From: an uncultured Dehalococcoidia bacterium
Lineage (GTDB): Bacteria > Chloroflexota > Dehalococcoidia > Lucifugimonadales > GCA-2712585
Length of the DNA: 64,000 bases
Assembly: GCA_958295715.1 (NCBI GenBank)
Contig: OY282371.1
Location: 875,183 to 939,182 of the forward strand
Direction of reading: 5' to 3'
Shown: positions 1 through 64,000 of the stretch, in pieces
Numbering within the stretch: the first letter of the stretch is position 1
How the letters are laid out: every line of letters begins with the position of its first letter
The notes under the pieces: model-generated
Databases searched by the model: none
Seen by the model: only the letters and a program-made list of their open reading frames with translations
What the model was told of the DNA's origin: nothing
Made by a program: the position numbers and the translations under genes

Positions 1-241
1 GCGTGCGCTCTCCCGCCTCAACTTGCCTTTCATAGTCAATGGACGAATTGCGAGGGTAGTCATACGTGGCATTATAGTCCCCATCGGTCTCGTTGGCAGG
101 GCGCAAGCGATACAGAGCCTTGAGCAGTGCGGTCTTGCCCGCCTCGTTCTTTCCAACGAGGCATGTTATATCCCCGATACCGAACTCCGTTGAATCCTGA
201 ATGCTCTGGAAATCAGTAATTCGGACTCTCGTTAGCTTCAT
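1..241 (-). CDS. P-loop NTPase, N-terminal ~80 aa only (SMC/ABC/OLD-family-like ATPase); the gene continues past the window start
   Basis: Absent from the ORF track because it runs off the window. My reverse-strand translation from ATG (241-239) reads MKLTRVRITDFQSIQDSTEFGIGDITCLVGKNEAGKTALLKALYRLRPANETDGDYNATYDYPRNSSIDYERQVEAGER. Walker A GKNEAGKT lies ~30 aa from the N-terminus after an 'RIxxFxSI' strand, as in ABC/OLD-type ATPases. The start overlaps the stop of the upstream ORF as ATGA (241-238). Confidence 0.6.
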   Translation of the reverse strand, partial: MKLTRVRITDFQSIQDSTEFGIGDITCLVGKNEAGKTALLKALYRLRPANETDGDYNATYDYPRNSSIDYERQVEAGERT

Positions 242-537
242 GCCTCCATCCTTATGAGAACAGGATTGAAGTTGTCTGACCCTGTGTCGTAACTATCGTC
301 CGCCAGCGCCGGCAAGTCAAGCTCCCCCACACGGACCTCACCGGTCATCAGCTTGTGAAGCAGGGCCTTGAACAGTTCCTCGAGCACAGAGCGTTTCCTC
401 TCTGCTTGGCTGATTCCCGCATATACGAGCCAAAGGAGATTGGCAATCTGCCGTTGTTCATCGAATGTGGCTGCTGGAGCTTCAAATTCGCGTATGGGCG
501 GCGATGGCGTTGAGCCACGCGCCGGGGCGTCCGGCAA
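238..537 (-). pseudogene. hsdS: Type I restriction-modification specificity subunit (HsdS) C-terminal remnant, 99 aa, no target-recognition domain
   Basis: The translation contains FDEQRQIANLLWLVYAGISQAERKRSVLEELFKALLHKLMTGEVRVGELDL. This matches the conserved C-terminal coiled-coil region of HsdS ('EQxxIAxxL...L..LLTGxxRV'). A full HsdS is ~400 aa with two TRDs; only the last conserved helix is present here, and the upstream space is occupied by the GLUG gene ending at 557. Confidence 0.55.
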
Positions 538-556
538 CTGCGCCCCCCCCGGCTGG

Positions 557-2434
557 CTACTGGCTGCCGAATTCCTGGGAGGTTGGCGTTCCGTCGCCGT
601 TGAAGTCGGCTTTGAGGGCCGGGTACCGGTTGGGGCCTCCGAAGTCCCAGAAGTCCCCGTTCTGGTCCCAGGCGGCGTATATGCCGGTGTATCCCGCGGG
701 TGACTGGAGTTCGGACGTGGTTCTGCCTTCGGCGCCGCCGGACGGCCCGTAGCCCACCGCGTCGGGCTGTCCCGTGGCCTGGGTGTCCCAGTAGGCCGCG
801 TTGATAGCGTGGGCGTTCTCGTTCTCGCCTATCAGCCCGCCGGCGACGCTCTCGCCGGAGACGCCGCCCGAGGCGTAGCTGGCGCTGATGGGGCCGTTGT
901 TCCAACCGACGAGGCCGCCAATCCTGATTATGCCGCTCACGTCGCCTGCGGCGTAACTTGACATAATCGCCCCGGCGCCCTGGTCCAGCAGGTTCTCGCC
1001 CACCAGCCCGCCGGTGTCCCTCTCGCCGGCCACGTCGCCCGTGGCGTAACTTGCGCTGATAATGCCCTGGTTCTCGCCCACCAGCCCGCCGCTGTCGTCG
1101 TTGCCGCTCACGGCCCCTGAGGAGTAGCTTGCGCTGATGGTTCCGTGCCTGTCGTTGTTGCCCACCAGCCCGCCGACGCGATGGTTGGCGTGGACCTCGC
1201 CCAGGGCGTAGCTCGCGGTAATGACGCCGTTGTTTCTTCCGACCAGGCCGCCGCTGTTGTCGATGCCCAGCATGTTTCCGGTGGCGTAGCTTGAGGATAT
1301 GGTCCCGTCGTTCCATCCGGCCAGGCCGCCGGCCCCGATGTCGCCGGACACCTCGCCGGTGGCGTAGCTTGCGCTAATCGCGCCGCTGCTGCGGTTGATT
1401 CCAATCAGTCCTCCGATGCGATGCCTGCCGGAGACTTTGGCCGCGCTGTAGCTGCCGCTAACATGGTCGTAGTTGACGCCGGTCAGCCCGCCGATGTCGT
1501 CGCCCGGCCCCGACACCACGCCGCTGGAGTAGCTGCCGCTGATGGGCCCCTGGTTGAGGCCGACCAGTCCACCGACAAGGTCGCTGCCCGTGACCTCGGC
1601 CTCGGCGTAGCTGTCGCTGATATCACCGAAGTTGAGGGCGGCCAGTCCGCCGGCGACCCTGGCGCCCCCGATGGACACCTTGCCGGCGAAGTTGCTGCCG
1701 CGTATGGAGCCGTAGTTGACTGAAACCAGACCTCCTCCGACGTTGGCCTTGCCGGACACCTCACCTTGGGCGTAACTCCGGCTAATGGAGCCCCGGTTAG
1801 TCCCGACAAGGCCTCCGGAATCTCTGAATCCGGACACGGCGCCTGTCACGTAGCTCTCGCTGATTGCGCCAAAGTTGAATCCAACCAGGCCGCCCACGTT
1901 ACTTCCAGCCTTTATCCGGACGTTCACCACGCCAAGGCTGTGGGCCTCGCCTGATATCCCCCCGAACAGGCCGGCGTCGTTCCGGTTTGGATGGTCGATG
2001 AACAGGTTGGATATGGCGTTGCCGCCGCCGCCGAACACGGCTGAGAAGGGGGAGTCGGCGCCGCCGAGGGGCAGCCAGCCGCTTCCCTGAGTCCACGTGG
2101 GGTTGACCGCGCCGGACGCGTAGCTGGCGGGGTTGTTGAAGTCGAGACCGCGCGCCAGTTCGTAGCCCAAGCAGACGCTGCCGGGGCAGCCCATGCCGTC
2201 GGCGGCGTCCGGGAAGGCGGACTCGTAGGCGCCGGCGTTATCGGAATTGTCCACCTCGCCGTCGCCATCCAAGTCCCACCGGATGGCGTTCAACTGCTCC
2301 AGGTTGGACACCTCGATAAGCGCGTCGTCGTCAAGGTCGTAGTCGCTCGACCCGGCGCCGGCGCAGCCGACGACCGTCAAGGATGCCAGCATCGCCAGCG
2401 CAACGACTGAGAGTGCGAGTCTACTTGGCTTCAT
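557..2434 (-). CDS. Secreted lipoprotein with ~20 GLUG-motif repeats (GLUG/adhesin-like repeat protein), 625 aa
   Basis: ORF track. The N-terminus MKPSRLALSVVALAMLASLTVVGCAG is a signal peptide with a lipobox Cys. AGGAG lies upstream of the ATG. '(I/V)GGLVG.N.G.I..SYA.G.V.G' repeats every ~20-25 aa. A conserved N-terminal module (NLEQLNAIRWDLDGDG...GCPGSVCLGYEL) and a C-terminal module (YWDTQATG...ELQSP..YTGIY..WD) are shared with the paralog at 60731-63079. Confidence 0.8.
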   Translation of the reverse strand: MKPSRLALSVVALAMLASLTVVGCAGAGSSDYDLDDDALIEVSNLEQLNAIRWDLDGDGEVDNSDNAGAYESAFPDAADGMGCPGSVCLGYELARGLDFNNPASYASGAVNPTWTQGSGWLPLGGADSPFSAVFGGGGNAISNLFIDHPNRNDAGLFGGISGEAHSLGVVNVRIKAGSNVGGLVGFNFGAISESYVTGAVSGFRDSGGLVGTNRGSISRSYAQGEVSGKANVGGGLVSVNYGSIRGSNFAGKVSIGGARVAGGLAALNFGDISDSYAEAEVTGSDLVGGLVGLNQGPISGSYSSGVVSGPGDDIGGLTGVNYDHVSGSYSAAKVSGRHRIGGLIGINRSSGAISASYATGEVSGDIGAGGLAGWNDGTISSSYATGNMLGIDNSGGLVGRNNGVITASYALGEVHANHRVGGLVGNNDRHGTISASYSSGAVSGNDDSGGLVGENQGIISASYATGDVAGERDTGGLVGENLLDQGAGAIMSSYAAGDVSGIIRIGGLVGWNNGPISASYASGGVSGESVAGGLIGENENAHAINAAYWDTQATGQPDAVGYGPSGGAEGRTTSELQSPAGYTGIYAAWDQNGDFWDFGGPNRYPALKADFNGDGTPTSQEFGSQ

Positions 2435-2561
2435 GTCAGGCTCCTTTTTTGTTGCCGCGCAGGGCCGGCTGGCTGGGAGCGGTTCCCCCCGATTTCGCGG
2501 TTGATTATAAACCGTGGGTTGAGGGTCGTAAAGCGTGGGCCTTCCCCGCGTGGCGGTCCGG

Positions 2562-2729
2562 TCAGTAAACTATCGCGGCGATGATGGCCGCCGCAGCCAT
2601 TACGCCCAGGGCCGCCGCCGTCAGGACGGCGCTTTCGATTCCCACGGCTGCGACGTACAGAAGCGGGAAGTCAACGGCCATGACCGCCGGCGCCGCATGG
2701 CGCAGAACGGCCCTGCTGACGAGCTTCAT
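2562..2729 (-). CDS. 55-aa hydrophobic microprotein translationally coupled to the permease gene
   Basis: The last 55 codons of the spurious 623-aa track ORF read MKLVSRAVLRHAAPAVMAVDFPLLYVAAVGIESAVLTAAALGVMAAAAIIAAIVY. ATG is at 2729-2727, GGGAGG lies 4 nt upstream (2739-2734), and there is an ATGA overlap with the lctP-like stop (2729-2726). The sequence contains two hydrophobic helices. Confidence 0.5.
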   Translation of the reverse strand: MKLVSRAVLRHAAPAVMAVDFPLLYVAAVGIESAVLTAAALGVMAAAAIIAAIVY

Positions 2730-4381
2730 CTCGCCTCCCAAGGCCGGGTCAGGAGCAGGGCCTGTAGTCCCACCAGCAGCGCGATGCCCAGGCAGTAGGG
2801 GACGGTGCGCCGCAAAACGCGGCCCTCCTGGCCGGACAGCCCGACGACGGCCGTTCCCACCAGGACCTTGGCGGGGGCGATGGACGACCCCAGGGAGCCG
2901 CCGATGGATTGCACGCTGGCCACGGTGACGGCGTTGACCCCCAGGGCCGAGGCCGCCTGGATCTGGAGGGCGCCGAACATGACGTTGGAGTTGGTGTTGC
3001 TGCCCGTCATGAAGGAGCCGAGGACGCCGATGTAGGGCGAGAACAGGGGGAAGCTCCAGCCTGCGCCGGTGGCTATGGCGCTGCCCAGGAGGGCGGTCAT
3101 GCCCGTGTCTGTCATTACGAGGGCCATCATTAGCATCATGGGGATTGCCACGCTTGCGCGGACGCATCTTTTTAGGGTGCCCCTGGCGGCCCGCACTCCG
3201 GTTCCGGGCCTCCACCGGCCCATAAGCAGGTAGACCAGATAGGTGGCTATCAGGGAGATGAGGATGAGCGGGGCCGGGTGCCTCAGAAGGGTTATCCTGG
3301 CGTAGTCCTCGCGTCCTTCGACCTGGAAGCCCAGGGCCGTTTGCGCGGCGGGGTAGTCCAAGCCCCATTGCAGGCCGGCGCCGAGTTCCCTTATGGCCGG
3401 TATCTGCGTCAGCACGCTGAGGAGCAGAATCAGGTAGTAGGGGAGGAAGGCTAGATGGAAGCCGGGGCCTTTGCCCGCTTGCTCCGGCTCCGGCTGTTGT
3501 TCCGCCGTGGGGATTCCGGCCTCCTCTGGGGCCATGACCGGGGCCGCTTCCGGCTCCGCCTCCGGCTCCGGATGTCCCGCGCCTCGGTAAAAGGGAAGGG
3601 TCCGGCTGAGCAGCCACACGGCGGCGCATCCCACAAGTCCCGACACGATGGAGGCTATCTGGGGCGCGCCGATGGTCGCCATTAGCCACATGCTGAATCC
3701 CATGACTGCGCCGGCCATTAGAATGAGGGGCGCGCCGCGCCGCGCCGAGGCCATTCCTCCCTGAATGTGGGCCACGGCGAAGCCGGAGGCCAGGATGGGC
3801 AGGATGAAGAGCAGGGCCATGCGCGGGCCTATCTCTTCGCCGGGGATGCCGGTGACCAGTTGGATGGTGTAGAAAGATGACCCCAGGGAGCCGAAGGACA
3901 CGGCCCAGGCGTGGCCGACCAGAACGATGGCGGCGGCCCGGGCCGGCGTGAAGCCCGCGAAGACTAGGAGGGGGGCGGCCACGGCCACGGGAACGCCGAA
4001 GCCCGTCATCCCCTGCATGAAGCCGGGGAAGGCCCAGCCCACCAGCAGCGCGAGGGCCAGCGGCTCCCGCGCGAGGCGCGTCATGGTGGAGCCGATGACC
4101 GTGATGCCGCCGAGCTGGTCGATGACGTTGTACAGCAGCACGGCCATCCAGATGATGGATAGGACGAACAGGCTGAGGCTCAGGCCCTTGGCGCTTCCCA
4201 TTCCCAGCAGGACCACGTCGGCGCCAAAGAAGAAGAAGCCCGCCGACGCGGCTATCAGCCATGCCACCGCCCCGGCCTTGGGCGCGCTCCACCGGAGGGC
4301 CAGGATGGCGGCCATCAACGCCAGGATGGGCAGGAAGGCCAGCGCTACGTTGGCCGGGCTGAGTTCCGGGCCGCCTGTCAC
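2726..4381 (-). CDS. lctP: L-lactate/glycolate permease family (LctP) transporter, 551 aa
   Basis: ORF track. A polytopic membrane protein with LctP-family features (AFLPILALM..., GWAFPGFMQGMTGFGVPVAVAAPLLV, VLVGHAWAVSFGSLGSSF, SPYIGVLGSFMTGSNTNSNVMFG..Q). GTG start with GGAGAA upstream. It carries an acidic Pro/Glu-rich insertion (HPEPEAEPEAAPVMAPEEAGIPTAEQQPEPEQ) in the central loop. Confidence 0.85.
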   Translation of the reverse strand: MTGGPELSPANVALAFLPILALMAAILALRWSAPKAGAVAWLIAASAGFFFFGADVVLLGMGSAKGLSLSLFVLSIIWMAVLLYNVIDQLGGITVIGSTMTRLAREPLALALLVGWAFPGFMQGMTGFGVPVAVAAPLLVFAGFTPARAAAIVLVGHAWAVSFGSLGSSFYTIQLVTGIPGEEIGPRMALLFILPILASGFAVAHIQGGMASARRGAPLILMAGAVMGFSMWLMATIGAPQIASIVSGLVGCAAVWLLSRTLPFYRGAGHPEPEAEPEAAPVMAPEEAGIPTAEQQPEPEQAGKGPGFHLAFLPYYLILLLSVLTQIPAIRELGAGLQWGLDYPAAQTALGFQVEGREDYARITLLRHPAPLILISLIATYLVYLLMGRWRPGTGVRAARGTLKRCVRASVAIPMMLMMALVMTDTGMTALLGSAIATGAGWSFPLFSPYIGVLGSFMTGSNTNSNVMFGALQIQAASALGVNAVTVASVQSIGGSLGSSIAPAKVLVGTAVVGLSGQEGRVLRRTVPYCLGIALLVGLQALLLTRPWEAR

Positions 4382-4535
4382 AGCGGGTTCTCCCAGGACG
4401 CCGCGCGCCGGGCGGCGCAGGGAGCCGCGGCATCGTCTAGGCAGGTGGCCCTATGCCAAAGGAAAGGTGACATTTCGCGATATCACAACTCCAGGGCAGA
4501 CTTTGAGAACTATGGCATACCCCAGGGTGGATTCT

Positions 4536-4564
4536 ACTATACTCAGGCCCCGAACATCGCTCAA
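4536..4564 (-). promoter_or_regulatory. Candidate sigma70-type promoter for the lctP-like operon (TTGAGC-17 nt-TATAGT)
   Basis: Reverse strand: TTGAGC (4564-4559), a 17-nt spacer, then TATAGT (4541-4536). It lies ~150 nt upstream of the GTG start at 4381 and just downstream of the giant gene stop. Motif match only. Confidence 0.3.
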
Positions 4565-4613
4565 GCCGGACCTTGGCGACCTTCACCGGCAGGCCGGCAA
4601 CCCTATGCAGGCA

Positions 4614-7600
4614 TCATATAAACCGTATAAGCCCCAGCTTCCAGGCAAAAACCGCTCCGGCCGTCAGCGCCGCCGTTCCCGCCACCCCTAATGTCACAAC
4701 CGTCGCCAAGAACAGTGGGGAGAAGCCGTCCGGCTCCTCCGGGGCGGGTGATATTGTTGGCGTGGCTGTCGGGGTTGGAGTTGGCGCGGCCGTAGGTGTG
4801 GGGGATGGCGTGGCTGTGGGGGTTGGAGTTGGCGTGGCCGTAGGCGTGGGGGATGGCGCGGCCGTTGGTGTGGGAGTTGGCGTGGCGGTAGGCGTGGGGG
4901 ACGGCGTAGGCGTTGGTGTAGGAGTTGGCGTGGCCGTGGGCGTGGGGGATGGCGTGGGCGTGGGCGCAGGAGTTGGAGTGGGCGCAGGTGTGGGGGATGG
5001 CGTTGGCGCAGGCGTGGGTGTAGGAGTTGGCGTTGGCGCAGGCTGGGCGTCGGTGAGGGTGATGGTGGCGGCGGTGACGGAGAAGCCGGCGCTGGATCCC
5101 TCAACCAGGATGGTCTCGGTCCCCTCGCTGATGGCGTCGTCTATGGGCGTGACCATTAGGATGGCCGCGCCGCTGGACTCGGTGGCTCCGATGGTGACGT
5201 TGGCGGCGGCCCCGAAGTAGTCGGCGCCGGGGGTGGCGGTTCCGGAGAAGCTGATGGTGACGAGGGTGTCCTCATCGCGGGTTGTTTCTCCGTCGAGGGT
5301 CGCGGTGACGGTGACGTCTGTCGCGCCGTCGGACTCGAACAGGGCGGCGGGGTCCACCGAGAGGGTGATGACGGGGTCGTCGTCGTCGGCGATGGTGGTG
5401 GTCACCGACCTCACGTCGCCGAGGGCCGGGGGCGCTCCTCCTCCGCCCCTGGGAATGGAAATGGCGAAGGTGAAGTCCTCGCCGGTTCCCTCATCTATCT
5501 CGTCATCTGTGGTCTGGACTTCAACGGTCTTGGGGCCGGCGGCGGCGCTGGTGAAGGTGAGGGTTCCGGCTGCTGTTGTGTAGTCATCGCCGGCGGTGGC
5601 CGTTCCGTCGGCGGTGGCGTAGCTGACGGTGAGGTCGGCGGTGGGGATGACCCCGGCGGGCGAGAGGGAGACGGTGTAGATGGCGACGTTCCCCTCGTCC
5701 ACCGACTCGGAGCCAGACACCCTTAGGGTGACGGGGTCGCTCGGGCCAATGGTCACCGTCACGGGGTTGGTGAAGACGGCGATGTCTTCCGACGACGCGT
5801 TTGTGACCTTGCCTAGAGCCACGGTGAACCTCTCCACCGGCTCCGACAGGTTGTCGTCGGTGATGGAGATCGAGAAGGACTTTGTGGCGCTTTGGCGAGA
5901 GTTGGCGGCAAAGGTCACGGAGCCGGAGGCCGCGCCGTAGTCGCTCGCCGAGGCCGTTCCCGCCGTCGCAGACCACGCCACAGTGACCTTGCCGTCGACC
6001 TTGTGGGACAGGGTGATGGTGAAGGACGCAGCTTGGCCCTCGGCCACGCTCTGCCTCCCGGGGGAGAGGGTCAGCCCGGGCAGGTAGCCGTCGGACAGGT
6101 GGGGTATCTCGGGAGGTCTGGGTCTAGGCGGGTCGGGGGGGTCGTCCGGGGCGTCGTTGTCGGTTAGGATGATGATGGCGGGACTTATAGTCAAGCCCGC
6201 GTCCGGGGTGGTGTAGCCGCCGATGACGATGGTCTCGGTTCCCTCCGCCTCATCGTCGTCTATGGGTATGAATGTGAGGGTGGAGGTTGCGCTGGACGTC
6301 CCGGCGCTGATGATGATGGCGGTGGTCGTCGCGTTATAGTCTGCGCCAAGGGTGGCGGTTCCCGAATAGGTAATAGTGATGGCGGTGGTCGTCGCGGCGT
6401 AGTCGGCGCCTGAGAGGGTGGCAATGACGGTGACGGTGGTGGCGCCGTCGGACTCGTTGATGGAGGTGGGGTGCGCCGAGAGGGTTATGCCCGTGGGGGT
6501 GGCGTCACCGTCGTTGTCGTTGAGGGTGACGGTGGCTGAGGACACCGCCAAGCCTGAGGCGGTGGACCCCTCGACCACGATGGTCTCGTTCCCCTCGACG
6601 AGGGAGTCGTCTATGGGCGTGATGGTGAAGGCGCCCGAGCCGCTGGACGCTCCCGCGCTGATGGTGATGGCGGTGGTCGTCGCTGTGTAGTCGTCGCCGA
6701 GGGTGGCGGTTCCCCCCAGGGAGATGGTGACGGGGATGCTCGTCGCTGTGTAGTCGGCGCCGCCGAGGGTGGCGGTGACGGTGACGTTGGTGGCGGCGTC
6801 GGACTCGCCGATGGAAGTGGGGTTCACCGAGAGGGTTATGCCCGTGGGGGTGGCGTCGCCGTCGTTGTCGGAGAGGGTGATGGTGGCGGAGCTTACCGTC
6901 AAGCCGGCGCCCGCCGGGGTGGACCCGTCGACCACGATGGTCTCGTTGCCCTCTACCGTGGCGTCGTCTATGGGCGTGATGGCGAAGGTGGCGGAGCCGC
7001 TGGACATTCCCGCGCTGATGGTGATGTCTGTGGGCGTCGCGGTGTAGTCGTCGCCGAGGGTGGCGGTTCCCGAGAGGGAGATGGAAACAGAGGTGTCGGT
7101 GGCGCGGGTGGTGTCGCCGCCCAGAGTGGCGGTCACGGTGACGTTCGTGGCGGCGTCCCCCTCGGCGAGGGTGGCGGTGTCCACCGAGAGGGTGACGTCC
7201 GTGGGGGCCGCGTCGTCGTCGGTGATGGTGACCGAGGCGCTGCCTGTGGACGCCGACACGGAGACGCGGGCGGAGAGGGTGGAGGTGATGGAGCCCAAGG
7301 CCACGCTGAAGCTTTCCGATGCCTCCGAAAGGCTGTCGTCGGTGATAGAGATGGTGAAGGTCTTGGTGGCCCCGGCGGCTGAGTTGGCGGTGAAGGAGAC
7401 GGAGCCTGAACCCGTGCCGTAGTCGGCGGCCACGGCGGTTCCCGCGGAGGCCGACCAGGCGACGGATACGGCGGCGTCGACGGCGTGAGAGAGGGTGACG
7501 GTGAAAGAGGCGCTGGCCCCCTCGGCGACGTTGGCGGCGGGGCCTGAGATGGAGAGGGTGGCGTTGTCGTCGTCGGTGAGAGAGAGGGTGGCGGAGGAGA

Positions 7601-10600
7601 CGGAGAGTCCTACGCCCGACGCGGTGGATCCCTCGACGATGATAGACTCGTTGCCCTCGACTACGGCGTCGGAGGTGGGGGTGACGGCTAGGGTGGCGGT
7701 TCCCGAAGCCGAGCCTGCGGAGATAGTGACGTTGGCGGGGGTGGCCGAATAGTCGTCGGTTCCCGAGGCGGTTCCTGCGAGAGTGATAGTGACGAGGGTG
7801 TCCGTGGCGCGAGTTGTGGAGCCGTCGAGGGTGGCGGTGACGGTGAGGTTGGTTGCGGAGTCCGACTCGCCGATGGAGGCGTGGCTGAGGGATAGGGACA
7901 CGTCTGAGGGGGCCGAGTCGTCGTCGGTGATGGTGGTGGAGACCGACGTGACTGAGCCCAGGGAAGGTGAAGGCCCGCCGCCGCCTGAGGGGCCGGAGAT
8001 AGAGAAGGTGAAGCCCTCGCCGGCGCCCTCGTCAATGACGTCATCGGTCGTCTGGACCTCCACGGTCTGGGAGCCGGCGGCACTGCTGGTGAAAGTCAAC
8101 GTGCCTGAAGCTGCCGTGTAGTCGCTGGCGTAAGCGGTCCCGTGGGCGGTGGCGTAGGAGACGGTGAGGTCCGAGGTGGGTGTGACGCCTGAGGGGGAGA
8201 GGGACACGGTGTAAGTGGCCTTGGCCCCCTCGTTGACCGATGAGGGTCCAGAGAGGTTGACGGTGATGGGGTCGGAGGCCGAGATGGTGACGTCGCTGGA
8301 GGCGGCCGTGGCCGACAGGGACACCCTTGCCGAGAGCGTGGAGGTGATGGCGCCAAGGGCGACGGAAAAGGCCTCGGAGGTCTCCGAGAGGTCGTCGTTG
8401 ACGATGGCGACGGTGAAGGTCTTGGTGGAGTTGGCGGCTGAGTTGGCGGTGAAGGAGACGGAGCCTGAGGAGGTTGAATCGTAGTCGGCGGCGACGGCGG
8501 TGTCTGCGGAAGCTGCCCAGGCTACGGAGACGGCGGCGTCGACGGCGTGAGAGAGGGTGACGGTGAAGGACGCGTTGTTACCCTCGGCGACGTTGGCTGA
8601 GGGACCTGAGATGGAGAGAGTTGCGTTGTCGTCGTCGGTGATGGTGAGGGTGGCTGAGGAGACCGTCAATCCGACCCCCGAAGTCGTCGTGCCCTGCACG
8701 ATGATAGTCTCGTTGCCCTCGACTATGGCGTCGGAGGTGGGGGTGACGGCGAAGGTGGCGGTTCCCGAGGCGTCGCCTGCGGAGATGGTGACGTTGGCGG
8801 GGGTGGCGGCGTAGTCGTCGGTTCCCGATGCGGTTCCCCCGAGAGTGACGGTCACCAGGGTGTCGGTGGCGCGGGTAGTGGAGCCGTCGAGGGTGGCGGT
8901 GACGGTGACGTTGGTTGCGGAGTCCGACTCGCCGATGGAGGTGGAACTGAGGGATAGGGACACGTCAGTGGGGGCCGAGTCGTCGTCGGTGATGGTGGTG
9001 GACACCGACGTGACGGTTCCCAGGGTTGGGGTAGGCCCGCCTCCGCCCGAGGGTGAGGAGATAGAGAAGGAGAAGCCCTCGCCTGCTCCTTCGTCGATGA
9101 CGTCCTGTGTGGTCTGGACCTCCACGGTCTGGGAGCCTGAGGCGGCGTTGGTGAAGGTGAGGGTGCCTGATTTGGCGGTGTAGTCACCGGCGCCGGCCGT
9201 GCCGTGGGCGGTGGCGTAGTTGACGGTGAGGTCCGAGGTGGGGGTGACGCCCGAGGGAGATAGGGATACGGTGTAAGTGGCCTTGGCCCCCTCGTTGACC
9301 GATGAGGGTCCCGAGAGGTTGACGGTGATGGGGTCTGAGGCGGAGATGGTGACGTCGCTGGAGGCCGCCGTGGCCGACAGGGAGACGCGAGCGGAGAGGG
9401 TGCTGGTGATGGCGCCGAGGGCCACGCTGAAGGCCTCGGAGGTCTCCGACAGGTCGTCGTTGACGATGGCGACGGTGAAGGTCTTGGTGGAGTTGGCGGC
9501 GGAATTGGCGGTGAAGGAGACGGAGCCTGAGGAGGTGGAATCGTAGTCGGCGGCGACGGCGGTGTCTGCGGAGGCCGCCCAGGCTACGGAGACGGCGGCG
9601 TCTACGGCGTGGGAAAGAGTGACGGTGAAAGAGGCGTTGTTTCCCTCGGCGACGTTGGCGGATGGGCCAGAGATGGAGAGAGTGGCGTTGTCGTCGTCGG
9701 TGATGGTGAGGGTGGCGGAGGAGACGGAGAGTCCCACGCCCGAAGTCGTCGTGCCCTGGACGATGATAGTCTCGTTGCCCTCTACGACGGCGTCGCTTGT
9801 GGGGGTGACGGCGAAGGTGGCGGTTCCCGAGGCGTCGCCTGCGGAGATAGTGACGTTGGCTGGGGTGGCCGAGTAGTCGGCGGTTCCCGAGGCGGTTCCC
9901 CCGAGAGTGACGGTGACCAGGGTGTCCGTGGCGCGGGTGGTGGAGCCGTCGAGGGTGGCGGTGACGGTGAGGTTGGTTGCCGAGTCCGACTCACCGATGG
10001 AGGTGGAACTGAGAGAGAGGGACACGTCGGTGGGGGCCGAATCGTCGTCGGTGATAGTGGTGGAGACGGACGTGACCGTTCCCAGGGTTGGGGTAGGCCC
10101 GCCGCCGCCCGAGGGTCCTGAGATAGAGAAGGTGAATGCCTCGCCCGCGCCCTCGTCAATGACGTCATCAGTGGTCTGGACCTCGACGGTCTGGGAGCCT
10201 GGGGCGGCGTTGGTGAAAGTGAGGGTGCCTGATTTGGCGGTGTAGTCGTCGGCGCCGGCTGTGCCGTGGGCGGTGGCGTAGTTGACGGTGAGGTCTGATG
10301 TGGGGGTGACGCCCGAGGGGGAGAGAGAGACGGTGTAAGTGGCCTTGGCCCCCTCGTTGACGTCGGAGGGGCCTGAGAGGTTGATAGTGATGGGGTCGCT
10401 GGCTGCAATGGTGACGTCGCTGGAGGCCGCCGTGGCCGATAGGGACACCCTTGCCGACAGCGTGGAAGTGATGGCGCCAAGAGCCACGCTGAAGTCCTCT
10501 GAAGTCTCGGATAGGTCGTCGTTGATGATGGCGACGGTGAAGGTCTTGGTGGAGTTGGCCGCGGAATTGGCGGTGAAGCTGACCGACCCGGAAGCGGTTG

Positions 10601-13600
10601 AATCGTAGTCGGCGGCGACGGCGGTGTCGGCGGAAGCTGCCCAGGCGACGGATACGGCGGCGTCGACGGCGTGGGAGAGAGTGACGGTGAAAGAGGCGTT
10701 GTTTCCCTCTGCGACGTTGGCGGCGGGGCCGCTGATGGAGAGGGTGGCGTTGTCGTCATCGGTGATGGTGAGGGTGGCTGAGGAGACGGAGAGTCCCACG
10801 CCCGAAGCCGTCGTGCCCTGGACGATGATGGTCTCGTTGCCCTCGACTATGGCGTCGGAGGTGGGGGTGACGGCGAAGGTGGCGGTTCCCGATGCGTCGC
10901 CTGCGGAGATGGTGACGTTGGCGGGGGTGGCGGCGTAGTCGTCGGTTCCACTGGCCGTGCCTCCGAGGGTGACGGTGACCAGGGTGTCCGTGGCGCGTGT
11001 TGTGGAGCCGTCGAGGGTGGCGGTGACGGTGAGGTTGGTGGCGGCGTCCGACTCGCCGATGGAGGTGTCGCTGAGGGATAGGGATATGTCGGTGGGGGCG
11101 TCGTCGTCGTCGGTGATAGTGGTGGAGACGGAGGTGACCGTTCCCAGGGTTGGGGTAGGGCCTCCGCCGCCTGAGGGTCCTGAGATAGAGAAGGAGAAGC
11201 CCTCGCCCGCGCCCTCGTCGATGACGTCCTGGGTTGTCTGGACCTCGACGGTCTGGGAGCCGGCGGCGGCGTTGGTGAAAGTCAACGTCCCCGAGGCGGC
11301 GGTGTAGTCGTTGGAGCCGGCGGTTCCGTGGGCGGTGGCGTAGCTGACGGTGAGGTTGGAGGTGGGGGTGACGCCTGAGGGAGAGAGGGAGACGGTGTAG
11401 GTTGCCTTGGCCCCCTCGTTGACGTCGGAGGGGCCCGAGAGGTTGACGGTGATGGGGTCTGAGGCGGAGATGGTGACGTCGCTGGAGGCCGCCATCCCTG
11501 ATAGGGAGACCCGTGCCGACAGCGTGGAGGTGATGGCGCCGAGGGCGACGCTGAAGTCCTCTGAAGTCTCGGATAGGTCGTCGTTGACGATGGCGACGGT
11601 GAAGGTCTTGGTGGAGTTGGCGGCGGAATTGGCGGTGAAGGAGACCGACCCGGAGGAGGTGGAATCGTAGTCTGCGGCGACGGCGGTGTCGGCGGATGCC
11701 GCCCAGGCGACGGAGACGGCGGCGTCTACTGCGTGAGAGAGGGTGACGGTGAAAGAGGCGTTGTTTCCCTCTGCGACGTTGGCCGCGGGGCCTGAGATAG
11801 AGAGGGTGGCGTTGTCGTCGTCGGTGATGGTGAGGGTGGCTGAGGAGACGGAGAGTCCCACGGAAGAAGCCGTCGTGCCCTGGACGATGATAGTCTCGTT
11901 GCCCTCGACTATGGCGTCGCTTGTGGGGGTGACGGCGAAGGTGACGGTGCCCGAAGCCGAGCCTGCGGAGATAGTGACGTTGGCGGGTGTGGCGGCGTAG
12001 TCGTCGGTTCCCGAGGCCGTGCCTGCCAGGGTGATAGTGACGAGGGTGTCCGTGGCGCGAGTTGTGGAGCCGTCGAGGGTGGCGGTGACGGTGAGGTTGG
12101 TGGCCGAGTCCGACTCTCCGATGGCGGTGTGGCTGAGGGATAGGGAGATGTCGGTGGGAGCGTCGTCGTCGTCGGTGATGGTGGTGGAGACGGAGGTGAC
12201 GGTTCCCAGGGTTGGGGTTGGCCCGCCGCCGCCTGAGGGTCCTGAGATAGAGAAGGTGAAGCCCTCGCCTGCGCCTTCGTCGATGACGTCCTGGGTGGTC
12301 TGGACCTCGACGGTCTGAGAGCCTGGAGCGGCGTTGGTGAAAGTGAGGGTCCCCGAGGCGGCGGTGTAGTCGCCGGCGCCGGCCGTGCCGTGGGCGGTGG
12401 CGTAGTTGACGGTGAGGTCCGAGGTGGGGGTGACGCCCGAGGGAGAGAGGGAGACGGTGTAGGTGGCCTTGGCCCCCTCGTTGACGTCGGAGGGGCCTGA
12501 GAGATTGACGGTGATGGGGTCTGAGGCCGAGATGGTGACGTCGCTGGAGGCCGCCGTGGCCGACAGGGACACCCGGGCGGACAACGTGCTGGTGATGGCG
12601 CCGAGAGCGACGCTGAAGGCCTCCGCCGTCTCCGACAGACTGTCGTTGACGATGGCGACGGTGAAGGTCTTGGTGGAGTTGGCTGAAGAGTTGGCGGTGA
12701 AGCTGACCGACCCGGAAGCGGTTGAACTGTAGTCGGCGGCTACGGCGGTGTCGGCGGAGGCCGCCCAGGCAACGGAGACGGCGGCGTCTACTGCGTGAGA
12801 GAGAGTGACGGTGAAGGATGCGTTGTTTCCTTCGGCGACGTTGGCGGCGGGGCCAGAGATAGAGAGGGTGGCGTTGTCGTCGTCGGTGATGGTGAGGGTG
12901 GCTGAAGACACCGTCAAGCCCACTGATGAAGCCGTCGTGCCCTGGACGATGATAGTCTCGTTGCCCTCGACTACGGCGTCGCTTGTGGGGGTGACGGCGA
13001 AGGTGGCGGTTCCCGAGGCTGAGCCTGCGGAGATAGTGACGTTGGCGGGGGTGGCCGAGTAGTCGTCGGTTCCCGAGGCCGTGCCTGCCAGAGTGACGGT
13101 GACCAGGGTGTCCGTGGCGCGGGTAGTGGAGCCGTCGAGGGTGGCGGTGACGGTGAGGTTGGTGGCGGCGTCGGACTCGCCGATGGAGGTGGAACTGAGG
13201 GATAGGGAGATGTCGGTGGGGGCGTCGTCGTCGTCGGTGATGGTGGTGGAGACGGACGTGACCGTTCCCAGGGTTGGGGTAGGGCCTCCTCCTCCTGAGG
13301 GTCCGGAGATAGAGAAGGTGAAGGCCTCGCCTGCGCCCTCGTCGATGACGTCCTGGGTGGTCTGGACCTCAACGGTCTGGGAGCCTGGGGCGGCGTTGGT
13401 GAAGGTGAGGGTTCCCGAGGCGGCGGTGTAGTCATCGGCGCCGGCTGTGCCGTGGGCGGTGGCGTAGTTGACGGTGAGGTTGGAGGTGGGGGTGACGCCT
13501 GAGGGAGAGAGAGAGACGGTGTAAGTGGCCTTGGCGCCCTCGTTGACGTCGGAGGGCCCCGAGAGATTGATAGTGATGGGGTCGCTGGCTGCAATGGTGA

Positions 13601-16600
13601 CGTCGCTGGAGGCCGCCGTGGCCGACAGGGAGACGCGAGCGGAGAGGGTGGAGGTGATGGCGCCGAGGGCGACGGAGAAGTCCTCTGAAGTCTCGGATAG
13701 GTCGTCGTTGACGATGGCGACGGTGAAGGTCTTGGTGGCCCCGGCGGCGGAGTTGGCCGTGAAGCTGACGGAGCCTGAAGCGGTGGAATCGTAGTCGGCG
13801 GCGACGGCGGTGTCGGCGGATGCTGCCCAGGCGACGGACACGGCGGCGTCCACGGCGTGGGAGAGGGTGACGGTGAAAGAGGCGTTGGCCCCCTCGGCGA
13901 CGTTGGCGGATGGGCCAGAGATGGAGAGGGTTGCGTTGTCGTCGTCGGTGATGGAGAGGGTGGCTGAGGAGACCGTCAGGCCGACCCCTGAAGTCGTGGA
14001 GCCGTTGACGATGATAGTCTCGTCGGCCTCGACGATGGCGTCGGAGGTGGGGGTGACGGCGAGGGTGACTGTGCCGGAGGCCGAGCCTGCGGAGATAGTG
14101 ACATTGGCGGGGGTGGCCGAGTAGTCGTCGGTGGCTGACGCGGTTCCCCCGAGGGTGACGGTGACGAGGGTGTCGGTGGCGCGGGTGGTGGAGCCGTCGA
14201 GGGTGGCGGTGACCGTGACGTTGGTTGCGGCGGCGGCTTCGCCGATGGAGGTGGAGCTGAGGGATAGGGATACGTCGGTGGGGGCTGAGTCGTCGTCGGT
14301 GATGGTGGTGGAGACGGAGGTGATCGTTCCCAGGGTTGGGGTAGGGCCTCCTCCTCCCGAGGGTGAGGAGATAGAGAAGGTGAATCCCTCGCCGGCCCCC
14401 TCGTCGATGACGTCCTGGGTGGTCTGGACGTCTACGGTCTGAGAGCCTGGGGCGGCGTTGGTGAAAGTCAACGTCCCCGAGGCGGCGGTGTAGTCACCGG
14501 CGCCGGCTGTTCCGTGGGCGGTGGCGTAGGAGACGGTGAGGTCTGATGTGGGTGTGACGCCCGAGGGGGAGAGGGAGACGGTGTAGGTGGCCTTGGCCCC
14601 CTCGTTGACGTCGGAGGGACCCGAGAGGTTGATAGTGATGGGGTCTGAGGCCGAGATGGTGACGTCGCTGGAGGCCGCCGTCCCCGACAGGGAGACCCGT
14701 GCCGACAGCGTGGAGGTGATGGCGCCGAGGGCGACGGAAAAGGCCTCGGAGGTCTCCGACAGGCTGTCGTTGACGATGGCGACGGTGAAAGTTTTCGTAG
14801 CCCCGGCCGCTGAGTTGGCGGTGAAGGAGACGGAGCCTGAGGAGGTGGAATCGTAGTCGGCGGCGACGGCGGTGTCGGCGGAAGCTGACCAGGCGACGGA
14901 GACGGATGCGTCTACGGCGTGAGAGAGGGTGACGGTGAAAGAGGCGTTGTTTCCCTCGGCGACGTTGGCGGCGGGGCCAGAGATAGAGAGAGTGGCGTTG
15001 TCGTCGTCGGTGATGGTGAGGGTGGCGGAGGAGACGGAGAGTCCCACGGAAGAATCCGTCGTGCCCTGGACGATGATAGTCTCGTTGCCCTCGACAATGG
15101 CGTCGGAGGTGGGGGTGACGGCGAAGGTGGCGGTTCCCGAGGCGTCGCCTGCGGAGATAGTGACGTTGGCGGGGGTGGCTGAATAGTCGTCTGTGCCTGA
15201 TGCGGTTCCCCCGAGGGTGACGGTGACCAGGGTGTCCGTGGCGCGGGTGGTGGAGCCGTCGAGAGTGGCGGTGACGGTGACGTTGGTTGCGGAGTCCGAC
15301 TCTCCGATGGAGGTGTGGCTGAGGGATAGGGAGATGTCTGTGGGGGCGTCGTCGTCGTCGGTGATGGTGGTGGACACGGACGTGACCGTTCCCAGGGTTG
15401 GGGAAGGCCCTCCTCCGCCTGAGGGCCCTGAGATAGAGAAGGAGAAGCCCTCGCCGGCGCCCTCGTCGATGACGTCCTGGGTGGTCTGGACCTCCACGGT
15501 CTGGGAGCCTGGGGCGGCGTTGGTGAAAGTGAGGGTCCCCGAGGCGGCGGTGTAGTCGTCGGCGCCGGCCGTGCCGTGGGCGGTGGCGTAGTTGACGGTG
15601 AGGTCGGAGGTGGGGGTGACGCCCGAGGGAGAGAGGGAGACGGTGTAAGTGGCCTTCGCCCCCTCGTTGACGTCGGAGGGGCCTGAGAGGTTGATAGTGA
15701 TGGGGTCTGAGGCGGAGATGGTGACGTCGCTGGAGGCCGCCGTGACCGACAGGGACACCCGGGCCGACAACGTGGAAGTGATGGCGCCGAGGGCCACGCT
15801 GAAGGCTTCGGAGGTCTCCGACAGACTGTCGTTGACGATGGCGACGGTGAACGTCTTGGTGGAGTTGGCGGCTGAGTTGGCGGTGAAGGACACGGAGCCT
15901 GAGGAGGTGGAATCGTAGTCGGCGGCGACGGCGGTGTCTGCTGAGGCTGCCCAGGCGACGGATACGGCTGCGTCCACGGCGTGAGAGAGAGTGACGGTGA
16001 AAGAGGCGTTGGAGCCTTCGGCGACGTTCGCGGCGGGGCCTGAGATAGAGAGAGTGGCGTTGTCGTCGTCGGTGATGGTGAGGGTGGCTGAGGAGACGGA
16101 GAGTCCCACGCCCGACGCGGTGGATCCCTCGACGATGATAGACTCGTTGCCCTCTACGATGGCGTCGGAGGTGGGAGTGACGGCGAAGGTGGCGGTTCCC
16201 GAGGCCGAGCCTGCGGAGATAGTGACGTTGGCGGGGGTGGCGGAGTAGTCCGTGGTTCCCGAGGCGGTTCCCGCGAGAGTGATAGTGACGAGGGTGTCGG
16301 TGGCGCGAGTAGTGGAGCCGTCGAGGGTGGCGGTGACGGTGAGGTTGGTTGCGGAGTCCGACTCGCCGATGGAGGTGGAACTGAGGGATAGGGAGATGTC
16401 TGTGGGGGCGTCGTCGTCGTCGGTGATGGTGGTGGAGACCGACGTGACCGTTCCCAGGGTGGGGGTTGGGCCTCCTCCGCCCGAGGGGGAGGAGATAGAG
16501 AAGGAGAAGCCCTCGCCTGCGCCTTCGTCGATGACGTCCTGGGTGGTCTGGACCTCGACGGTCTGAGAGCCTGGGGCGGCGTTGGTGAAAGTCAACGTCC

Positions 16601-19600
16601 CTGAGGCGGCGGTGTAGTCACCGGCGCCGGCCGTGCCGTGGGCGGTGGCGTAGTTGACGGTGAGGTCTGAGGTGGGGGTGACGCCCGAGGGAGAGAGGGA
16701 GACGGTGTAAGTGGCCTTGGCCCCCTCGTTGACCGATGAGGGTCCTGAGAGGTTGACGGTGATGGGGTCTGAGGCCGAGATGGTGACGTCGCTGGAGGCC
16801 GCCGTGGCTGACAGGGAGACCCTTGCCGACAGCGTGGAGGTGATGGCGCCGAGAGCCACGCTGAAGGCCTCCGCCGTCTCCGACAGACTGTCGTTGACGA
16901 TGGCGACGGTGAAAGTTTTGGTGGAGTTGGCCGCGGAATTGGCGGTGAAGCTGATCGACCCTGAAGCGGTTGAACCGTAGTCGGCGGCGACGGCGGTGTC
17001 GGCGGAAGCCGCCCAGGCGACGGAGACGGCGGCGTCCACGGCGTGAGAGAGGGTGACGGTGAAGGACGCGTTGTTTCCCTCGGCGACGTTGGCGGATGGG
17101 CCTGAGATAGAGAGAGTGGCGTTGTCGTCGTCGGTGAGGGTGAGGGTGGCTGAGGATACGGAGAGTCCCACGCCCGACGCGGTGGATCCCTCGACGATGA
17201 TGGTCTCGTTGCCCTCGACGATGGCGTCGGAGGTGGGGGTGACGGCGAAGGTGGCGGTTCCCGAAGCGTCGCCTGCGGAGATAGTGACGTTGGCGGGGGT
17301 GGCCGAATAGTCGTCGGTTCCACTGGCCGTTCCCGCCAGGGTGACGGTGACCAGGGTGTCGGTGGCCCGGGTGGTGGCGCCGTTGAGGGTGGCGGTGACG
17401 GTGACGTTGGTTGCGGAGTCCGACTCGCCGATGGAGGTTGCGCTGAGGGAGAGGGAGATGTCGGTGGGGGCGTCGTCGTCGTCGGTGATGGTGGTGGAGA
17501 CGGAGGTGACCGTTCCCAGGGTGGGGGTTGGGCCTCCTCCTCCTGAGGGTGAAGAGGTAGAGAAGGTGAAGCCCTCGCCTGCGCCCTCGTCGATGACGTC
17601 CTGGGTGGTCTGGACCTCGACGGTCTGGGAGCCGGCGGCGGAACTGGTGAAAGTCAACGTGCCTGAAGCGGCGGTGTAGTCGCCGGCGCCGGCGGTTCCG
17701 TGGGCGGTGGCGTAGTTGACGGTGAGGTCTGATGTGGGGGTGACGCCGGAGGGGGAGAGGGAGACGGTGTAGGTGGCCTTGGCCCCCTCGTTGACGTCGG
17801 AGGGTCCCGAGAGATTGACGGTGATGGGGTCTGAGGCTGAGATGGTGACGTCGCTGGAGGCCGCCGTGGCCGACAGGGAGACGCGGGCGGAGAGGGTGGA
17901 GGTGATGGCGCCGATGGCGACGGAAAAGGCCTCTGAAGTCTCCGACAAGTCGTCGTTGATGATGGCGACGGTGAACGTCTTGGTGGAGTTGGCTGAGGAA
18001 TTGGCCGTGAAGCTGACCGACCCGGAAGCGGTTGAACCGTAGTCGGCGGCGACGGCGGTGTCGGCGGAGGCTGCCCAGGCGACGGAGACGGCGGCGTCCA
18101 CGGCGTGGGATAGGGTGACGGTGAAGGACGCGTTGTTTCCCTCGGCGACGCTTGAGGATGGTCCGCTGATGGAGAGGGTGGCGTTGTCGTCGTCGGTGAT
18201 GGTGAGGGTGGCTGAAGACACCGTCAAGCCGACCCCTGAAGTGGTTGTGCCCTGGACTATGATAGTCTCGTTGCCTTCGACTACGGCGTCGGAGGTGGGG
18301 GTGACGGCGAAGGTGACGGTTCCCGAGGCGGAGCCTGCGGAGATAGTGACGTTGGCGGGGGTGGCCGAGTAGTCGTCGGTTCCCGAGGCGGTTCCCCCGA
18401 GGGTGACGGTGACCAGGGTGTCCGTGGCGCGGGTGGTGGAGCCGTCGAGAGTGGCGGTGACGGTGACGTCGGTGGCCGAGTCCGACTCGCCGATGGAGGT
18501 GGAACTGAGGGATAGGGACACGTCGGTGGGGGCGTCGTCGTCGTCGGTGATGGTGGTGGAGACGGACGTGACCGTTCCCAGGGTTGGGGAAGGGCCTCCT
18601 CCGCCTGAGGGTCCTGAGATAGAGAAGGAGAATCCCTCGCCGGCGCCCTCGTCGATGACGTCCTGGGTGGTCTGGACCTCGACGGTCTGGGAGCCCGGGG
18701 CGGCGTTGGTGAAGGTCAACGTCCCCGATGCGGCGGTGTAGTCGCCGGCGCCGGCCGTGCCGTGGGCGGTGGCGTAGTTGACGGTGAGGTCTGAGGTGGG
18801 GGTGACGCCCGAGGGAGATAGGGATACGGTGTAGGTGGCCTTGGCCCCCTCGTTGACGTCGGAGGGCCCCGAGAGATTGATGGTGATGGGGTCTGAGGCC
18901 GAGATGGTGACGTCGCTGGAGGCCGCCGTGGCCGACAGGGAGACGCGGGCCGACAGGGTGGAGGTGATGGCGCCAAGGGCGACACTGAAGGCCTCTGAAG
19001 TCTCCGAGAGGTCGTCGTTGACGATGGCGACGGTGAAAGTTTTCGTAACCCCGGCGGCTGAGTTGGCCGTGAAGCTGACGGAGCCTGAGGCGGTTGAACT
19101 GTAGTCTGAGGTGGCCGCCGTGTCTGCGGATGCTGCCCAGGCGACGGAGACGGCTGCGTCTACGGCGTGGGAGAGGGTGACGGTGAAAGAGGCGTTGTTT
19201 CCCTCTGCGACGTTGGCGGCGGGGCCTGAGATAGAGAGAGTGGCGTTGTCGTCGTCGGTGATAGTGAGGGTGGCTGAGGACACCGTCAGGCCGACCCCTG
19301 AAGTCGTCGTGCCCTGCACAATGATGGTCTCGTTGCCCTCTACGACAGCGTCGCTTGTGGGTGTGACGGCGAAGGTGGCGGTTCCCGAGGCGTCGCCTGC
19401 GGAGATAGTGACGTTGGCGGGGGTGGCGGCGTAGTCGTCGGTTCCACTGGCCGTGCCTGCCAGGGTGACGGTGACCAGAGTGTCCGTGGCGCGTGTAGTG
19501 GAGCCGTCGAGGGTGGCGGTGACGGTGAGGTTGGTGGCGGAGTCCGACTCGCCGATGGAAGTGGAACTGAGGGATAGGGACACGTCGGTGGGGGCCGAGT

Positions 19601-22600
19601 CGTCGTCGGTGATGGTGGTGGAGACCGACGTGACCGTTCCCAGGGTTGGGGAAGGGCCGCCTCCTCCTGAAGGGCCGGAGATAGAGAAGGAGAAGGCCTC
19701 GCCGGCCCCCTCGTCGATGACGTCCTGGGTGGTCTGGACCTCTACTGTTTGAGAGCCGGCGGCGCTGCTGGTGAAAGTGAGGGTTCCCGAGGCGGCGGTG
19801 TAGTCGTCGGCGCCGGCTGTGCCGTGGGCGGTGGCGTAGTTGACGGTGAGGTCCGAGGTGGGGGTGACGCCCGAGGGTGAGAGGGAGACGGTGTAGGTGG
19901 CCTTGGCCCCCTCGTTGACGTCAGCGGGTCCCGAGAGATTGACGGTGATGGGGTCTGAGGCCGAGATGGTGACGTCGCTGGAGGCCGCCGTCCCCGACAG
20001 GGAGACCCGTGCCGACAACGTGGAAGTGATGGCGCCGAGAGCGACGGAAAAGGCCTCTGAAGTCTCCGACAAGTCGTCGTTGATGATGGCGACGGTGAAC
20101 GTCTTGGTGGAGTTGGCTGAGGAATTGGCCGTGAAGCTGACCGACCCGGAAGCGGTTGAATCGTAGTCTGCGGCGACGGCGGTGTCTGCGGATGCTGACC
20201 AGGCGACGGCTACGGCGGCGTCGACGGCGTGAGAGAGGGTGACGGTGAAAGAGGCGTTGTTTCCCTCTGCGACGTTGGCTGAGGGGCCTGAGATGGAGAG
20301 GGTTGCGTTGTCGTCGTCGGTGATGGTGAGGGTGGCTGAAGACACCGTCAAGCCGACCCCTGAAGTGGTTGTGCCCTGGACGATGATAGTCTCGTTGCCC
20401 TCAACCACGGCGTCGCTTGTGGGGGTGACGGCGAAGGTGACGGTGCCCGAAGCCGAGCCTGCGGAGATAGTGACGTTGGCGGGGGTGGCGGCGTAGTCGG
20501 CGGTTCCCGAGGCGGTTCCTCCGAGGGTGATGGTGACGAGGGTGTCCGTGGCGCGAGTTGTGGAGCCGTCTAAGGTGGCGGTGACGGTGACGTCGGTGGC
20601 CGAGTCCGACTCTCCGATGGAGGTGTGGCTGAGGGATAGGGAGATGTCTGTGGGGGCGTCGTCGTCGTCGGTGATAGTGGTGGAGACCGACGTGACCGTT
20701 CCCAGGGAAGGTGAAGGCCCGCCGCCGCCCGAGGGTCCTGAGATAGAGAAGGTGAAGCCCTCGCCTGCGCCCTCGTCAATGACGTCCTGGGTGGTCTGGA
20801 CCTCGACGGTCTGGGAGCCTGGGGCGGCGTTGGTGAAAGTCAACGTCCCCGAGGCGGCGGTGTAGTCGCCGGCGCCGGCTGTGCCGTGGGCGGTGGCGTA
20901 GTTGACGGTGAGGTCTGACGTGGGGGTGACGCCCGAGGGGGAGAGGGACACGGTGTAAGTGGCCTTGGCCCCCTCGTTGACGTCGGAGGGTCCTGAGAGA
21001 TTGATAGTGATGGGGTCGCTGGCCGAGATGGTGACGTCGCTGGAGGCCGCCGTCCCCGACAGGGAGACGCGAGCCGACAACGTGGAAGTGATGGCGCCGA
21101 GGGCGACGCTGAAGGCTTCGGAGGTCTCCGAGAGGTCGTCGTTGACGATGGCGACGGTGAAAGTTTTCGTAGCCCCGGCCGCGGAATTGGCGGTGAAGGA
21201 GACGGAGCCTGAGGAGGTGGAATCGTAGTCGGCGGCGACGGCGGTGTCTGCGGATGCTGCCCAGGCTACGGATACGGCGGCGTCTACGGCGTGGGAGAGG
21301 GTGACGGTGAAAGAGGCGTTGTTTCCCTCTGCGACGTTGGCGGCGGGGCCAGAGATAGAGAGGGTGGCGTTGTCGTCGTCGGTGATGGTGAGGGTGGCTG
21401 AGGACACCGTCAAGCCGACCCCTGAAGTCGTCGTGCCCTGGACGATGATAGTCTCGTTGCCCTCGACTATGGCGTCGGAGGTGGGGGTGACGGCGAAGGT
21501 GGCGGTTCCCGAGGCGTCGCCTGCGGAGATAGTGACGTTGGCGGGGGTGGCGGCGTAGTCGTCGGTTCCCGAGGCGGTTCCCCCGAGAGTGATGGTGACC
21601 AGAGTGTCCGTGGCGCGGGTTGTGGAGCCGTCAAGGGTGGCGGTGACGGTGACGTTGGTTGCGGAGTCGGCCTCGCCGATGGAGGTGTGGCTGAGGGAGA
21701 GGGACACGCTGGTGGGGGCCGAGTCGTCGTCGGTGATGGTGGTGGACACCGAAGACCCGGAGGCGAGGGAAGGTGAAGGCCCGCCGCCGCCTGAGGGGGA
21801 GGAGATGGCGAAGGTGAAGGCCTCGCCGGCCCCCTCGTCGATGACGTCCTGGGTGGTCTGTACCTCGACGGTCTGAGAGCCGGCGGCGGCGTTGGTGAAA
21901 GTCAACGTCCCCGAGGCGGCGGTGTAGTCGCCGGCGCCGGCCGTGCCGTGGGCGGTGGCGTAGTTGACGGTGAGATCCGAGGTGGGGGTGACGCCTGAGG
22001 GAGATAGGGAGACGGTGTAGGTGGCCTTGGCCCCCTCGTTGACGGAGCCTGGCCCCGAGAGGTTGACGGTGATGGGGTCGCTGGCCGAGATGGTGACGTC
22101 GCTGGAGGCCGCCGTGGCCGACAGGGAGACGCGAGCGGAGAGGGTGGAAGTGATGGCGCCGAGGGCGACGCTGAAGGCCTCGGAGGTCTCCGACAGACTG
22201 TCGTTGACGATGGCGACGGTGAAGGTCTTGGTGGAGTTGGCGGCAGAGTTGGCGGTGAAGCTGACGGAGCCTGAGGAGGTTGAATCGTAGTCGGCGGCTA
22301 CGGCGGTGTCGGCGGAAGCTGCCCAGGCTACGGATACGGCGGCGTCCACGGCGTGGGAGAGAGTGACGGTGAAAGAGGCGTTGTTTCCCTCGGCGACGTT
22401 GGCTGAGGGGCCAGAGATAGAGAGAGTGGCGTTGTCGTCGTCGGTGATGGTGAGGGTGGCGGAGGAGACGGAGAGTCCTACGCCCGACGCGGTGGATCCC
22501 TCAACGATGATGGTCTCGTTGCCCTCGACGACGGCGTCGGAGGTGGGGGTGACGGCGAAGGTGGCGGTTCCCGAGGCGTCGCCTGCGGAGATAGTGACGT

Positions 22601-25600
22601 TGGCGGGGGTGGCGGCGTAGTCGTCGGTTCCCGAGGCCGTTCCCCCGAGAGTGACGGTGACCAGAGTGTCGGTGGCGCGGGTGGTGGAGCCGTCTAAGGT
22701 GGCGGTGACGGTGAGGTTGGTGGCGGCGTCGGACTCGCCGATGGAGGTTGCGCTGAGGGAGAGGGAGATGTCGGTGGGGGCGTCGTCGTCGTCGGTGATG
22801 GTGGTGGAGACGGAGGTGACCGTTCCCAGCGTTGGGGTTGGGCCTCCTCCTCCCGAGGGGCTGGAGATAGAGAAGGTGAAGCCCTCGCCTGCGCCCTCGT
22901 CGATGACGTCATCGGTGGTCTGGACCTCAACGGTCTGGGAGCCTGGGGCGGCGTTGGTGAAGGTCAACGTGCCCGAGGCGGCGGTGTAGTCGCCGGCGCC
23001 GGCCGTGCCGTGGGCGGTGGCGTAGTTGACGGTGAGGTCCGAGGTGGGGGTGACGCCCGAGGGAGAGAGGGAGACGGTATAGGTGGCCTTGGCGCCCTCG
23101 TTGACGTCGGAGGGACCTGAGAGGTTGATAGTGATGGGGTCTGAGGCGGAGATGGTGACGTCGCTGGAGGCCGCCGTCCCTGACAGGGAGACCCGTGCCG
23201 ACAGCGTGCTGGTGATGGCGCCGAGAGCCACGCTGAAGGCCTCCGCCGTCTCCGAGAGGTCGTCGTTGATGATGGCGACGGTGAAGGTTTTGGTAGAGTT
23301 GGCCGCTGAATTGGCCGTGAAAGACACCGAGCCTGAGGAGGTGGAACCGTAGTCGGCGGCGACGGCGGTGTCTGCGGAGGCTGCCCAGGCGACGGAGACG
23401 GCGGCGTCGACGGCGTGGGAAAGGGTGACGGTGAAAGAGGCGTTGTTTCCCTCGGCGACGTTGGCGGCGGGCCCTGAGATAGAGAGGGTGGCGTTGTCGT
23501 CGTCGGTGATGGTGAGGGTGGCTGAGGAGACGGAGAGTCCCACGCCCGACGCGGTGGCGCCGTTGACGATGATGGTCTCGTTGCCCTCGACAATGGCGTC
23601 GGAGGTGGGGGTGACGGCGAAGGTGGCGGTGCCCGAGGCCGAGCCTGCGGAGATAGTGACGTTGGCGGGGGTGGCGGCGTAGTCGTCGGTTCCACTGGCC
23701 GTGCCTCCGAGAGTGACGGTGACCAGGGTGTCCGTGGCGCGTGTGGTGGAGCCGTCCAAGGTGGCGGTGACGGTGAGGTTGGTTGCGGCGTCCGACTCGC
23801 CGATGGAAGTGGAACTGAGGGATAGGGACACGTCGGTGGGGGCCGAGTCGTCGTCGGTGATGGTGGTGGAGACGGAGGTGACTGAGCCCAGGGTTGGGGA
23901 AGGCCCGCCACCGCCTGAAGGGCCGGAGATAGAGAAGGTGAAGCCCTCACCGGCCCCCTCGTCAATGACGTCCTGGGTGGTCTGGACCTCCACGGTCTGA
24001 GAGCCTGGGGCGGCGTTGGTGAAGGTGAGGGTCCCGGAGGCGGCGGTGTAGTCACCGGCGCCGGCTGTGCCGTGGGCGGTGGCGTAGTTGACGGTGAGGT
24101 CTGAGGTGGGGGTGACGCCCGAGGGGGAGAGGGACACGGTGTAAGTGGCCTTGGCCCCTTCGTTGACGGAGCCTGGCCCCGAGAGGTTGATAGTGATGGG
24201 GTCTGAGGCGGAGATGGTGACGTCGCTGGAGGCCGCTGTCCCCGACAGGGAGACCCGGGCCGACAACGTGGAAGTGATGGCGCCGAGAGCCACGCTGAAG
24301 GCCTCGGAGGTCTCCGACAGACTGTCGTTGACGATGGCGACGGTGAAGGTCTTGGTGGAGTTGGCGGCGGAATTGGCGGTGAAGCTGACCGACCCGGAGG
24401 AGGTGGAATCGTAGTCGGCGGCGACGGCGGTGTCGGCGGAAGCTGCCCAGGCGACGGATACGGCGGCGTCTACGGCGTGAGAAAGGGTGACGGTGAAGGA
24501 CGCGTTGGAACCTTCGGCGACGCTGGCTGAGGGGCCTGAGATAGAGAGGGTGGCGTTGTCGTCGTCGGTGATGGTGAGGGTGGCTGAACTCACCGTCAGG
24601 CCGACCCCAGAAGCCGTCGTGCCCTGGACGATGATAGTCTCGTTGGCCTCGACTACGGCGTCGGAGGTGGGGGTGACGGCGAGGGTGGCGGTGCCCGAGG
24701 CGTCGCCTGCGGAGATAGTGACGTTGGCGGGGGTGGCCGAGTAGTCGGCGGTTCCACTGGCGGTTCCCCCGAGGGTGACGGTGACCAGAGTGTCCGTGGC
24801 GCGAGTGGTGGAGCCGTCAAGGGTGGCGGTGACGGTGACGTTGGTGGCCGAGTCCGACTCGCCGATGGAAGTGGAACTGAGGGAGAGGGACACGTCGGTG
24901 GGCGCCGAATCGTCGTCGGTGATGGTGGTGGAGACCGACGTGACCGTTCCCAGGGTTGGGGAAGGCCCTCCTCCTCCTGAGGGTCCTGAGATAGAGAAGG
25001 TGAAGCCCTCGCCGGCGCCCTCGTCGATGACGTCCTGGGTGGTCTGGACCTCCACGGTTTGGGAGCCTGGGGCGGCGTTGGTGAAAGTCAACGTCCCCGA
25101 GGCGGCGGTGTAGTCGCCGGCGCCGGCTGTTCCGTGGGCGGTGGCGTAGGAGACGGTGAGGTTGGAGGTGGGGGTGACGCCCGAGGGGGAGAGGGATACG
25201 GTGTAAGTGGCCTTGGCCCCCTCGTTGACCGATGAGGGGCCTGAGAGATTGACGGTGATGGGGTCGCTGGCCGAGATGGTGACGTCGCTGGAGGCCGCCG
25301 TGGCCGACAGGGACACCCTTGCCGACAGCGTGGAAGTGATGGCGCCGAGGGCCACGCTGAAGGCCTCGGAGGTCTCGGATAGGTCGTCGTTGACGATGGC
25401 GACGGTGAAGGTTTTCGTAGCCCCGGCTGCTGAGTTGGCGGTGAAGCTGACCGACCCGGAAGCGGTTGAACCGTAGTCGGCGGCGACGGCGGTGTCTGCG
25501 GATGCTGCCCAGGCGACGGAGACGGCGGCGTCGACGGCGTGAGAGAGGGTGACGGTGAAAGAGGCGTTGGAACCCTCGGCGACGTTGGCTGAGGGGCCAG

Positions 25601-28600
25601 AGATAGAGAGGGTGGCGTTGTCGTCGTCGGTGATGGTGAGGGTGGCTGAGGAGACGGAGAGTCCTACGCCCGACGCGGTGGATCCCTCAACGATGATAGT
25701 CTCGTTGCCCTCGACTATGGCGTCAGAGGTGGGGGTGACGGCGAGAGTGGCTGTTCCCGAGGCGTCGCCTGCGGAGATAGTGACGTTGGCGGGGGTGGCC
25801 GAGTAGTCGTCGGTTCCCGAGGCCGTGCCTGCCAGGGTGACGGTGACCAGAGTGTCCGTGGCGCGGGTGGTGGAGCCGTCGAGGGTGGCGGTGACGGTGA
25901 GGTTGGTGGCGGCGTCGGACTCGCCGATGGAAGTGGAACTGAGGGATAGGGAGATGTCGGTGGGAGCGTCGTCGTCGTCGGTGATGGTGGTGGAGACGGA
26001 GGTGACGGTTCCCAGCGTCGGTGAAGGCCCTCCGCCGCCTGAGGGTCCTGAGATAGAGAAGGAGAAGCCCTCGCCTGCGCCCTCGTCGATGACGTCCTGG
26101 GTTGTCTGGACCTCGACAGTCTGGGAGCCTGGGGCGGCGTTGGTGAAAGTCAACGTCCCCGAGGCGGCAGTGTAGTCGCCGGCGCCGGCGGTGCCGTGGG
26201 CGGTGGCGTAGCTGACGGTGAGGTCTGATGTGGGGGTGACGCCTGAGGGAGAGAGGGATACGGTGTAAGTGGCCTTGGCGCCCTCGTTGACGTCGGAGGG
26301 ACCTGAGAGATTGACGGTGATGGGGTCGCTGGCGGAGATGGTGACGTCGCTGGAGGCCGCCGTGGCCGATAGGGACACGCGAGCGGAGAGGGTGCTGGTG
26401 ATGGCGCCAAGGGCGACGGAAAAGGCTTCGGAGGTCTCCGACAGACTGTCGTTGATGATGGCGACGGTGAAAGTCTTCGTAGCCCCGGCGGCGGAATTGG
26501 CGGTGAAGCTGACCGACCCTGAGGAGGTGGAATCGTAGTCTGCGGCGACGGCGGTGTCGGTGGATGCTGCCCAGGCTACGGCGACGGCGGCGTCGACGGC
26601 GTGGGAGAGAGTGACGGTGAAAGAGGCGTTGGCCCCCTCGGCGACGTTGGCGGCGGGGCCTGAGATAGAGAGAGTGGCGTTGTCGTCGTCGGTGATGGTG
26701 AGGGTGGCGGAAGACACCGAGAGTCCTACGCCCGACGCGGTGGATCCCTTGACGATGATAGTCTCGTTGGTTTCGACTATGGCGTCGGAGGTGGGGGTGA
26801 CGGCGAAGGTGGCGGTGCCTGAGGCCGAGCCTGCGGAGATAGTGACGTTGGCGGGGGTGGCGGCGTAGTCGTCGGTTCCACTGGCCGTGCCTCCGAGAGT
26901 GACGGTGACGAGGGTATCCGTGGCGCGAGTTGTGGAGCCGTCTAAGGTGGCGGTGACGGTGAGGTTGGTGGCGGCGTCCGACTCGCCTATAGAGGTGGAA
27001 CTGAGGGATAGGGAGATGTCGGTGGGGGCGGAGTCGTCGTCGGTGATGGTGGTGGAGACCGACGTGACCGTTCCCAGGGTGGGGGTTGGGCCTCCTCCTC
27101 CTGAGGGTCCTGAGGTAGAGAAGGTGAAGGCCTCGCCTGCGCCCTCGTCGATGACGTCATCGGTGGTCTGGACCTCCACGGTCTGGGAGCCTGGGGCGGC
27201 GTTGGTGAAAGTGAGGGTCCCCGAGGCGGCGGTGTAGTCGCCGGCGCCGGCTGTGCCGTGGGCGGTGGCGTAGTTGACGGTGAGGTCCGATGTGGGGGTG
27301 ACGCCCGAGGGAGAGAGGGAGACGGTGTAGGTGGCCTTGGCCCCCTCGTTGACCGATGAGGGTCCCGAGAGGTTGACGGTGATGGGGTCTGAGGCCGAGA
27401 TGGTGACGTCGCTGGAGGCCGCCGTCCCCGACAGGGAGACCCTTGCCGACAACGTGGAGGTGATGGCGCCAAGGGCGACGCTGAAGGCCTCCGCGGTCTC
27501 CGACAGACTGTCGTTGACGATGGCGACGGTGAAAGATTTCGTAGCCCCGGCGGCTGAGTTGGCCGTGAAGCTGACCGACCCGGAAGCGGTTGAACCGTAG
27601 TCGGCGGCGACGGCGGTGTCGGCGGAGGCCGACCAGGCGACGGATACGGCTGCGTCCACGGCGTGGGAGAGAGTGACGGTGAAAGAGGCGTTGTTTCCTT
27701 CGGCGACGTTGGCTGAGGGGCCAGAGATAGAGAGAGTGGCGTTGTCGTCGTCGGTGATGGTGAGGGTGGCTGAAGACACCGTCAAGCCCACTGATGAAGC
27801 CGTCGTGCCCTGGACGATGATAGACTCGTTGCCCTCGACTATGGCGTCGCTTGTGGGGGTGACGGCGAAGGTGACGGTTCCCGAGGCTGAGCCTGCGGAG
27901 ATAGTGACGTTGGCCGGGGTGGCGGCGTAGTCGTCGGTTCCACTGGCGGTGCCTGCGAGAGTGACGGTGACCAGGGTGTCCGTGGCGCGAGTGGTGGAAC
28001 CGTCCAAGGTGGCGGTGACGGTGAGGTTGGTTGCTGAGTCCGACTCGCCGATGGAAGTGGAACTGAGGGATAGGGATACGTCGGTGGGGGCCGAGTCGTC
28101 GTCGGTGATGGTGGTGGAGACGGAGGTGACGGTTCCCAGGGTTGGGGTAGGGCCTCCTCCTCCCGAGGGGGAGGAGATAGAGAAGGTGAATCCCTCGCCG
28201 GCCCCCTCGTCAATGACGTCCTGGGTGGTCTGGACCTCCACGGTCTGGGAGCCTGGGGCGGCGTTGGTGAAAGTCAACGTGCCTGAAGCGGCGGTGTAGT
28301 CGCCGGCGCCGGCGGCGCCGTGGGCTGTGGCGTAGTTGACGGTGAGGTCCGAGGTGGGGGTGACGCCTGAAGGGGAGAGGGATACGGTGTAAGTGGCCTT
28401 CGCCCCTTCGTTGACGGAGCCGGGGCCTGAGAGATTGATAGTGATGGGGTCTGAGGCGGAGATGGTGACGTCGCTGGAGGCCGCCGTGGCCGACAGGGAC
28501 ACCCTTGCCGACAGCGTACTGGTGATGGCGCCGAGAGCCACACTGAAGTCCTCTGAAGTCTCGGATAGGTCGTCGTTGATGATGGCGACGGTGAACGTCT

Positions 28601-31600
28601 TGGTGGAGTTGGCCGCGGAATTGGCGGTGAAGCTGACCGACCCGGAGGAGGTGGAATCGTAGTCGGCGGCGACGGCGGTGTCTGCGGAGGCTGCCCAGGC
28701 GACGGATACGGCGGCGTCGACGGCGTGGGAAAGGGTGACGGTGAAAGAGGCGTTGTTTCCCTCGGCGACGTTGGCTGAGGGGCCAGAGATGGAGAGAGTG
28801 GCGTTGTCGTCGTCGGTGATAGTGAGGGTGGCAGAAGACACCGTCAAGCCCACTGATGAAGCCGTCGTGCCCTGCACAATGATGGTCTCGTTGCCCTCGA
28901 CTATGGCGTCGGAGGTGGGGGTGACGGCGAAGGTGACGGTGCCCGAAGCCGAGCCTGCGGAGATAGTGACGTTGGCGGGGGTGGCCGAGTAGTCGTCGGT
29001 TCCCGAGGCGGTTCCCCCTAGGGTGATGGTGACCAAGGTGTCGGTGGCGCGGGTGGTGGAGCCGTCGAGGGTGGCGGTGACGGTAAGGTTGGTGGCTGAG
29101 TCCGACTCGCCGATAGAGGTGTCGCTGAGGGATAGGGATATGTCGGTGGGGGCGTCGTCGTCGTCGGTGATGGTGGTGGAGACGGAGGTGACCGTTCCCA
29201 GGGTTGGGGTTGGGCCTCCTCCGCCCGAGGGTCCTGAGACAGAGAAGGTGAAGCCCTCGCCAGCCCCCTCGTCGATGACGTCACCGGTGGTCTGGACCTC
29301 CACGGTCTGGGAGCCTGGGGCGGCGTTGGTGAAAGTGAGGGTCCCCGAGGTGGCGGTGTAGTCACCGGCGCCGGCTGTGCCGTGGGCGGTGGCGTAGTTG
29401 ACGGTGAGGTCTGAGGTGGGGGTGACGCCCGAGGGGGAGAGAGAGACGGTGTAAGTGGCCTTGGCCCCTTCGTTGACGGAGCCTGGGCCTGAGAGGTTGA
29501 TAGTGATGGGGTCTGAGGCGGAGATGGTGACGTCGCTGGAGGCCGCCGTGGCCGACAGGGAGACCCTTGCCGACAACGTGGAGGTGATGGCGCCAAGGGC
29601 GACGGAAAAGGCTTCGGAGGTTTCCGAGAGGTCGTCGTTGACGATGGCTAGGGTGAAGGTCTTGGTGGAGTTGGCCGCGGAATTGGCCGTGAAGCTGACG
29701 GAGCCTGAGGAGGTGGAATCGTAGTCGGCGGCCACGGCGGTGTCTGCGGAGGCCGCCCAGGCGACGGAGACGGCTGCGTCGACGGCGTGGGAGAGGGTGA
29801 CGGTGAAGGACGCGTTGGCGCCTTCGGCGACGTTGGCGGCGGGGCCAGAGATAGAGAGAGTGGCGTTGTCGTCGTCGGTGATGGTGAGGGTGGCTGAGGA
29901 GACGGAGAGTCCCACCCCCGAAGCGGTGGATCCCTCGACGATGATAGTCTCGTTGGTTTCGACTATGGCGTCGGAGGTGGGGGTGACGGCGAAGGTGGCG
30001 GTTCCTGACGCGTCGCCTGCGGAGATAGTGACGTTGGCGGGGGTGGCCGAGTAGTCGGCGGTTCCACTGGCCGTGCCCGCCAGAGTGACGGTGACCAGAG
30101 TGTCGGTGGCGCGAGTTGTGGAGCCGTCTAAGGTAGCGGTGACGGTGACGTTGGTTGCGGAGTCCGACTCGCCGATAGAGGTGTCGCTGAGGGATAGGGA
30201 CACGTCAGTGGGGGCCGAGTCGTCGTCGGTGATGGTGGTGGAGACAGAAGTGACCGTTCCCAGGGTGGGGGTAGGGCCTCCTCCTCCTGAGGGTCCTGAG
30301 ATAGAGAAGGTGAAGGCCTCGCCGGCGCCCTCGTCGATGACGTCCTGGGTGGTCTGGACCTCCACGGTCTGGGAGCCTGGGGCGGCGTTGGTGAAAGTCA
30401 ACGTCCCCGAGGTGGCGGTGTAGTCACCGGCGCCGGCTGTGCCGTGGGCGGTGGCGTAGTTGACGGTGAGGTCGGAGGTGGGTGTGACGCCCGAGGGGGA
30501 GAGGGATACGGTGTAGGTGGCCTTGGCCCCCTCGTTGACGGAGCCTGGGCCCGAGAGATTGATAGTGATGGGGTCTGAGGCGGAGATGGTGACGTCGCTG
30601 GAGGCCGCCGTCCCTGAAAGGGAGACGCGGGCCGAGAGGGTGGAAGTGATGGCGCCAAGGGCGACGCTGAAGGCCTCTGAAGTCTCCGACAGACTGTCGT
30701 TGATGATGGCGACGGTGAACGTCTTGGTGGAGTTGGCCGCTGAGTTGGCGGTGAAGGAGACGGAGCCGGAGGAGGTTGAACCGTAGTCGGCGGCTACGGC
30801 GGTGTCTGCGGATGCCGCCCAGGCGACGGAGACGGCTGCGTCCACGGCGTGGGAGAGGGTGACGGTGAAGGAGGCGTTGTTTCCCTCGGCGACGTTGGCT
30901 GATGGACCTGAGATGGAGAGGGTGGCGTTGTCGTCGTCGGTGATAGTGAGGGTGGCTGAACTCACCGTCAGGCCGACGCCTGAAGTCGTCGTGCCCTGCA
31001 CGATGATGGTTTCGTTGCCCTCGACTACGGCGTCGGAGGTGGGGGTGACGGCGAAGGTGGCGGTTCCCGATGCGTCGCCTGCGGAGATAGTGACGTTGGC
31101 GGGGGTGGCGGCGTAGTCGTCGGTTCCACTGGCCGTGCCTGCTAGGGTGATGGTGACCAGAGTGTCCGTGGCGCGGGTGGTGGAGCCGTCGAGGGTGGCG
31201 GTGATGGTGACGTTGGTTGCGGAGTCGGACTCGCCGATAGAGGTGGCGCTGAGGGATAGGGATATGTCGGTGGGGGCGTCGTCGTCGTCGGTGATGGTGG
31301 TGGACACCGACGTGACCGTTCCCAGGGTTGGGGTTGGGCCGCCGCCGCCCGAGGGCCCTGAGATAGAGAAGGAGAAGCCCTCGCCGGCGCCCTCGTCGAT
31401 GACGTCCTGAGTGGTCTGGACCTCCACGGTCTGAGAGCCGGCGGCGCTGCTGGTGAAAGTCAACGTCCCTGAAGCGGCGGTGTAGTCGTCGGCGCCGGCT
31501 GTGCCGTGGGCGGTGGCGTAGTTGACGGTGAGGTCCGAGGTGGGGGTGACGCCTGAAGGAGAGAGGGAGACGGTGTAAGTGGCCTTGGCGCCCTCGTTGA

Positions 31601-34600
31601 CCGATGAGGGGCCTGAGAGGTTGACGGTGATGGGGTCTGAGGCCGAGATGGTGACGTCGCTGGAGGCCGCCGTCCCTGACAGGGACACCCGTGCCGACAG
31701 CGTGGAAGTGATGGCGCCAAGGGCCACACTGAAGGCCTCTGAAGTCTCCGACAGACTGTCGTTTATGATGGCGACGGTGAAGGTCTTGGTGGAGTTGGCT
31801 GAAGAGTTGGCGGTGAAGGAGACGGAGCCTGAGGAGGTTGAACCGTAGTCGGCGGCTACGGCGGTGTCTGCGGAGGCTGCCCAGGCTACGGAGACGGATG
31901 CGTCGACGGCGTGGGAGAGAGTGACGGTGAAAGAGGCGTTGTTTCCCTCGGCGACGTTGGCGGCGGGTCCAGAGATAGAGAGAGTGGCGTTGTCGTCGTC
32001 GGTGATGGTGAGGGTGGCGGAGGAAACCGTCAATCCGACCCCTGAAGCCGTCGTGCCCTGCACGATGATGGTTTCGTTGCCCTCGACTACGGCGTCGGAG
32101 GTGGGGGTGACGGCGAGGGTGGCGGTTCCCGAGGACGAGCCTGCGGAGATAGTGACGTTGGCGGGGGTGGCGGAGTAGTCGTCGGTTCCACTGGCCGTTC
32201 CCCCGAGGGTGACGGTGACCAGGGTGTCCGTGGCGCGGGTGGTGGAGCCGTCGAGGGTGGCGGTGACGGTGATGTTGGTTGCGCCGGCGGCCTCGCCGAT
32301 GGAGGTGGAACTGAGAGATAGGGACACGTCAGTGGGCGCCGAGTCGTCGTCGGTGATGGTGGTGGAGACGGACGTGACCGTTCCCAGGGTTGGGGTTGGC
32401 CCGCCGCCGCCCGAAGGGCCGGAGATAGAGAAGGTGAAACCCTCGCCTGCGCCCTCGTCGATGACGTCCTGGGTTGTCTGGACCTCGACGGTCTGTGAGC
32501 CTGGGGCGGAACTGGTGAAAGTCAACGTCCCCGAAGCGGCGGTGTAGTCGCCGGCGCCGGCGGTGCCGTGGGCGGTGGCGTAGTTGACGGTGAGGTCGGA
32601 GGTGGGGGTGACGTTGGCCGGTGAGAGGGAGACGGTGTAAGTGGCCTTGGCCCCCTCGTTGACCGAGCCGGGCCCCGAGAGATTGATAGTGATGGGGTCT
32701 GAGGCCGAGATGGTGACGTCGCTGGAGGCCGCCGTGGCCGACAGGGAGACGCGGGCCGACAACGTGGAAGTGATGGCGCCAAGGGCGACGGAAAAGGCCT
32801 CCGAGGTCTCCGAGAGGTCGTCGTTGACGATGGCGACGGTGAAGGTCTTGGTGGAGTTGGCGGCTGAGTTGGCGGTGAAGCTGACCGACCCGGAAGCGGT
32901 TGAACTGTAGTCTGAGGTGGCCGCCGTGTCGGCGGAAGCTGCCCAGGCGACGGAGACGGCGGCGTCGACGGCGTGGGAAAGGGTGACGGTGAAAGAGGCG
33001 TTGTTTCCCTCTGCGACGTTGGCGGCGGGGCCTGAGATGGAGAGAGTGGCGTTGTCGTCGTCGGTGATGGTGAGGGTGGCTGAGGACACCGTCAATCCGA
33101 CCCCCGACGCGGTGGAGCCGTTGACGATGATGGTCTCGTTGGCCTCGACGATGGCGTCGGAGGTGGGGGTGACGGCGAAGGTGGCGGTTCCCGAGGCCGA
33201 GCCTGCTGAGATAGTGACGTTGGCGGGGGTGGCGGCGTAGTCGTCGGTTCCACTGGCCGTGCCTCCGAGAGTGACGGTGACCAGGGTGTCCGTGGCGCGA
33301 GTGGTGGAGCCGTCGAGGGTGGCGGTGACGGTGACGTTGGTGGCGGCGTCGGACTCGCCGATGGAAGTGGAACTGAGAGAGAGGGACACGTCGGTGGGGG
33401 CGTCGTCGTCGTCGGTGATGGTGGTGGAGACGGAGGTGACCGTTCCCAGGGTTGGGGTTGGGCCGCCGCCGCCCGAGGGTGAGGAGATAGAGAAGGTGAA
33501 GCCCTCGCCCGCGCCCTCGTCGATGACGTCCTGGGTGGTCTGGACCTCCACGGTCTGGGAGCCTGGGGCGGCGTTGGTGAAAGTCAACGTCCCCGAGGCG
33601 GCGGTGTAGTCGCTGGCGCCGGCCGTGCCGTGGGCGGTGGCGTAGTTGACGGTGAGGTCTGAGGTGGGGGTGACGCCCGAGGGGGAGAGGGACACGGTGT
33701 AAGTGGCCTTGGCCCCCTCGTTGACGTCGGCTGGCCCCGAGAGATTGATAGTGATGGGGTCTGAGGCGGAGATGGTGACGTCGCTGGAGGCCGCCGTCCC
33801 CGACAGGGACACCCTTGCAGACAGCGTGGAAGTGATGGCGCCGAGGGCGACGGAAAAGGCTTCGGAGGTCTCCGAAAGGCTGTCGTTGATGATGGCGACG
33901 GTGAAGGTCTTGGTGGAGTTGGCGGCAGAGTTGGCCGTGAAGCTGACCGACCCGGAAGCGGTTGAATCGTAGTCGGCGGCTACGGCGGTGTCTGCGGAGG
34001 CTGCCCAGGCGACGGATACGGCGGCGTCAACGGCGTGGGAGAGGGTGACGGTGAAAGAGGCGTTGGAGCCTTCGGCGACGCTGGCCGCGGGGCCAGAGAT
34101 AGAGAGAGTGGCGTTGTCGTCGTCGGTGATGGTGAGGGTGGCTGAGGACACCGTCAATCCGACCCCTGAAGCCGTGGAGCCGTTGACGATGATAGTCTCG
34201 TTGCCCTCGACCACGGCGTCGCTTGTGGGGGTGACGGCGAAGGTGGCGGTTCCCGAGGCGTCGCCTGCGGAGATAGTGACGTTGGCGGGGGTGGCGGCGT
34301 AGTCCGTGGTTCCCGAGGCCGAGCCTGCCAGGGTGATGGTGACGAGGGTGTCCGTGGCGCGGGTAGTGGAGCCGCCGAGGGTGGCGGTGACGGTGACGTT
34401 GGTTGCGGAGTCCGACTCGCCGATAGAGGTGGAACTGAGGGATAGCGACACGTCTGTGGGCGCCGAATCGTCGTCGGTGATGGTGGTGGAGACGGAGGTG
34501 ACCGTTCCCAGGGTTGGGGTAGGGCCGCCGCCGCCTGAGGGTCCTGAGATAGAGAAGGTGAAGGCCTCGCCGGCGCCCTCGTCGATGACGTCATCGGTGG

Positions 34601-37600
34601 TCTGGACCTCCACGGTCTGGGAGCCTGGGGCGCTGCTGGTGAAAGTCAACGTCCCCGAGGCGGCGGTGTAGTCGTCTGCGCCGGCTGTGCCGTGGGCGGT
34701 GGCGTAGGAGACGGTGAGGTCCGAGGTGGGTGTGACGCCCGAGGGGGAGAGGGACACGGTGTAGGTGGCCTTGGCCCCCTCGTTGACCGAGCCTGGTCCC
34801 GAGAGGTTGACGGTGATGGGGTCTGAGGCGGAGATGGTGACGTCGCTGGAGGCCGCCGTCCCCGACAGGGAGACCCTTGCCGACAACGTGGAGGTGATGG
34901 CGCCTAGGGCCACGCTGAAGGCCTCCGCCGTCTCCGAGAGGTCGTCGTTGACGATGGCGACGGTGAACGTCTTGGTGGAGTTGGCGGCTGAGTTGGCGGT
35001 GAAGGACACGGAGCCTGAGGAGGTAGAATCGTAGTCGGCGGCGACGGCGGTGTCTGCGGAGGCTGCCCAGGCTACGGAGACGGCGGCGTCCACGGCGTGG
35101 GAGAGGGTGACGGTGAAGGAGGCGTTGTTTCCCTCGGCTACCGCGCCCGATGGTCCGCTGATGGAGAGGGTGGCGTTGTCGTCGTCGGTGATGGTGAGGG
35201 TGGCTGAAGACACCGTCAAGCCTACGCCTGAAGTCGTCGTGCCCTGGACGATGATAGTTTCGTTGCCCTCGACTATGGCGTCGGAGGTGGGGGTGACGGC
35301 GAAGGTGGCGGTGCCTGAGGCGTCGCCTGCTGAGATAGTGACGTTGGCGGGGGTGGCGGCGTAGTCGTCGGTTCCAGAGGCGGTTCCCGCGAGAGTGACG
35401 GTGACCAGGGTGTCGGTGGCGCGGGTAGTGGAGCCGTCGAGGGTGGCGGTGACGGTGAGGTTGGTGGCGGAGTCGGACTCGCCGATGGAGGTGTCGCTGA
35501 GGGATAGCGATATGTCGGTGGGGGCGTCGTCGTCATCGGTGATGGTGGTGGAGACGGAGGTGACCGTTCCCAGGGTTGGGGTTGGCCCGCCGCCGCCCGA
35601 GGGGGAGGAGATAGAGAAGGTGAAAGCCTCGCCCGCGCCCTCGTCAATGACGTCCTGGGTGGTCTGGACCTCGACGGTCTGGGAGCCGGCGGCGCTGCTG
35701 GTGAAAGTGAGGGTGCCTGAAGCTGCCGTGTAGTCATCGGCGCCGGCCGTGCCGTGGGCGGTGGCGTAGTTGACGGTGAGGTCTGATGTGGGGGTGACGC
35801 CCGAGGGAGAGAGGGAGACGGTGTAAGTGGCCTTGGCCCCTTCGTTGACGTCGGAGGGACCCGAGAGGTTGATAGTGATGGGGTCTGAGGCGGAGATGGT
35901 GACGTCGCTGGAGGCCGCCGTGGCCGACAGGGACACCCGTGCCGACAGCGTGCTGGTGATAGCGCCAAGGGCCACGGAAAAGGCCTCGGAAGTCTCGGAT
36001 AGGTCGTCGTTGATGATGGCGACGGTGAACGTCTTGGTGGAGTTGGCCGCGGAATTGGCGGTGAAGCTGACCGACCCGGAAGCGGTGGAATCGTAGTCGG
36101 CGGCTACGGCGGTGTCGGCGGATGCTGCCCAGGCGACGGAGACGGCGGCGTCGACGGCGTGGGAGAGAGTGACGGTGAAAGAGGCGTTGTTTCCCTCGGC
36201 GACGTTGGCTGAGGGGCCAGAGATAGAGAGGGTGGCGTTGTCGTCGTCGGTGATGGTGAGGGTGGCAGAAGACACCGTCAGGCCGACCCCTGCAGCCGTC
36301 GTGCCCTGGACGATGATAGTCTCGTTGGTTTCGACTATGGCGTCGGAGGTGGGGGTGACGGCGAAGGTGGCGGTTCCCGAATCGGAGCCTGCGGAGATAG
36401 TGACGTTGGCGGGGGTGGCTGAATAGTCGGCGGTTCCCGAGGCGGTGCCCGCGAGAGTGATGGTGACGAGGGTGTCGGTGGCGCGAGTAGTGGAGCCGTC
36501 GAGGGTGGCGGTGACGGTGACGTTGGTTGCGCCGGCGGCCTCGCCGATGGAGGTGTGGCTGAGGGAGAGGGACACGCCGGTGGGGGCCGAGTCGTCGTCG
36601 GTGATGGTGGTGGACACCGAAGACCCGGACGCTAGGGAAGGTGAAGGCCCGCCGCCTCCTGAGGGTGAGGAGATGGCGAAGGTGAAGGCCTCGCCTGCGC
36701 CTTCGTCGATGACGTCCTGGGTTGTCTGGACCTCGACGGTCTGGGAGCCCGCCGCCGTGCTGGTGAAGGTGAGGGTGCCTGATTTGGCGGTGTAGTCGCC
36801 GGCCTTGGCCGTGCCGTGGGCGGTGGCGTAGTTAACGGTGAGGTTGGATGTGGGGGTGACGCCTGAGGGAGATAGGGACACGGTGTAAGTGGCCTTGGCC
36901 CCCTCGTTGACCGATGAGGGGCCTGAGAGGTTGATGGTGATGGGGTCGCTGGCTGCAATGGTGGCGCTGGCGGAGGAGGAGGAGGCGGTTATCCGGGCTG
37001 AGAGGGTGGAAGTGACGGCGCCGAGAGCCACGCTGAAGTTCTCCGCCGTTTCAGAGAGGTTGTCATTGATGGTGGCTATGGTGAAAGTCTTGGTGGAGTT
37101 GGCGGCTGAGTTGGCGGTGAAGCTGACCGAGCCTGAGGTGGTTGAACCGTAGTCGCTGGTGGCCGCCGTGCCCGCGGATGCCGACCAGGCTACGGATACG
37201 GCGGCGTCTACGGCGTGGGAGAGGGTGACGGTGAAGGAGGCGTTGGAACCCTCGGATACCGCGCCCGATGGTCCGCTGATGGAGATGGTTGCGTTGTCGT
37301 CGTCGGTGATAGTGAGGGTGGCAGAGGAGACCGTCAGGCCCACGCCCGCCGCCGTGGCGCCGTTGACGATGATGGTCTCGTCGCCCTCGACGACGGCGTC
37401 GGAGGTGGGGGTGACGGCTAGGGTGGCGGTTCCCGAGGCTGAGCCTGCGGAGATAGTGACGTTGGCGGGAGTGGCGGAGTAGTCGGTGGTTCCCGAGGCG
37501 GAGCCTGCCAGGGTGATAGTGACCAGAGTGTCGGTGGCGCGGGTGGTGGAGCCGTCGAGGGTGGCGGTGACGGTGACGTTGGTTGCGCCGGCGGCCTCGC

Positions 37601-40600
37601 CGATGGAGGTGGAACTGAGGGAGAGGGAGACGCCGGTGGGGGCCGAGTCGTCGTCGGTGATGGTGGTGGAGACCGACGTGACCGTTCCCAGGGTTGGGGT
37701 AGGGCCTCCTCCTCCTGAGGGGGAGGAAATGGCGAAGGTGAAGTTCTCGCCTGCGCCTTCGTCAATGACGTCCTGGGTTGTCTGGACCTCCACGGTCTGG
37801 GAACCCGCCGCCGTGCTGGTGAAGGTGAGGGTCCCTGATTTGGCGGTGTAGTCGCCGGCCTTGGCCGTGCCGTGGGCGGTGGCGTAGTTGACGGTGAGGT
37901 CTGATGTGGGGGTGACGCCCGAGGGAGATAGGGAGACGGTGTAGGTGGCCTTGGCCCCCTCGTTGACGGTGCCGGGGCCTGAGAGGTTGACGGTGATGGG
38001 GTCTGAAGCCGAGATGGTGGCGCTGGCGCTGTTGGCCGTTGATAACACGGACACCCGGCTCGACAGGTCGCCCGTCACCGCCCCCAGGGTCACGCTGAAG
38101 TTCTCCGACGTCTCCGAAAGGTCGTCGTCGGTTATGGGTATGCTGATGGTCTCCGTCGTGGAGCCTGCCGCGACGGTCGCGGTCCCGGAGGCCGTCCCGT
38201 AGTCGCTGCTTCCCGCCGTCCCCGCCGTTGCCGACCAGGCCACCGTGACCGCCGCGTTCGCCCTTTTCGACAGGGTGACGGTGAACTCCGCGTTGCTGCC
38301 CTCGGCGACGCTTGAGGATGGGCCTGCGATGGAGAGGGTGGCGGTGTCGGCGTTCGTGGTGTCGCCGGCGGCGGCGTCGGCAAGGGTGATGGCCGCCGCC
38401 TCCACGATGCCCAGGGTCGTGGAGCTGGTGGCGTCAATGATAATCGTCTCGTCGGTCTCCACCACGTCGTCGTTTACGGGGGTGATGGTGAAGGACTGGC
38501 TGGCCACCTCCTGGCGGGCCGGTATCGTTAGGGTTGTGGGCAGGTTATGGGTGTAGTCGTCGGTCACCGTGGCCGTGCCTTCCAGGGTGAAGGTGAGGAC
38601 CAGGGCCGAGTTCAACCCCCCGCCCTGGGGTCTAGCGGACACGCGGTACGACTGCTGCCCGCTGCCCTCGTTTATGGGGGTTGGCCCGGTGACCGCCAGT
38701 TGTACGGTGTCAGGAATCACGTCGTCATCAAGCAGATTGATGGTTGCGGTCTTTGCCAGCGTCTGAGTCAACCCCGTAGCCGCCACCGCTATGTTGATGG
38801 TCTCGGTTGGCTCTACCGTGCCGTCGTCCACGGGGGTGATTCTCAGTTGCCCCGAGATGCTGCCCTGGTTGGCCGGGATGTTCAGAGTGGGAATCGAGGC
38901 GGTGTAGTCCGCCGCCGTCGCGGTGCCTCCGGAGGCTATGGTGAGGGTGACGGGCGTCTCCACCGACCTGACTGCGCCGTTGAGGGACACCTTTACGTTG
39001 ATGGAGGTCTGCCCGCCGTTTTCCGACACGCTGGTGGGGCTGACGTCCAGGCTGATGTCCGTAGACGGCGAGGTGGTGTCAATCAGGCTTATTTCGGGCG
39101 TATTCACCCTGCTGTGATTAGATGCATACAGCCGTATCGTCTCCGCCGATTCGATGATGCTGTCGGCCACAGGGGTGATGGCGATGGTGATCATCCCCGT
39201 CGTGGTGTCCGCCGGTATGATGATAGCGGCGATTTCGCCGAAATTAGATTCGTCTCCTTCAGGGTAGTTCTCCTCAACGGTGAAGTCCGTAGCCCTCACC
39301 GCGGTGCCCGTTGGAATCACGCCGCCGGAGCCGGCTTCTCCGGAGAGCTTTATGCCGAGACGCAAGTCACGCGTTAACGGCAGGCCGTTCTGAACGGCCG
39401 TTATCGTCACCGTGGTCTTCCCATCGTCCTCACGGATGCTGGCGGGGTTAACGCTCAGGGTTATCCTGTCGGCGCCAAAGCCGCACGTCCCGCTGGAGCG
39501 GTTCGTCACGTCGGTGAATCTAGCGGGGAGGTTCTCCAGGGGATTGCCGCAGAGGTGCAGGGTGTTGAAGTCGCTGTTGTCCTCCAACAGTTCCGCCAGC
39601 ATGTTGGAGGGCACCCTTTCGATTCTGTTGGTATGCAGATATACCGATACGAGGAGTCTTCTGCCCTCCGACCTGCCCAGGCCGTGGAAGGTGTTTGCCG
39701 CAATGGAGGGGATTTGGTTGTTGTTCAGGTAGACGTGCTTGAGCTTGTTTTGGCCGCTGAATATCCCCGAGGGCAGCCCTCTAATGCGGTTGTTGTTGAG
39801 GGTCAGCTTATTGGTCACTACTGTCCCGGTGAGCAGGTCCCTGTCCAGGGAGGTGAGAAGGTTGTTATTCAGTCGCAGGGTCTCGATCTCACCGAGGTTT
39901 CTGAACACCCCGGTGGCTATACTGCTTATCCAGTTGCGGTCCAGCTCTATCACTTTCAGGTTGGGGGAGTTGCTGAAGAGCGTGGCGCTGGGCAACGTCC
40001 TAATCTGATTTCCAGTCAAAGTGAGGGTCTCGAGGCTGCTTAGGCCGTTGAACCCGCCGGTGGACAGCGAGGCCAGTCTGTTAGCGGACACGTTCAGAAC
40101 CTTAAGGCCGCTCAGGCCGGTGAACCCGCCGGTGGACAGCGAGGTCATTCTGTTATTAGACAGGTCCAGCCTCTCCAGGTTGCTCAGGCCGGTGAATAAC
40201 CCGCTGGGCAGCGAGGTAATGAGGTTTCTAGATAGATCCAGTTCCTCCAGATTCGGCAGCCCTGTGAAGGACTTCGCCGGCGGGGAGAAGGCCCGGCCGG
40301 TGCCTCTGCCTGCCGCTTGGTTTAGGTCCAGCCTTTTCAGGCTGTTCAGGCCGTGAAACGGGCCCTGCGTCTCACTCCCCACTACCCGCGTGGGCAGCGT
40401 TGTAAACCGGTTATCAGATAGATTGAGAACTTCTAGGGATGTAAGCCCGGAGAATATGCCATCGGGCAGAGTGGTTAGGTCGTTGCCCCCAAGTGCAAGC
40501 CATTCTAGCTCGGTGAGTCCGGAGAATAGGCCCGCGGGCAGGCTTGTGAGATGGCCGTTGTGAAGGTAAATGTGTTCGAGTTTGGGCGAGTGGGCGAATA

Positions 40601-41528
40601 GGCCCGCAGGCACGCTGGTCAGGGCGCCGGCGCGGCCAGCGCCGCCAAAGTTCACCCTCTCCAGCTTGCTGAGGCCCCTGAAGGCGTGTACGTGCACATT
40701 ACCCGCGAGGGCGTTCCTGGCTACGTCGAGAAACGTGATGTTGGTTGCTCCGGCGAAGGCGTCGTTTCGCAGGGCCGTGATGCCGTTGTCTTGCAGCCGC
40801 AACGTGGTCAGGCTGCTCAGGCCGTTGAACAGATTCGCGGGCAGGTCGGTGATGTTGTTGTGCTCCAGCCTCAGGGTTGTAAGCCCGCTCAGGCCCCCGA
40901 AGTCGCCGGCCTTCAGGTTCCCCGTGCCCACTCTTCGCAGGTCCAACTCAGTGATGGCCGAAAGATGGGCGGGTGTGACCTCCGCGCAGTTGCTGACGCC
41001 GGCCATGGTCATCAGCGAGTTGCGCAGCCGCTCCGTGCGGTCGCAAACGCCCTCCTCAATAGTAACGTTGGTGGTCCGCGTGGCAGCCGCCCCCAATAGG
41101 TAGCCGGCGGTGGCCCCGGGGGCGCTCAGCGTTACGGTGAAGAACTCGTGGGCCGCCTCGATGGCGGTGTCGGAGGCGATGCCTATTTGGAAGGAGCCGG
41201 TCCCGCTGCCCGCCGACAGGGTGGCGGTGCGGGAGAGGGTTGAGGATGCAAGGTCGTCGGCGTCAGCCGCCGCGCCGGTGAAGGTCCCGGTGAAGGATAT
41301 GGTGTAGCCGACGCTCAGGGAGCCGGCGGGAACCGGGTTGATGGACAGGTTCACCGAGGCGTTCCCGCCCTCCCGCCCGGCTTGGGTGGAGCTGATGGTG
41401 ACGACGGGCGTGGTCTGCGCCCCGGCGGGCAGCGCGGGGAAAAGTCCTGCCGCCGCGGCCGTGACCGCCGCTATCAGCAGGGCCATCAGCCCCCGCCGCA
41501 GGATGGTATAGGCTATCGGGGACAACAC
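4614..41528 (-). CDS. Giant (12,304 aa) secreted/cell-surface repeat protein: signal peptide, LRR block, ~100 Calx-beta-like domains, Pro/Thr linker, C-terminal TM anchor
   Basis: Single uninterrupted 36,915-nt ORF in the track. The N-terminus [39 protein letters not shown] is signal-peptide-like. Next comes a Calx-beta-like domain (aa ~41-160), then LRRs (LxxLxLxxNxIxxLPxxxFxGL) at aa ~190-690. After that, ~118-aa modules carry the Calx-beta signature (V.EG....F.V.LS....V.V.Y.T..GTA....DY....G.L.F......Q.v.v....D...E..E.F). The protein ends in a 100-aa (T/S/A)P linker and a hydrophobic helix. Confidence 0.9.
4641..4715 (-). other. C-terminal transmembrane anchor of the giant protein ([25 protein letters not shown], followed by KLGLIRFI)
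   Basis: The last 44 aa are [44 protein letters not shown]. This is a short polar motif, a 25-aa hydrophobic stretch and a short basic tail. Confidence 0.7.
4749..5048 (-). repeat. Low-complexity Pro/Thr-linker coding repeat (100 aa of [14 protein letters not shown]...)
   Basis: Seen in both the translation and the DNA (ggcgtgggggatggcgt/ggagttggcgtggc-type short degenerate repeats). Its antisense gives the spurious GVGV-rich ORF 4573-5220. Confidence 0.9.
7230..38345 (-). repeat. Intragenic tandem array: 29 full copies plus 1 partial copy of a 1062-bp (354-aa, three Calx-beta-like modules) unit
   Basis: Homologous landmarks recur with exact 1062-nt spacing: 7495, 8557, 11743, 12805, 14929, 15991, 17053, 20239, 24487, 25549 ... 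38293, which equals 7495+29x1062. Copies are similar but not identical. A hand alignment of 60 nt at 8557 versus 9619 gives 53/60 identical, many differences being synonymous. Boundaries are approximate. Confidence 0.9.
39530..40960 (-). other. Leucine-rich-repeat (LRR) block of the giant protein, ~20 repeats of ~24 aa
   Basis: The translation shows repeated L(T/S)xLxLxxNxI(T/S)xLPxGLFxGLxxL. Examples are [38 protein letters not shown] and [38 protein letters not shown]. Coordinates are approximate. Confidence 0.85.
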
Positions 41529-41653
41529 GGCCTTACGGAGCCACCGGCCCCGCTAGCGACTCCGATTTCGTCACCCAAAATCCGCTGCGTCTTCTCCAAG
41601 TTGCGACTTTCTGCGTTGTTCTGGCTGAAATCCGGCGCGCGTTCGGGAAAATC

Positions 41654-41671
41654 GGGGGGGGGGGGGGGGGG
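41654..41671. repeat. Homopolymer G18 (C18 on the giant-gene strand), 126 nt upstream of the giant gene start
   Basis: Direct count in the sequence: atc + 18 g + tagaattc. Confidence 0.95.
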
Positions 41672-42013
41672 TAGAATTCAAGGCCCACAGCGTATGCCGG
41701 CCCTGTTCTTTGGCAAGCCGCGGCTCGCCGCTCATGGGGTTGCTCTCACCGGGAATCCGGCGTCAGACGCAGGTAATCCACCGGTCCTAGACAGGCGCGA
41801 ATTCCGCGCCCGTTGAGGGGCCGGCTCAAACCTCAGCAAAGGCTTACACCGGTTCCACGACCGTGAAACTTGTATTTACACCTCTTGCATGTAACACCTT
41901 TTGAAAATGCGTTGATATGATACTCTAATTAACGCCCGGCGCCAATGCTAGGAGGCCGTTCGCCAAGGCCGGCGGCCGGGGCCGTTGGAACCGCCATGCC
42001 GGTTCAGCCCTCA

Positions 42014-42043
42014 TTGACATAACGGAGGGCGCCGCCGTAATAT
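42014..42043 (+). promoter_or_regulatory. Candidate sigma70-type promoter of the DUF805 gene (TTGACA-18 nt-TAATAT)
   Basis: TTGACA is at 42014-42019 and TAATAT at 42038-42043, ~40 nt upstream of the ATG at 42084. AAGAGGTGG precedes the start as a Shine-Dalgarno. Motif match only. Confidence 0.4.
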
Positions 42044-42083
42044 CCAGCCGCGCCGCGCAAATCCACACTCTAAGAGGTGGGAA

Positions 42084-42650
42084 ATGACAACTGCCCCAAT
42101 GGTGACCCCGGTTGAAGCCGTCGCGCAGGGGTTCCGCAAGTACGTCGATTTTAGCGGGCGGGCAACCCGAGCCGAATTCTGGTGGTGGATTCTCTTCACC
42201 GTCCTTGGCGGCGCCGTTTTCTGGGGCATTGACACCCTCATCGGTTGGGGTTCCTACCTTGAGACCCTGTTCAGCCTGGCAACACTGCTGCCGAGCTTGG
42301 CTGTTACCGCCCGCCGTCTGCATGACATCGACAAGTCCGGCTGGTGGCAATTGGGATGGTATGCCATCGTCATAACCGCCTGGCTGGTCGCCGGCGTGAT
42401 GTTCCTGATTGCCGTAGTCATGAAGTACGGCGCCAGAGACGCTCAGGGCGGGTGGGATTTTGACGCGGATACTGTTGATTGGGCAAACTCATCGGAGGCC
42501 TTTGCCTCCTTCCCGCCGGCTGCAATCGTGTTTTTTGCGGCGATAGCCATAACGTTGGCCCTCACCGTCTGGGCGATAGTCTGGCTGGCGCGGCGGGGTG
42601 AATCGGGCCAAAACCGTTTCGGCGCCGACCCGAGAAATATAGAACGCTAA
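42084..42650 (+). CDS. DUF805 family inner-membrane protein (YhaH/YhaI-like), 188 aa
   Basis: ORF track. Hallmark DUF805 motifs are present: GRATRAEFWWW and ARRLHDIDKSGWW, with several hydrophobic helices. Confidence 0.85.
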   Translation: MTTAPMVTPVEAVAQGFRKYVDFSGRATRAEFWWWILFTVLGGAVFWGIDTLIGWGSYLETLFSLATLLPSLAVTARRLHDIDKSGWWQLGWYAIVITAWLVAGVMFLIAVVMKYGARDAQGGWDFDADTVDWANSSEAFASFPPAAIVFFAAIAITLALTVWAIVWLARRGESGQNRFGADPRNIER

Positions 42651-42732
42651 GCCCCTCGCGGCGGCTTCAAGGGAGGCTCAGCCGTTCTCGCCGGCCCTCG
42701 CCCCGAACGCCGGGCGGTCAGCGAGACTCGCG

Positions 42733-42796
42733 CCGCAGCCCTCTGTACGGCGGCTTGCGGGTGGCGCTAACCTTGAGGCAAAGCTTTGAGGCGGCT
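42733..42796. repeat. Direct repeat copy 1 (64 bp, 63/64 identical to 51212-51275); imperfect similarity extends left to ~42676
   Basis: The repeat is CCGCAGCCCTCT(G/A)TACGGCGGCTTGCGGGTGGCGCTAACCTTGAGGCAAAGCTTTGAGGCGGCT. It also explains the identical MRVALTLRQSFEAA starts of track ORFs 42755 and 51234. Confidence 0.9.
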
Positions 42797-43274
42797 AGGA
42801 ACTCGTCGGTCAGCCTCGGAATGCGGCTATCGCATACTCCATACCTATGCCGACGGACTCTCCCATGGGGAGAGGGCGTGTCAACGGGGGGCTTATACAC
42901 ATCTTCCCTACAGGTGATGAGAGTTCGCCGTTATTTGCTTAGGCTTGTCATCTTCTACGTGAAGAAGCGGAACCGATAAGGCGCGTGTCTCAAGTCGGCA
43001 TTCGCTTGACTATTCGGGCGAGGACCTTTCGCATAGGCTAAAGTGACGGGTAGGTTTGCCTTACAAGGAAGCATTGACCCGGTTCATTGCTCATTGACAT
43101 AACGAGCGCTCAGTTCAGGGGATGGCGAGTTCCTAAGACTGGCAGGGTTCCGCTCTCAAATTACCCTACGCTCTGCTTTCAATGCGCTCAACCGCGCGTC
43201 GGATTTTGCCAAGCTCGAAAAGGCACTTCTTGCGCTGTTCGGAATCCATCTGCTTCATATCGGGGATCAGGTTT

Positions 43275-44168
43275 TTATCTAGCAGTTGTTTTTTTGAATT
43301 GCCTAAAGCGGTTGAGCCACGTGTTGTCGACGCCACGGTCCCTAGCGCTCTCGAACGCTCTTTCAAATGTTCCTTCACCGGACATCAGAATCTTGATTGG
43401 TTGAGGACCTGCTTTAGGCACATTGAGCACCTTAACCAGTTTTTCCCTGACATCCATTGCCGTTCTTATCTCGCCGCCTTTGATCTTCCTCACGACGACC
43501 TTATCCAAGTCTGGGTTTTCTTGGCGAGTCTTCTTTACAGCGTTGGGCCTCAAATACTCGTCGTAGTAGCTCCACCTGTTCACATCGTTCTCGTTATGAT
43601 CGACCATGAATTTGTATGTGCTAACGAGGTGACTCACCGACCGAGGTGAAAGACCCATTTCTTTAGCCATGTCTTGAACGCTGACGCCGTGCTTGATATT
43701 GCGCCGGTAGAGGTAGCCCGCTTGCTCATATGGAGCCCAGTCTTTTCTTCCTATGATGTGGTACTCACCAAGTAGCGCGAACACGAGCTTCTCGCTTATA
43801 TCGGCAGGAAGCAGTCGAACTTTTGCCTTGCCCCACCTAACGGCATCAAGCCTAGCGAGCTCACGATACGCAGCGAGTCTGCTATTCCCCTCAAGCACTA
43901 CAAGGTCCCCATCCCTCACCAACATAGGGTCTGTCAGTCCGCCGTTTGCTCTTATTGACTGGATGAGTTGCTTAACGTGATCCATTCTCTTGAGCCGGCT
44001 GTGAATCTCATCTTGAGACGGCACATCATCATGCCTCTGGATAAATGAGTAAATCCTCGGGTTGTCGGGATAGAAATTCAGATCAACGACTGGGAGGTAA
44101 CCACTCCTGACCGGCACCTCTTTACCCCCAAGCGTAAGAGAGTCGTTGCCCCACGTAGAATCAGACAT
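43275..44168 (-). CDS. ParB/Srx-superfamily (ParB N-terminal nuclease/NTPase-like) protein, paralog B, ~297 aa
   Basis: Track ORF 43275-44339, trimmed to the ATG at 44168 (MSDSTWGND...) with GGGAGC upstream. This start lies 20 nt after the SNF2 stop, whereas the longer ORF would overlap SNF2 by 150 nt. ParB-like core: FYPDNPRI...GGLTDPMLVRDGDLVVLEGNSRLAAYRELA. It shares KDWAPYEQAGYL with paralog A (REWDPYSKAKYL). Confidence 0.7.
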   Translation of the reverse strand: MSDSTWGNDSLTLGGKEVPVRSGYLPVVDLNFYPDNPRIYSFIQRHDDVPSQDEIHSRLKRMDHVKQLIQSIRANGGLTDPMLVRDGDLVVLEGNSRLAAYRELARLDAVRWGKAKVRLLPADISEKLVFALLGEYHIIGRKDWAPYEQAGYLYRRNIKHGVSVQDMAKEMGLSPRSVSHLVSTYKFMVDHNENDVNRWSYYDEYLRPNAVKKTRQENPDLDKVVVRKIKGGEIRTAMDVREKLVKVLNVPKAGPQPIKILMSGEGTFERAFESARDRGVDNTWLNRFRQFKKTTAR

Positions 44169-44188
44169 TATCCATGCTCCCGATAGTT

Positions 44189-45658
44189 CTATGCATCCAG
44201 TATAGCTCGCAAGATGCCTCCGAATTCGTAGGACATCTCCCTTTGGTATGTCTCCCTGTCGATGTCGCCCTGTGCCAACTGCGCTGCGATTCGTTTCGAG
44301 TGAAGCAGCGCCTCGATCCATTCGTCTATCGAGTCGCACATAATCAGATTATGAACGTGGCATACCCTGTTCTGCGATATCCGATGGATCCTGTCCTGTG
44401 CCTGGAGATAATCGTCTAGGCTAAACAGTCGGTCGTAGAAGATGGCGTGGTTCGCAACGGTCAGTGTCAGACCTTCCTTGGCTGAGCCTGGAGTGGCAAT
44501 GAAGACCTTGGCGCTTGGCTCATTGCGAAAGGTGCGAATCGCCAAGGTCTGCTCCATTGTGCTCAACATACCGTGGACCAACTGCGGATTATGCCAGCGC
44601 AGGATTTTCCCAAGCCACTCCACGTTGTCGACAAAAGATGTCCAGACTATGCACTTTCCCCCATTCCTAACTATAGATGCGACCAACTCAAGCAAAGTCT
44701 CCAACTTGCCGGGCTCAACGTGGTAGCTCGAGTCAATTAGCCTTGGGTTCGATGTCACCTGCACCAACCTGAGCAGGCGCTTCAATACCACGTCCGATTC
44801 GTCGGCCATGAGTTGACCGTCCTGGAAGACGATGGCTCGCAAAGACTCCCTGACCTGTCTATACATTTCTAATTGACGAGGTTCCCATTCCGTCCCCACG
44901 GAGTGAACGACTTTCTCAGGAAGGCTTATCTCGGCGCTTGCCTTGGTTTCCCTCACGGCAAATCCCGATATGGAGTGGAAAATGCGCTGAAGCTGAAGTT
45001 CCAGAGTCTGCTGGCGGGTCTCAGCGCCGGCCATGTCGTTCGACAGGTTCACGGACCTTTTGAATTCTCCGAAATCGACTCCAAGAGACGCGCCGTTGTC
45101 AAGGAACTTGATCTGCGCCCAGATATCGTGCGGGCGATTGGAAACAGGGGTTCCTGACATAATCACTCGCTTGGTGAAGAAAGGCCCCAGCTCCAAGAAT
45201 GTCCTGGTAAGAGCAGAATCGGGATTCTTGATCTTGGTTGACTCATCAAGGATCACCCCGACATTTCTGGTTCGGAGGAACAGGCGCATTCGCTCCTTCT
45301 CAGCTTTCACAGCTTCGTAGTGAGCGAGCATGACCCGGGCGGGGCTGTTGAAGACATAGAAGTTCTCGTTACGGTTGTTGGTCAGCACGCGGGGCGCCAG
45401 TTGAGAGTGAAAAGCGAGTTCAGTCTGCCAGTTGTCCAGGAGTCCCTTCTTGACAACGATCAGGGCGGTATCCAGATGACGATAGGACAGCCAGTGAACT
45501 ATGAGGTCTATTGCAACCTTCGTCTTGCCCAATCCCTGCTCATGGAAGATCGCTGCATACTCGAGATTTTTTACGGCGTTGACAGCTTCGAACTGGTATG
45601 CAAATGCCTGGCGCTTCAGGGTGAGGTCAGGCTCTCTCTTCAATGTCAGTTTCTGCAA
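44189..45658 (-). CDS. SNF2-family (SF2) helicase/translocase, compact 489 aa
   Basis: ORF track. Motif I is HEQGLGKT, motif II is VILDESTKIKN, motif III is MSGTPVSN. The C-lobe carries LTLTVANHAIFYD and motif VI QAQDRIHRISQ. Its start overlaps the upstream gene end by 13 nt. Confidence 0.85.
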   Translation of the reverse strand: MQKLTLKREPDLTLKRQAFAYQFEAVNAVKNLEYAAIFHEQGLGKTKVAIDLIVHWLSYRHLDTALIVVKKGLLDNWQTELAFHSQLAPRVLTNNRNENFYVFNSPARVMLAHYEAVKAEKERMRLFLRTRNVGVILDESTKIKNPDSALTRTFLELGPFFTKRVIMSGTPVSNRPHDIWAQIKFLDNGASLGVDFGEFKRSVNLSNDMAGAETRQQTLELQLQRIFHSISGFAVRETKASAEISLPEKVVHSVGTEWEPRQLEMYRQVRESLRAIVFQDGQLMADESDVVLKRLLRLVQVTSNPRLIDSSYHVEPGKLETLLELVASIVRNGGKCIVWTSFVDNVEWLGKILRWHNPQLVHGMLSTMEQTLAIRTFRNEPSAKVFIATPGSAKEGLTLTVANHAIFYDRLFSLDDYLQAQDRIHRISQNRVCHVHNLIMCDSIDEWIEALLHSKRIAAQLAQGDIDRETYQREMSYEFGGILRAILDA

Positions 45659-46101
45659 TGGGTCAACCTTCTTGACTGGTTTGCTGTATCCAGCCCGTCT
45701 ACCTCGGACAGCACAACGGTTTCAACGTGAGACATTCCCGACCTGGCTTGAAGGCTCGTGAGAAGCGCCCTGGCAAGTCGCTCAACAGACCAGGGAACCG
45801 CCAGTATGAATGCCGAGCCTTCGGCCATCCCGCATCTTCTGAGGAATTCAGTGACCTGTGCCTCTGTATGTGAATTCTCCAGATCTCTCAGACTCTTGGC
45901 TTCGCCAATGACGACTCTTCCCAGTTCGTTGAGCAAGACATACACGTCCGGCACATACCCTGCTATGGGTGGTGGGCGTGTACGCGATTCACTACTTATG
46001 GAGTCGGCAAAGATGCGAGCTCTTTTACCATCGCAGAATCTATTCGCGATGTAGCTGTGAAGCATAGCAACCAGGCTTGAGTGCTCCTCTGATTCAGGCA
46101 C
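45646..46101 (-). CDS. Small PD-(D/E)xK-fold nuclease candidate, 151 aa
   Basis: ORF track. The motif GYVPDVYVLLNELGRVVIGEAKS gives P51-D52 ... E67-A68-K69 in a beta-beta context, with acidic residues in the N-terminal helix (PESEEHSSLV). There is an 8-nt overlap with the upstream gene and a 13-nt overlap with the downstream gene. Confidence 0.55.
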   Translation of the reverse strand: MPESEEHSSLVAMLHSYIANRFCDGKRARIFADSISSESRTRPPPIAGYVPDVYVLLNELGRVVIGEAKSLRDLENSHTEAQVTEFLRRCGMAEGSAFILAVPWSVERLARALLTSLQARSGMSHVETVVLSEVDGLDTANQSRRLTHCRN

Positions 46102-47122
46102 TGGTGGATAGGGGTGAGGCGATGTATTTGCAGAGTTCAGCCAACCGGTCTCTCGCCTCAGTTAGAGCGTGATTATCAACGGTGTCCAGGTCTTCACGAA
46201 GACGACGTGAGTCCGGGTAGCTCATCTTATCGATGCGGTCCACCAGTGCAGTAGCGAGCTGGATCAGCGTCGCGTCCTCAAGGGCTTCAACAGTAGAGGG
46301 GCTGTCTAGAATCTTCAGTGCCTCGCGCGCTCCCCGTGCTAGAAATACTTTCCGCGCCTCCGAATTAGCGAGGATCTTCGGGAGTTTTCTAACAAGATTG
46401 AGTGGGTACAATCGTTGGTCATTGACCCATTCGGCAAAGTTAGTCTTTGAGTAACCTGACTTAGCCAGAGCTTCCTGTACCCCCGAAGCCTGCATTTCCA
46501 AAAAAGCGCTGAAACGAGTCGGGTCAAATTGGTCGTCACTGGTAAGGAGTGGGCGATAGTACTCCTCTATGTCGTTATAGGCGTCAATGAAACGATGCAC
46601 TTCAGACCGCTGACCGCCGCAGAAATCAATGATCTGATCTGTCGTCAGGTGCTCCGTGTTGCTGAGATAGTCAAGGTACTTGGCTTTAGAGTAGGGGTCC
46701 CACTCTCTTGGACCAACGAGATGAGCTTGGAGCCTGATGGCATCAATTGACTTCTGGTCAAGGTCGTCATACACGATCGCCGGGATCTCGTCCCACATGC
46801 TGCTACTGTTGTTACTCTTAAACTCTCGATAGATCAGGGCACGGGTATTTCCCTCAATGACAACTAGCCTGTTATCGACCTCTTTGTTGACCAAAATGGG
46901 GTGGATCAGCCCGCCATGAGTCCTTATCGCTGCCCTCAGACTTTGAAAGGTTGTCCTGTTTTCACCCGTCTCATAATTGGGAGCGCCAAGAGCAAGACTC
47001 ATCTGCTCGTCGGTTATTACTCCGCCATACATTTCCATATAAAGCGCCACCCGAGGGTTGGATGTATCGAGTACAAGCGTCTCGACCGGGAGCATCGCGA
47101 ATTGACCATTTCCTGCAGCCAT
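46094..47122 (-). CDS. ParB/Srx-superfamily protein, paralog A, 342 aa (ParB-like N-domain plus helical C-terminal region)
   Basis: ORF track, with GGAGAG upstream of the ATG. The ParB-like core is LPVETLVLDTSNPRV...HGGLIHPILVNKEVDNRLVVIEGNTRALIYRE. Confidence 0.7.
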   Translation of the reverse strand: MAAGNGQFAMLPVETLVLDTSNPRVALYMEMYGGVITDEQMSLALGAPNYETGENRTTFQSLRAAIRTHGGLIHPILVNKEVDNRLVVIEGNTRALIYREFKSNNSSSMWDEIPAIVYDDLDQKSIDAIRLQAHLVGPREWDPYSKAKYLDYLSNTEHLTTDQIIDFCGGQRSEVHRFIDAYNDIEEYYRPLLTSDDQFDPTRFSAFLEMQASGVQEALAKSGYSKTNFAEWVNDQRLYPLNLVRKLPKILANSEARKVFLARGAREALKILDSPSTVEALEDATLIQLATALVDRIDKMSYPDSRRLREDLDTVDNHALTEARDRLAELCKYIASPLSTSA

Positions 47123-47155
47123 ACTGTTTCTCTCCGGTGTGATACTAGCTCGGCG

Positions 47156-48745
47156 CTAATGTCCCTTATCGTCCAGAGCTGGCCGGGCCTGGGAATGATT
47201 CCTGCCCTTTGGTTTGGTTCTAATGCCTGAGCCGTTTTCCGCTACTCTGGATGCTTCCGCAAGAACCGATTCGATTAGCTCTTTTGCTGAACCCGGCGAG
47301 GGCGTGAGAGTTGCCAGAGCGCCAAACACTTTCTGGTAGATGACAGACTCAGAAGGAGTTATGTTGTCGAACTGTTGTAGCTTAGCTTCACCTGAGAAGT
47401 TGGTCAATAGTTCTTCAGCCCTGTCCAACCTCTCGAGAGAATCGTTGTCGAGATTGTCTTTATGGATGCTTTTGCGAACTTCCTGGACTTTCTGCAATGC
47501 TTCTTGGACTAAGCCGACGGAGTCTTCCTCGGTCAGGTAGCCGGACACTGCCAAGGAGTAGAGGTTCTCGATATTGCATAATGATGAGAGGGTCTTCCTG
47601 TCGCGGTTGCGAATCGTGGACTCTCGCCTGCACCGTGCACTGATCTCACGCAGGACTAGCCCGAGGCGGTTTTCGAGGTGGCGCAAATGGAATCCCGGCT
47701 GAAAATAGTCACGGCTGGCGTTTGGGATAATTCGTGAGTCCAGGATGTGAAGCTCCCCCACACACCATCGGTTGAACCGTTCCTCTGTATAGAGGTGGTC
47801 AAACACCGTCTCGCTACCAATCTGTATATTCCCAACCCTGGCCCTGATGCCACGAATTCGCTGCTCTTTGGGAATCGCCCCTAGGTAGGAGGAGTGTGCG
47901 ACCCACCCAACTGCCATATCACCGTTCCCGTCAGCGCTTGGTATTCGGACCTCTTGGAATTCCGTAAATTCAGCCACCTTGTTGGCAGAGAGTCGGATAG
48001 CTTCTCCGTGGGGTCTTTCGACTGCGTCTGGGTCTCCTTCCAGCAGGACTTTCAATGTGAGTGGCGCCTCAGCGCCATCAAATAGCCCCTTGACTCTCGA
48101 GGCGAAGGGAAACTTGGCGTTCATGGGAACTGGACATACTTCGCCAATATAGTCGCGTACCGCGTCACGATTCAGCAGTAGCCCTGCAGAGTGACGAGCC
48201 ACGCCTCCGACTTCAACCTCAAAAAAGTGATCGGGGTATTCCCGCCCCGGCAGAGTTTCTACATTGACGCACTCAAGAATGGCTCGCTCCAGCTCTGGTT
48301 CCGTGGAGGTCAGGTTAGGAAGCCGGTCGCTATGCCAGGTGATGCGCGTTACCGGTTTGTTCTGAGAGGCGCGTGTCGTGAATGCGACGGTCTTTGCAAA
48401 GGCAAGTCCGGCGAGGCGTCCAATGCCTCTGATTCCTCTGTCAATTCCCAACCGCTTGTTGCTGCGGCCGATAGGCAACAGCCGGTCAAGGGCATCCTCG
48501 CGAGACAGGCCGGGTCCGTTGTCTCGAATCCTGACTCGACGGTGAGTGACGTCAATCGCGATGTCTACCCTGGCTTCTTCCGCAGACCCACTTTCCATAA
48601 CCGCGTCAGCCGCATTTTGAATGTACTCACGGTACATGGACAGGGATTCGTCGTACAGCCCGGTTGTCACAAGCGCGAGGAGTCCAGCGCCCATGAGTTC
48701 GGGTGTTTCGTTCGTGTCAGCCAAAGCAATCATCTCTGAATTCAT
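47156..48745 (-). CDS. GHKL-superfamily ATPase (Hsp90/MORC/MutL-like HATPase), 529 aa
   Basis: ORF track. N-box is MYREYIQNAADAV (N44). G1 box is RIRDNGPGL. G2 is GIRGIGRLAGLAF. The region after the ATPase domain is large. The start overlaps the radical SAM stop as ATGA (48745-48742). Confidence 0.8.
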   Translation of the reverse strand: MNSEMIALADTNETPELMGAGLLALVTTGLYDESLSMYREYIQNAADAVMESGSAEEARVDIAIDVTHRRVRIRDNGPGLSREDALDRLLPIGRSNKRLGIDRGIRGIGRLAGLAFAKTVAFTTRASQNKPVTRITWHSDRLPNLTSTEPELERAILECVNVETLPGREYPDHFFEVEVGGVARHSAGLLLNRDAVRDYIGEVCPVPMNAKFPFASRVKGLFDGAEAPLTLKVLLEGDPDAVERPHGEAIRLSANKVAEFTEFQEVRIPSADGNGDMAVGWVAHSSYLGAIPKEQRIRGIRARVGNIQIGSETVFDHLYTEERFNRWCVGELHILDSRIIPNASRDYFQPGFHLRHLENRLGLVLREISARCRRESTIRNRDRKTLSSLCNIENLYSLAVSGYLTEEDSVGLVQEALQKVQEVRKSIHKDNLDNDSLERLDRAEELLTNFSGEAKLQQFDNITPSESVIYQKVFGALATLTPSPGSAKELIESVLAEASRVAENGSGIRTKPKGRNHSQARPALDDKGH

Positions 48746-50364
48746 ATAAGTTGCGTGCCCTTGACTGAGAGCGCTTCATCGTAATCGAACAGACCGGCGT
48801 CTTCAACGATCTCATCCTCCTCAAGACCGGGGTCATTCGCAGTCATTTCCGACATGAGTTGGTGACTCTGCGTCTTGGAGTCCTCCTGGGTATCTAGCCC
48901 GTGGAACAGCAGCAGATGTCGGATTCGCTGATCGACCGTTCGGTCGTTCGCCAATTGCCGGAACCGCCCTGAACCCATTCCATTCCTGTTGGCCGGATTC
49001 GCAAGTAGACTCATGAGTTCCTTCTCCTGCGACACTGAAAGGCTCTGGCGCAGTGACTCGTACTCCTCTCTCTGGGCTCGACCCTCTCCATTCTCAAAAT
49101 ACTCTCGATGGAATATGAAGGCGTGTGGCAGCCTGAGTAGCCGCTCGAACTCCTCGGAATTCTCCCCATAGGCCCTCAGGAAGAATGGCGGACTGCCGCT
49201 CACGACTCCCTTGGTGGCCTGTAGCATGAGTTGAAACGAGCGGAGGTAATACCGATTCCAATTCTTCCCGACATGTGAACGGTCCTTCAATGTCACGGGT
49301 TGGTATCGCATTGGGAACGACCAGATTCGGATTCCCAGTTCCTCGTTCAGGTCTATATTGAAGCGCATCCGCCGGTAAAGGTCTGTGGGAGTGTCCATGA
49401 AGTTGTACAGCATGTAATTTGACAAAGAGGTAATCTGGTTGTCAGCCGCCATGCGAATTGACTTCTCGTATACCTTTCTCAAACCGATGTGGTCGAAAGC
49501 AATCCTGAGCGGGCTGATGCAAATCGTCGCCATTTCGCGAAGGAACATGCTTGATTGCGCGAGGATTCGCGCGTCCACTCCTTGGTTGAAGTCCACTCGT
49601 CGCTTAACCGGGTGCTTTCCATCCCGTGATAATTTCGCTCCAGGTGTGAAACCTAGGTATCGAATCTCAGCTATCACCTCCTTGTAACGGGCAGATGCCG
49701 TGATGTTGTTGTCCATGAGCACGAGGTCTTTCTTCTCCCCGTACCGTTTGCTCACCTCTTCAATTAGATTGACGAGGGGTGGCATCTCTCGTTGGGCGCC
49801 CTCCAGCTTCGGCACCCCGCAGAACGAGCACTTCCTCACGCATCCACGCGACGCGTATCCGAAATAGGCATCATGGACTGGGTAGCTGTAATCGATATGT
49901 TTAAGGATACCGTAGTCAGGGACCAGTTCCTCGACCGGGGTGCCGGCCAAGTCGTCGGCTCCAAAGTCGTAGTCGTCGGCCGACAATGCAAGGGACGCTG
50001 CCGGAGGGCCATCAAGCAAACCTTTGATGAAGCGTACTCCGGTCCAACGAGGTTCATTAAGGAAGGCATCAAGCATGAGCGAAACCGCGATGCCGCCGAC
50101 AAACACGCGCTCCGGTTGATTGCCTGCAGCCCGTATAGCGAAGTCGATTGCCGAGGCAGTCCGTTTCCACTCGAAGGTGAAAAGCGTGGTCACATAGACC
50201 CGGTCCCACGCTTGATTTAGCGCTTCCTTGTTTTCGCCCTTTATGAACGTGACATGGTCGCCTCGACCAAAAGAGCCGTGATAAGTGGCAAGTTTCATCA
50301 GGCCTAATGGTGGGTACTTGTTTGGGTAACCCGGCTCAATTAACAGGATTTCCCTGGGTATCAT
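48742..50364 (-). CDS. Radical SAM enzyme with N-terminal B12-binding-like (class B-type) domain, 540 aa
   Basis: ORF track. The CX3CX2C cluster ASRGCVRKCSFCGV (C175, C179, C182) maps to nt ~49819-49842. The N-terminus ILLIEPGYPNKYPPLGLMKLATY resembles the cobalamin-binding Rossmann lead-in of class B radical SAM enzymes. It is the first gene of the operon. Confidence 0.8.
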   Translation of the reverse strand: MIPREILLIEPGYPNKYPPLGLMKLATYHGSFGRGDHVTFIKGENKEALNQAWDRVYVTTLFTFEWKRTASAIDFAIRAAGNQPERVFVGGIAVSLMLDAFLNEPRWTGVRFIKGLLDGPPAASLALSADDYDFGADDLAGTPVEELVPDYGILKHIDYSYPVHDAYFGYASRGCVRKCSFCGVPKLEGAQREMPPLVNLIEEVSKRYGEKKDLVLMDNNITASARYKEVIAEIRYLGFTPGAKLSRDGKHPVKRRVDFNQGVDARILAQSSMFLREMATICISPLRIAFDHIGLRKVYEKSIRMAADNQITSLSNYMLYNFMDTPTDLYRRMRFNIDLNEELGIRIWSFPMRYQPVTLKDRSHVGKNWNRYYLRSFQLMLQATKGVVSGSPPFFLRAYGENSEEFERLLRLPHAFIFHREYFENGEGRAQREEYESLRQSLSVSQEKELMSLLANPANRNGMGSGRFRQLANDRTVDQRIRHLLLFHGLDTQEDSKTQSHQLMSEMTANDPGLEEDEIVEDAGLFDYDEALSVKGTQLI

Positions 50365-50698
50365 CAGCAGAACCTAGGGTTGTTATTATGTGTCGCTACA
50401 TTTCGCGTGGCCATGGTATACCAACTATTCTGGCTCCCTAAAATCCCCAATCCAGTGTACGTTTATACTGGTCGGGTTCGATGAGGCTGGCTAAGTCCCG
50501 GATAGCCGCTGACCTGCTATCGGCGGCTATGTCATCACTGATAGAGGTGAGGAAACCTTTGCCGTCACCGGTCATGCCGCGTCCTCAATACTCCACACTG
50601 CAGGTCTTGATTATACTTTAGGCGGCGGGAGAGCGCCATCGTGATGGCAGGAAAAGACAGGCGGCCTCCCATGTTGTGGCAGCCCCTGACGCCGGGGC

Positions 50699-51150
50699 TC
50701 ACCGCTGTGGGGCAAACTTCACCTCCCAGAGGCTGCCCTCGCGGGCACGTACTGGCCGGTGCGGATGCGTTTGATGGGATAGGCCGGCAGCTGGCGCACG
50801 GCGATGCATTTCCCGCCGCCATTGGCGGCATGAGCTTTAACGTTGAAGTCTAAGTTGTGGAAGTAGTACTGCGCCGAGCTGGGGAGGTCCTTCTCGTCGG
50901 CGGGGACCAGATGCAGGAAAACTTTTGCCTCCACGTCGGTCAGGGCGCACGGCTCCTTGACGTAGTACAAGTTGCGCTCGTCGAGGTATACAGGTCGTAG
51001 GTGGAGCGGACCTCCGGCTCTCCCACCTCCTCGATACGCGCCAGCACGTCAAGGCCGTTCCGCCGGAATTGGGTCAGGTCGTGGTTGTAGATGCGCCAGG
51101 CTGATATGGGGGCGCCGGTGTCCTTTTGCCGATGCGCTCAGCCGCTTGCC
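50699..51150 (-). pseudogene. Decayed 3' fragment (~150 codons, several frameshifts) of a paralog of the membrane-protein gene at 52537-54690
   Basis: The DNA aligns by eye with 52537-52990, for example ...cacctcccagaggctgccctcgc..., gtactggccggtgcgga, ccgccggaattgggtcaggtcgtg. The track ORF 50719-50970 peptide YYVKEPCA..VFLHL.P.DEKDL...GGGKCIAVRQLPAYPIKRIRTGQYV matches the C-terminus of the 717-aa protein. Indels of 1 and 2 nt break the frame, and the 5' two-thirds of the gene is missing. Confidence 0.8.
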
Positions 51151-51211
51151 GGCTTTAATCTAGAGTCGCTCGGCCCTCGACTCGGACGCCGGGCGGTCAA
51201 GGGGATTCGTT

Positions 51212-51275
51212 CCGCAGCCCTCTATACGGCGGCTTGCGGGTGGCGCTAACCTTGAGGCAAAGCTTTGAGGCGGCT
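51212..51275. repeat. Direct repeat copy 2 (64 bp), ending 4 nt before the nagZ-like ATG and including its GAGG ribosome-binding site
   Basis: See copy 1. Imperfect similarity extends left to ~51136. Confidence 0.9.
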
Positions 51276-51279
51276 TCTC

Positions 51280-52509
51280 ATGGGACTCTTCAGACCATTA
51301 CCGGGTTGGGTTCACGTTTCAGTTCAGGTTCGCGTATTCACGCGTGGCCGGCTCCCCCGCGCGTGGAGGGGCGCGTTGACGGCCGTTCTGGCGGGGACTC
51401 TTCTGGCGGCGGTCGTATTCGCGGCCCTGGCCTGCGGCCCGGCGGACGATGGGGGCGCCTCGGCCCTCACCTTGGAGGATGCCGCCGGGCAGATGCTGAT
51501 GATTGGGTTTCGCGGCGTCGCCCTGGACGACGATACCGCGGCGATGCTGCGCGACATCCGTCCCGGCGGCGTCGTCCTCTTCGACCGCGACGGGCCGAGC
51601 GGCGGGAAGATGACGCGCAACATCACCTCGCCGTCCCAGCTTCGCGCCCTGACGTCGGAACTCCAGGAGACGGCGGCTATTCCCTACTTCATAGCCATCG
51701 ACGCGGAGGGCGGATACGTCAACCGGTTGAAGTCGAAGTACGGGTTCAGCGTCTCCGTCCCCACGGCGCAGACCTTGGGGCTGGGCTCCACGGCGGAGAC
51801 GGCGGCGGTGGCGAGTGAGCTTGCGGTTCAGCTGAGGGAGTTGGGCGTCAACTGGAACTTCGCCCCCGTCGTTGACGTGAACGTAGACCCCGAAAGCCCG
51901 GCCATCGGCGCCTTCGAGCGTTCCTTCAGCCGCGACCCCGCCATCGTGGCCGGCCACGCCGCCGCCTTCGTTGAGGCCCACAGGGAGCGGCAGGTGATAA
52001 CGGCCCTGAAGCACTTCCCCGGCCACGGCAGCGCGGCGGGAGACACGCATCTCGGCGTCACCGACGTGACGGCCACCTATAGACGCGCGGACGAGCTCGC
52101 GCCGTACCGGGAGCTTATTGATGGCGGCTACGACGGCCCGGTTATGACCGCGCACATCGTCAACAGGAACCTGGACCCTAGCGGGAGGCCGGCGACGCTG
52201 TCGCTCGCCATCATGACGACGCTAATCAGGGACGAGATGGGTTTTGAGGGCGTCATCATCTCCGACGACATGCAGATGGGAGCCATCGTCGCCGAGTACG
52301 GCCTGACGGAAGCGGTCATAGAGGCGGTGAAGGCGGGGGTGGACGTGGTCATGCTCGCCAACCAGAGCGGCGAGTACGACGTGCGGAACGTGTACCGCGT
52401 GCGGGACGCCCTCGTGCAGGCGGCCTCGGACGGGACCATCCCGGAAGAACGCGTCTACGAATCCGTCGGCCGCATCCTGGCGCTAAAACGGCAGTACGGC
52501 ATCCGGTAG
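51280..52509 (+). CDS. nagZ: Glycoside hydrolase family 3 beta-N-acetylhexosaminidase (NagZ-like), probable lipoprotein
   Basis: Track ORF 51265-52509. I prefer the ATG at 51280 with GAGG upstream. GH3 N-domain motifs are present: MIGFRG, GGVVLFDRD, the KHFPGHG...GDTH motif, and IISDDMQMGAI. The N-terminal hydrophobic segment ends in ALACG (lipobox-like). Confidence 0.8.
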   Translation: MGLFRPLPGWVHVSVQVRVFTRGRLPRAWRGALTAVLAGTLLAAVVFAALACGPADDGGASALTLEDAAGQMLMIGFRGVALDDDTAAMLRDIRPGGVVLFDRDGPSGGKMTRNITSPSQLRALTSELQETAAIPYFIAIDAEGGYVNRLKSKYGFSVSVPTAQTLGLGSTAETAAVASELAVQLRELGVNWNFAPVVDVNVDPESPAIGAFERSFSRDPAIVAGHAAAFVEAHRERQVITALKHFPGHGSAAGDTHLGVTDVTATYRRADELAPYRELIDGGYDGPVMTAHIVNRNLDPSGRPATLSLAIMTTLIRDEMGFEGVIISDDMQMGAIVAEYGLTEAVIEAVKAGVDVVMLANQSGEYDVRNVYRVRDALVQAASDGTIPEERVYESVGRILALKRQYGIR

Positions 52510-52536
52510 CGCTTGCGGAGGCCGCGGCGGCGGGCT

Positions 52537-54690
52537 TCACCGCCGTGGGGCGAACTCCACCTCCCAGAGGCTGCCCTCGCCGAGCACGTACTGGCCGGTG
52601 CGGATTCGTTTGATGGGATAGGCCGGCAGTTGACGCACGGCGATGCATTTCCCGCCGCCAATGGCGCCATAAGTCGCAAAGTCGAAGTCCAAGTTGTTGA
52701 AGCCGTGCTGCGACCAGCTGGAGAGGTCCTTCTCGTCGTCGGGAATCAGATGCAGGAAGACGGTGGCCTCCGCGTCGGCCGGGGCGCAGGGATCCTTGAC
52801 ATAGTACAAGTTGCGCTCGTCAAGGTACACGACGAAGTGGTCGTGCACCGCCGGCTCTCCCGCCTCCTCAATGCGCGCCAGCACGTCGACGCCGTTCCGC
52901 CGGAATTGGGTCAGGTCGTGATTGTAGACGTGCCAGATTGATATGGGGACGCCGCCATCCTTTCGCCGGTAGGGTTTTCCCGCTTGAAGGACTCCCGCCA
53001 CCGTCTCGGCATACGACAATAAACGGTACTCATTGGGCAGGTCGTCTTGTTCTCTGACAAACTTGACGGTGTAGTAGGGCCGCCCGGCTTCCTCCGGCGG
53101 GGTGTAATGCGCCTCGTATTCTCGGCCGTAAAACCGTGAGAGAAAGACGCGATAGGCGTAGCGGTTAACTAGATTACCCGTCATTTCGTTGGGGTTCTCA
53201 TACCAGACGTGGATGTAATAGCCCTGGTCGTAGAGGGAGGTGACGTCGGCCAGAAGATCGGCTTCGGTGTGGCGGACGCTGTGCTGGGCGACGGTCTGAA
53301 ACAGGAAGTTGTAGTAGTTGGCCAGGATGAAGAAGGTTATGAAGGAAGCTAACCCAATGGCCACTAAGGGTCGTGGGCGCCAACGCCCAAGGCGCCACTG
53401 GGGCAGCCGCTCCTCTAGGGCGAACTTGGCGGAGAAGGCCAACAGCGTAGTGAAGACCGGTATGAGCATGTACCAGTAGCGTAGGACCTGAAGCCAGGAG
53501 AAAGAGATGATGAGGCACATGCTCGCAAACAGGCCGAGGAGAAACAGCGCGAAGATAAACTCATTGCTGAACCGGCCCTTGGCCGCTTTGCGCACGATGA
53601 AGAACAGCAGCGCCGCCGAGAGGAGGGCAAGACCGGCAGTGATGAGAAGGGACGTCTCAACCTGGAAGAGCTGACCGGAAATCCATCTCGCGTTCTCCCA
53701 GATTAGACCGGGCGTTATGTCGGGGACGTAGTAGCTGCCCCCGTTATCCGATGCAACGCTCAGTCTGTAGAGGGTGTGGAGAAAGACCAGGACCAGCGCC
53801 AGACCTCCCAGGAACTTCCATCGGTCGACCCTTTTCAGGATATTCGCTGCGCCTTTGAAGGGGCGTTTCTGCCCCTGATTCCCGTGTCCTTCTCGCCGCG
53901 CCGCCTCTATCAGGAGCAGGGCAAAATAGGAGACCAGAAGCCATAGCGCGACGGCGACGTTTACTTCCTTGGACCAGACGAGGCCTATGAATCCTGCGTA
54001 AAACGCGCCGTGTATGAGTATTGTGCTCCGGAGGTCATCCTTTCTGCCGGCTCTCAAGAGCATCAGCGCCATCATCCAGACGCAGATCCCCATGAAGAAG
54101 ACGGTGTAGAGTTCCTGGGGTGACAGCCGGGCGGCCGGTTGATTGGGGAAGAATAGCCACAGGTATACCAATACCGCCAAGGGCAGGAGGTAAACTAGCC
54201 GGTTCCTCAAGCCGCTCCGAGACGTCATTTCCGTGGACGTGGAATCCCCGTTTGGGCGGGAATGACGTTGGCGCGAGTCGCGGGAGATGCAGATGAAGGC
54301 GGCGGCGAAAGCGAAGACGGAACCGAAGTGCACAACCCACCGGGCCAGGTGATGCAGCCATGGAGTGGGGCCAAAGGTCTTCCAGGCGGCGGCGTTGTAG
54401 AACTCCCAGAAGGGCTTATACCTCTCAAGGTCAAAATTGAGGAACTGTTCGTTGACCCATCCGAAGAACGCCCCCGGGCTGTCGAAGATGCGAACAGTCC
54501 ACAAGTCTCCATAGTCGTCCACCAGGGCGAAGGGCGTGTTCAGGGAGTAGTAGAACACGGGGACGAACAGCAGGCACGGGATAGCCGCGAAGATAACGGC
54601 CTGCGGCGCCGGGCTGCGCCAGGGCTGCTTGAGGCGGCTGATTAGGGCTGAGAGCACAGCATTTTCAAATATGGGGCTGGCGCTGAACAC
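52537..54690 (-). CDS. Polytopic membrane protein (>=10 TM) with ~250-aa C-terminal soluble domain; possible GT-C-fold (ArnT/PMT-like) glycosyltransferase
   Basis: ORF track. It has many hydrophobic helices and an acidic motif ALVDDYGD after TM1, as in GT-C enzymes. The function call is tentative. GTG start. Confidence 0.6.
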   Translation of the reverse strand: MFSASPIFENAVLSALISRLKQPWRSPAPQAVIFAAIPCLLFVPVFYYSLNTPFALVDDYGDLWTVRIFDSPGAFFGWVNEQFLNFDLERYKPFWEFYNAAAWKTFGPTPWLHHLARWVVHFGSVFAFAAAFICISRDSRQRHSRPNGDSTSTEMTSRSGLRNRLVYLLPLAVLVYLWLFFPNQPAARLSPQELYTVFFMGICVWMMALMLLRAGRKDDLRSTILIHGAFYAGFIGLVWSKEVNVAVALWLLVSYFALLLIEAARREGHGNQGQKRPFKGAANILKRVDRWKFLGGLALVLVFLHTLYRLSVASDNGGSYYVPDITPGLIWENARWISGQLFQVETSLLITAGLALLSAALLFFIVRKAAKGRFSNEFIFALFLLGLFASMCLIISFSWLQVLRYWYMLIPVFTTLLAFSAKFALEERLPQWRLGRWRPRPLVAIGLASFITFFILANYYNFLFQTVAQHSVRHTEADLLADVTSLYDQGYYIHVWYENPNEMTGNLVNRYAYRVFLSRFYGREYEAHYTPPEEAGRPYYTVKFVREQDDLPNEYRLLSYAETVAGVLQAGKPYRRKDGGVPISIWHVYNHDLTQFRRNGVDVLARIEEAGEPAVHDHFVVYLDERNLYYVKDPCAPADAEATVFLHLIPDDEKDLSSWSQHGFNNLDFDFATYGAIGGGKCIAVRQLPAYPIKRIRTGQYVLGEGSLWEVEFAPRR

Positions 54691-54714
54691 GGCGTTTGTG
54701 AGCCAAGCCCTCGG

Positions 54715-54790
54715 TGGTGGAGCTGGGGGGACTCGAACCCCCTACCTCTTCAATGCCATTGAAGCGCTCTCCCAGCTGAGCTACAGCCCC
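54715..54790 (-). tRNA. tRNA-Ala (anticodon GGC), 76 nt, CCA encoded
   Basis: The reverse complement is GGGGCTGTAGCTCAGCTGGGAGAGCGCTTCAATGGCATTGAAGAGGTAGGGGGTTCGAGTCCCCCCAGCTCCACCA. It folds as a cloverleaf: 7-bp acceptor stem with the G3:U70 alanine identity pair, D-arm GCTC/GAGC, anticodon stem CTTCA/TGAAG with loop AT-GGC-AT, and T-arm GGGGG-TTCGAGT-CCCCC. Confidence 0.95.
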
Positions 54791-54822
54791 ACGGCGACCA
54801 AGTATAGCACACGACGCCGGGG

Positions 54823-56094
54823 TTATACGCTAGGCTTTTCCATGATGGCGAACCCGGTGTAGGGGCGCAGGGCCTCCGGCAGGCGGACAGAGCCATCCTG
54901 CCGCTGCCCCTTTTCCATGATGGCTATCATCACCCTGGGCAGGGCGAGGCCCGACCCGTTTAGGGTGTGGACGAAGGCGGGGGCGGAGCCCTTCTTTGGC
55001 CGGCTCCTCACGTTGGCGCGCCGGGCCTGGAAGTCGGCGCAGTTGGAGCAGGAACTGACCTCCAGCCACTCCTGGGACCCCGGCGCCCATACCTCTAGGT
55101 CGTAGGACTTGGCGGAGGCGAACCCCAGCTCCGGCGCGCACAACTTCACCACCCGGTAGGGCAGTTCGAGGGCCTGGCAAACGGCCTCGGCGTCCACCAC
55201 AAGGCCCTCCAACTCCCGGTCGGAGTCGTCTGGCTCCACGAACTTATACATCTCAACCTTCTGGAACTGGTGAACCCGCTTAATCCCGCGGGTGTCCCTG
55301 CCCGCCGACGCCTTCTCCCGCCTGAAGCAGGGCGTGGAGGCGGTGTACTTGAGGGGCAGGCTCCCCGGCGGCAGGACCTCGTCGCGGTGCAGATTGGTGA
55401 GGGGCGCCTCGGCGGTGGGTATCAGCCAGAGGTCGTCCTCCTCGTCGTGGTACAGATTGTCGGCGAACTTGGGCAGATTTCCCGAACCCGTCATCACATC
55501 TTTACGCACCACCGCCGGCAGCTGCGTCTCCACGTAGCCGTGTTTGCCGGTGTGGAGGTCAAGCATGAAGGCTGAGAGGGCGCGCTCCAGCCTGGCGCCC
55601 TGTCCCATGAGCACGTAGAACCTGGAGCCGGCCAGCTTCGCGCCCCGTTGAAGGTCGATGACCCCCAACCGTTCGCCCAACTCCCAGTGGGGCAGGGGGT
55701 CGAAGTCGAAGGTTGGAAGCTCACCCCAGGCGCGGACCACCACGTTGTCCTCCTCCCCCTTGCCGTCGGGCACGTCGTCCTGGGGGATGTTGGGGAGTTC
55801 CAGGAGGAGGGCGCGCAGCCGCTCTTGGATGATTTCGTGCCTTTCGTCGAGTTCCGATATCGCGTCGCCGACCCGCCGCATCTCCGCGATGGCCTGTGAC
55901 CTGTCGCCGCTCATCCGGCCGATGGTCTTGCTGACCTCGTTGCGCTGGGCCCTCAGGGCGTCGGCCTGGGCCTGGAGCTCGCGGCGCTCCCGGTCCATGG
56001 ATAGGATGGCGTCAATGGGAGGCTCCTCGCCCCGGCGCCGCAGGGCCTGGGCTACGCGCTCAGGTTCCCGGCGAATCAGTTCCAGGGACAGCAC
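54823..56094 (-). CDS. serS: Seryl-tRNA synthetase
   Basis: ORF track, 423 aa. It has the N-terminal coiled-coil (MLSLELIRREPERV...) and a class II catalytic core (FRRE...GRDTRGIKRVHQFQKVE, NGSGLA..R). Confidence 0.95.
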   Translation of the reverse strand: MLSLELIRREPERVAQALRRRGEEPPIDAILSMDRERRELQAQADALRAQRNEVSKTIGRMSGDRSQAIAEMRRVGDAISELDERHEIIQERLRALLLELPNIPQDDVPDGKGEEDNVVVRAWGELPTFDFDPLPHWELGERLGVIDLQRGAKLAGSRFYVLMGQGARLERALSAFMLDLHTGKHGYVETQLPAVVRKDVMTGSGNLPKFADNLYHDEEDDLWLIPTAEAPLTNLHRDEVLPPGSLPLKYTASTPCFRREKASAGRDTRGIKRVHQFQKVEMYKFVEPDDSDRELEGLVVDAEAVCQALELPYRVVKLCAPELGFASAKSYDLEVWAPGSQEWLEVSSCSNCADFQARRANVRSRPKKGSAPAFVHTLNGSGLALPRVMIAIMEKGQRQDGSVRLPEALRPYTGFAIMEKPSV

Positions 56095-56096
56095 GG

Positions 56097-57596
56097 CTAC
56101 TCACGGCTCCGCATCTGAGGGAAGAGCATGACGTCCCTAATGCTGGTCTGGCCGGTGAGGAGCATAACCAGGCGGTCTATGCCGATGCCGAGGCCGCCGG
56201 TGGGGGGCATCCCGTACTCCAAGGCCAGGAGGAAGTCCTCGTCGGTCCTGTCCATCTCCTCGTCGCCGTAACGACGGCGCACCTCCTCTTGGGCTTGGAA
56301 GCGGCGGCGCTGCTCCACGGGGTCGTTCAACTCCGTGTAGGCGTTGGCGACCTCCATTCCCACGGCGAAGGCCTCGAACCGCTCCACCAGGTGGGGACTG
56401 CCGGGCTTCTGTTTGGCCAAAGGTGACATAATCATGGGGTAGTCGACAATAAAGGTGGGGGCTATGAGGCGCGGCTCAACGGAAAGAGACAGTAGCTTAT
56501 CGTAGACCCGGTGAACGGGGCCGTCGGCGACGTCGAAGCCCTTGGCCCGGGCCTCAGCCGCCAACTCGTCCGCGCCCTTGCCCCCCAAGACGTAGGGGTA
56601 CAGGTCTATGCCGGCGTGCTCCTCCACGGCCTCCAGGAACGGGATGCGGCGCCAGGGCGGCGACAGGTCCACGTCCTGCTCGCCGTGCCTGACTACGGCT
56701 GAACCCAAAACCGCCTGGGCCACCGTTGACACCATCTCCTCCACCATTGACATAACGTTGGTGTAGTCGGCGTAGGCCTCGTAGCTCTCCATCATGGTGA
56801 ACTCCGGGTTGTGGTCCTGGTCCACGCCCTCGTTGCGGAAAATCCTGCCAATCTCATACACCTTGTCAAAGCCGCCAACGATGAGCCGCTTGAGGTAAAG
56901 CTCCGTGGCTATGCGCATGTAGAGGTCTTGGTCTAGGGCGTGGTGGTGGGTGATGAAGGGGGAAGCGAGGGCGCCGCCGGCCACGGGAACCAGGACGGGC
57001 GTATCCACCTCCACGAAGCCGCGGCCGCTCATAAAGGCCCGTATGCCCTCGATGACGCGGCTGCGCTTGAGGAAGGTGGGCATGACCTCATCGTGGTTGG
57101 CTATCAGGTCCAGGTAGCGGCGGCGATACCGCTGCTCGGTGTCGCGGAGGCCGTGCCACTTCTCAGGCAGCGGCCGCAGGGACTTGGAGAGGAGGGTGAA
57201 CTTGCGGGCCTCCACCGTGACCTCCCCCGTGCGCGTGCGTATCATAGAGCCGTGGACTTCAAGGAAGTCGCCAACGTCCAGGTCTTTGAGGCTGGCGTAC
57301 TCCTCGCCCAGGAGGTCGCGGCGAAACTGGACTTGCAGCTTGTCCGTCCCGTCCCTCAGGTCGGCGAAGGAGCTTCTGCCCATGCCGCGCAGGGCTACGA
57401 CGCGGCCGGCGACTGTAACGGGCGCGGGCGGGGGCGCGGCGGCTTCCACCCGTTCCTGCTCCAGAAGCAGGGCCCTGGCCTGGGCGTTGGTGTGGGTGCG
57501 GCGGACGCGGGCGGGGTAGGGGTCTACGCCCCGTTCCACGAGGCGTTCCAGCTTCTGGTGACGACTGGCGCGAAGGCCGCTGACCCGCTCAGCCAT
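56097..57596 (-). CDS. lysS: Lysyl-tRNA synthetase, class II
   Basis: ORF track, 499 aa. It has an OB anticodon-binding domain and a class II core (FVEVDTPVL, ELYLKRLIVGGFDKVYEIGRIFRNEG, GGLGIGIDRLVMLL). The stop lies 2 nt before the serS start. Confidence 0.95.
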   Translation of the reverse strand: MAERVSGLRASRHQKLERLVERGVDPYPARVRRTHTNAQARALLLEQERVEAAAPPPAPVTVAGRVVALRGMGRSSFADLRDGTDKLQVQFRRDLLGEEYASLKDLDVGDFLEVHGSMIRTRTGEVTVEARKFTLLSKSLRPLPEKWHGLRDTEQRYRRRYLDLIANHDEVMPTFLKRSRVIEGIRAFMSGRGFVEVDTPVLVPVAGGALASPFITHHHALDQDLYMRIATELYLKRLIVGGFDKVYEIGRIFRNEGVDQDHNPEFTMMESYEAYADYTNVMSMVEEMVSTVAQAVLGSAVVRHGEQDVDLSPPWRRIPFLEAVEEHAGIDLYPYVLGGKGADELAAEARAKGFDVADGPVHRVYDKLLSLSVEPRLIAPTFIVDYPMIMSPLAKQKPGSPHLVERFEAFAVGMEVANAYTELNDPVEQRRRFQAQEEVRRRYGDEEMDRTDEDFLLALEYGMPPTGGLGIGIDRLVMLLTGQTSIRDVMLFPQMRSRE

Positions 57597-57619
57597 AGGC
57601 CCTCTGAGGCTGGAGCAGG

Positions 57620-58090
57620 CTACTCGATATCAAGGACTTCAAGGTCGATGACGCCTGCGGGAACGTCGGCCTTGGCGATCTGGCCGACCTTTTTGCCGAT
57701 AAGGGCCTTGCCGATGGGCGAAAGGTTGGAGATCATGCCCTTGGAGGGGTCGGCCTCGGGACTTCCCACAATGAAATACTTCTCCTTCTTCCGGCGGTTC
57801 TGATTCATCACCGTGACCCTGGACCCCACCTCCACCAGATCCGACTCCCTCTTGGTGTCCTCGATAATCTTGGACTTGTTGATAATGTTTTCCAGGTCGA
57901 GGATGTGGCCCTCAATGAACGCCTGCTCCTTCTTGGCCTCGTCGTACTCGGCGTTGTCCACGGTGCCGCCGATGGAGTTGGCGCGCTGAATCCTGTCGGC
58001 CACCTCCTGCCGGCGGGTGGTGCGAAAGAGGAATAGCTCGTCTTTGAGCTTGGCCAAACCCTCTCGTGTAAGGTAGCTAGGCTGAGCCAA
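57620..58090 (-). CDS. greA: Transcription elongation factor GreA
   Basis: ORF track, 156 aa. LTREGLAKLKDEL...NAEYDEAKKEQAFIEGHILDLE is followed by the C-terminal FKBP-like domain. It is co-directional with lysS-serS-tRNA-Ala. Confidence 0.9.
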   Translation of the reverse strand: MAQPSYLTREGLAKLKDELFLFRTTRRQEVADRIQRANSIGGTVDNAEYDEAKKEQAFIEGHILDLENIINKSKIIEDTKRESDLVEVGSRVTVMNQNRRKKEKYFIVGSPEADPSKGMISNLSPIGKALIGKKVGQIAKADVPAGVIDLEVLDIE

Positions 58091-58325
58091 GGATAACCTC
58101 CGGGAAAAGAAAAATGATTAGGCGTGCGCACGGTTGCCGCCCTACCAGCCTAATCCCCAACATTGTAACTGAGTAACGGGCCTTTGTAAAGTCAACGCCT
58201 CGGTTCCTCCCGTCGTCCCCGCCGGTTAGCCGGTTTCTTAAATTATTCTAAAACTCGCTCAAACTGGCTTCCATTGTTCTTTACTACGGGCGGCGCCCCT
58301 GCGTAGACTCACATGACGGGCAAAG

Positions 58326-58880
58326 ATGCGGGTACTCGGGGGGATAGCCAAGGGAAGAAGGCTGGCCCCTCCCGCCATTGCGGGAGCCAGGCCCACCTCA
58401 GAGCTTATGCGAGGGGTCATCTTCAACAGCCTTGGCCCTGAGCTTTTAGAGGGCGCTCGGGTGGCGGACTTGTACGCCGGCGTTGGCTCCCTGGGCATTG
58501 AGGCCTTGAGCCGGGGCGCCGCCTCCGCCGACTTCTTGGAGAAGGCCCCCCGCCAGTGCGCCGTGATTAGGGCCAACCTGGAGGCCACCGGGTTCAGCGA
58601 CTCAGCCCGGGTCCACTGCGCCGGGGCGCCGGGAGGACTGGCAGCCCTGCAAGGGCCTTACCGGGTGGCGCTGATGGACCCGCCCTACCGCATGAAGAGC
58701 CTTGATGCGGTGATTGAAGCCCTGGACGAGGCTCAACTGATAGAGGTTGACGGTATGCTTGTAGTAGGACATTCAAAGCGCCTTGAGCTTAAGAGGGAGT
58801 ACGGGAACCTCTCCTTGGCGCGCAGCCGGCGGCACGGCGACAGCGTCGTGGACTTTTTCTTGGCCGAGGGTGGCCGGTGA
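58326..58880 (+). CDS. rsmD: 16S rRNA (guanine966-N2)-methyltransferase RsmD
   Basis: ORF track, 184 aa. Motifs: RVLGGIAKGRRL, RPTSELMRGVIFN, DLYAGVGSLGIEALSRGA, DPPY. Confidence 0.85.
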   Translation: MRVLGGIAKGRRLAPPAIAGARPTSELMRGVIFNSLGPELLEGARVADLYAGVGSLGIEALSRGAASADFLEKAPRQCAVIRANLEATGFSDSARVHCAGAPGGLAALQGPYRVALMDPPYRMKSLDAVIEALDEAQLIEVDGMLVVGHSKRLELKREYGNLSLARSRRHGDSVVDFFLAEGGR

Positions 58881-59362
58881 CCACAGCCGTCTATCCAGGG
58901 ACCTTCGACCCGGCGACGCTGGGCCACGTTGACATCGCAGCCAGGGCCTCCAACATCTTTTCACGGGTCGTCGTGGCCGTCTACGCCGGCTCTCCCAGGG
59001 ACCCCCTGTTTGATACCTCGGAACGGATGGGCCTCCTCAGCCACGCGGTGAAAGACCTTGACAACGTGGCCGTTGACAGCTTCAACGGCCTGGTCGTCAA
59101 CTACGCCCGCCGGATGGGGGCTCAGGTTATCGTGCGGGGCCTCCGCGGCGGCTCCGACTTCGACTACGAACACGAGATGGCCTTTGTAAACAAGAAACTG
59201 GCCCCGGACATCGAAACGGTGTGCCTGATTACCAGCCTGGAGTACCAGTTCGTCAGTTCCAGCCGCCTGAAGGAGGTGGCAAGCCTGGGAGGCGATATCG
59301 GGGTCATGGCCCCGCCTCACGTGGCTGAAGCAGTCCTGCAAAAATTCGATCTGCCAAAATAG
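58877..59362 (+). CDS. coaD: Phosphopantetheine adenylyltransferase
   Basis: ORF track, 161 aa. Motifs AVYPGTFDPATLGHVDI and the VRGLR motif. GTG start overlaps the rsmD stop by 4 nt. Confidence 0.9.
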   Translation: MTTAVYPGTFDPATLGHVDIAARASNIFSRVVVAVYAGSPRDPLFDTSERMGLLSHAVKDLDNVAVDSFNGLVVNYARRMGAQVIVRGLRGGSDFDYEHEMAFVNKKLAPDIETVCLITSLEYQFVSSSRLKEVASLGGDIGVMAPPHVAEAVLQKFDLPK

Positions 59363-59387
59363 CCTAGCAAAATAGAAAGGGGGATAT

Positions 59388-59918
59388 ATGGACATAATCA
59401 ATATCATCGATAGGCTAGAAGCGTTAATCACCACCAGCACCAAGGTCCCGGCTACCCAGCGCACTATTCTGGATGTTAAGAAGGTGCAGGAGTTAATGGA
59501 CCAGCTCAGGCTGGCCGTGCCCAACGACGTGAGGGCCGCCAAGGAGATTCTCGTCAACAAGGACGACATTCTCAACCTGGCGGAGGCCGAGCGCCGCCGC
59601 ACCAAGGCTCACGCCGAAGAGGAGTTTCGCACCCGGATCAACCAGGCGGACATCCTGAAGGAAGCTCAACGGAAGGCCAAGGAGATGCTCGACGACGCCG
59701 AGCGCAAGTCCAGCCGGATGCTCGCCCAGGCGGAGACGGAGCTAACCACCAGGAAGGCGGAGGTTGACGCCTACGCCGCCAAGGCCCTGCGGAACCTGGA
59801 GCGTCAGATGACCGCCAACCTGACCAGCATTCGCAACGGCTTGGCCCTGCTGAACGTGGCCGACGCCTACGAGACGGTTTCCGCCGCCAACGGCAACAAC
59901 CACGACCGCGACCGCTAG
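59388..59918 (+). CDS. Coiled-coil protein of unknown function, 176 aa
   Basis: ORF track, with GGGGGA upstream of the ATG. It is a charged heptad-like sequence (AEAERRRTKAHAEEEFRTRINQADILKEAQRKAKEMLDDAERKSSRMLAQAE). No catalytic motif was recognised. Confidence 0.6.
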   Translation: MDIINIIDRLEALITTSTKVPATQRTILDVKKVQELMDQLRLAVPNDVRAAKEILVNKDDILNLAEAERRRTKAHAEEEFRTRINQADILKEAQRKAKEMLDDAERKSSRMLAQAETELTTRKAEVDAYAAKALRNLERQMTANLTSIRNGLALLNVADAYETVSAANGNNHDRDR

Positions 59919-60670
59919 TCCATAGCCGAGCCGCGATAAGCCCTCCATGCCCCCGCCCGTGGGGGGCCGGGGGGCTTATTGCTTTGGGGGGGTGGGGTCA
60001 GCAGCGCGGCGACATCCTCCGGCAGATCGACGCTGAACTTCCTTTCGAACTCTTCAACGCTACCATAATCTTTCTGGAATTGAGCGGCAACGTCTATTCC
60101 CCGCAGATATTTGGCGGCATTAAGGTCGGCCTTGGCCTTTCCCCACTTTTGCAGACGCAGCCAAGCCACGCCGCGGTTGTAGTGCGCTATCTTATACCGT
60201 GGGTCAATGCCAATTGCCCTGGCGAAGTCTTGGATAGCTAAGGTCAACTCGCCTTTCTTCATATACGCAATGCCGCGGCTGAGGCAAGCCTCCTTGTACA
60301 CTGCGTCAAGTTGAAGCGCCTTGGTGAAGTCTTGGATAGCTAAGGTCAACTCGCCTTTCTTCATATACGCAATGCCGCGGCTGAGGCAAGCCTCCTTGTA
60401 CACTGCGTCAAGTTGAAGCGCCTTGGTGAAGTCTTGGATAGCTAAGGTCAACTCGCCTTTCTTCATATACGCAATGCCGCGGCTGAGGCAAGCCTCCTTG
60501 TACACTGCGTCAAGTTGAAGCGCCTTGGTGAAGTCCTGAATGGCGCGGTCTAACTCGCCCTTCTCCATGTACGCAACGCCGCGGTTGTAATAAGCCTCTT
60601 TATCCCGCGAGTCAAGCGCAATTGCTCTGTCGTAGTTTTGGATGGCGCGGTCTAACTCATCTCTCTTCAT
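59915..60670 (-). CDS. TPR-repeat protein, 251 aa, N-terminally eroded
   Basis: ORF track. It has seven 34-aa TPR units (A.Y.RG.AYM.KGEL..AI.DF..A..LD). A frameshifted TPR remnant (AELDPLI* / YEAAYNNLGEAH) sits at 60671-60730 directly upstream. The C-terminal tail KWGKAKADL...YGSVEEFE...LPEDVAALL is shared with the TPR protein at 63175. Confidence 0.75.
   Translation of the reverse strand: MKRDELDRAIQNYDRAIALDSRDKEAYYNRGVAYMEKGELDRAIQDFTKALQLDAVYKEACLSRGIAYMKKGELTLAIQDFTKALQLDAVYKEACLSRGIAYMKKGELTLAIQDFTKALQLDAVYKEACLSRGIAYMKKGELTLAIQDFARAIGIDPRYKIAHYNRGVAWLRLQKWGKAKADLNAAKYLRGIDVAAQFQKDYGSVEEFERKFSVDLPEDVAALLTPPPQSNKPPGPPRAGAWRAYRGSAMD
60224..60535. repeat. Perfect 102-bp tandem repeat x3 (one TPR unit each) inside the TPR gene
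   Basis: Unit starts at 60224, 60326 and 60428 are identical by eye over 102 nt. The fourth unit diverges from 60534. The encoded unit is DFTKALQLDAVYKEACLSRGIAYMKKGELTLAIQ, three times. Confidence 0.9.
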
Positions 60671-60730
60671 ATGCGCCTCGCCGAGGTTGTTGTAAGCTGC
60701 TTCATATCAGTGGGTCAAGCTCCGCTTTCT

Positions 60731-63079
60731 TTAGTTTTGCACCTGCCCGGTGAAGGGGGTCGCCGCCTTGGTCCAGACGCCGGTCGATGTTTCGTAGTAG
60801 ACGTAGGCTCGCAGATATTTACTCACGTCGGCGGCCACCGGTTGGTACTGGTTTATTTCCGTCGGACCTCCCCAAATTCCATAGGACCGGGCAATGTATT
60901 CGCAGTCGGTGTAGTTGGCGTCAGCGTTATCGCAGCGCTGCCAGCCCCAACGGTAGCCGCTCGAGCCGGCCGGCAGCTGGTCGGCGGTTAGCGTAACGGC
61001 GGTTCCCACCTGAGGACTGGCGTTGCCGCTGGCGAAGGTCAACGCGGTCCCGGCGGCGGCCGCGCTGGCGGCCCGCGCCTTGCCGAAGACCCGGGTGACT
61101 GCCTGAGAGCCATCCGTTAGTTGAACTTTGGCGCGGAAGTATTTCCCCGTATCCCCACTGTTGAGGATGTATAGGTAGGTGGGGCCGCCGCCGCCCCGGT
61201 TTCCGCCTCGCGTCGCATCGACGTCGGTCCAACCCGTCGCTCCGTCGTCGGAGCGTTCCCATTGCCAGGCGCTATTTGCGCCGGTGGCTCGCAAACTCGA
61301 ATCTGCCAGGCAGACCCAGATGGGTTCGCCGACCACGGGGAAGTTGCGATGGTCGCTTTCGCCCATGGCCTGGATTCCCTGGTCGCCGGGTTCCTGACTG
61401 CCGTACTTCAGTCTGGGGTACTGGAGCGGCATTCCGAAGTCCCAGGGGTCGTCGTTGCCGGTGGTCCCGTCGAGGTCCAGGTTCCAGTTGGCGTAGATGC
61501 CGGTGTAGCTGTTGGTCCGTTGCAGCTCCCGGGTGGTCTTGCCCTCGGGGGAAAGGGCGTCGGAGTCGTCGTCAATGCCGGTGGTTCCCGTGTCCCAATA
61601 GCTGTCGGTAATGCTGGATAGGCTTTGCCCCGGTTGACCGGCGGGCGGCGATACAGGCTCGTCTTTCCCCACGAGGCCGCCGATGTCTGCGCCGCTCACC
61701 CCGGTCACCGGGCCGGTGGCGTAACTGGCGATGATATTCGTGCTGGTGATTCCGTAAGTTCCCGGCGCTCCCTCGACCCCCACCCCGGCGAAACGGGTGT
61801 GACTGCCGGTGTTGAAGCCCACCAGCCCTCCCAAATCGTTCATGCCGCCGGCCCCGTTCACCGCGCCGGTGGCGTAGCTGGCCCGGATGTTGGCGGTGGC
61901 CCGGTTGCTTCTGTGCCCGTCGTTCGAGATAAAGGCGTCATTTTCCCCCACCAATCCCCCCGCCTTGGCGGTGGCTGTGGAGCCGGTGGCGGTAACGCTG
62001 ACGTTGCCGGTGGCGAAGCTGGCAGTCAGGTTGCTGGTCACGTTCACGGGGAAGCCGCCGCCGTCAGTGGAGGCCCTGAACCAACCCACGAGTCCTCCAA
62101 CTTTGGAATCGGCGCCGCTGCTGGTGACGTCGCCTGTGGCGTAGCTTTCGGTTATGTGTCCGGGAGCGACTCGTCCCACCAGTCCGCCCGCGTAGGTCGT
62201 TGCGGTGACGTCGCCGGTCGCGTAACAATTGGATACGGTGGCGTTTACGCTGTTGCCGCCCAGCAGCAGCGCCGTGAGGCCGCCGGCCTCGCCGCCGTTG
62301 GCAGTGACGTTGGCGGTGGAGTAACTGCCGCTTATGGTTCCGGTTGTCCCTCCGACGGCGTTGAGCTGCCCCACCAACCCCCCGGCCCGGTTGCCCGATA
62401 TTGTCACGTTGCCCGTGGAGTGGCTGTTGGTGATGGTCCCTTCTTGGACGAGTCCGGCCAGGGCCCCGGCGCGCCCTTCCGCGTCTATGTCTACGTTGAG
62501 CAGTTGAATGTTACGGAGGATGGCCCCGTTGGTCCGTCCGAACAGGCCTGTCCGGTTTGACCCGGTCCCGGAGGCGCGCTGGATGTAGAGGTAGGAGATG
62601 CTGTTGTTGTTGCCGTCGAAGGTTGAGGTGAAGGGGTTGGTGTTGTCGCCGATGGGCAGCCAGCCCAACCCGCCGTTGTAGTAGTGGTCGGTTGCGTCGC
62701 TGGCGTCGCCGTCGCCGTTGGCGTCGAAGGTCAAGTTCGCCTTCAGTTCGTAGCCTGTGCAGACCCCCGAGGGGCAGCCCATCCGCCCGCCGCTGGAGGT
62801 GTCCCGGCTGGGAAAGGCGGACACGTAGTCGGCGTGGGTGGCGTCTCCGTTGCCGTTCAGGTCGTGGCGCATGGCGTTCAACTGGGCCAGGGTGGTCACG
62901 TCGATGAGGCCGTTGTCCTCCGAGTCGTAATCGGTGAGGGTCTGGGCCGTTATCGTTTCGCTGACGGTGAGTATCAGGGCGAGGACCATGACGGCGGCGA
63001 GGACCTTGGTCATGGCCTTAAGGGAAAGAGCCGGTTTGGGGATGCCGTTGGCCCTGGCGGGCTTGTGGCGCGATTTCAT
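60731..63079 (-). CDS. Secreted GLUG-motif repeat protein, 782 aa, paralog of 557-2434 with an added C-terminal pair of beta-sandwich-like repeats
   Basis: ORF track. It has an N-terminal TM/signal (VLAAVMVLALILTV), the same N-module (LAQLNAMRHDLNGNGD...GCPSGVCTGYEL), GGLVG repeats, and YWDTGTTG...ELQRT.SYTGIY.NW. Two ~80-aa repeats follow (W.WERSDDG..W.D......Y......D.GKY.RA.V / WGWQRC......Y..V..DV.KYLRAYV). Confidence 0.8.
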   Translation of the reverse strand: MKSRHKPARANGIPKPALSLKAMTKVLAAVMVLALILTVSETITAQTLTDYDSEDNGLIDVTTLAQLNAMRHDLNGNGDATHADYVSAFPSRDTSSGGRMGCPSGVCTGYELKANLTFDANGDGDASDATDHYYNGGLGWLPIGDNTNPFTSTFDGNNNSISYLYIQRASGTGSNRTGLFGRTNGAILRNIQLLNVDIDAEGRAGALAGLVQEGTITNSHSTGNVTISGNRAGGLVGQLNAVGGTTGTISGSYSTANVTANGGEAGGLTALLLGGNSVNATVSNCYATGDVTATTYAGGLVGRVAPGHITESYATGDVTSSGADSKVGGLVGWFRASTDGGGFPVNVTSNLTASFATGNVSVTATGSTATAKAGGLVGENDAFISNDGHRSNRATANIRASYATGAVNGAGGMNDLGGLVGFNTGSHTRFAGVGVEGAPGTYGITSTNIIASYATGPVTGVSGADIGGLVGKDEPVSPPAGQPGQSLSSITDSYWDTGTTGIDDDSDALSPEGKTTRELQRTNSYTGIYANWNLDLDGTTGNDDPWDFGMPLQYPRLKYGSQEPGDQGIQAMGESDHRNFPVVGEPIWVCLADSSLRATGANSAWQWERSDDGATGWTDVDATRGGNRGGGGPTYLYILNSGDTGKYFRAKVQLTDGSQAVTRVFGKARAASAAAAGTALTFASGNASPQVGTAVTLTADQLPAGSSGYRWGWQRCDNADANYTDCEYIARSYGIWGGPTEINQYQPVAADVSKYLRAYVYYETSTGVWTKAATPFTGQVQN

Positions 63080-63174
63080 CGTTCCGCTCGCTTCGTCCCA
63101 GCCGGTGGGCCGGGAGTTATCGTTGTGACTCCTTGGGAATGGAGGTTGGCTTGTTCATTGGTTGGCGGGTGGCC

Positions 63175-64000
63175 TTATCTTAGCAGCGCGGCGATGTCCT
63201 CCGGCAGCTTGACGCCGAGCTTCCCTTCGAACCCTTCAACACTCCCATACTCTATCTTGAATTGAGCGGCAACGTCCATTCCCAGGTCCTTGGCCATAGT
63301 AAGGTCGGCCTTGGCCTTTCCCCACTTTTGCCGGCGTAACCAAGCAATACCGCGGTTGTAGTAAGCCTCCTTACAGTTGGGGTCAAGCTCAATTGCCTTG
63401 TCGTAGTCTGGAATGGCGAGGTCTAACTGACCTCTCTTCATATACGCCTCGCCGCGATTGTTGTAAGCCTCCTCATCCTGTGGGTCAAGCTCAATCGCTT
63501 TGTTGAAGTCCCGTAGGGCGAGGTCTAACTTGCCTTTCGCCACATACACATTGCCGCGGTTGTTATAAGCCTCTCTATACAGTGGGTCAAGCTCAATGGC
63601 TCTGTTGAGATCCCGAATGGCGAGGTCTGACTCGCGTTTCTTCATATACGCATTGCCGCGGTTGTAATAAGCCTCTTTGCCCTGTGGGTCAAGCTCAATC
63701 GCTTTGCTGTAGTCCTGAATGGCGAGGTCTGACTCGCGTTTCTTATAATAGGTATTGCCACGGTTGTTATAACTTGCGGGGATTTGCGGGTTGAGTCGAA
63801 TGGCCTCATTGTAGTGTTGGATAGCCTCTTTTAGCTTGCCTTGATTTTGGCAGGTAAGACCCCGGTAAAACTCAGTATAGGCGCTCTCGTATATCCTCTG
63901 AGTTTTTATAAATCCGTGAATATCATTGTATATGGTTTGTGGCGATATGCCGTGCTGCTTACGCAGGTGCTCGAGAATAGGTCGTTTAAGGTCTTTAGGA
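63175..64000 (-). CDS. TPR-repeat protein, partial (continues past the window end)
   Basis: The track lists only 63175-63645, from an internal Met. My reverse-strand reading stays open with no stop to nt 64000: ...PKDLKRPILEHLRKQHGISPQTIYNDIHGFIKTQRIYESAYTEFYRGLTCQNQGKLKEAIQHYNEAIRLNPQIPASYNNRGNTYYKKRESDLAIQDYSKAIELDPQGKEAYYNRGNAYMKKRESDL... The extra sequence adds TPR units, so the true start is outside the window. Confidence 0.75.
   Translation of the reverse strand, partial: PKDLKRPILEHLRKQHGISPQTIYNDIHGFIKTQRIYESAYTEFYRGLTCQNQGKLKEAIQHYNEAIRLNPQIPASYNNRGNTYYKKRESDLAIQDYSKAIELDPQGKEAYYNRGNAYMKKRESDLAIRDLNRAIELDPLYREAYNNRGNVYVAKGKLDLALRDFNKAIELDPQDEEAYNNRGEAYMKRGQLDLAIPDYDKAIELDPNCKEAYYNRGIAWLRRQKWGKAKADLTMAKDLGMDVAAQFKIEYGSVEGFEGKLGVKLPEDIAALLR

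Follow-up and report, generated by a model that had tools for sequence, protein, structure and literature searches.

The 36.9-kb gene described here is real and very large, and its product is recognizable as a bacterial fibrillar adhesin and not as a new kind of system. The product is probably a fibrillar adhesin that consists of one chain and is displayed on the surface of a monoderm-type member of the Dehalococcoidia. The host is a marine bacterium of this class (Chloroflexota), and the gene forms one unbroken reading frame within the window, the 64-kb stretch of DNA that was analyzed. The product has 12,304 amino acids, a mass of 1.199 MDa and a pI of 4.05. A preliminary description of this DNA had reported an uninterrupted ORF of 36,915 nt that takes 58% of the window; a single ORF with no internal stops was indeed found, the computed share being 57.7%. 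The position given for it was also correct, and the strand, which had been left out, is minus. At 66% GC, where a few percent of codons would be stops, chance can in effect be ruled out as the origin of 12,304 open codons in a row. The GC3 of the gene is 0.79–0.84, compared with 0.77–0.87 in housekeeping neighbors, and its codon usage is native to the host. From the N to the C terminus, the protein consists of a signal peptide, a divergent β-sandwich, 19 LRRs, a Calx-beta stalk, a Pro/Thr linker and a TM helix. A homopolymer upstream of the start codon varies in length among sequencing runs and is absent upstream of the orthologous gene.

Table. Features of the giant gene and its product, with positions in the 64-kb window
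Feature	Position	Strand	Basis or remark
Whole ORF	4614..41528	−	GTG start; stop codon 4614–4616
G18 homopolymer (C18 on coding strand)	41654..41671	+	126–143 nt upstream of start codon
Signal peptide, aa 1–37, cleavage before Q	41418..41528	−	Sequence and orthologue comparison
Divergent N-terminal β-sandwich, weakly Calx-beta-like, aa 39–157	41058..41414	−	Local HMM, E 5e-4
LRR solenoid, aa 160–686, ~19 repeats	39471..41051	−	Pfam LRR_8, 2.8e-73
Divergent Calx-beta-like domain after LRR, aa 689–819	39072..39464	−	BLAST
Three non-array Calx-beta domains, aa 820–1169	38022..39071	−	Pfam 4.2e-21, 3 stretches; local HMM
29 super-repeats, each 354 aa or 1062 nt long, aa 1176–11439	7212..38003	−	Anchor motif; Pfam on one unit; local HMM
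27 core units	8274..36947	−	Mean identity 87% nt, 91% aa
Three B-type Calx-beta domains, aa 11440–11792	6153..7211	−	Pfam and local HMM
Proline-rich hinge, aa 11793–11816	6081..6152	−	Sequence
Last Calx-beta triplet, C-A-B, aa 11817–12162	5043..6080	−	Pfam and local HMM
Pro/Thr linker, 107 aa, 76% P+T	4725..5045	−	Sequence composition
C-terminal TM helix, 28 uncharged residues, aa 12269–12296	4641..4724	−	Sequence, orthologue
Cytoplasmic tail KLGLIRFI, 8 residues	4617..4640	−	Sequence

One orthologue was found, in a MAG of an uncultured Dehalococcoidia bacterium (OY282442.1; ENA ERZ19489113, s808.ptg000975c; loci L083/L084). It is an unannotated protein made up of P0003, which alone among the best 150 of 17,816 matches shares the head, and the next ORF on a 3.0-Mb chromosome. 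A 1-nt frameshift splits it into ORFs of 2,698 and 2,421 aa; as the sole orthologue is frameshifted, the function may be dispensable. The layout is alike, with a signal peptide, a small domain, LRRs, a stalk of A/B/C-type Calx-beta domains, a PT linker and a TM tail of the form 'GFSPL...FAWK'. Over 1,175 aa the two heads share 70% identity and all four cysteines, and head and stalk base are conserved to a comparable degree (68–74%). The orthologue measures ~5,118 aa and contains 35 Calx-beta domains in irregular order, with spacings of 234–707 aa, so that the two stalks differ nearly threefold in length. Its units resemble one another at 45–95%, the PT linker has roughly double the length, and its genomic neighborhood is different. 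Judged against the sequence of this orthologue, the regular array of 29 × 354 aa is specific to the lineage of the giant gene.

The signal peptide and the TM helix were assigned by eye from the sequence. As had been described, a signal peptide is present; it has an RR n-region, a hydrophobic core and an ALPAGA-Q cleavage region that is kept in the orthologue, and it is probably of the Sec type. A conserved Tat motif was considered and rejected, as RR reads RW in the orthologue. The small domain that follows is 71% identical to its counterpart in the orthologue and is unrecognized in a Pfam search. The LRR solenoid is built from 24-aa repeats with the pattern LxxLxLxxNxL. The only four cysteines in the entire protein flank this solenoid, as an N-cap (C162/C181) and a C-cap (C660/C682); all four are invariant in the orthologue, a pattern that would fit an oxidizing, extracellular location. 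The closest sequences in the PDB are IGFALS (1.8e-51), LRRTM, LRRC15, LGR4/5 and TLR3/13. Since all of the top matches among solved structures are extracellular LRR ectodomains from animals, the label 'eukaryote-like' given earlier to this block is justified. The LRRs had also been read as a binding head held far from the cell; the LRR head is N-terminal, but it is not the very tip, because the small β-sandwich domain precedes it. At concave-face positions of the LRRs the two orthologues are 50.5% identical, compared with 72% elsewhere (Fisher p 1.6e-4). This faster divergence suggests lineage-specific ligands, although it may reflect simple solvent exposure.

The stalk accounts for 95% of the protein mass. 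Each super-repeat of its array consists of three different Calx-beta domains, A-B-C, giving 87 domains. The anchor DPIT[VI]NLSGP occurs 29 times from aa 1176 to 11439, over 30.8 kb, and all 28 spacings are in frame and measure 354 aa, with one exception of 352, in agreement with the 354-aa unit and 31-kb array first described. The Pfam Calx-beta profile matches one 354-aa unit at 6e-26 and the C-terminal 868 aa at 8.8e-56; with LRR_8 matching the head, both profiles that the preliminary description had pointed to are recovered. A local HMM finds 97 Calx-beta-like domains, 96 within Pfam-positive regions and one weak (aa 39–157). The segment at aa 689–819 has no match in a Pfam search and is 31–38% identical to domains of many multi-Calx-beta proteins by BLAST. 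The total is therefore ~98, and of the ~100 domains claimed, 96 are clear and these two are tentative.

An AlphaFold (AF2) model of the Calx-beta domain has a pLDDT of 91.8, and its top Foldseek matches are CALX CBD1, NCX1 CBD1/2 and the Calx-beta domain of integrin β4, with a sequence identity to the eukaryotic structures of only ~20%. A profile built from the protein's own domains finds NCX1 CBD12 in the PDB (6.5e-19). Pfam, profile search and predicted fold thus agree on Calx-beta, and none points to the other Ig-like fold that had been raised as an alternative. Invariant residues of the domains (D55, D83, E87, E90 and a DDD at the C-terminal end) correspond in the alignment to 'SDY', 'DDDIFEEDE' and 'FDDD' of NCX1, whose residues are established Ca2+ ligands, as reported by Nicoll in 2006 and by Besserer in 2007. 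In the alignment, these putative ligand residues are conserved in every domain type. The terminal DDD is absent from C-type domains, so Ca2+ binding may be unnecessary at some junctions.

The Pro/Thr segment and the uncharged helix that follow the stalk correspond to the PT linker and TM anchor of the earlier account. No T1SS, sortase or usher genes were found near the locus, in keeping with simple export by Sec and a TM anchor. A single TM helix would be mechanically weak for a load-bearing adhesin of 0.4 μm, which favors capture, spacing, sensing or a further attachment. A covalent link would remove this problem, and we see a small chance that the conserved tail, 'PE-x-P-x-GFSPL + helix + FAWK-x-G', works like PEP-CTERM, PGF-CTERM or LPXTG, as a sorting signal that a sortase-like enzyme recognizes and that is cleaved, so that the fiber is covalently fixed to an envelope component or shed. 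The frame around the helix is kept in the two orthologues despite the differing linker length, the tail of the orthologue (PEPEP...helix...KRGFGRSLR) recalls PEP-CTERM, and P0050 has a similar tail, 'GDGGFPWW + helix + RRSRR', behind a PT linker; nearly half of the FA-like proteins are without a recognized anchor (PMC8286594). However, NCBIfam sorting-signal models match neither tail even at E 10, and genes for sortase, exosortase, archaeosortase and rhombosortase are absent from the window and from the flanks of the orthologue. With two to three examples only, the 'motif' may also be chance conservation at the TM boundary.

The protein shows all the features used in silico to recognize FA-like proteins in the survey of fibrillar adhesins by Monzon et al. 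2021 (PMC8286594). Like the fibrillar adhesins surveyed there, it is a predicted extracellular, full-length single chain with a putative terminal binding module, a β-sandwich rod and a C-terminal anchor, and its layout is closest to that of Gram-positive members, where an N-terminal adhesive domain is followed by a repeat stalk and the anchor. It differs in being far longer than typical members, in its Calx-beta stalk and animal-type capped LRR head, and in a plain TM helix in place of LPXTG/sortase, SLH or β-barrel attachment. Its host phylum lies outside the four phyla that dominate the survey.

Similarities also exist with the giant Ca2+-dependent RTX/Bap adhesins, namely MpIBP of Marinomonas primoryensis, LapA, SiiE and BapP, which are megadalton-scale proteins with Ca2+-stiffened tandem Ig-like domains and distal ligand-binding modules. 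The number of such domains in this class ranges from tens up to about 120. RTX/Bap adhesins are secreted C terminus first by type I secretion and have RTX repeats and an N-terminal outer-membrane plug, whereas the giant protein is without RTX repeats, nearby T1SS genes or an outer-membrane anchor, and its polarity is opposite, with an N-terminal head and a C-terminal TM anchor. Calx-beta-like repeats are present in LapA and in BapP of Pseudoalteromonas tunicata, which is reported to be Ca2+-dependent (PMC12153261).

A search with the 354-aa unit recovered 17,816 representative proteins from public metagenomes below an E of 1e-3, of which 2,693 also lay below 1e-30. Other multi-Calx-beta giants number in the thousands; many have 3,000–7,700 aa (the longest in the best 150 has 7,677), and 37 of 157 end in an aromatic residue, as in outer-membrane β-barrels. 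A few relatives carry LRRs (P0006, P0075, P0120 and P0044), and P0026 and P0050 have a PT linker and TM tail. CBD1-CBD2 of NCX1/CALX share the fold and the Ca2+-ligand residues. ADGRV1/VLGR1 and FRAS1/FREM are further eukaryotic Calx-beta proteins. Extracellular tandem Calx-beta arrays serve animal adhesion and allorecognition, for example in sponge aggregation factors (PMC5400394), but the animal proteins combine them with VWA, Wreath, GAIN-7TM and other modules, whereas here the partners are an N-terminal LRR and a TM anchor in a bacterial chain. A surface-attached repeat rod with an N-terminal functional domain is also found in periscope proteins (PMC9704523), and repeat number differs strongly between the giant protein and its orthologue (98 versus 35 domains). 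That class is defined by very high inter-repeat DNA identity and population-level expansion and contraction (PMC9704523), whereas the units here are only 87% identical in DNA and share no exact stretch longer than 120 nt.

The share of the stalk in the mass also suggests another role, which we consider unlikely, namely an envelope or matrix structural element in which the array is a Ca2+-dependent spacer or 'brush' and the LRR head is minor or regulatory. Such a layer could set cell-cell or cell-host distance, protect from grazers and phages, or aggregate cells homophilically through the stalk. At a pI of 4.05 it would make a Ca2+-binding polyanionic coat, which, being non-load-bearing, needs a weak TM anchor only, and the nearly threefold difference in stalk length agrees with it. 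Cadherin-like and Calx-like repeats of marine bacteria take part in Ca2+-dependent homophilic and heterophilic interactions, according to work cited in passages of PMC12153261. Against this role, the head is conserved like the stalk base with both Cys caps kept, which argues that it is functional, its concave face shows recognition-type divergence, and the distal binding module, stalk and proximal anchor form the canonical layout of an adhesin (PMC8286594).

The 27 core units show no neighbor effect in their similarity. Their dN/dS is 0.16 at a dS of 0.35, 240 of 382 variable sites fall on the third base of a codon, and in 173 codons all variation is synonymous; the units are under purifying selection. 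Polymorphisms are shared among units in a mosaic pattern, with four-gamete failure of 59–71% at all distances. The longest exact in-register match between any two units is 120 nt, and the most similar pair reaches at most 92% nt; as no identical pairs exist, no unit is a duplicated copy.

The assembly was checked with short-read unitigs from five public runs of one sample, and the locus is present in all five. Unitigs span the head (37977–41671) and the 3′ end including the stop codon (4109–6506) with 0 mismatches each, and unit 16 is fully tiled by exact-match unitigs from four independent runs. Relative to head depth (X1–X3), unitig depth is ~0.5 at a predicted multiplicity of 1, 1.1–1.5 at 2, ~2 at 3.2 and 4.1–4.9 at 6.8. 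Unit-specific unitigs have a depth of 3–7×, compared with 5–8× at the unique 3′ end. The short reads support the order and number of the units only to about ±30%, and a few units may have been gained or lost in register relative to the true array. That the 31-kb array is expanded, collapsed or chimeric, or that the gene is dead or unexpressed, is very improbable: long tandem arrays are classic sites of mis-assembly, only 44–50% of sampled array 31-mers occur in each run's Logan contigs (95% for the head), the shuffled polymorphisms could in principle reflect consensus errors, and the orthologue is frameshifted, but the stop-free, in-frame array of non-identical units bears marks of selection, which errors of assembly would not leave, is matched exactly in four runs at depths proportional to multiplicity with unit-specific pieces near single copy, and has a longest exact repeat that accurate long reads would resolve trivially.

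As a fibrillar adhesin, the chain would be routed via Sec by its signal peptide, and the C-terminal helix would act as a stop-transfer anchor with 8 residues in the cytoplasm and ~12,230 outside, in a type I topology. The Pro/Thr segment would be an extended, possibly O-glycosylated spacer across the envelope. The stalk of ~98 tandem β-sandwiches carries acidic putative Ca2+ ligands at the domain ends, and seawater Ca2+ may stiffen the domain junctions, by analogy with NCX1 CBD1/CBD2 and Ca2+-dependent giant adhesins, giving a rod of ~0.35–0.45 μm as estimated from ~4 nm per domain. The A-B-C order keeps neighboring domains at 25–35% identity, which may reduce inter-domain misfolding, and synonymous divergence with short exact repeats may reduce recombinational loss. 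The architecture suggests a long fiber displaying a binding head, in which the disulfide-capped, animal-type solenoid of 19 LRRs at the far end would bind a ligand on a host cell, matrix, another microbe or a particle, or could serve non-adhesive recognition instead.

The giant gene (4614..41528, minus strand) is a single open reading frame with a GTG start, encoding 12,304 amino acids and occupying 57.7% of the window. The only stop in its translation is the terminal one, which bears out the preliminary description of an uninterrupted frame taking 58% of the window, and so long an open frame cannot have arisen by chance. The G+C content of the gene is 66%, and because ACC, GCC and TCC codons abound on its coding strand, the GC skew on the plus strand is about +0.3. 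The protein has a mass of 1.199 MDa and a pI of 4.05. It consists of 17% Thr, 15% Ser, 15% Ala and 7% Asp, with just 86 lysines and 4 cysteines. Many long "shadow" ORFs overlap the gene on both strands. No annotation was found in the searched collections for the giant gene or for the orthologue described below.

Pfam LRR_8 (2.8e-73, 242 bits) and related LRR families match at residues ~190–690. The Calx-beta family was matched by all three regions tested, namely one 354-residue unit (6e-26, 91.2 bits, three stretches), the C-terminal 868 residues (8.8e-56, 187.5 bits, six stretches) and residues 820–1169 (4.2e-21, 75.6 bits), and each score exceeds the curated gathering score of 27 bits that is the cut-off for membership of PF03160. 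The anchor motif DPIT[VI]NLSGP occurs 29 times at a spacing of 354 residues, with one spacing of 352. Each unit is composed of three different Calx-beta domains, A (119 residues, with an insertion), B (117 residues) and C (118 residues), with a mutual identity of just 25–35%. An HMM built from the protein's own domains detects 97 domains that directly follow one another, 0–7 residues apart, an order that is broken by the LRR region and by a 24-residue Pro-rich hinge (residues 11793–11816). The domains flanking the LRR block, residues 39–157 and 689–819, are divergent. The former is a weak match to the HMM, the latter shares 31–38% identity with domains of other Calx proteins, and Pfam returned no match for either. 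The defensible count is therefore 96 clear and two tentative Calx-beta domains, in agreement with the ~100-domain array proposed earlier. Homology searches with residues 1–200 retrieved no relatives, and those with residues 560–1000 retrieved weak Calx matches alone.

The C terminus consists of a 107-residue linker of 76% Pro and Thr, an uncharged 28-residue helix and the tail KLGLIRFI, which are the Pro/Thr linker and transmembrane (TM) anchor of the preliminary description. No NCBIfam sorting-signal model matched the tail of the giant protein or its orthologue at E up to 10, and no sortase, exosortase or archaeosortase gene is present in the window or in the orthologue flanks. On its sequence, the protein would not be placed among the LPXTG, PEP-CTERM or PGF-CTERM sorting substrates. 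The signal-peptide-like N terminus, the cysteines flanking the LRR block and the C-terminal TM helix would fit an extracellular location.

A phmmer search of the Protein Data Bank with a whole unit gave no match. When a profile of 24 domains of the giant protein (alignment A3) was used instead, it matched the NCX1 CBD12 structure (3us9) at 6.5e-19, as well as full-length NCX1 and Drosophila CALX. An AlphaFold2 model of one B-type domain made with the same alignment has a pLDDT of 91.8; a single-sequence prediction of the 354-residue unit has a pLDDT of 41. In a Foldseek comparison of the B-domain model with the Protein Data Bank, ranks 1–23 are CALX CBD1, NCX1 CBD1/CBD2 and the integrin β4 Calx-beta domain, with TM scores of ~0.6–0.69. 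The model thus predicts a seven-strand β-sandwich of the NCX/CALX type for the B-type domain. Pfam, the A3 profile and the AlphaFold2/Foldseek comparison agree on the Calx-beta identity first assigned from the sequence, and the alternative of a different Ig-like fold is refuted, as model, structural search and profile all lead to NCX/CALX domains.

Alignment of 48 domains from the giant protein and its orthologue reveals the invariant columns E17, A50, D55, D83, E87 and E90. When the domains are aligned through the HMM, D55 coincides with the SDY motif of NCX1, D83, E87 and E90 with DDDIFEEDE, and a C-terminal DDD, absent from C-type domains, with FDDD. We take the aligned NCX1 residues to be the CBD1 Ca2+ ligands D421, D447, E451, E454 and D498–500. 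The acidic Ca2+ ligands of CBD1 are E385, D421, D446/447, E451, E454 and D498–500, situated at the distal end of the sandwich, and have reportedly been established in earlier work on NCX1. The domains are predicted, on good grounds, to bind Ca2+ at their ends.

The LRR block contains ~19 repeats, mostly with a 24-residue period and of the LxxLxLxxNxL "typical" class. It is bracketed by C162/C181 and C660/C682, the protein's only cysteines, all four of which are invariant in the orthologue. The sequences in the Protein Data Bank nearest to residues 37–760 are all animal extracellular LRR ectodomains, among them the IGF-binding acid-labile subunit (1.8e-51), LRRTM, LRRC15, LGR4/5, TLR13, TLR3, Toll and the variable lymphocyte receptors. 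This sustains the term "eukaryote-like" used for the head in the preliminary description. The two cysteine pairs resemble LRRNT/LRRCT caps in simplified form, with two cysteines per predicted cap where animal caps usually have four; the Pfam LRRNT and LRRCT models returned no match on the head. An 839-residue protein of Candidatus Latescibacterota (OZ240239.1, locus L001, 943–3459) has an LRR region 36% identical to the head and an identical pair of N-cap cysteines, 19 residues apart, which indicates that this putatively capped LRR module is also in circulation in a second uncultured phylum. The C terminus of that protein carries dockerin/EF-hand-like repeats (DFNGDG..DF.DFF.F).

All unit spacings in the array are in frame, and no two units are identical. 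The nucleotide identity among the 27 core units is 84–92% with a mean of 87%, and the last unit has 75%. For the core units dN is 0.057 and dS is 0.35 (dN/dS = 0.16), third positions make up 240 of the 382 variable columns, and 173 codons vary only synonymously. Together, these features indicate selection on the protein and not noise.

Short reads support the assembly at both ends of the gene. In five runs of one sample, 95% of the sampled 31-mers of the head and 82–95% of those of the flank were present, and unitigs without mismatches cover 37977–38840, 38939–41671 and 4109–6506, the last including the stop codon. De Bruijn unitigs within the array are just 45–220 nt long, and the contigs of each run hold 44–50% of the sampled words. 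Unit 16 is fully tiled by exact-match unitigs pooled from four runs. In the runs X1–X3, unitig depth relative to the head tracks the multiplicity predicted by the assembly, so that 1, 2, 3.2 and 6.8 predicted copies correspond to ~0.5, 1.1–1.5, ~2 and 4.1–4.9 times the head depth, judged per unitig since a bin-level ratio double-counts overlapping unitigs. Unit-specific pieces are found at 3–7x, compared with 5–8x at the unique 3' end. The copy number derived from short-read unitigs is estimated to be right to about ±30%, and the array may differ from the assembly by a few units gained or lost in register. An apparent alternative junction at 4592 was not reproduced. One unitig, present in all four runs, joins array positions 25108 / 34666 to 28301 through 38 nt absent from the assembly (CGCCCACCGGGGCTGCTTCGGGGCCGGTGAGGAAATCC), and several unitigs match the array over short stretches, as at 28320 and 38241, and then run into unrelated sequence. 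These junctions probably reflect k-mer sharing with other loci or strains, and possibly a paralogue or minor structural variant.

The identity between two units is independent of their distance apart. Among the 382 variable columns, 299 are parsimony-informative with variants at intermediate frequencies, and 59% of site pairs less than 50 nt apart, and ~70% of those farther apart, fail the four-gamete test. The shared variants and the four-gamete failures indicate that the units are mosaics of a common variant pool, the pattern expected of gene conversion acting repeatedly over short tracts; the shared variants are less likely to stem from recurrent mutation. At the protein level the units are 91% identical and invariant at 264 of 354 positions, so the array is nearly perfectly regular yet encoded by degenerate DNA. 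No two units share an exact in-register match of more than 120 nt, the median being 53 nt, and by analogy exact repeats this short may reduce RecA-mediated deletion. Neighbouring domains are less than 40% identical, a level that reportedly lowers inter-domain misfolding, and we infer that the alternation of A, B and C could have the same effect here.

A phmmer search of 1.84 billion representative proteins with one unit returned 17,816 proteins at E < 1e-3, of which 2,693 at E < 1e-30. The best 150 of the 17,816 are 762–7,677 residues long with up to 47 matched stretches, and giant multi-Calx-beta proteins are therefore common. An aromatic C-terminal residue, as in outer-membrane barrels, is present in 37 of 157 relatives examined. 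A few relatives have a Pro/Thr linker and TM tail, and a few also contain LRRs. The only one of the best 150 with the same head is P0003, with 68% identity over 816 residues. It is encoded on a contig of 3,002,008 bp (ENA ERZ19489113 s808.ptg000975c), identical to OY282442.1, chromosome 1 of another Dehalococcoidia bacterium. No further orthologue turned up among the GTDB species representatives, nor in the JGI metagenomes, which were scanned with the head alignment.

P0003 (2,698 residues) is followed directly by an ORF of 2,421 residues in another frame. A 1-nt deletion near position 18085 of locus L083, after ...ETAESFSV and not in a long homopolymer, splits the orthologue, which may be a pseudogene in that population. 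Unsplit, it would have ~5,118 residues with 35 Calx-beta domains, compared with 98 in the giant protein, a Pro/Thr linker of roughly double the length, and PEPEPTGFSPL...FAWKRGFGRSLR as its tail. Its stalk is irregular, and its units are 44–71% identical to those of the giant protein, which are themselves 91% alike. This indicates that the regular 29-unit array arose or was homogenised in the lineage of the window. The "x" positions on the concave LRR face are 50.5% identical between the orthologues, while the remaining LRR positions reach 72% (p = 1.6e-4). This fits a diverging binding surface, with the caveat that solvent exposure, which all of the "x" positions have in common, may account for the difference. 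The orthologue lies in a neighbourhood unrelated to that of the giant gene, with a type I restriction HsdR gene downstream; both giant genes adjoin defence genes, without shared synteny.

The neighbours of the giant gene in the window include SerRS, a class II LysRS, GreA, RsmD, CoaD, tRNA-Ala and a GH3 hydrolase, which identify the host as a bacterium. The LysRS has at most 65% identity to any species representative, its top matches being Dehalococcoidia and SAR202 MAGs. The GC3 of the giant gene (0.79–0.84) equals that of the housekeeping genes (0.77–0.87), indicating that the gene is native. A haloarchaeal origin with a PGF-CTERM or Tat signal, prompted by the acidity, the Thr-rich linker, a PDGF ahead of the helix and the RR of the signal, was rejected: GreA, the bacterial-type LysRS and SerRS and the best LysRS matches argue against the origin, and the signals are contradicted by the lack of a sorting-signal match and by an RR that is not conserved in the orthologue. 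A synteny search of 80 related loci found none with a giant gene adjoining LysRS. No type I secretion (T1SS) genes occur within the 64 kb, and no sortase, usher or glycosyltransferase genes nearby.

Downstream on the same strand are a polytopic membrane protein and a GLUG-motif lipoprotein. A spurious Arg/Pro/Gly-rich high-GC frame of 623 residues (2562–4433, minus strand) overlaps the gene for the former, which is read in another frame. Both GLUG proteins are further surface proteins and have in common an N-terminal module, DYD.DDDGLIEV..L.QLNA.R.DL.G.G. The common module of the TPR proteins reads ...WGKAKADL..AK.L...VAAQF...YGSVEEFE.K..V.LPEDVAALL, and one of them has three near-identical 34-residue TPR copies, where repeated 31-mers form their longest run in the window (312 nt). 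Upstream, 555 nt separate the giant gene from a divergent DUF805 gene. Unitigs break at the G18 tract in this region, and its length varies between runs, by +1 G in X3 and +5 G in X2. Either phase variation of expression by strand slippage or plain sequencing error at poly-G could be the cause; no homopolymer is present upstream of the orthologue. A weak sigma-70-like site (41945–41917, minus strand) would put the tract in the 5' UTR, and no Rfam element was found upstream of the gene. Beyond lies an island of six co-oriented genes (~43200–50400) with 52–55% GC compared with 61–67% around it and a GC3 of 0.59–0.66, which was probably acquired horizontally as an anti-phage defence island.

Features accompanying the giant gene in the window
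Feature	Position	Strand	Remarks
GLUG-motif repeat protein, secreted	557-2434	-	Pfam Glug 1.4e-26; lipoprotein-like signal LTVVGC
Polytopic membrane protein	2726-4381	-	551 aa
G18 homopolymer (C18 on gene strand)	41654-41671	+	126-143 nt upstream of GTG start
Low-GC island genes 1-2			two ParB/DndB-like proteins; PADLOC PDC-M38A and PD-Lambda-5_A matches
Low-GC island genes 3-6			SNF2 helicase (ZorD/DpdE-like, 1e-41), 151-aa protein, GHKL-type ATPase, radical-SAM-like
TPR-repeat protein	59915-60670	-	three TPR copies; C-terminal module common to both TPR proteins
GLUG-motif repeat protein, secreted	60731-63079	-	Pfam Glug 3.2e-08; weak likeness to ZmpA/ZmpC regions
TPR-repeat protein	63175-63645	-	C-terminal module common to both TPR proteins

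The best-supported reading is that the protein would be a Sec-exported, type I membrane-anchored fibre, stiffened by Ca2+, with an LRR recognition module at the tip. At ~4 nm per domain, the fibre would be ~0.35–0.45 μm long. The weak points of this reading are the single TM helix, which is a poor load-bearing anchor, and the frameshift in the orthologue. Fibrillar adhesin-like proteins are extracellular and have a terminal adhesive region distal to the anchor, a rod of tandem domains and a surface anchor (PMC8286594). The giant protein has its LRR region at residues 160–686 with the anchor at the extreme C terminus, 96–98 back-to-back β-sandwiches, and a single C-terminal TM helix with a basic tail; none of the catalogued surface-anchor domains matched. 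By its sequence and its predicted extracellular location it would belong with these proteins, and the head would be the adhesive part. The adhesins BapP and LapA carry Calx-beta-like repeats (PMC12153261), and by analogy with such Ca2+-dependent giant adhesins the stalk may likewise be stiffened by Ca2+. In contrast, RTX/T1SS adhesins such as LapA, MpIBP and SiiE have RTX nonapeptide repeats, a T1SS signal and adjacent ABC/MFP/TolC genes. The giant protein has neither RTX repeats nor nearby T1SS genes, its polarity is opposite, HemolysinCabind did not match its C-terminal 868 residues, and it is not a member of this group. Periscope proteins have very high DNA identity between tandem repeats, which enables recombination (PMC9704523), unlike the giant gene with its mean of 87% and exact matches of at most 120 nt. 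Their repeat number also varies within a population; for the giant protein the comparison is between species, with 98 domains against 35 in the orthologue.

A further reading, which we consider improbable, is that the bacterium lives as the symbiont of an animal, probably a sponge, and that the protein is a host-mimicking tether. The animal-type, cysteine-capped LRR and the long Calx-beta array would then link the symbiont to the matrix with which the host achieves Ca2+-dependent adhesion and allorecognition, keeping it in the mesohyl and labelling it "self" so as to evade phagocytosis, and the rapidly diverging concave LRR face would track host-specific ligands. Demosponge aggregation factors are built from Calx-beta domains (PMC5400394), and sponge symbionts are enriched in eukaryote-like domains that include LRR and Calx-beta (PMC11706023). 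The relatives of the housekeeping genes and of the LRR belong to MAG sets of a kind typical for sponge microbiomes (Poribacteria, Latescibacterota and Dehalococcoidia). These relatives, the documented domain enrichment and the nearby TPR genes are hints in this direction.

Returning to the proposed LRR-tipped fibre, the giant protein would be an unusually large and unusually regular fibrillar adhesin-like protein in an unexpected lineage. Dehalococcoidia have small genomes, and to our knowledge no surface adhesin has been characterised in them. If the genome is ~3 Mb, like that of the orthologue, the giant gene would take up ~1.2% of it. The protein is longer than all of the best 150 multi-Calx-beta proteins among 1.84 billion representatives, and it joins the rare class of bacterial proteins of more than 10,000 residues, which are documented in many phyla (bioRxiv 10.1101/2023.11.21.568195), as is already the enrichment of Calx-beta and LRR domains in sponge symbionts. 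Three design rules for long protein rods are suggested by the array: a three-domain super-repeat keeps neighbouring domains dissimilar, putative Ca2+-ligand residues are kept in every domain type with a full predicted set at most junctions, and a near-perfect protein array is produced from DNA too degenerate for easy recombination. If the bacterium is host-associated, a putatively capped animal-type LRR on a Calx-beta stalk would be a candidate symbiont-host recognition molecule.

Follow-up and report, generated by a model that had tools for sequence, protein, structure and literature searches.

What have six tightly packed genes in an uncultured Dehalococcoidia bacterium been brought together to do? 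The window analysed here (the whole stretch of 64,000 nt, GCA_958295715.1 OY282371.1:875183-939182) carries six co-directional minus-strand open reading frames at 43166/43275-50364, encoding a radical SAM enzyme (rSAM), a GHKL ATPase, a ParB/Srx-like protein (ParB-A), a PD-(D/E)xK nuclease, a SNF2-family ATPase and a second ParB/Srx-like protein (ParB-B), in that order. An ORF scan recovered all six at the coordinates first read, and the junctions along the operon measured -4, +33, -8, -13 and +20 nt, exactly as the initial annotation had given them. The features of the locus are as follows.

48742 to 50364, minus strand: radical SAM enzyme, 540 aa (ORF; Pfam Radical_SAM, weak, 1.7e-4)
47156 to 48745, minus strand: GHKL (Bergerat-fold) ATPase, 529 aa (Pfam HATPase_c_3, 8.5e-9)
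46094 to 47122, minus strand: ParB/Srx-like protein A, 342 aa (Pfam ParB_N, weak; PADLOC PDC-M38A, 2.4e-11)
45646 to 46101, minus strand: PD-(D/E)xK nuclease, 151 aa (motif conservation; AF2 model)
44189 to 45658, minus strand: minimal SNF2-family ATPase/translocase, 489 aa (Pfam SNF2-rel_dom, 6.6e-28; Helicase_C, 1.4e-13)
43275 to 44168, minus strand: ParB/Srx-like protein B, 297 aa as read (NCBIfam parB_part, 7e-6; PADLOC PDC-M38A, 8e-9)
43166 to 43295, minus strand: 3'-terminal part of ParB-B, moved to another frame (one surplus A in the A7 run 43289-43295)
50385 to 50413, minus strand: promoter-like pair of hexamers, some 20 nt before the rSAM start codon
42692 to 42796, plus strand: left copy of a direct repeat (repeat search; perfect 51-nt core 42746-42796)
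51171 to 51275, plus strand: right copy of the direct repeat (repeat search; perfect 51-nt core 51225-51275)
50681 to 51131, no strand assigned: gene fragment within the island (repeat families D1, D2 and D4; matching translations)

The operon is real and was horizontally acquired. Its GC content (0.51-0.56 over 43-51 kb) lies below that of the flanks (0.60-0.67), and it is bracketed by the direct repeat (105 nt, 90% identity), the right copy of which overlaps the start of a GH3 gene; both features had been claimed from the first reading, and the GC profile and repeat search confirmed them. The perfect 51-nt core is present only at these two positions, with 0 matches expected by chance. The gene fragment duplicates, at 83-86% identity, the 3' end of a 717-aa membrane-protein gene (52519-52968) and was probably left behind by the recombination event through which the island arrived. 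The hexamer pair is the only candidate for the operon promoter and lacks statistical support, 4 such sites being found against 5.0 expected from shuffles.

The domain assignments proposed for all six genes were upheld by Pfam, NCBIfam, PADLOC, AlphaFold with Foldseek, and motif conservation, and the catalytic motifs listed for them are present and invariant across homologues. The rSAM consists of an N-terminal Rossmann (B12-binding-like) domain, a barrel with the CX3CX2C motif (C175/C179/C182, invariant in 24-31 homologues), a helical C-terminal domain and a disordered tail with an invariant VEDAGL(F/Y) motif at residues 520-526. The closest PDB folds to its AF2 model (pLDDT 87.5) by Foldseek were TsrM, MgmA, MiaB, OxsB, CysS and RimO (E 4e-10 to 3e-6; identity 12-15%; TM-scores of about 0.4-0.47), which share the Rossmann domain, barrel and C-terminal domain, and NCBIfam gave weak matches to B12-rSAM and MiaB/RimO models and nothing stronger. 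The modelled fold is thus class-B-like, closest to the cobalamin-type rSAM methylases and MiaB/RimO; the enzyme is not a methylthiotransferase, because the homologue alignment contains no cysteines for an auxiliary cluster in the N-domain. The substrates of those structural neighbours are RNA, peptides or small molecules. The genomic partners of the window rSAM are DNA enzymes, and distant phage-encoded relatives are located inside DNA replication or recombination modules.

The start codon of the GHKL gene shares 4 nt (ATGA) with the rSAM stop codon. The N-box (E40/N44/D47), D75xGxG79 and G2 (G104-G109) motifs of the ATPase are invariant across homologues. As in the BbrUII/HgiDII family, MzaB and the paraMORC operons, a Bergerat-fold ATPase is encoded here beside nucleases and helicases, and the window protein weakly matches REase_II and BbrUII models in PADLOC and NCBIfam; however, its best relatives by sequence profile against the PDB are the HtpG/Hsp90 N-domains (4e-12). 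We know of no member of those restriction-linked groups that has a radical SAM enzyme as its partner.

The remaining four genes form a nuclease-helicase cassette. ParB-A (D19xxNPR24, G91-N-T-R94; alignment A6) and ParB-B (NPR, G94-N-S-R97) are paralogues (hhalign probability 99.9%, E 1e-33), in both of which NPR and GN(T/S)R are invariant across homologues; neither is detectably of the DndB type. The start and motifs of ParB-B were read correctly at the outset, but its end at 43275 was not: DNA alignment with loci L001, L002 and L011 revealed a 1-nt insertion, the last 38 or so codons are read in the ORF 43166-43378, whose translation matches homologue C-termini, and the gene really ends about 110 nt further on, at about 43166, the homologues being 331-340 aa long (alignment A7) against 297 aa as read. 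The nuclease gene overlaps that of ParB-A by 8 nt and that of the SNF2 protein by 13 nt. Its product gave no match in Pfam or PDB sequence searches, although two members of its family match Pfam FokI_C or AHJR-like; P51-D52...E67-A68-K69 and Q82xxxF86 are invariant in 30 sequences, and the AF2 model (pLDDT 85.7) has PaqCI, MunI, McrC, a CdiA-CT toxin and Mus81 as top Foldseek matches, at weak E values from 4e-3 and a probability of 0.91. The SNF2 protein, with GKT45-46, D138-E139 and Q419xQDRxHR426 invariant in 55 sequences, matches the PADLOC models of ZorD (1.3e-41), DpdE (2.6e-33) and DrmD (4e-18).

Do the six genes belong together? Of 80 related genomic loci, 78 have the rSAM and GHKL genes side by side, and the full ParB-nuclease-SNF2-ParB cassette accompanies them in 53 of the 80, in the window order (14 loci), upstream of the pair as a cyclic permutation (37) or inverted (2). 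A common circular order of the six genes is therefore kept in 51 of the 80, as well as on further metagenomic, plasmid and viral contigs; the unit spans at least nine phyla and dozens of bacteria, including plasmids of cultured bacteria, and recurs at rSAM identities of 37-57% (L082, L087, L094-97, L101), the arrangement holding down to about 37-44%. ATGA overlaps are frequent among the related loci, dS is similar across genes in the two closest comparisons, and purifying selection acts on each of the six (dN/dS 0.07-0.28; 0.07-0.13 for the rSAM). Across phyla the rSAM is 62-91% identical against 27-50% for the cassette, as would be expected for an enzyme with a universal substrate. The six-gene neighbourhood, which the initial annotation proposed to look for elsewhere, thus does recur in other genomes. 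The notion of a six-gene system holds as regards co-inheritance but not as regards fixed composition, since what stays constant is the rSAM-GHKL pair, which is combined with one or another of a set of interchangeable nuclease/helicase modules.

These alternative partners comprise a NurA-like protein with an uncharacterised protein and a second GHKL ATPase (13 loci); GHKL-620, an accessory ATPase matching MzaB and REase_II, with a protein of about 330 aa; a DndB/DpdB-HEPN fusion (DpdB 2e-18); PIN_8, GHKL and DndB on plasmid pNL1; and UvrD, DrmA (2.8e-161), DrmB (1e-52) and NERD-UvrD. DndB/DpdB-like proteins adjoin the pair in many relatives. In two related lineages, with rSAMs 63% identical, the pair closes DrmA-DrmB operons, for which no methyltransferase was found in the DNA in view, which excludes their upstream side. 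The placement of the pair directly after DrmA-DrmB, where DISARM carries its methylase, strengthens the case for a putative writer role of the rSAM.

The islands sit in a defence-like, mobile context. Their GC content is below that of the flanks in 66 of 79 loci, above it in none; copies were found on conjugative plasmids (pNL1, rhizobial plasmids), on IMG/VR contigs and flanked by IS elements, and some lie among ICE-type genes (DUF932, RadC, ERF). At least 14 of the 142 nearest flanking ORFs match known defence genes at E<1e-10, a raw count with no matched genomic control, among them mad3, AriA, AbiEi/Eii, CBASS cyclase and 2TM, MkoB, GajB, DRT and PDC-S01; transposases and integrases are also found there, and individual loci have TA, Mrr, MTase or HNH neighbours. 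No flanking sequence is common to the window and the 80 loci, and the phyletic spread is patchy despite very high sequence identity.

The earlier view that no named system fits this combination was sustained by PADLOC 2.0, NCBIfam 20.0 and full-text literature searches, RefSeq names being generic. DISARM (DrmA/DrmB/DrmC with DrmD or DrmE) is likewise multi-gene and helicase-rich, with an SNF2 component (DrmD, class 1) and a self-marking enzyme, and is tied to the window by the DrmD match and by the relatives of the pair that follow bona fide DrmA and DrmB. The window, however, lacks DrmA, DrmB, DrmC (PLD) and a methyltransferase, its SNF2 protein scores higher against ZorD and DpdE, and the protein that would do the marking belongs to the radical SAM enzymes and is no N6-A or C5 methylase (DrmMI/MII). 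The DNA phosphorothioation systems Dnd (DndABCDE-DndFGH) and Ssp (SspABCD-SspE) and the 7-deazaguanine system Dpd resemble the logic proposed below, in which a conserved modification module (in these systems a catalytic writer and a DNA-engaging ATPase, with the ParB-superfamily DndB or DpdB) is served by interchangeable restriction modules, and Dpd also has an SNF2 helicase (DpdE). Unlike them, the window encodes no cysteine desulfurase, PAPS-reductase-like DndC/SspD, SMC-like DndD, TGT (DpdA) or preQ0 genes; Pfam, PADLOC and NCBIfam agree with the first reading on the absence of cysteine desulfurase and TGT. GmrSD/SspE/BrxU-type enzymes (DUF262 fused to a nuclease), which read modification status, also couple a ParB/Srx-fold NTPase to a nuclease, and the 8-nt overlap of ParB-A with the nuclease resembles a split enzyme of this type. 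Here, however, NTPase and nuclease are encoded as distinct polypeptides, the latter is of the PD-ExK class and not HNH-like DUF1524, the operon additionally has an SNF2 motor and another ParB paralogue, and Pfam found neither DUF262 nor DUF1524 in the window proteins.

We infer a defence function, with the rSAM acting on DNA and marking self. The reading we favour, to which we give about an even chance, is a horizontally mobile, two-module, restriction-modification-like anti-invader system, whose rSAM-GHKL pair would mark self DNA and whose cassette would attack DNA left unmarked. The first module would be the tightly coupled, strongly conserved class-B-like rSAM and GHKL ATPase, the latter engaging DNA and positioning the rSAM, which would use radical chemistry to mark host DNA covalently, for instance by methylating an unactivated carbon. 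The second would be an exchangeable restriction cassette, here the two ParB-like NTPases, the PD-ExK nuclease and the SNF2 translocase: the ParB-like proteins would load onto DNA and sense whether it is marked, and the motor and nuclease would translocate on and cut unmarked incoming DNA.

The strongest competitor, possible though distinctly less probable, is defence that marks no self, with the pair as an infection-triggered effector or signal generator and the cassette as sensor or second effector. The rSAM might then make a modified, chain-terminating or toxic nucleotide, as viperins do, or damage invader nucleic acid directly. In known restriction-modification-linked systems, GHKL ATPases are usually counted as part of the restriction machinery, and on that view the pair could act as effector and not as writer; a constant pair with variable partners also fits a conserved effector with swappable sensors, and the structural neighbours of the rSAM are not DNA enzymes. 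Prokaryotic viperins provide radical-SAM anti-phage defence with no self-marking. The same holds for the Ophion system, composed of rSAM, PHP and PRTase (bioRxiv 10.1101/2025.09.30.679545). Like the system proposed here, both have a radical SAM enzyme as their hallmark, but their partners and architecture are entirely different: PADLOC rSAM models do not match the window enzyme, and a two-domain rSAM of about 540 aa paired with a GHKL ATPase is unlike the compact viperins. The variable partners (PD-ExK, NurA/PIN-like, HEPN, NERD-UvrD) are, moreover, typical effectors and not sensors, and both the DISARM-like operons that end in the pair, with no methylase in view, and the recurrence beside it of DndB/DpdB-like proteins, companions of DNA modification in Dnd and Dpd, argue against this alternative.

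An unlikely alternative is a selfish module serving its plasmid, ICE or prophage carrier through addiction, exclusion or plasmid competition. Carriage on conjugative plasmids and IMG/VR contigs, among ICE-type genes and between IS copies would suit it, as would the ParB/Srx-fold proteins, known mediators of plasmid-plasmid conflict (e.g. Osa). Many copies, however, are chromosomal and lie between housekeeping genes with no other mobile-element genes nearby, and genuine defence systems, too, are typically carried in this way; this explanation overlaps with the self-marking one and does not exclude it. Very improbable is a housekeeping role in DNA repair or chromosome maintenance, in which a ParB-like factor would serve partition or condensation, the SNF2 protein would act in remodelling and the rSAM would carry out repair chemistry, although the ParB, GHKL and SNF2 families all include housekeeping members and spore photoproduct lyase is a precedent for rSAM repair of DNA. 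Against it stand the patchy spread at very high identity, GC below that of the host, module shuffling, IS and plasmid carriage, the want of shared flanking sequence and the absence of any NCBIfam equivalog match. Nothing was found in favour of a chance juxtaposition of six unrelated genes, which is refuted for practical purposes by the retained circular order, the stop/start overlaps and the similar dS.

The ParB-B frameshift, if it is not an error of assembly, may impair the operon copy in this bacterium. Across the wider family, the unit appears to be a so far unnamed anti-phage/anti-plasmid system, with a radical SAM enzyme apparently, by analogy with comparable systems, in the place of the DNA methylase.

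The initial annotation proposed an undescribed DNA-modification or defence operon of six minus-strand open reading frames (ORFs), and all six were recovered at the coordinates claimed for them:

48742-50364, minus strand, ORF of the radical SAM (rSAM) enzyme
47156-48745, minus strand, ORF of the GHKL protein
46094-47122, minus strand, ORF of ParB-like protein A (ParB-A)
45646-46101, minus strand, ORF of the 151-aa nuclease
44189-45658, minus strand, ORF of the SNF2 protein
43275-44168, minus strand, ORF of ParB-like protein B (ParB-B)

The claimed junctions of -4, +33, -8, -13, and +20 nt are reproduced on these coordinates, and the GC content of the block is indeed lower than that of its flanks (0.51-0.56 over 43-51 kb, against 0.60-0.67 on either side). 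The direct repeats reported around the block were found as a 105-nt pair of 90% identity at 42692-42796 and 51171-51275, the 51-nt core of which is perfect and has no third copy in the window. The right edge of the island carries a further duplication:

50681-51131, gene-fragment copy of ~450 nt, 83-86% identical to 52519-52968

This fragment duplicates the 3' end of the adjoining gene for a 717-aa membrane protein and looks like a recombination scar. No integrase was found inside the island, and the ~450-nt gene copy, taken with the perfect 51-nt repeat, suggests arrival by recombination from a related genome rather than via an integrase.

The extent of ParB-B required partial revision, as the ORF is real but its 3' end was misplaced, with coding running to about 43166. 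Alignment with homologues revealed a 1-nt insertion (an extra A) in the A7 run at 43289-43295, the last ~38 codons being in a different frame within ORF 43166-43378; the ParB-B of the closest relative is full length at 335 aa. The frameshift in the window copy may reflect an error of assembly or real decay. Searches with Rfam and a tRNA scan detected no RNA gene inside the island and a sole one in the window, which directly adjoins the gene of the 717-aa multi-pass membrane protein (52537-54690; no Pfam match):

54715-54790, minus strand, tRNA-Ala(GGC)

A scan for promoters and terminators returned counts at or below chance.

The window also contains a giant ORF:

4614-41528, minus strand, ORF of 12,304 aa

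Its product opens with an N-terminal signal or transmembrane (TM) segment followed by about 20 leucine-rich repeats (LRR_8, 8.8e-73). Dozens of nearly identical repeat units containing Calx-beta come next, before a Pro/Thr-rich linker and a C-terminal TM helix. This ORF accounts for the strongly positive GC skew between 5 and 38 kb. Such a giant putative “eukaryote-like” adhesin fits a host-associated, possibly sponge-symbiont, lifestyle.

The domain assignments made from the translations withstood profile and structure searches. The CX3CX2C motif of the rSAM enzyme, by which the superfamily ligates its [4Fe-4S] cluster, is C175-x3-C179-x2-C182; these cysteines do not vary among 24-31 homologues, the most distant at 31% identity. 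Its Pfam rSAM match scores under the gathering threshold (22 vs 29.5 bits) and a PDB sequence search matched it around the cluster motif only; with the AF2 model (pLDDT 87.5), every Foldseek match with E<=1e-3 is an rSAM enzyme. The best of these matches, at E values of 4e-10 to 3e-6 and a TM of about 0.45 for the AlphaFold model, are the cobalamin-type methylases TsrM, MgmA, CysS, and OxsB, together with MiaB/RimO; none of these structural neighbours acts on DNA. The AlphaFold model comprises a Rossmann domain, an rSAM barrel, and an all-helical C-terminal domain, and the predicted N-terminal Rossmann-type domain, of the kind that binds cobalamin in class B rSAM enzymes, superposes on TsrM, MgmA, and OxsB, with no match to Pfam B12-binding in that domain. 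The hallmarks of MiaB/RimO are three UPF0004-domain cysteines, which hold an auxiliary cluster, and a C-terminal TRAM domain. A methylthiotransferase of this type is ruled out because the N-domain cysteines are absent, no invariant cysteine lying ahead of C175 in the homologue alignment, and the C-terminal region is all-helical. Residues 510-540 (about 48745-48835, minus strand) form a predicted disordered C-terminal tail with a VEDAGL(F/Y) motif that is invariant across all close homologues and is probably a docking peptide. The tail is acidic and hydrophobic, resembling partner-docking tails such as SSB tips and clamp-binding motifs.

In the GHKL protein, the Bergerat-fold motifs N-box (ExxxNxxD), G1 (DxGxG), and G2 are represented by the invariant E40/N44/D47, D75/G77/G79, and G104-G109; Pfam HATPase_c_3 matches above its cut-off and the profile matches HtpG at 4e-12, the nearest likeness being to the N-domains of Hsp90/HtpG. 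ParB-A and ParB-B are paralogues (hhalign E 1e-33) in which NPR (box I-like) and GN(T/S)R (the phosphate-binding box II, GxxR) are invariant, in line with the ParB/Srx-like calls. Their matches to ParB_N and parB_part are weak, as is that to PD-Lambda-5_A of PADLOC, and PDC-M38A of the same collection is matched partially, over approximately the first 320 (ParB-A, 2e-11) and the first 200 (ParB-B, 8e-9) of its 715 profile positions. PDC-M38A and PD-Lambda-5_A are uncharacterised PADLOC candidates; no paper naming PDC-M38 was found in the literature. ParB-B showed no detectable similarity to the DndB/DGQHR protein of plasmid pNL1 in a comparison with that single sequence, which is a weak test. 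The PD-(D/E)xK assignment of the 151-aa protein is upheld by the invariance of D52 and E67-A68-K69, and Q82xxxF86 is likewise invariant. No Pfam or PDB sequence match was obtained for this nuclease, a PDB profile search yielding a chance match alone; the order of secondary structures in its model (pLDDT 85.7) fits an alpha-beta-beta-beta-alpha-beta core, its top Foldseek matches are restriction endonucleases, weakly so (best E 4e-3, probability 0.91), and two homologues have FokI_C or AHJR-like Pfam matches. The SNF2 protein, recognised by Pfam at 6.6e-28 (N-lobe) and 1.4e-13 (Helicase_C), is a minimal core with Walker A, DExx, and motif VI invariant in 55 sequences.

Had the combination been fortuitous, its homologues would not be expected to co-occur elsewhere, and they do. 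The rSAM family is very large: clustering at 90% identity leaves more than 7,000 clusters (E<=0.001), and at 50% identity there are 266 (E<1e-30). A cluster look-up of rSAM relatives gave no informative names. Scanning one genome per species yielded 80 loci with an rSAM identity of 62-89%, and rSAM and GHKL genes are adjacent in 78 of them. The cassette of the other four genes (ParB-A, nuclease, SNF2, and ParB-B) lies beside relatives of this pair in 53 of the 80, in the order of the window at 14, upstream on the same strand at 37 (a cyclic permutation), and inverted at 2; in 20 of the 37 upstream arrangements, the ParB-B stop overlaps the rSAM start by 4 nt. The six genes are found together again at a mere 37-57% rSAM identity, on a metagenomic contig beside ICE-type genes, on the Roseomonas mucosa plasmid p2-AD3, and on IMG/VR contigs. 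The 80 loci come from metagenome-assembled genomes (MAGs) labelled as Dehalococcoidia and other Chloroflexota, Acidimicrobiia, Acidobacteriota, Latescibacterota, Spirochaetia, Nitrospirales, Binatia, Gemmatimonadota, Thermodesulfobacteriota, and Alpha- and Gammaproteobacteria. Several bear sponge-associated names (Poriferihabitaceae, Spongiihabitans), and many carrier lineages are, going by organism names only, apparently associated with sponges. The rSAM enzyme is conserved at 62-91% identity, against 27-50% for the cassette. Judged by a dN/dS of 0.07-0.28 for all six genes against three close relatives, the operon is under purifying selection; dS is similar among the six genes in the two closest comparisons (L093 and L001), as expected for genes that are co-inherited and functional.

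The system is mobile. Its GC content is more than 3 points below that of the flanks in 66 of 79 loci and higher in none, and a search for a shared insertion site found no flank homology between the window and the 80 loci. Homologues lie on plasmids of cultured strains, including Novosphingobium aromaticivorans DSM 12444 (pNL1, locus SARO_RS17510-17535), Rhizobium leguminosarum WSM1325, and Roseomonas mucosa AD3, with the six-gene locus of the last (plasmid p2-AD3) situated between IS elements. When the two nearest ORFs per side were collected for 39 six-gene loci (142 ORFs), at least 14 matched known defence proteins at E<1e-10 (mad3, AriA, AbiEi/Eii, CBASS cyclase and 2TM effector, MkoB, GajB, DRT helicase, and PDC-S01), 9 were extra GHKL genes, and transposases and integrases were common; toxin-antitoxin pairs, Fic, Mrr, N6/N4 methylase, HNH, and PIN occurred at single loci. 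These counts, taken without a matched control, favour a defence context and are supportive rather than decisive.

In loci without the cassette, other modules stand beside the constant rSAM-GHKL pair:

NurA-like protein, 565-aa protein, and second GHKL, at 13 loci
620-aa GHKL (REase_II/MzaB-like) and ~330-aa protein
770-aa DndB/DpdB-like protein fused to a Swt1-type HEPN domain
pNL1 of Novosphingobium aromaticivorans: PIN_8, GHKL, small DndB-like protein, rSAM, GHKL, and DndB-HEPN
large DEAD helicase with 1018-aa and 386-aa proteins
Firmicutes-type contigs, recurrently: UvrD-like protein, unknown protein, DrmA, DrmB, NERD-UvrD, rSAM, and GHKL

The partners of the pair are all predicted nucleases, helicases, or DNA-binding NTPases, and the modules are exchangeable around a tightly coupled rSAM-GHKL pair. 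In the Firmicutes-type operon, DrmA and DrmB score 2.8e-161 and 1e-52 in PADLOC, and the arrangement is kept between two related lineages with rSAMs 63% identical; no methyltransferase lies in the visible DNA of these operons, whose upstream sequence is limited. An extra ~620-aa GHKL gene follows the six-gene system at about 17.5-20.4 kb in six loci (L002, L005, L006, L008, L011, and L012), an arrangement frequent among the Dehalococcoidia loci and absent from the window. The conserved ~330-aa protein encoded after it in L008 and L012 has the motifs YFGLPG and VVYLDYFG and no Pfam match, and a ParB-like identity for it was rejected, hhalign detecting no relation (probability 0.1).

Smaller arrangements were also encountered. 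An Arenicellales MAG (L078, around 8100-14000) has a minimal trio of ParB-B-like protein, rSAM, and GHKL; two small ORFs recur in inverted orientation on its two sides, so that it looks like a composite transposon; at another locus (L003), the same two small ORFs directly follow the rSAM gene and the GHKL gene is absent. Solo rSAM relatives, about 31-36% identical, occur inside replication/recombination modules on phage-like IMG/VR contigs (L106, 7998-9527; L111, 7995-9416; L107, 7899-10606). One of them has a UDG-exonuclease fusion on one side and a family A DNA polymerase on the other; a YqaJ exonuclease and an RDF-like protein bracket another, and the third has a second rSAM gene after it. 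These relatives could be enzymes that serve phages in DNA modification or in counter-defence.

The assertion that the operon fits no named system is sustained by PADLOC, which gave generic helicase and partial ParB matches alone for the six proteins, the SNF2 protein matching ZorD, DpdE, and DrmD. The domains described as missing were indeed not matched in the six proteins, be it a methyltransferase (Pfam, PADLOC, and NCBIfam) or a cysteine desulfurase, TGT, or PglZ. NCBIfam 20.0 holds no specific model for the six, and RefSeq names the plasmid homologues “radical SAM protein”, “ATP-binding protein”, and “DGQHR domain-containing protein”. BREX is dismissed for want of a match to the PglZ phosphatase or the BrxC ATPase, the helicase C-lobe alone resembling BrxHI (7.6e-11). 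Zorya combines MotAB-like membrane proteins (ZorA/ZorB) with ZorD, a fusion of SNF2 and Mrr nuclease; no ZorA, ZorB, or ZorC was found, the match of the SNF2 protein to ZorD is confined to the helicase part (profile positions 439-879), and the nuclease of the window is, in contrast, a separate small protein. The phosphorothioation systems Dnd and Ssp employ a PAPS-reductase-like ATP pyrophosphatase (DndC/SspD) and an ATPase (DndD/SspC), neither of which was matched in Pfam, PADLOC, or NCBIfam, nor was a cysteine desulfurase. For Dpd, which modifies DNA with 7-deazaguanine, there is no TGT (DpdA) or DpdC, and the SNF2 protein alone matches DpdE models because both belong to a common helicase family; DpdB-like proteins accompany relatives of the pair but not the window. 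The core of DISARM consists of the DrmA helicase, DrmB (DUF1998), and DrmC (PLD), associated with the methyltransferase DrmMI or DrmMII; none of the six proteins matches DrmA, DrmB, or DrmC, neither methyltransferase is present, and only distant relatives of the pair, not that of the window, are linked to DrmA and DrmB. The overlapping ParB-A and PD-(D/E)xK genes resemble, in split form, a reader-nuclease of the GmrSD/SspE type. The system was rated as akin to multi-gene, modification-type defence islands.

That the operon is a conflict or defence system is considered highly probable. Within that frame, the rSAM-GHKL pair would form the constant core of a system resembling restriction-modification, and it is most likely the writer of a self mark. 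Dnd, Ssp, and Dpd each combine a catalytic writer with an ATPase that engages DNA, their restriction modules being swapped, and the conserved core with variable nuclease and helicase partners seen here matches that pattern. The same reading is favoured by the DndB/DpdB-type proteins that repeatedly adjoin the pair, since elsewhere they go with DNA-modification modules, and by the position of the pair after DrmA-DrmB without a visible methylase (in two related lineages, with limited upstream sequence), given that DISARM normally carries one. It is further favoured by the far better conservation of the rSAM enzyme than of the cassette, which fits a universal substrate, and by the location of distant phage-encoded relatives in replication/recombination modules. 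Mechanistically, the GHKL partner would load the rSAM enzyme onto DNA, where it would write a radical-installed mark, such as a methyl group or other adduct on an unactivated base or sugar carbon, serving as the self signal on host DNA; ParB-A and the nuclease would act as a split reader-nuclease and SNF2 would provide translocation. The full model, with writing and restriction combined, stands at even chances in our estimation.

Full-text literature searching found no description of this gene combination, the nearest item being Ophion, a different three-gene system (bioRxiv 10.1101/2025.09.30.679545). The main rival to a self-marking pair is an rSAM effector triggered by infection and involving no self-marking, as in viperins or Ophion, and this we regard as unlikely. 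The broadest form of the self-marking proposal is put forward tentatively: a chemically new, radical-installed self mark in a restriction-modification-like family whose pair is combined with at least five restriction modules (including DrmAB in place of a methylase), and which has spread horizontally across at least nine phyla, many apparently sponge-associated, and onto plasmids of cultured Alphaproteobacteria.

One putative defence island shared at 62-91% protein identity by very distant bacteria, apparently of the same habitat, is a striking case, and the presence of homologues on plasmids of cultured, tractable strains renders the system directly testable. If the self-marking proposal is true, this would be a widespread defence family that marks self by radical SAM chemistry, in contrast to methyltransfer, sulfur insertion, or base exchange as the marking step, and it would explain what replaces the methylase in DISARM-like operons showing none. 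The epigenetic DNA mark would then belong to a new class and the enzyme activity would likewise be new, and should the chemistry be confirmed, the system could prove categorically new.
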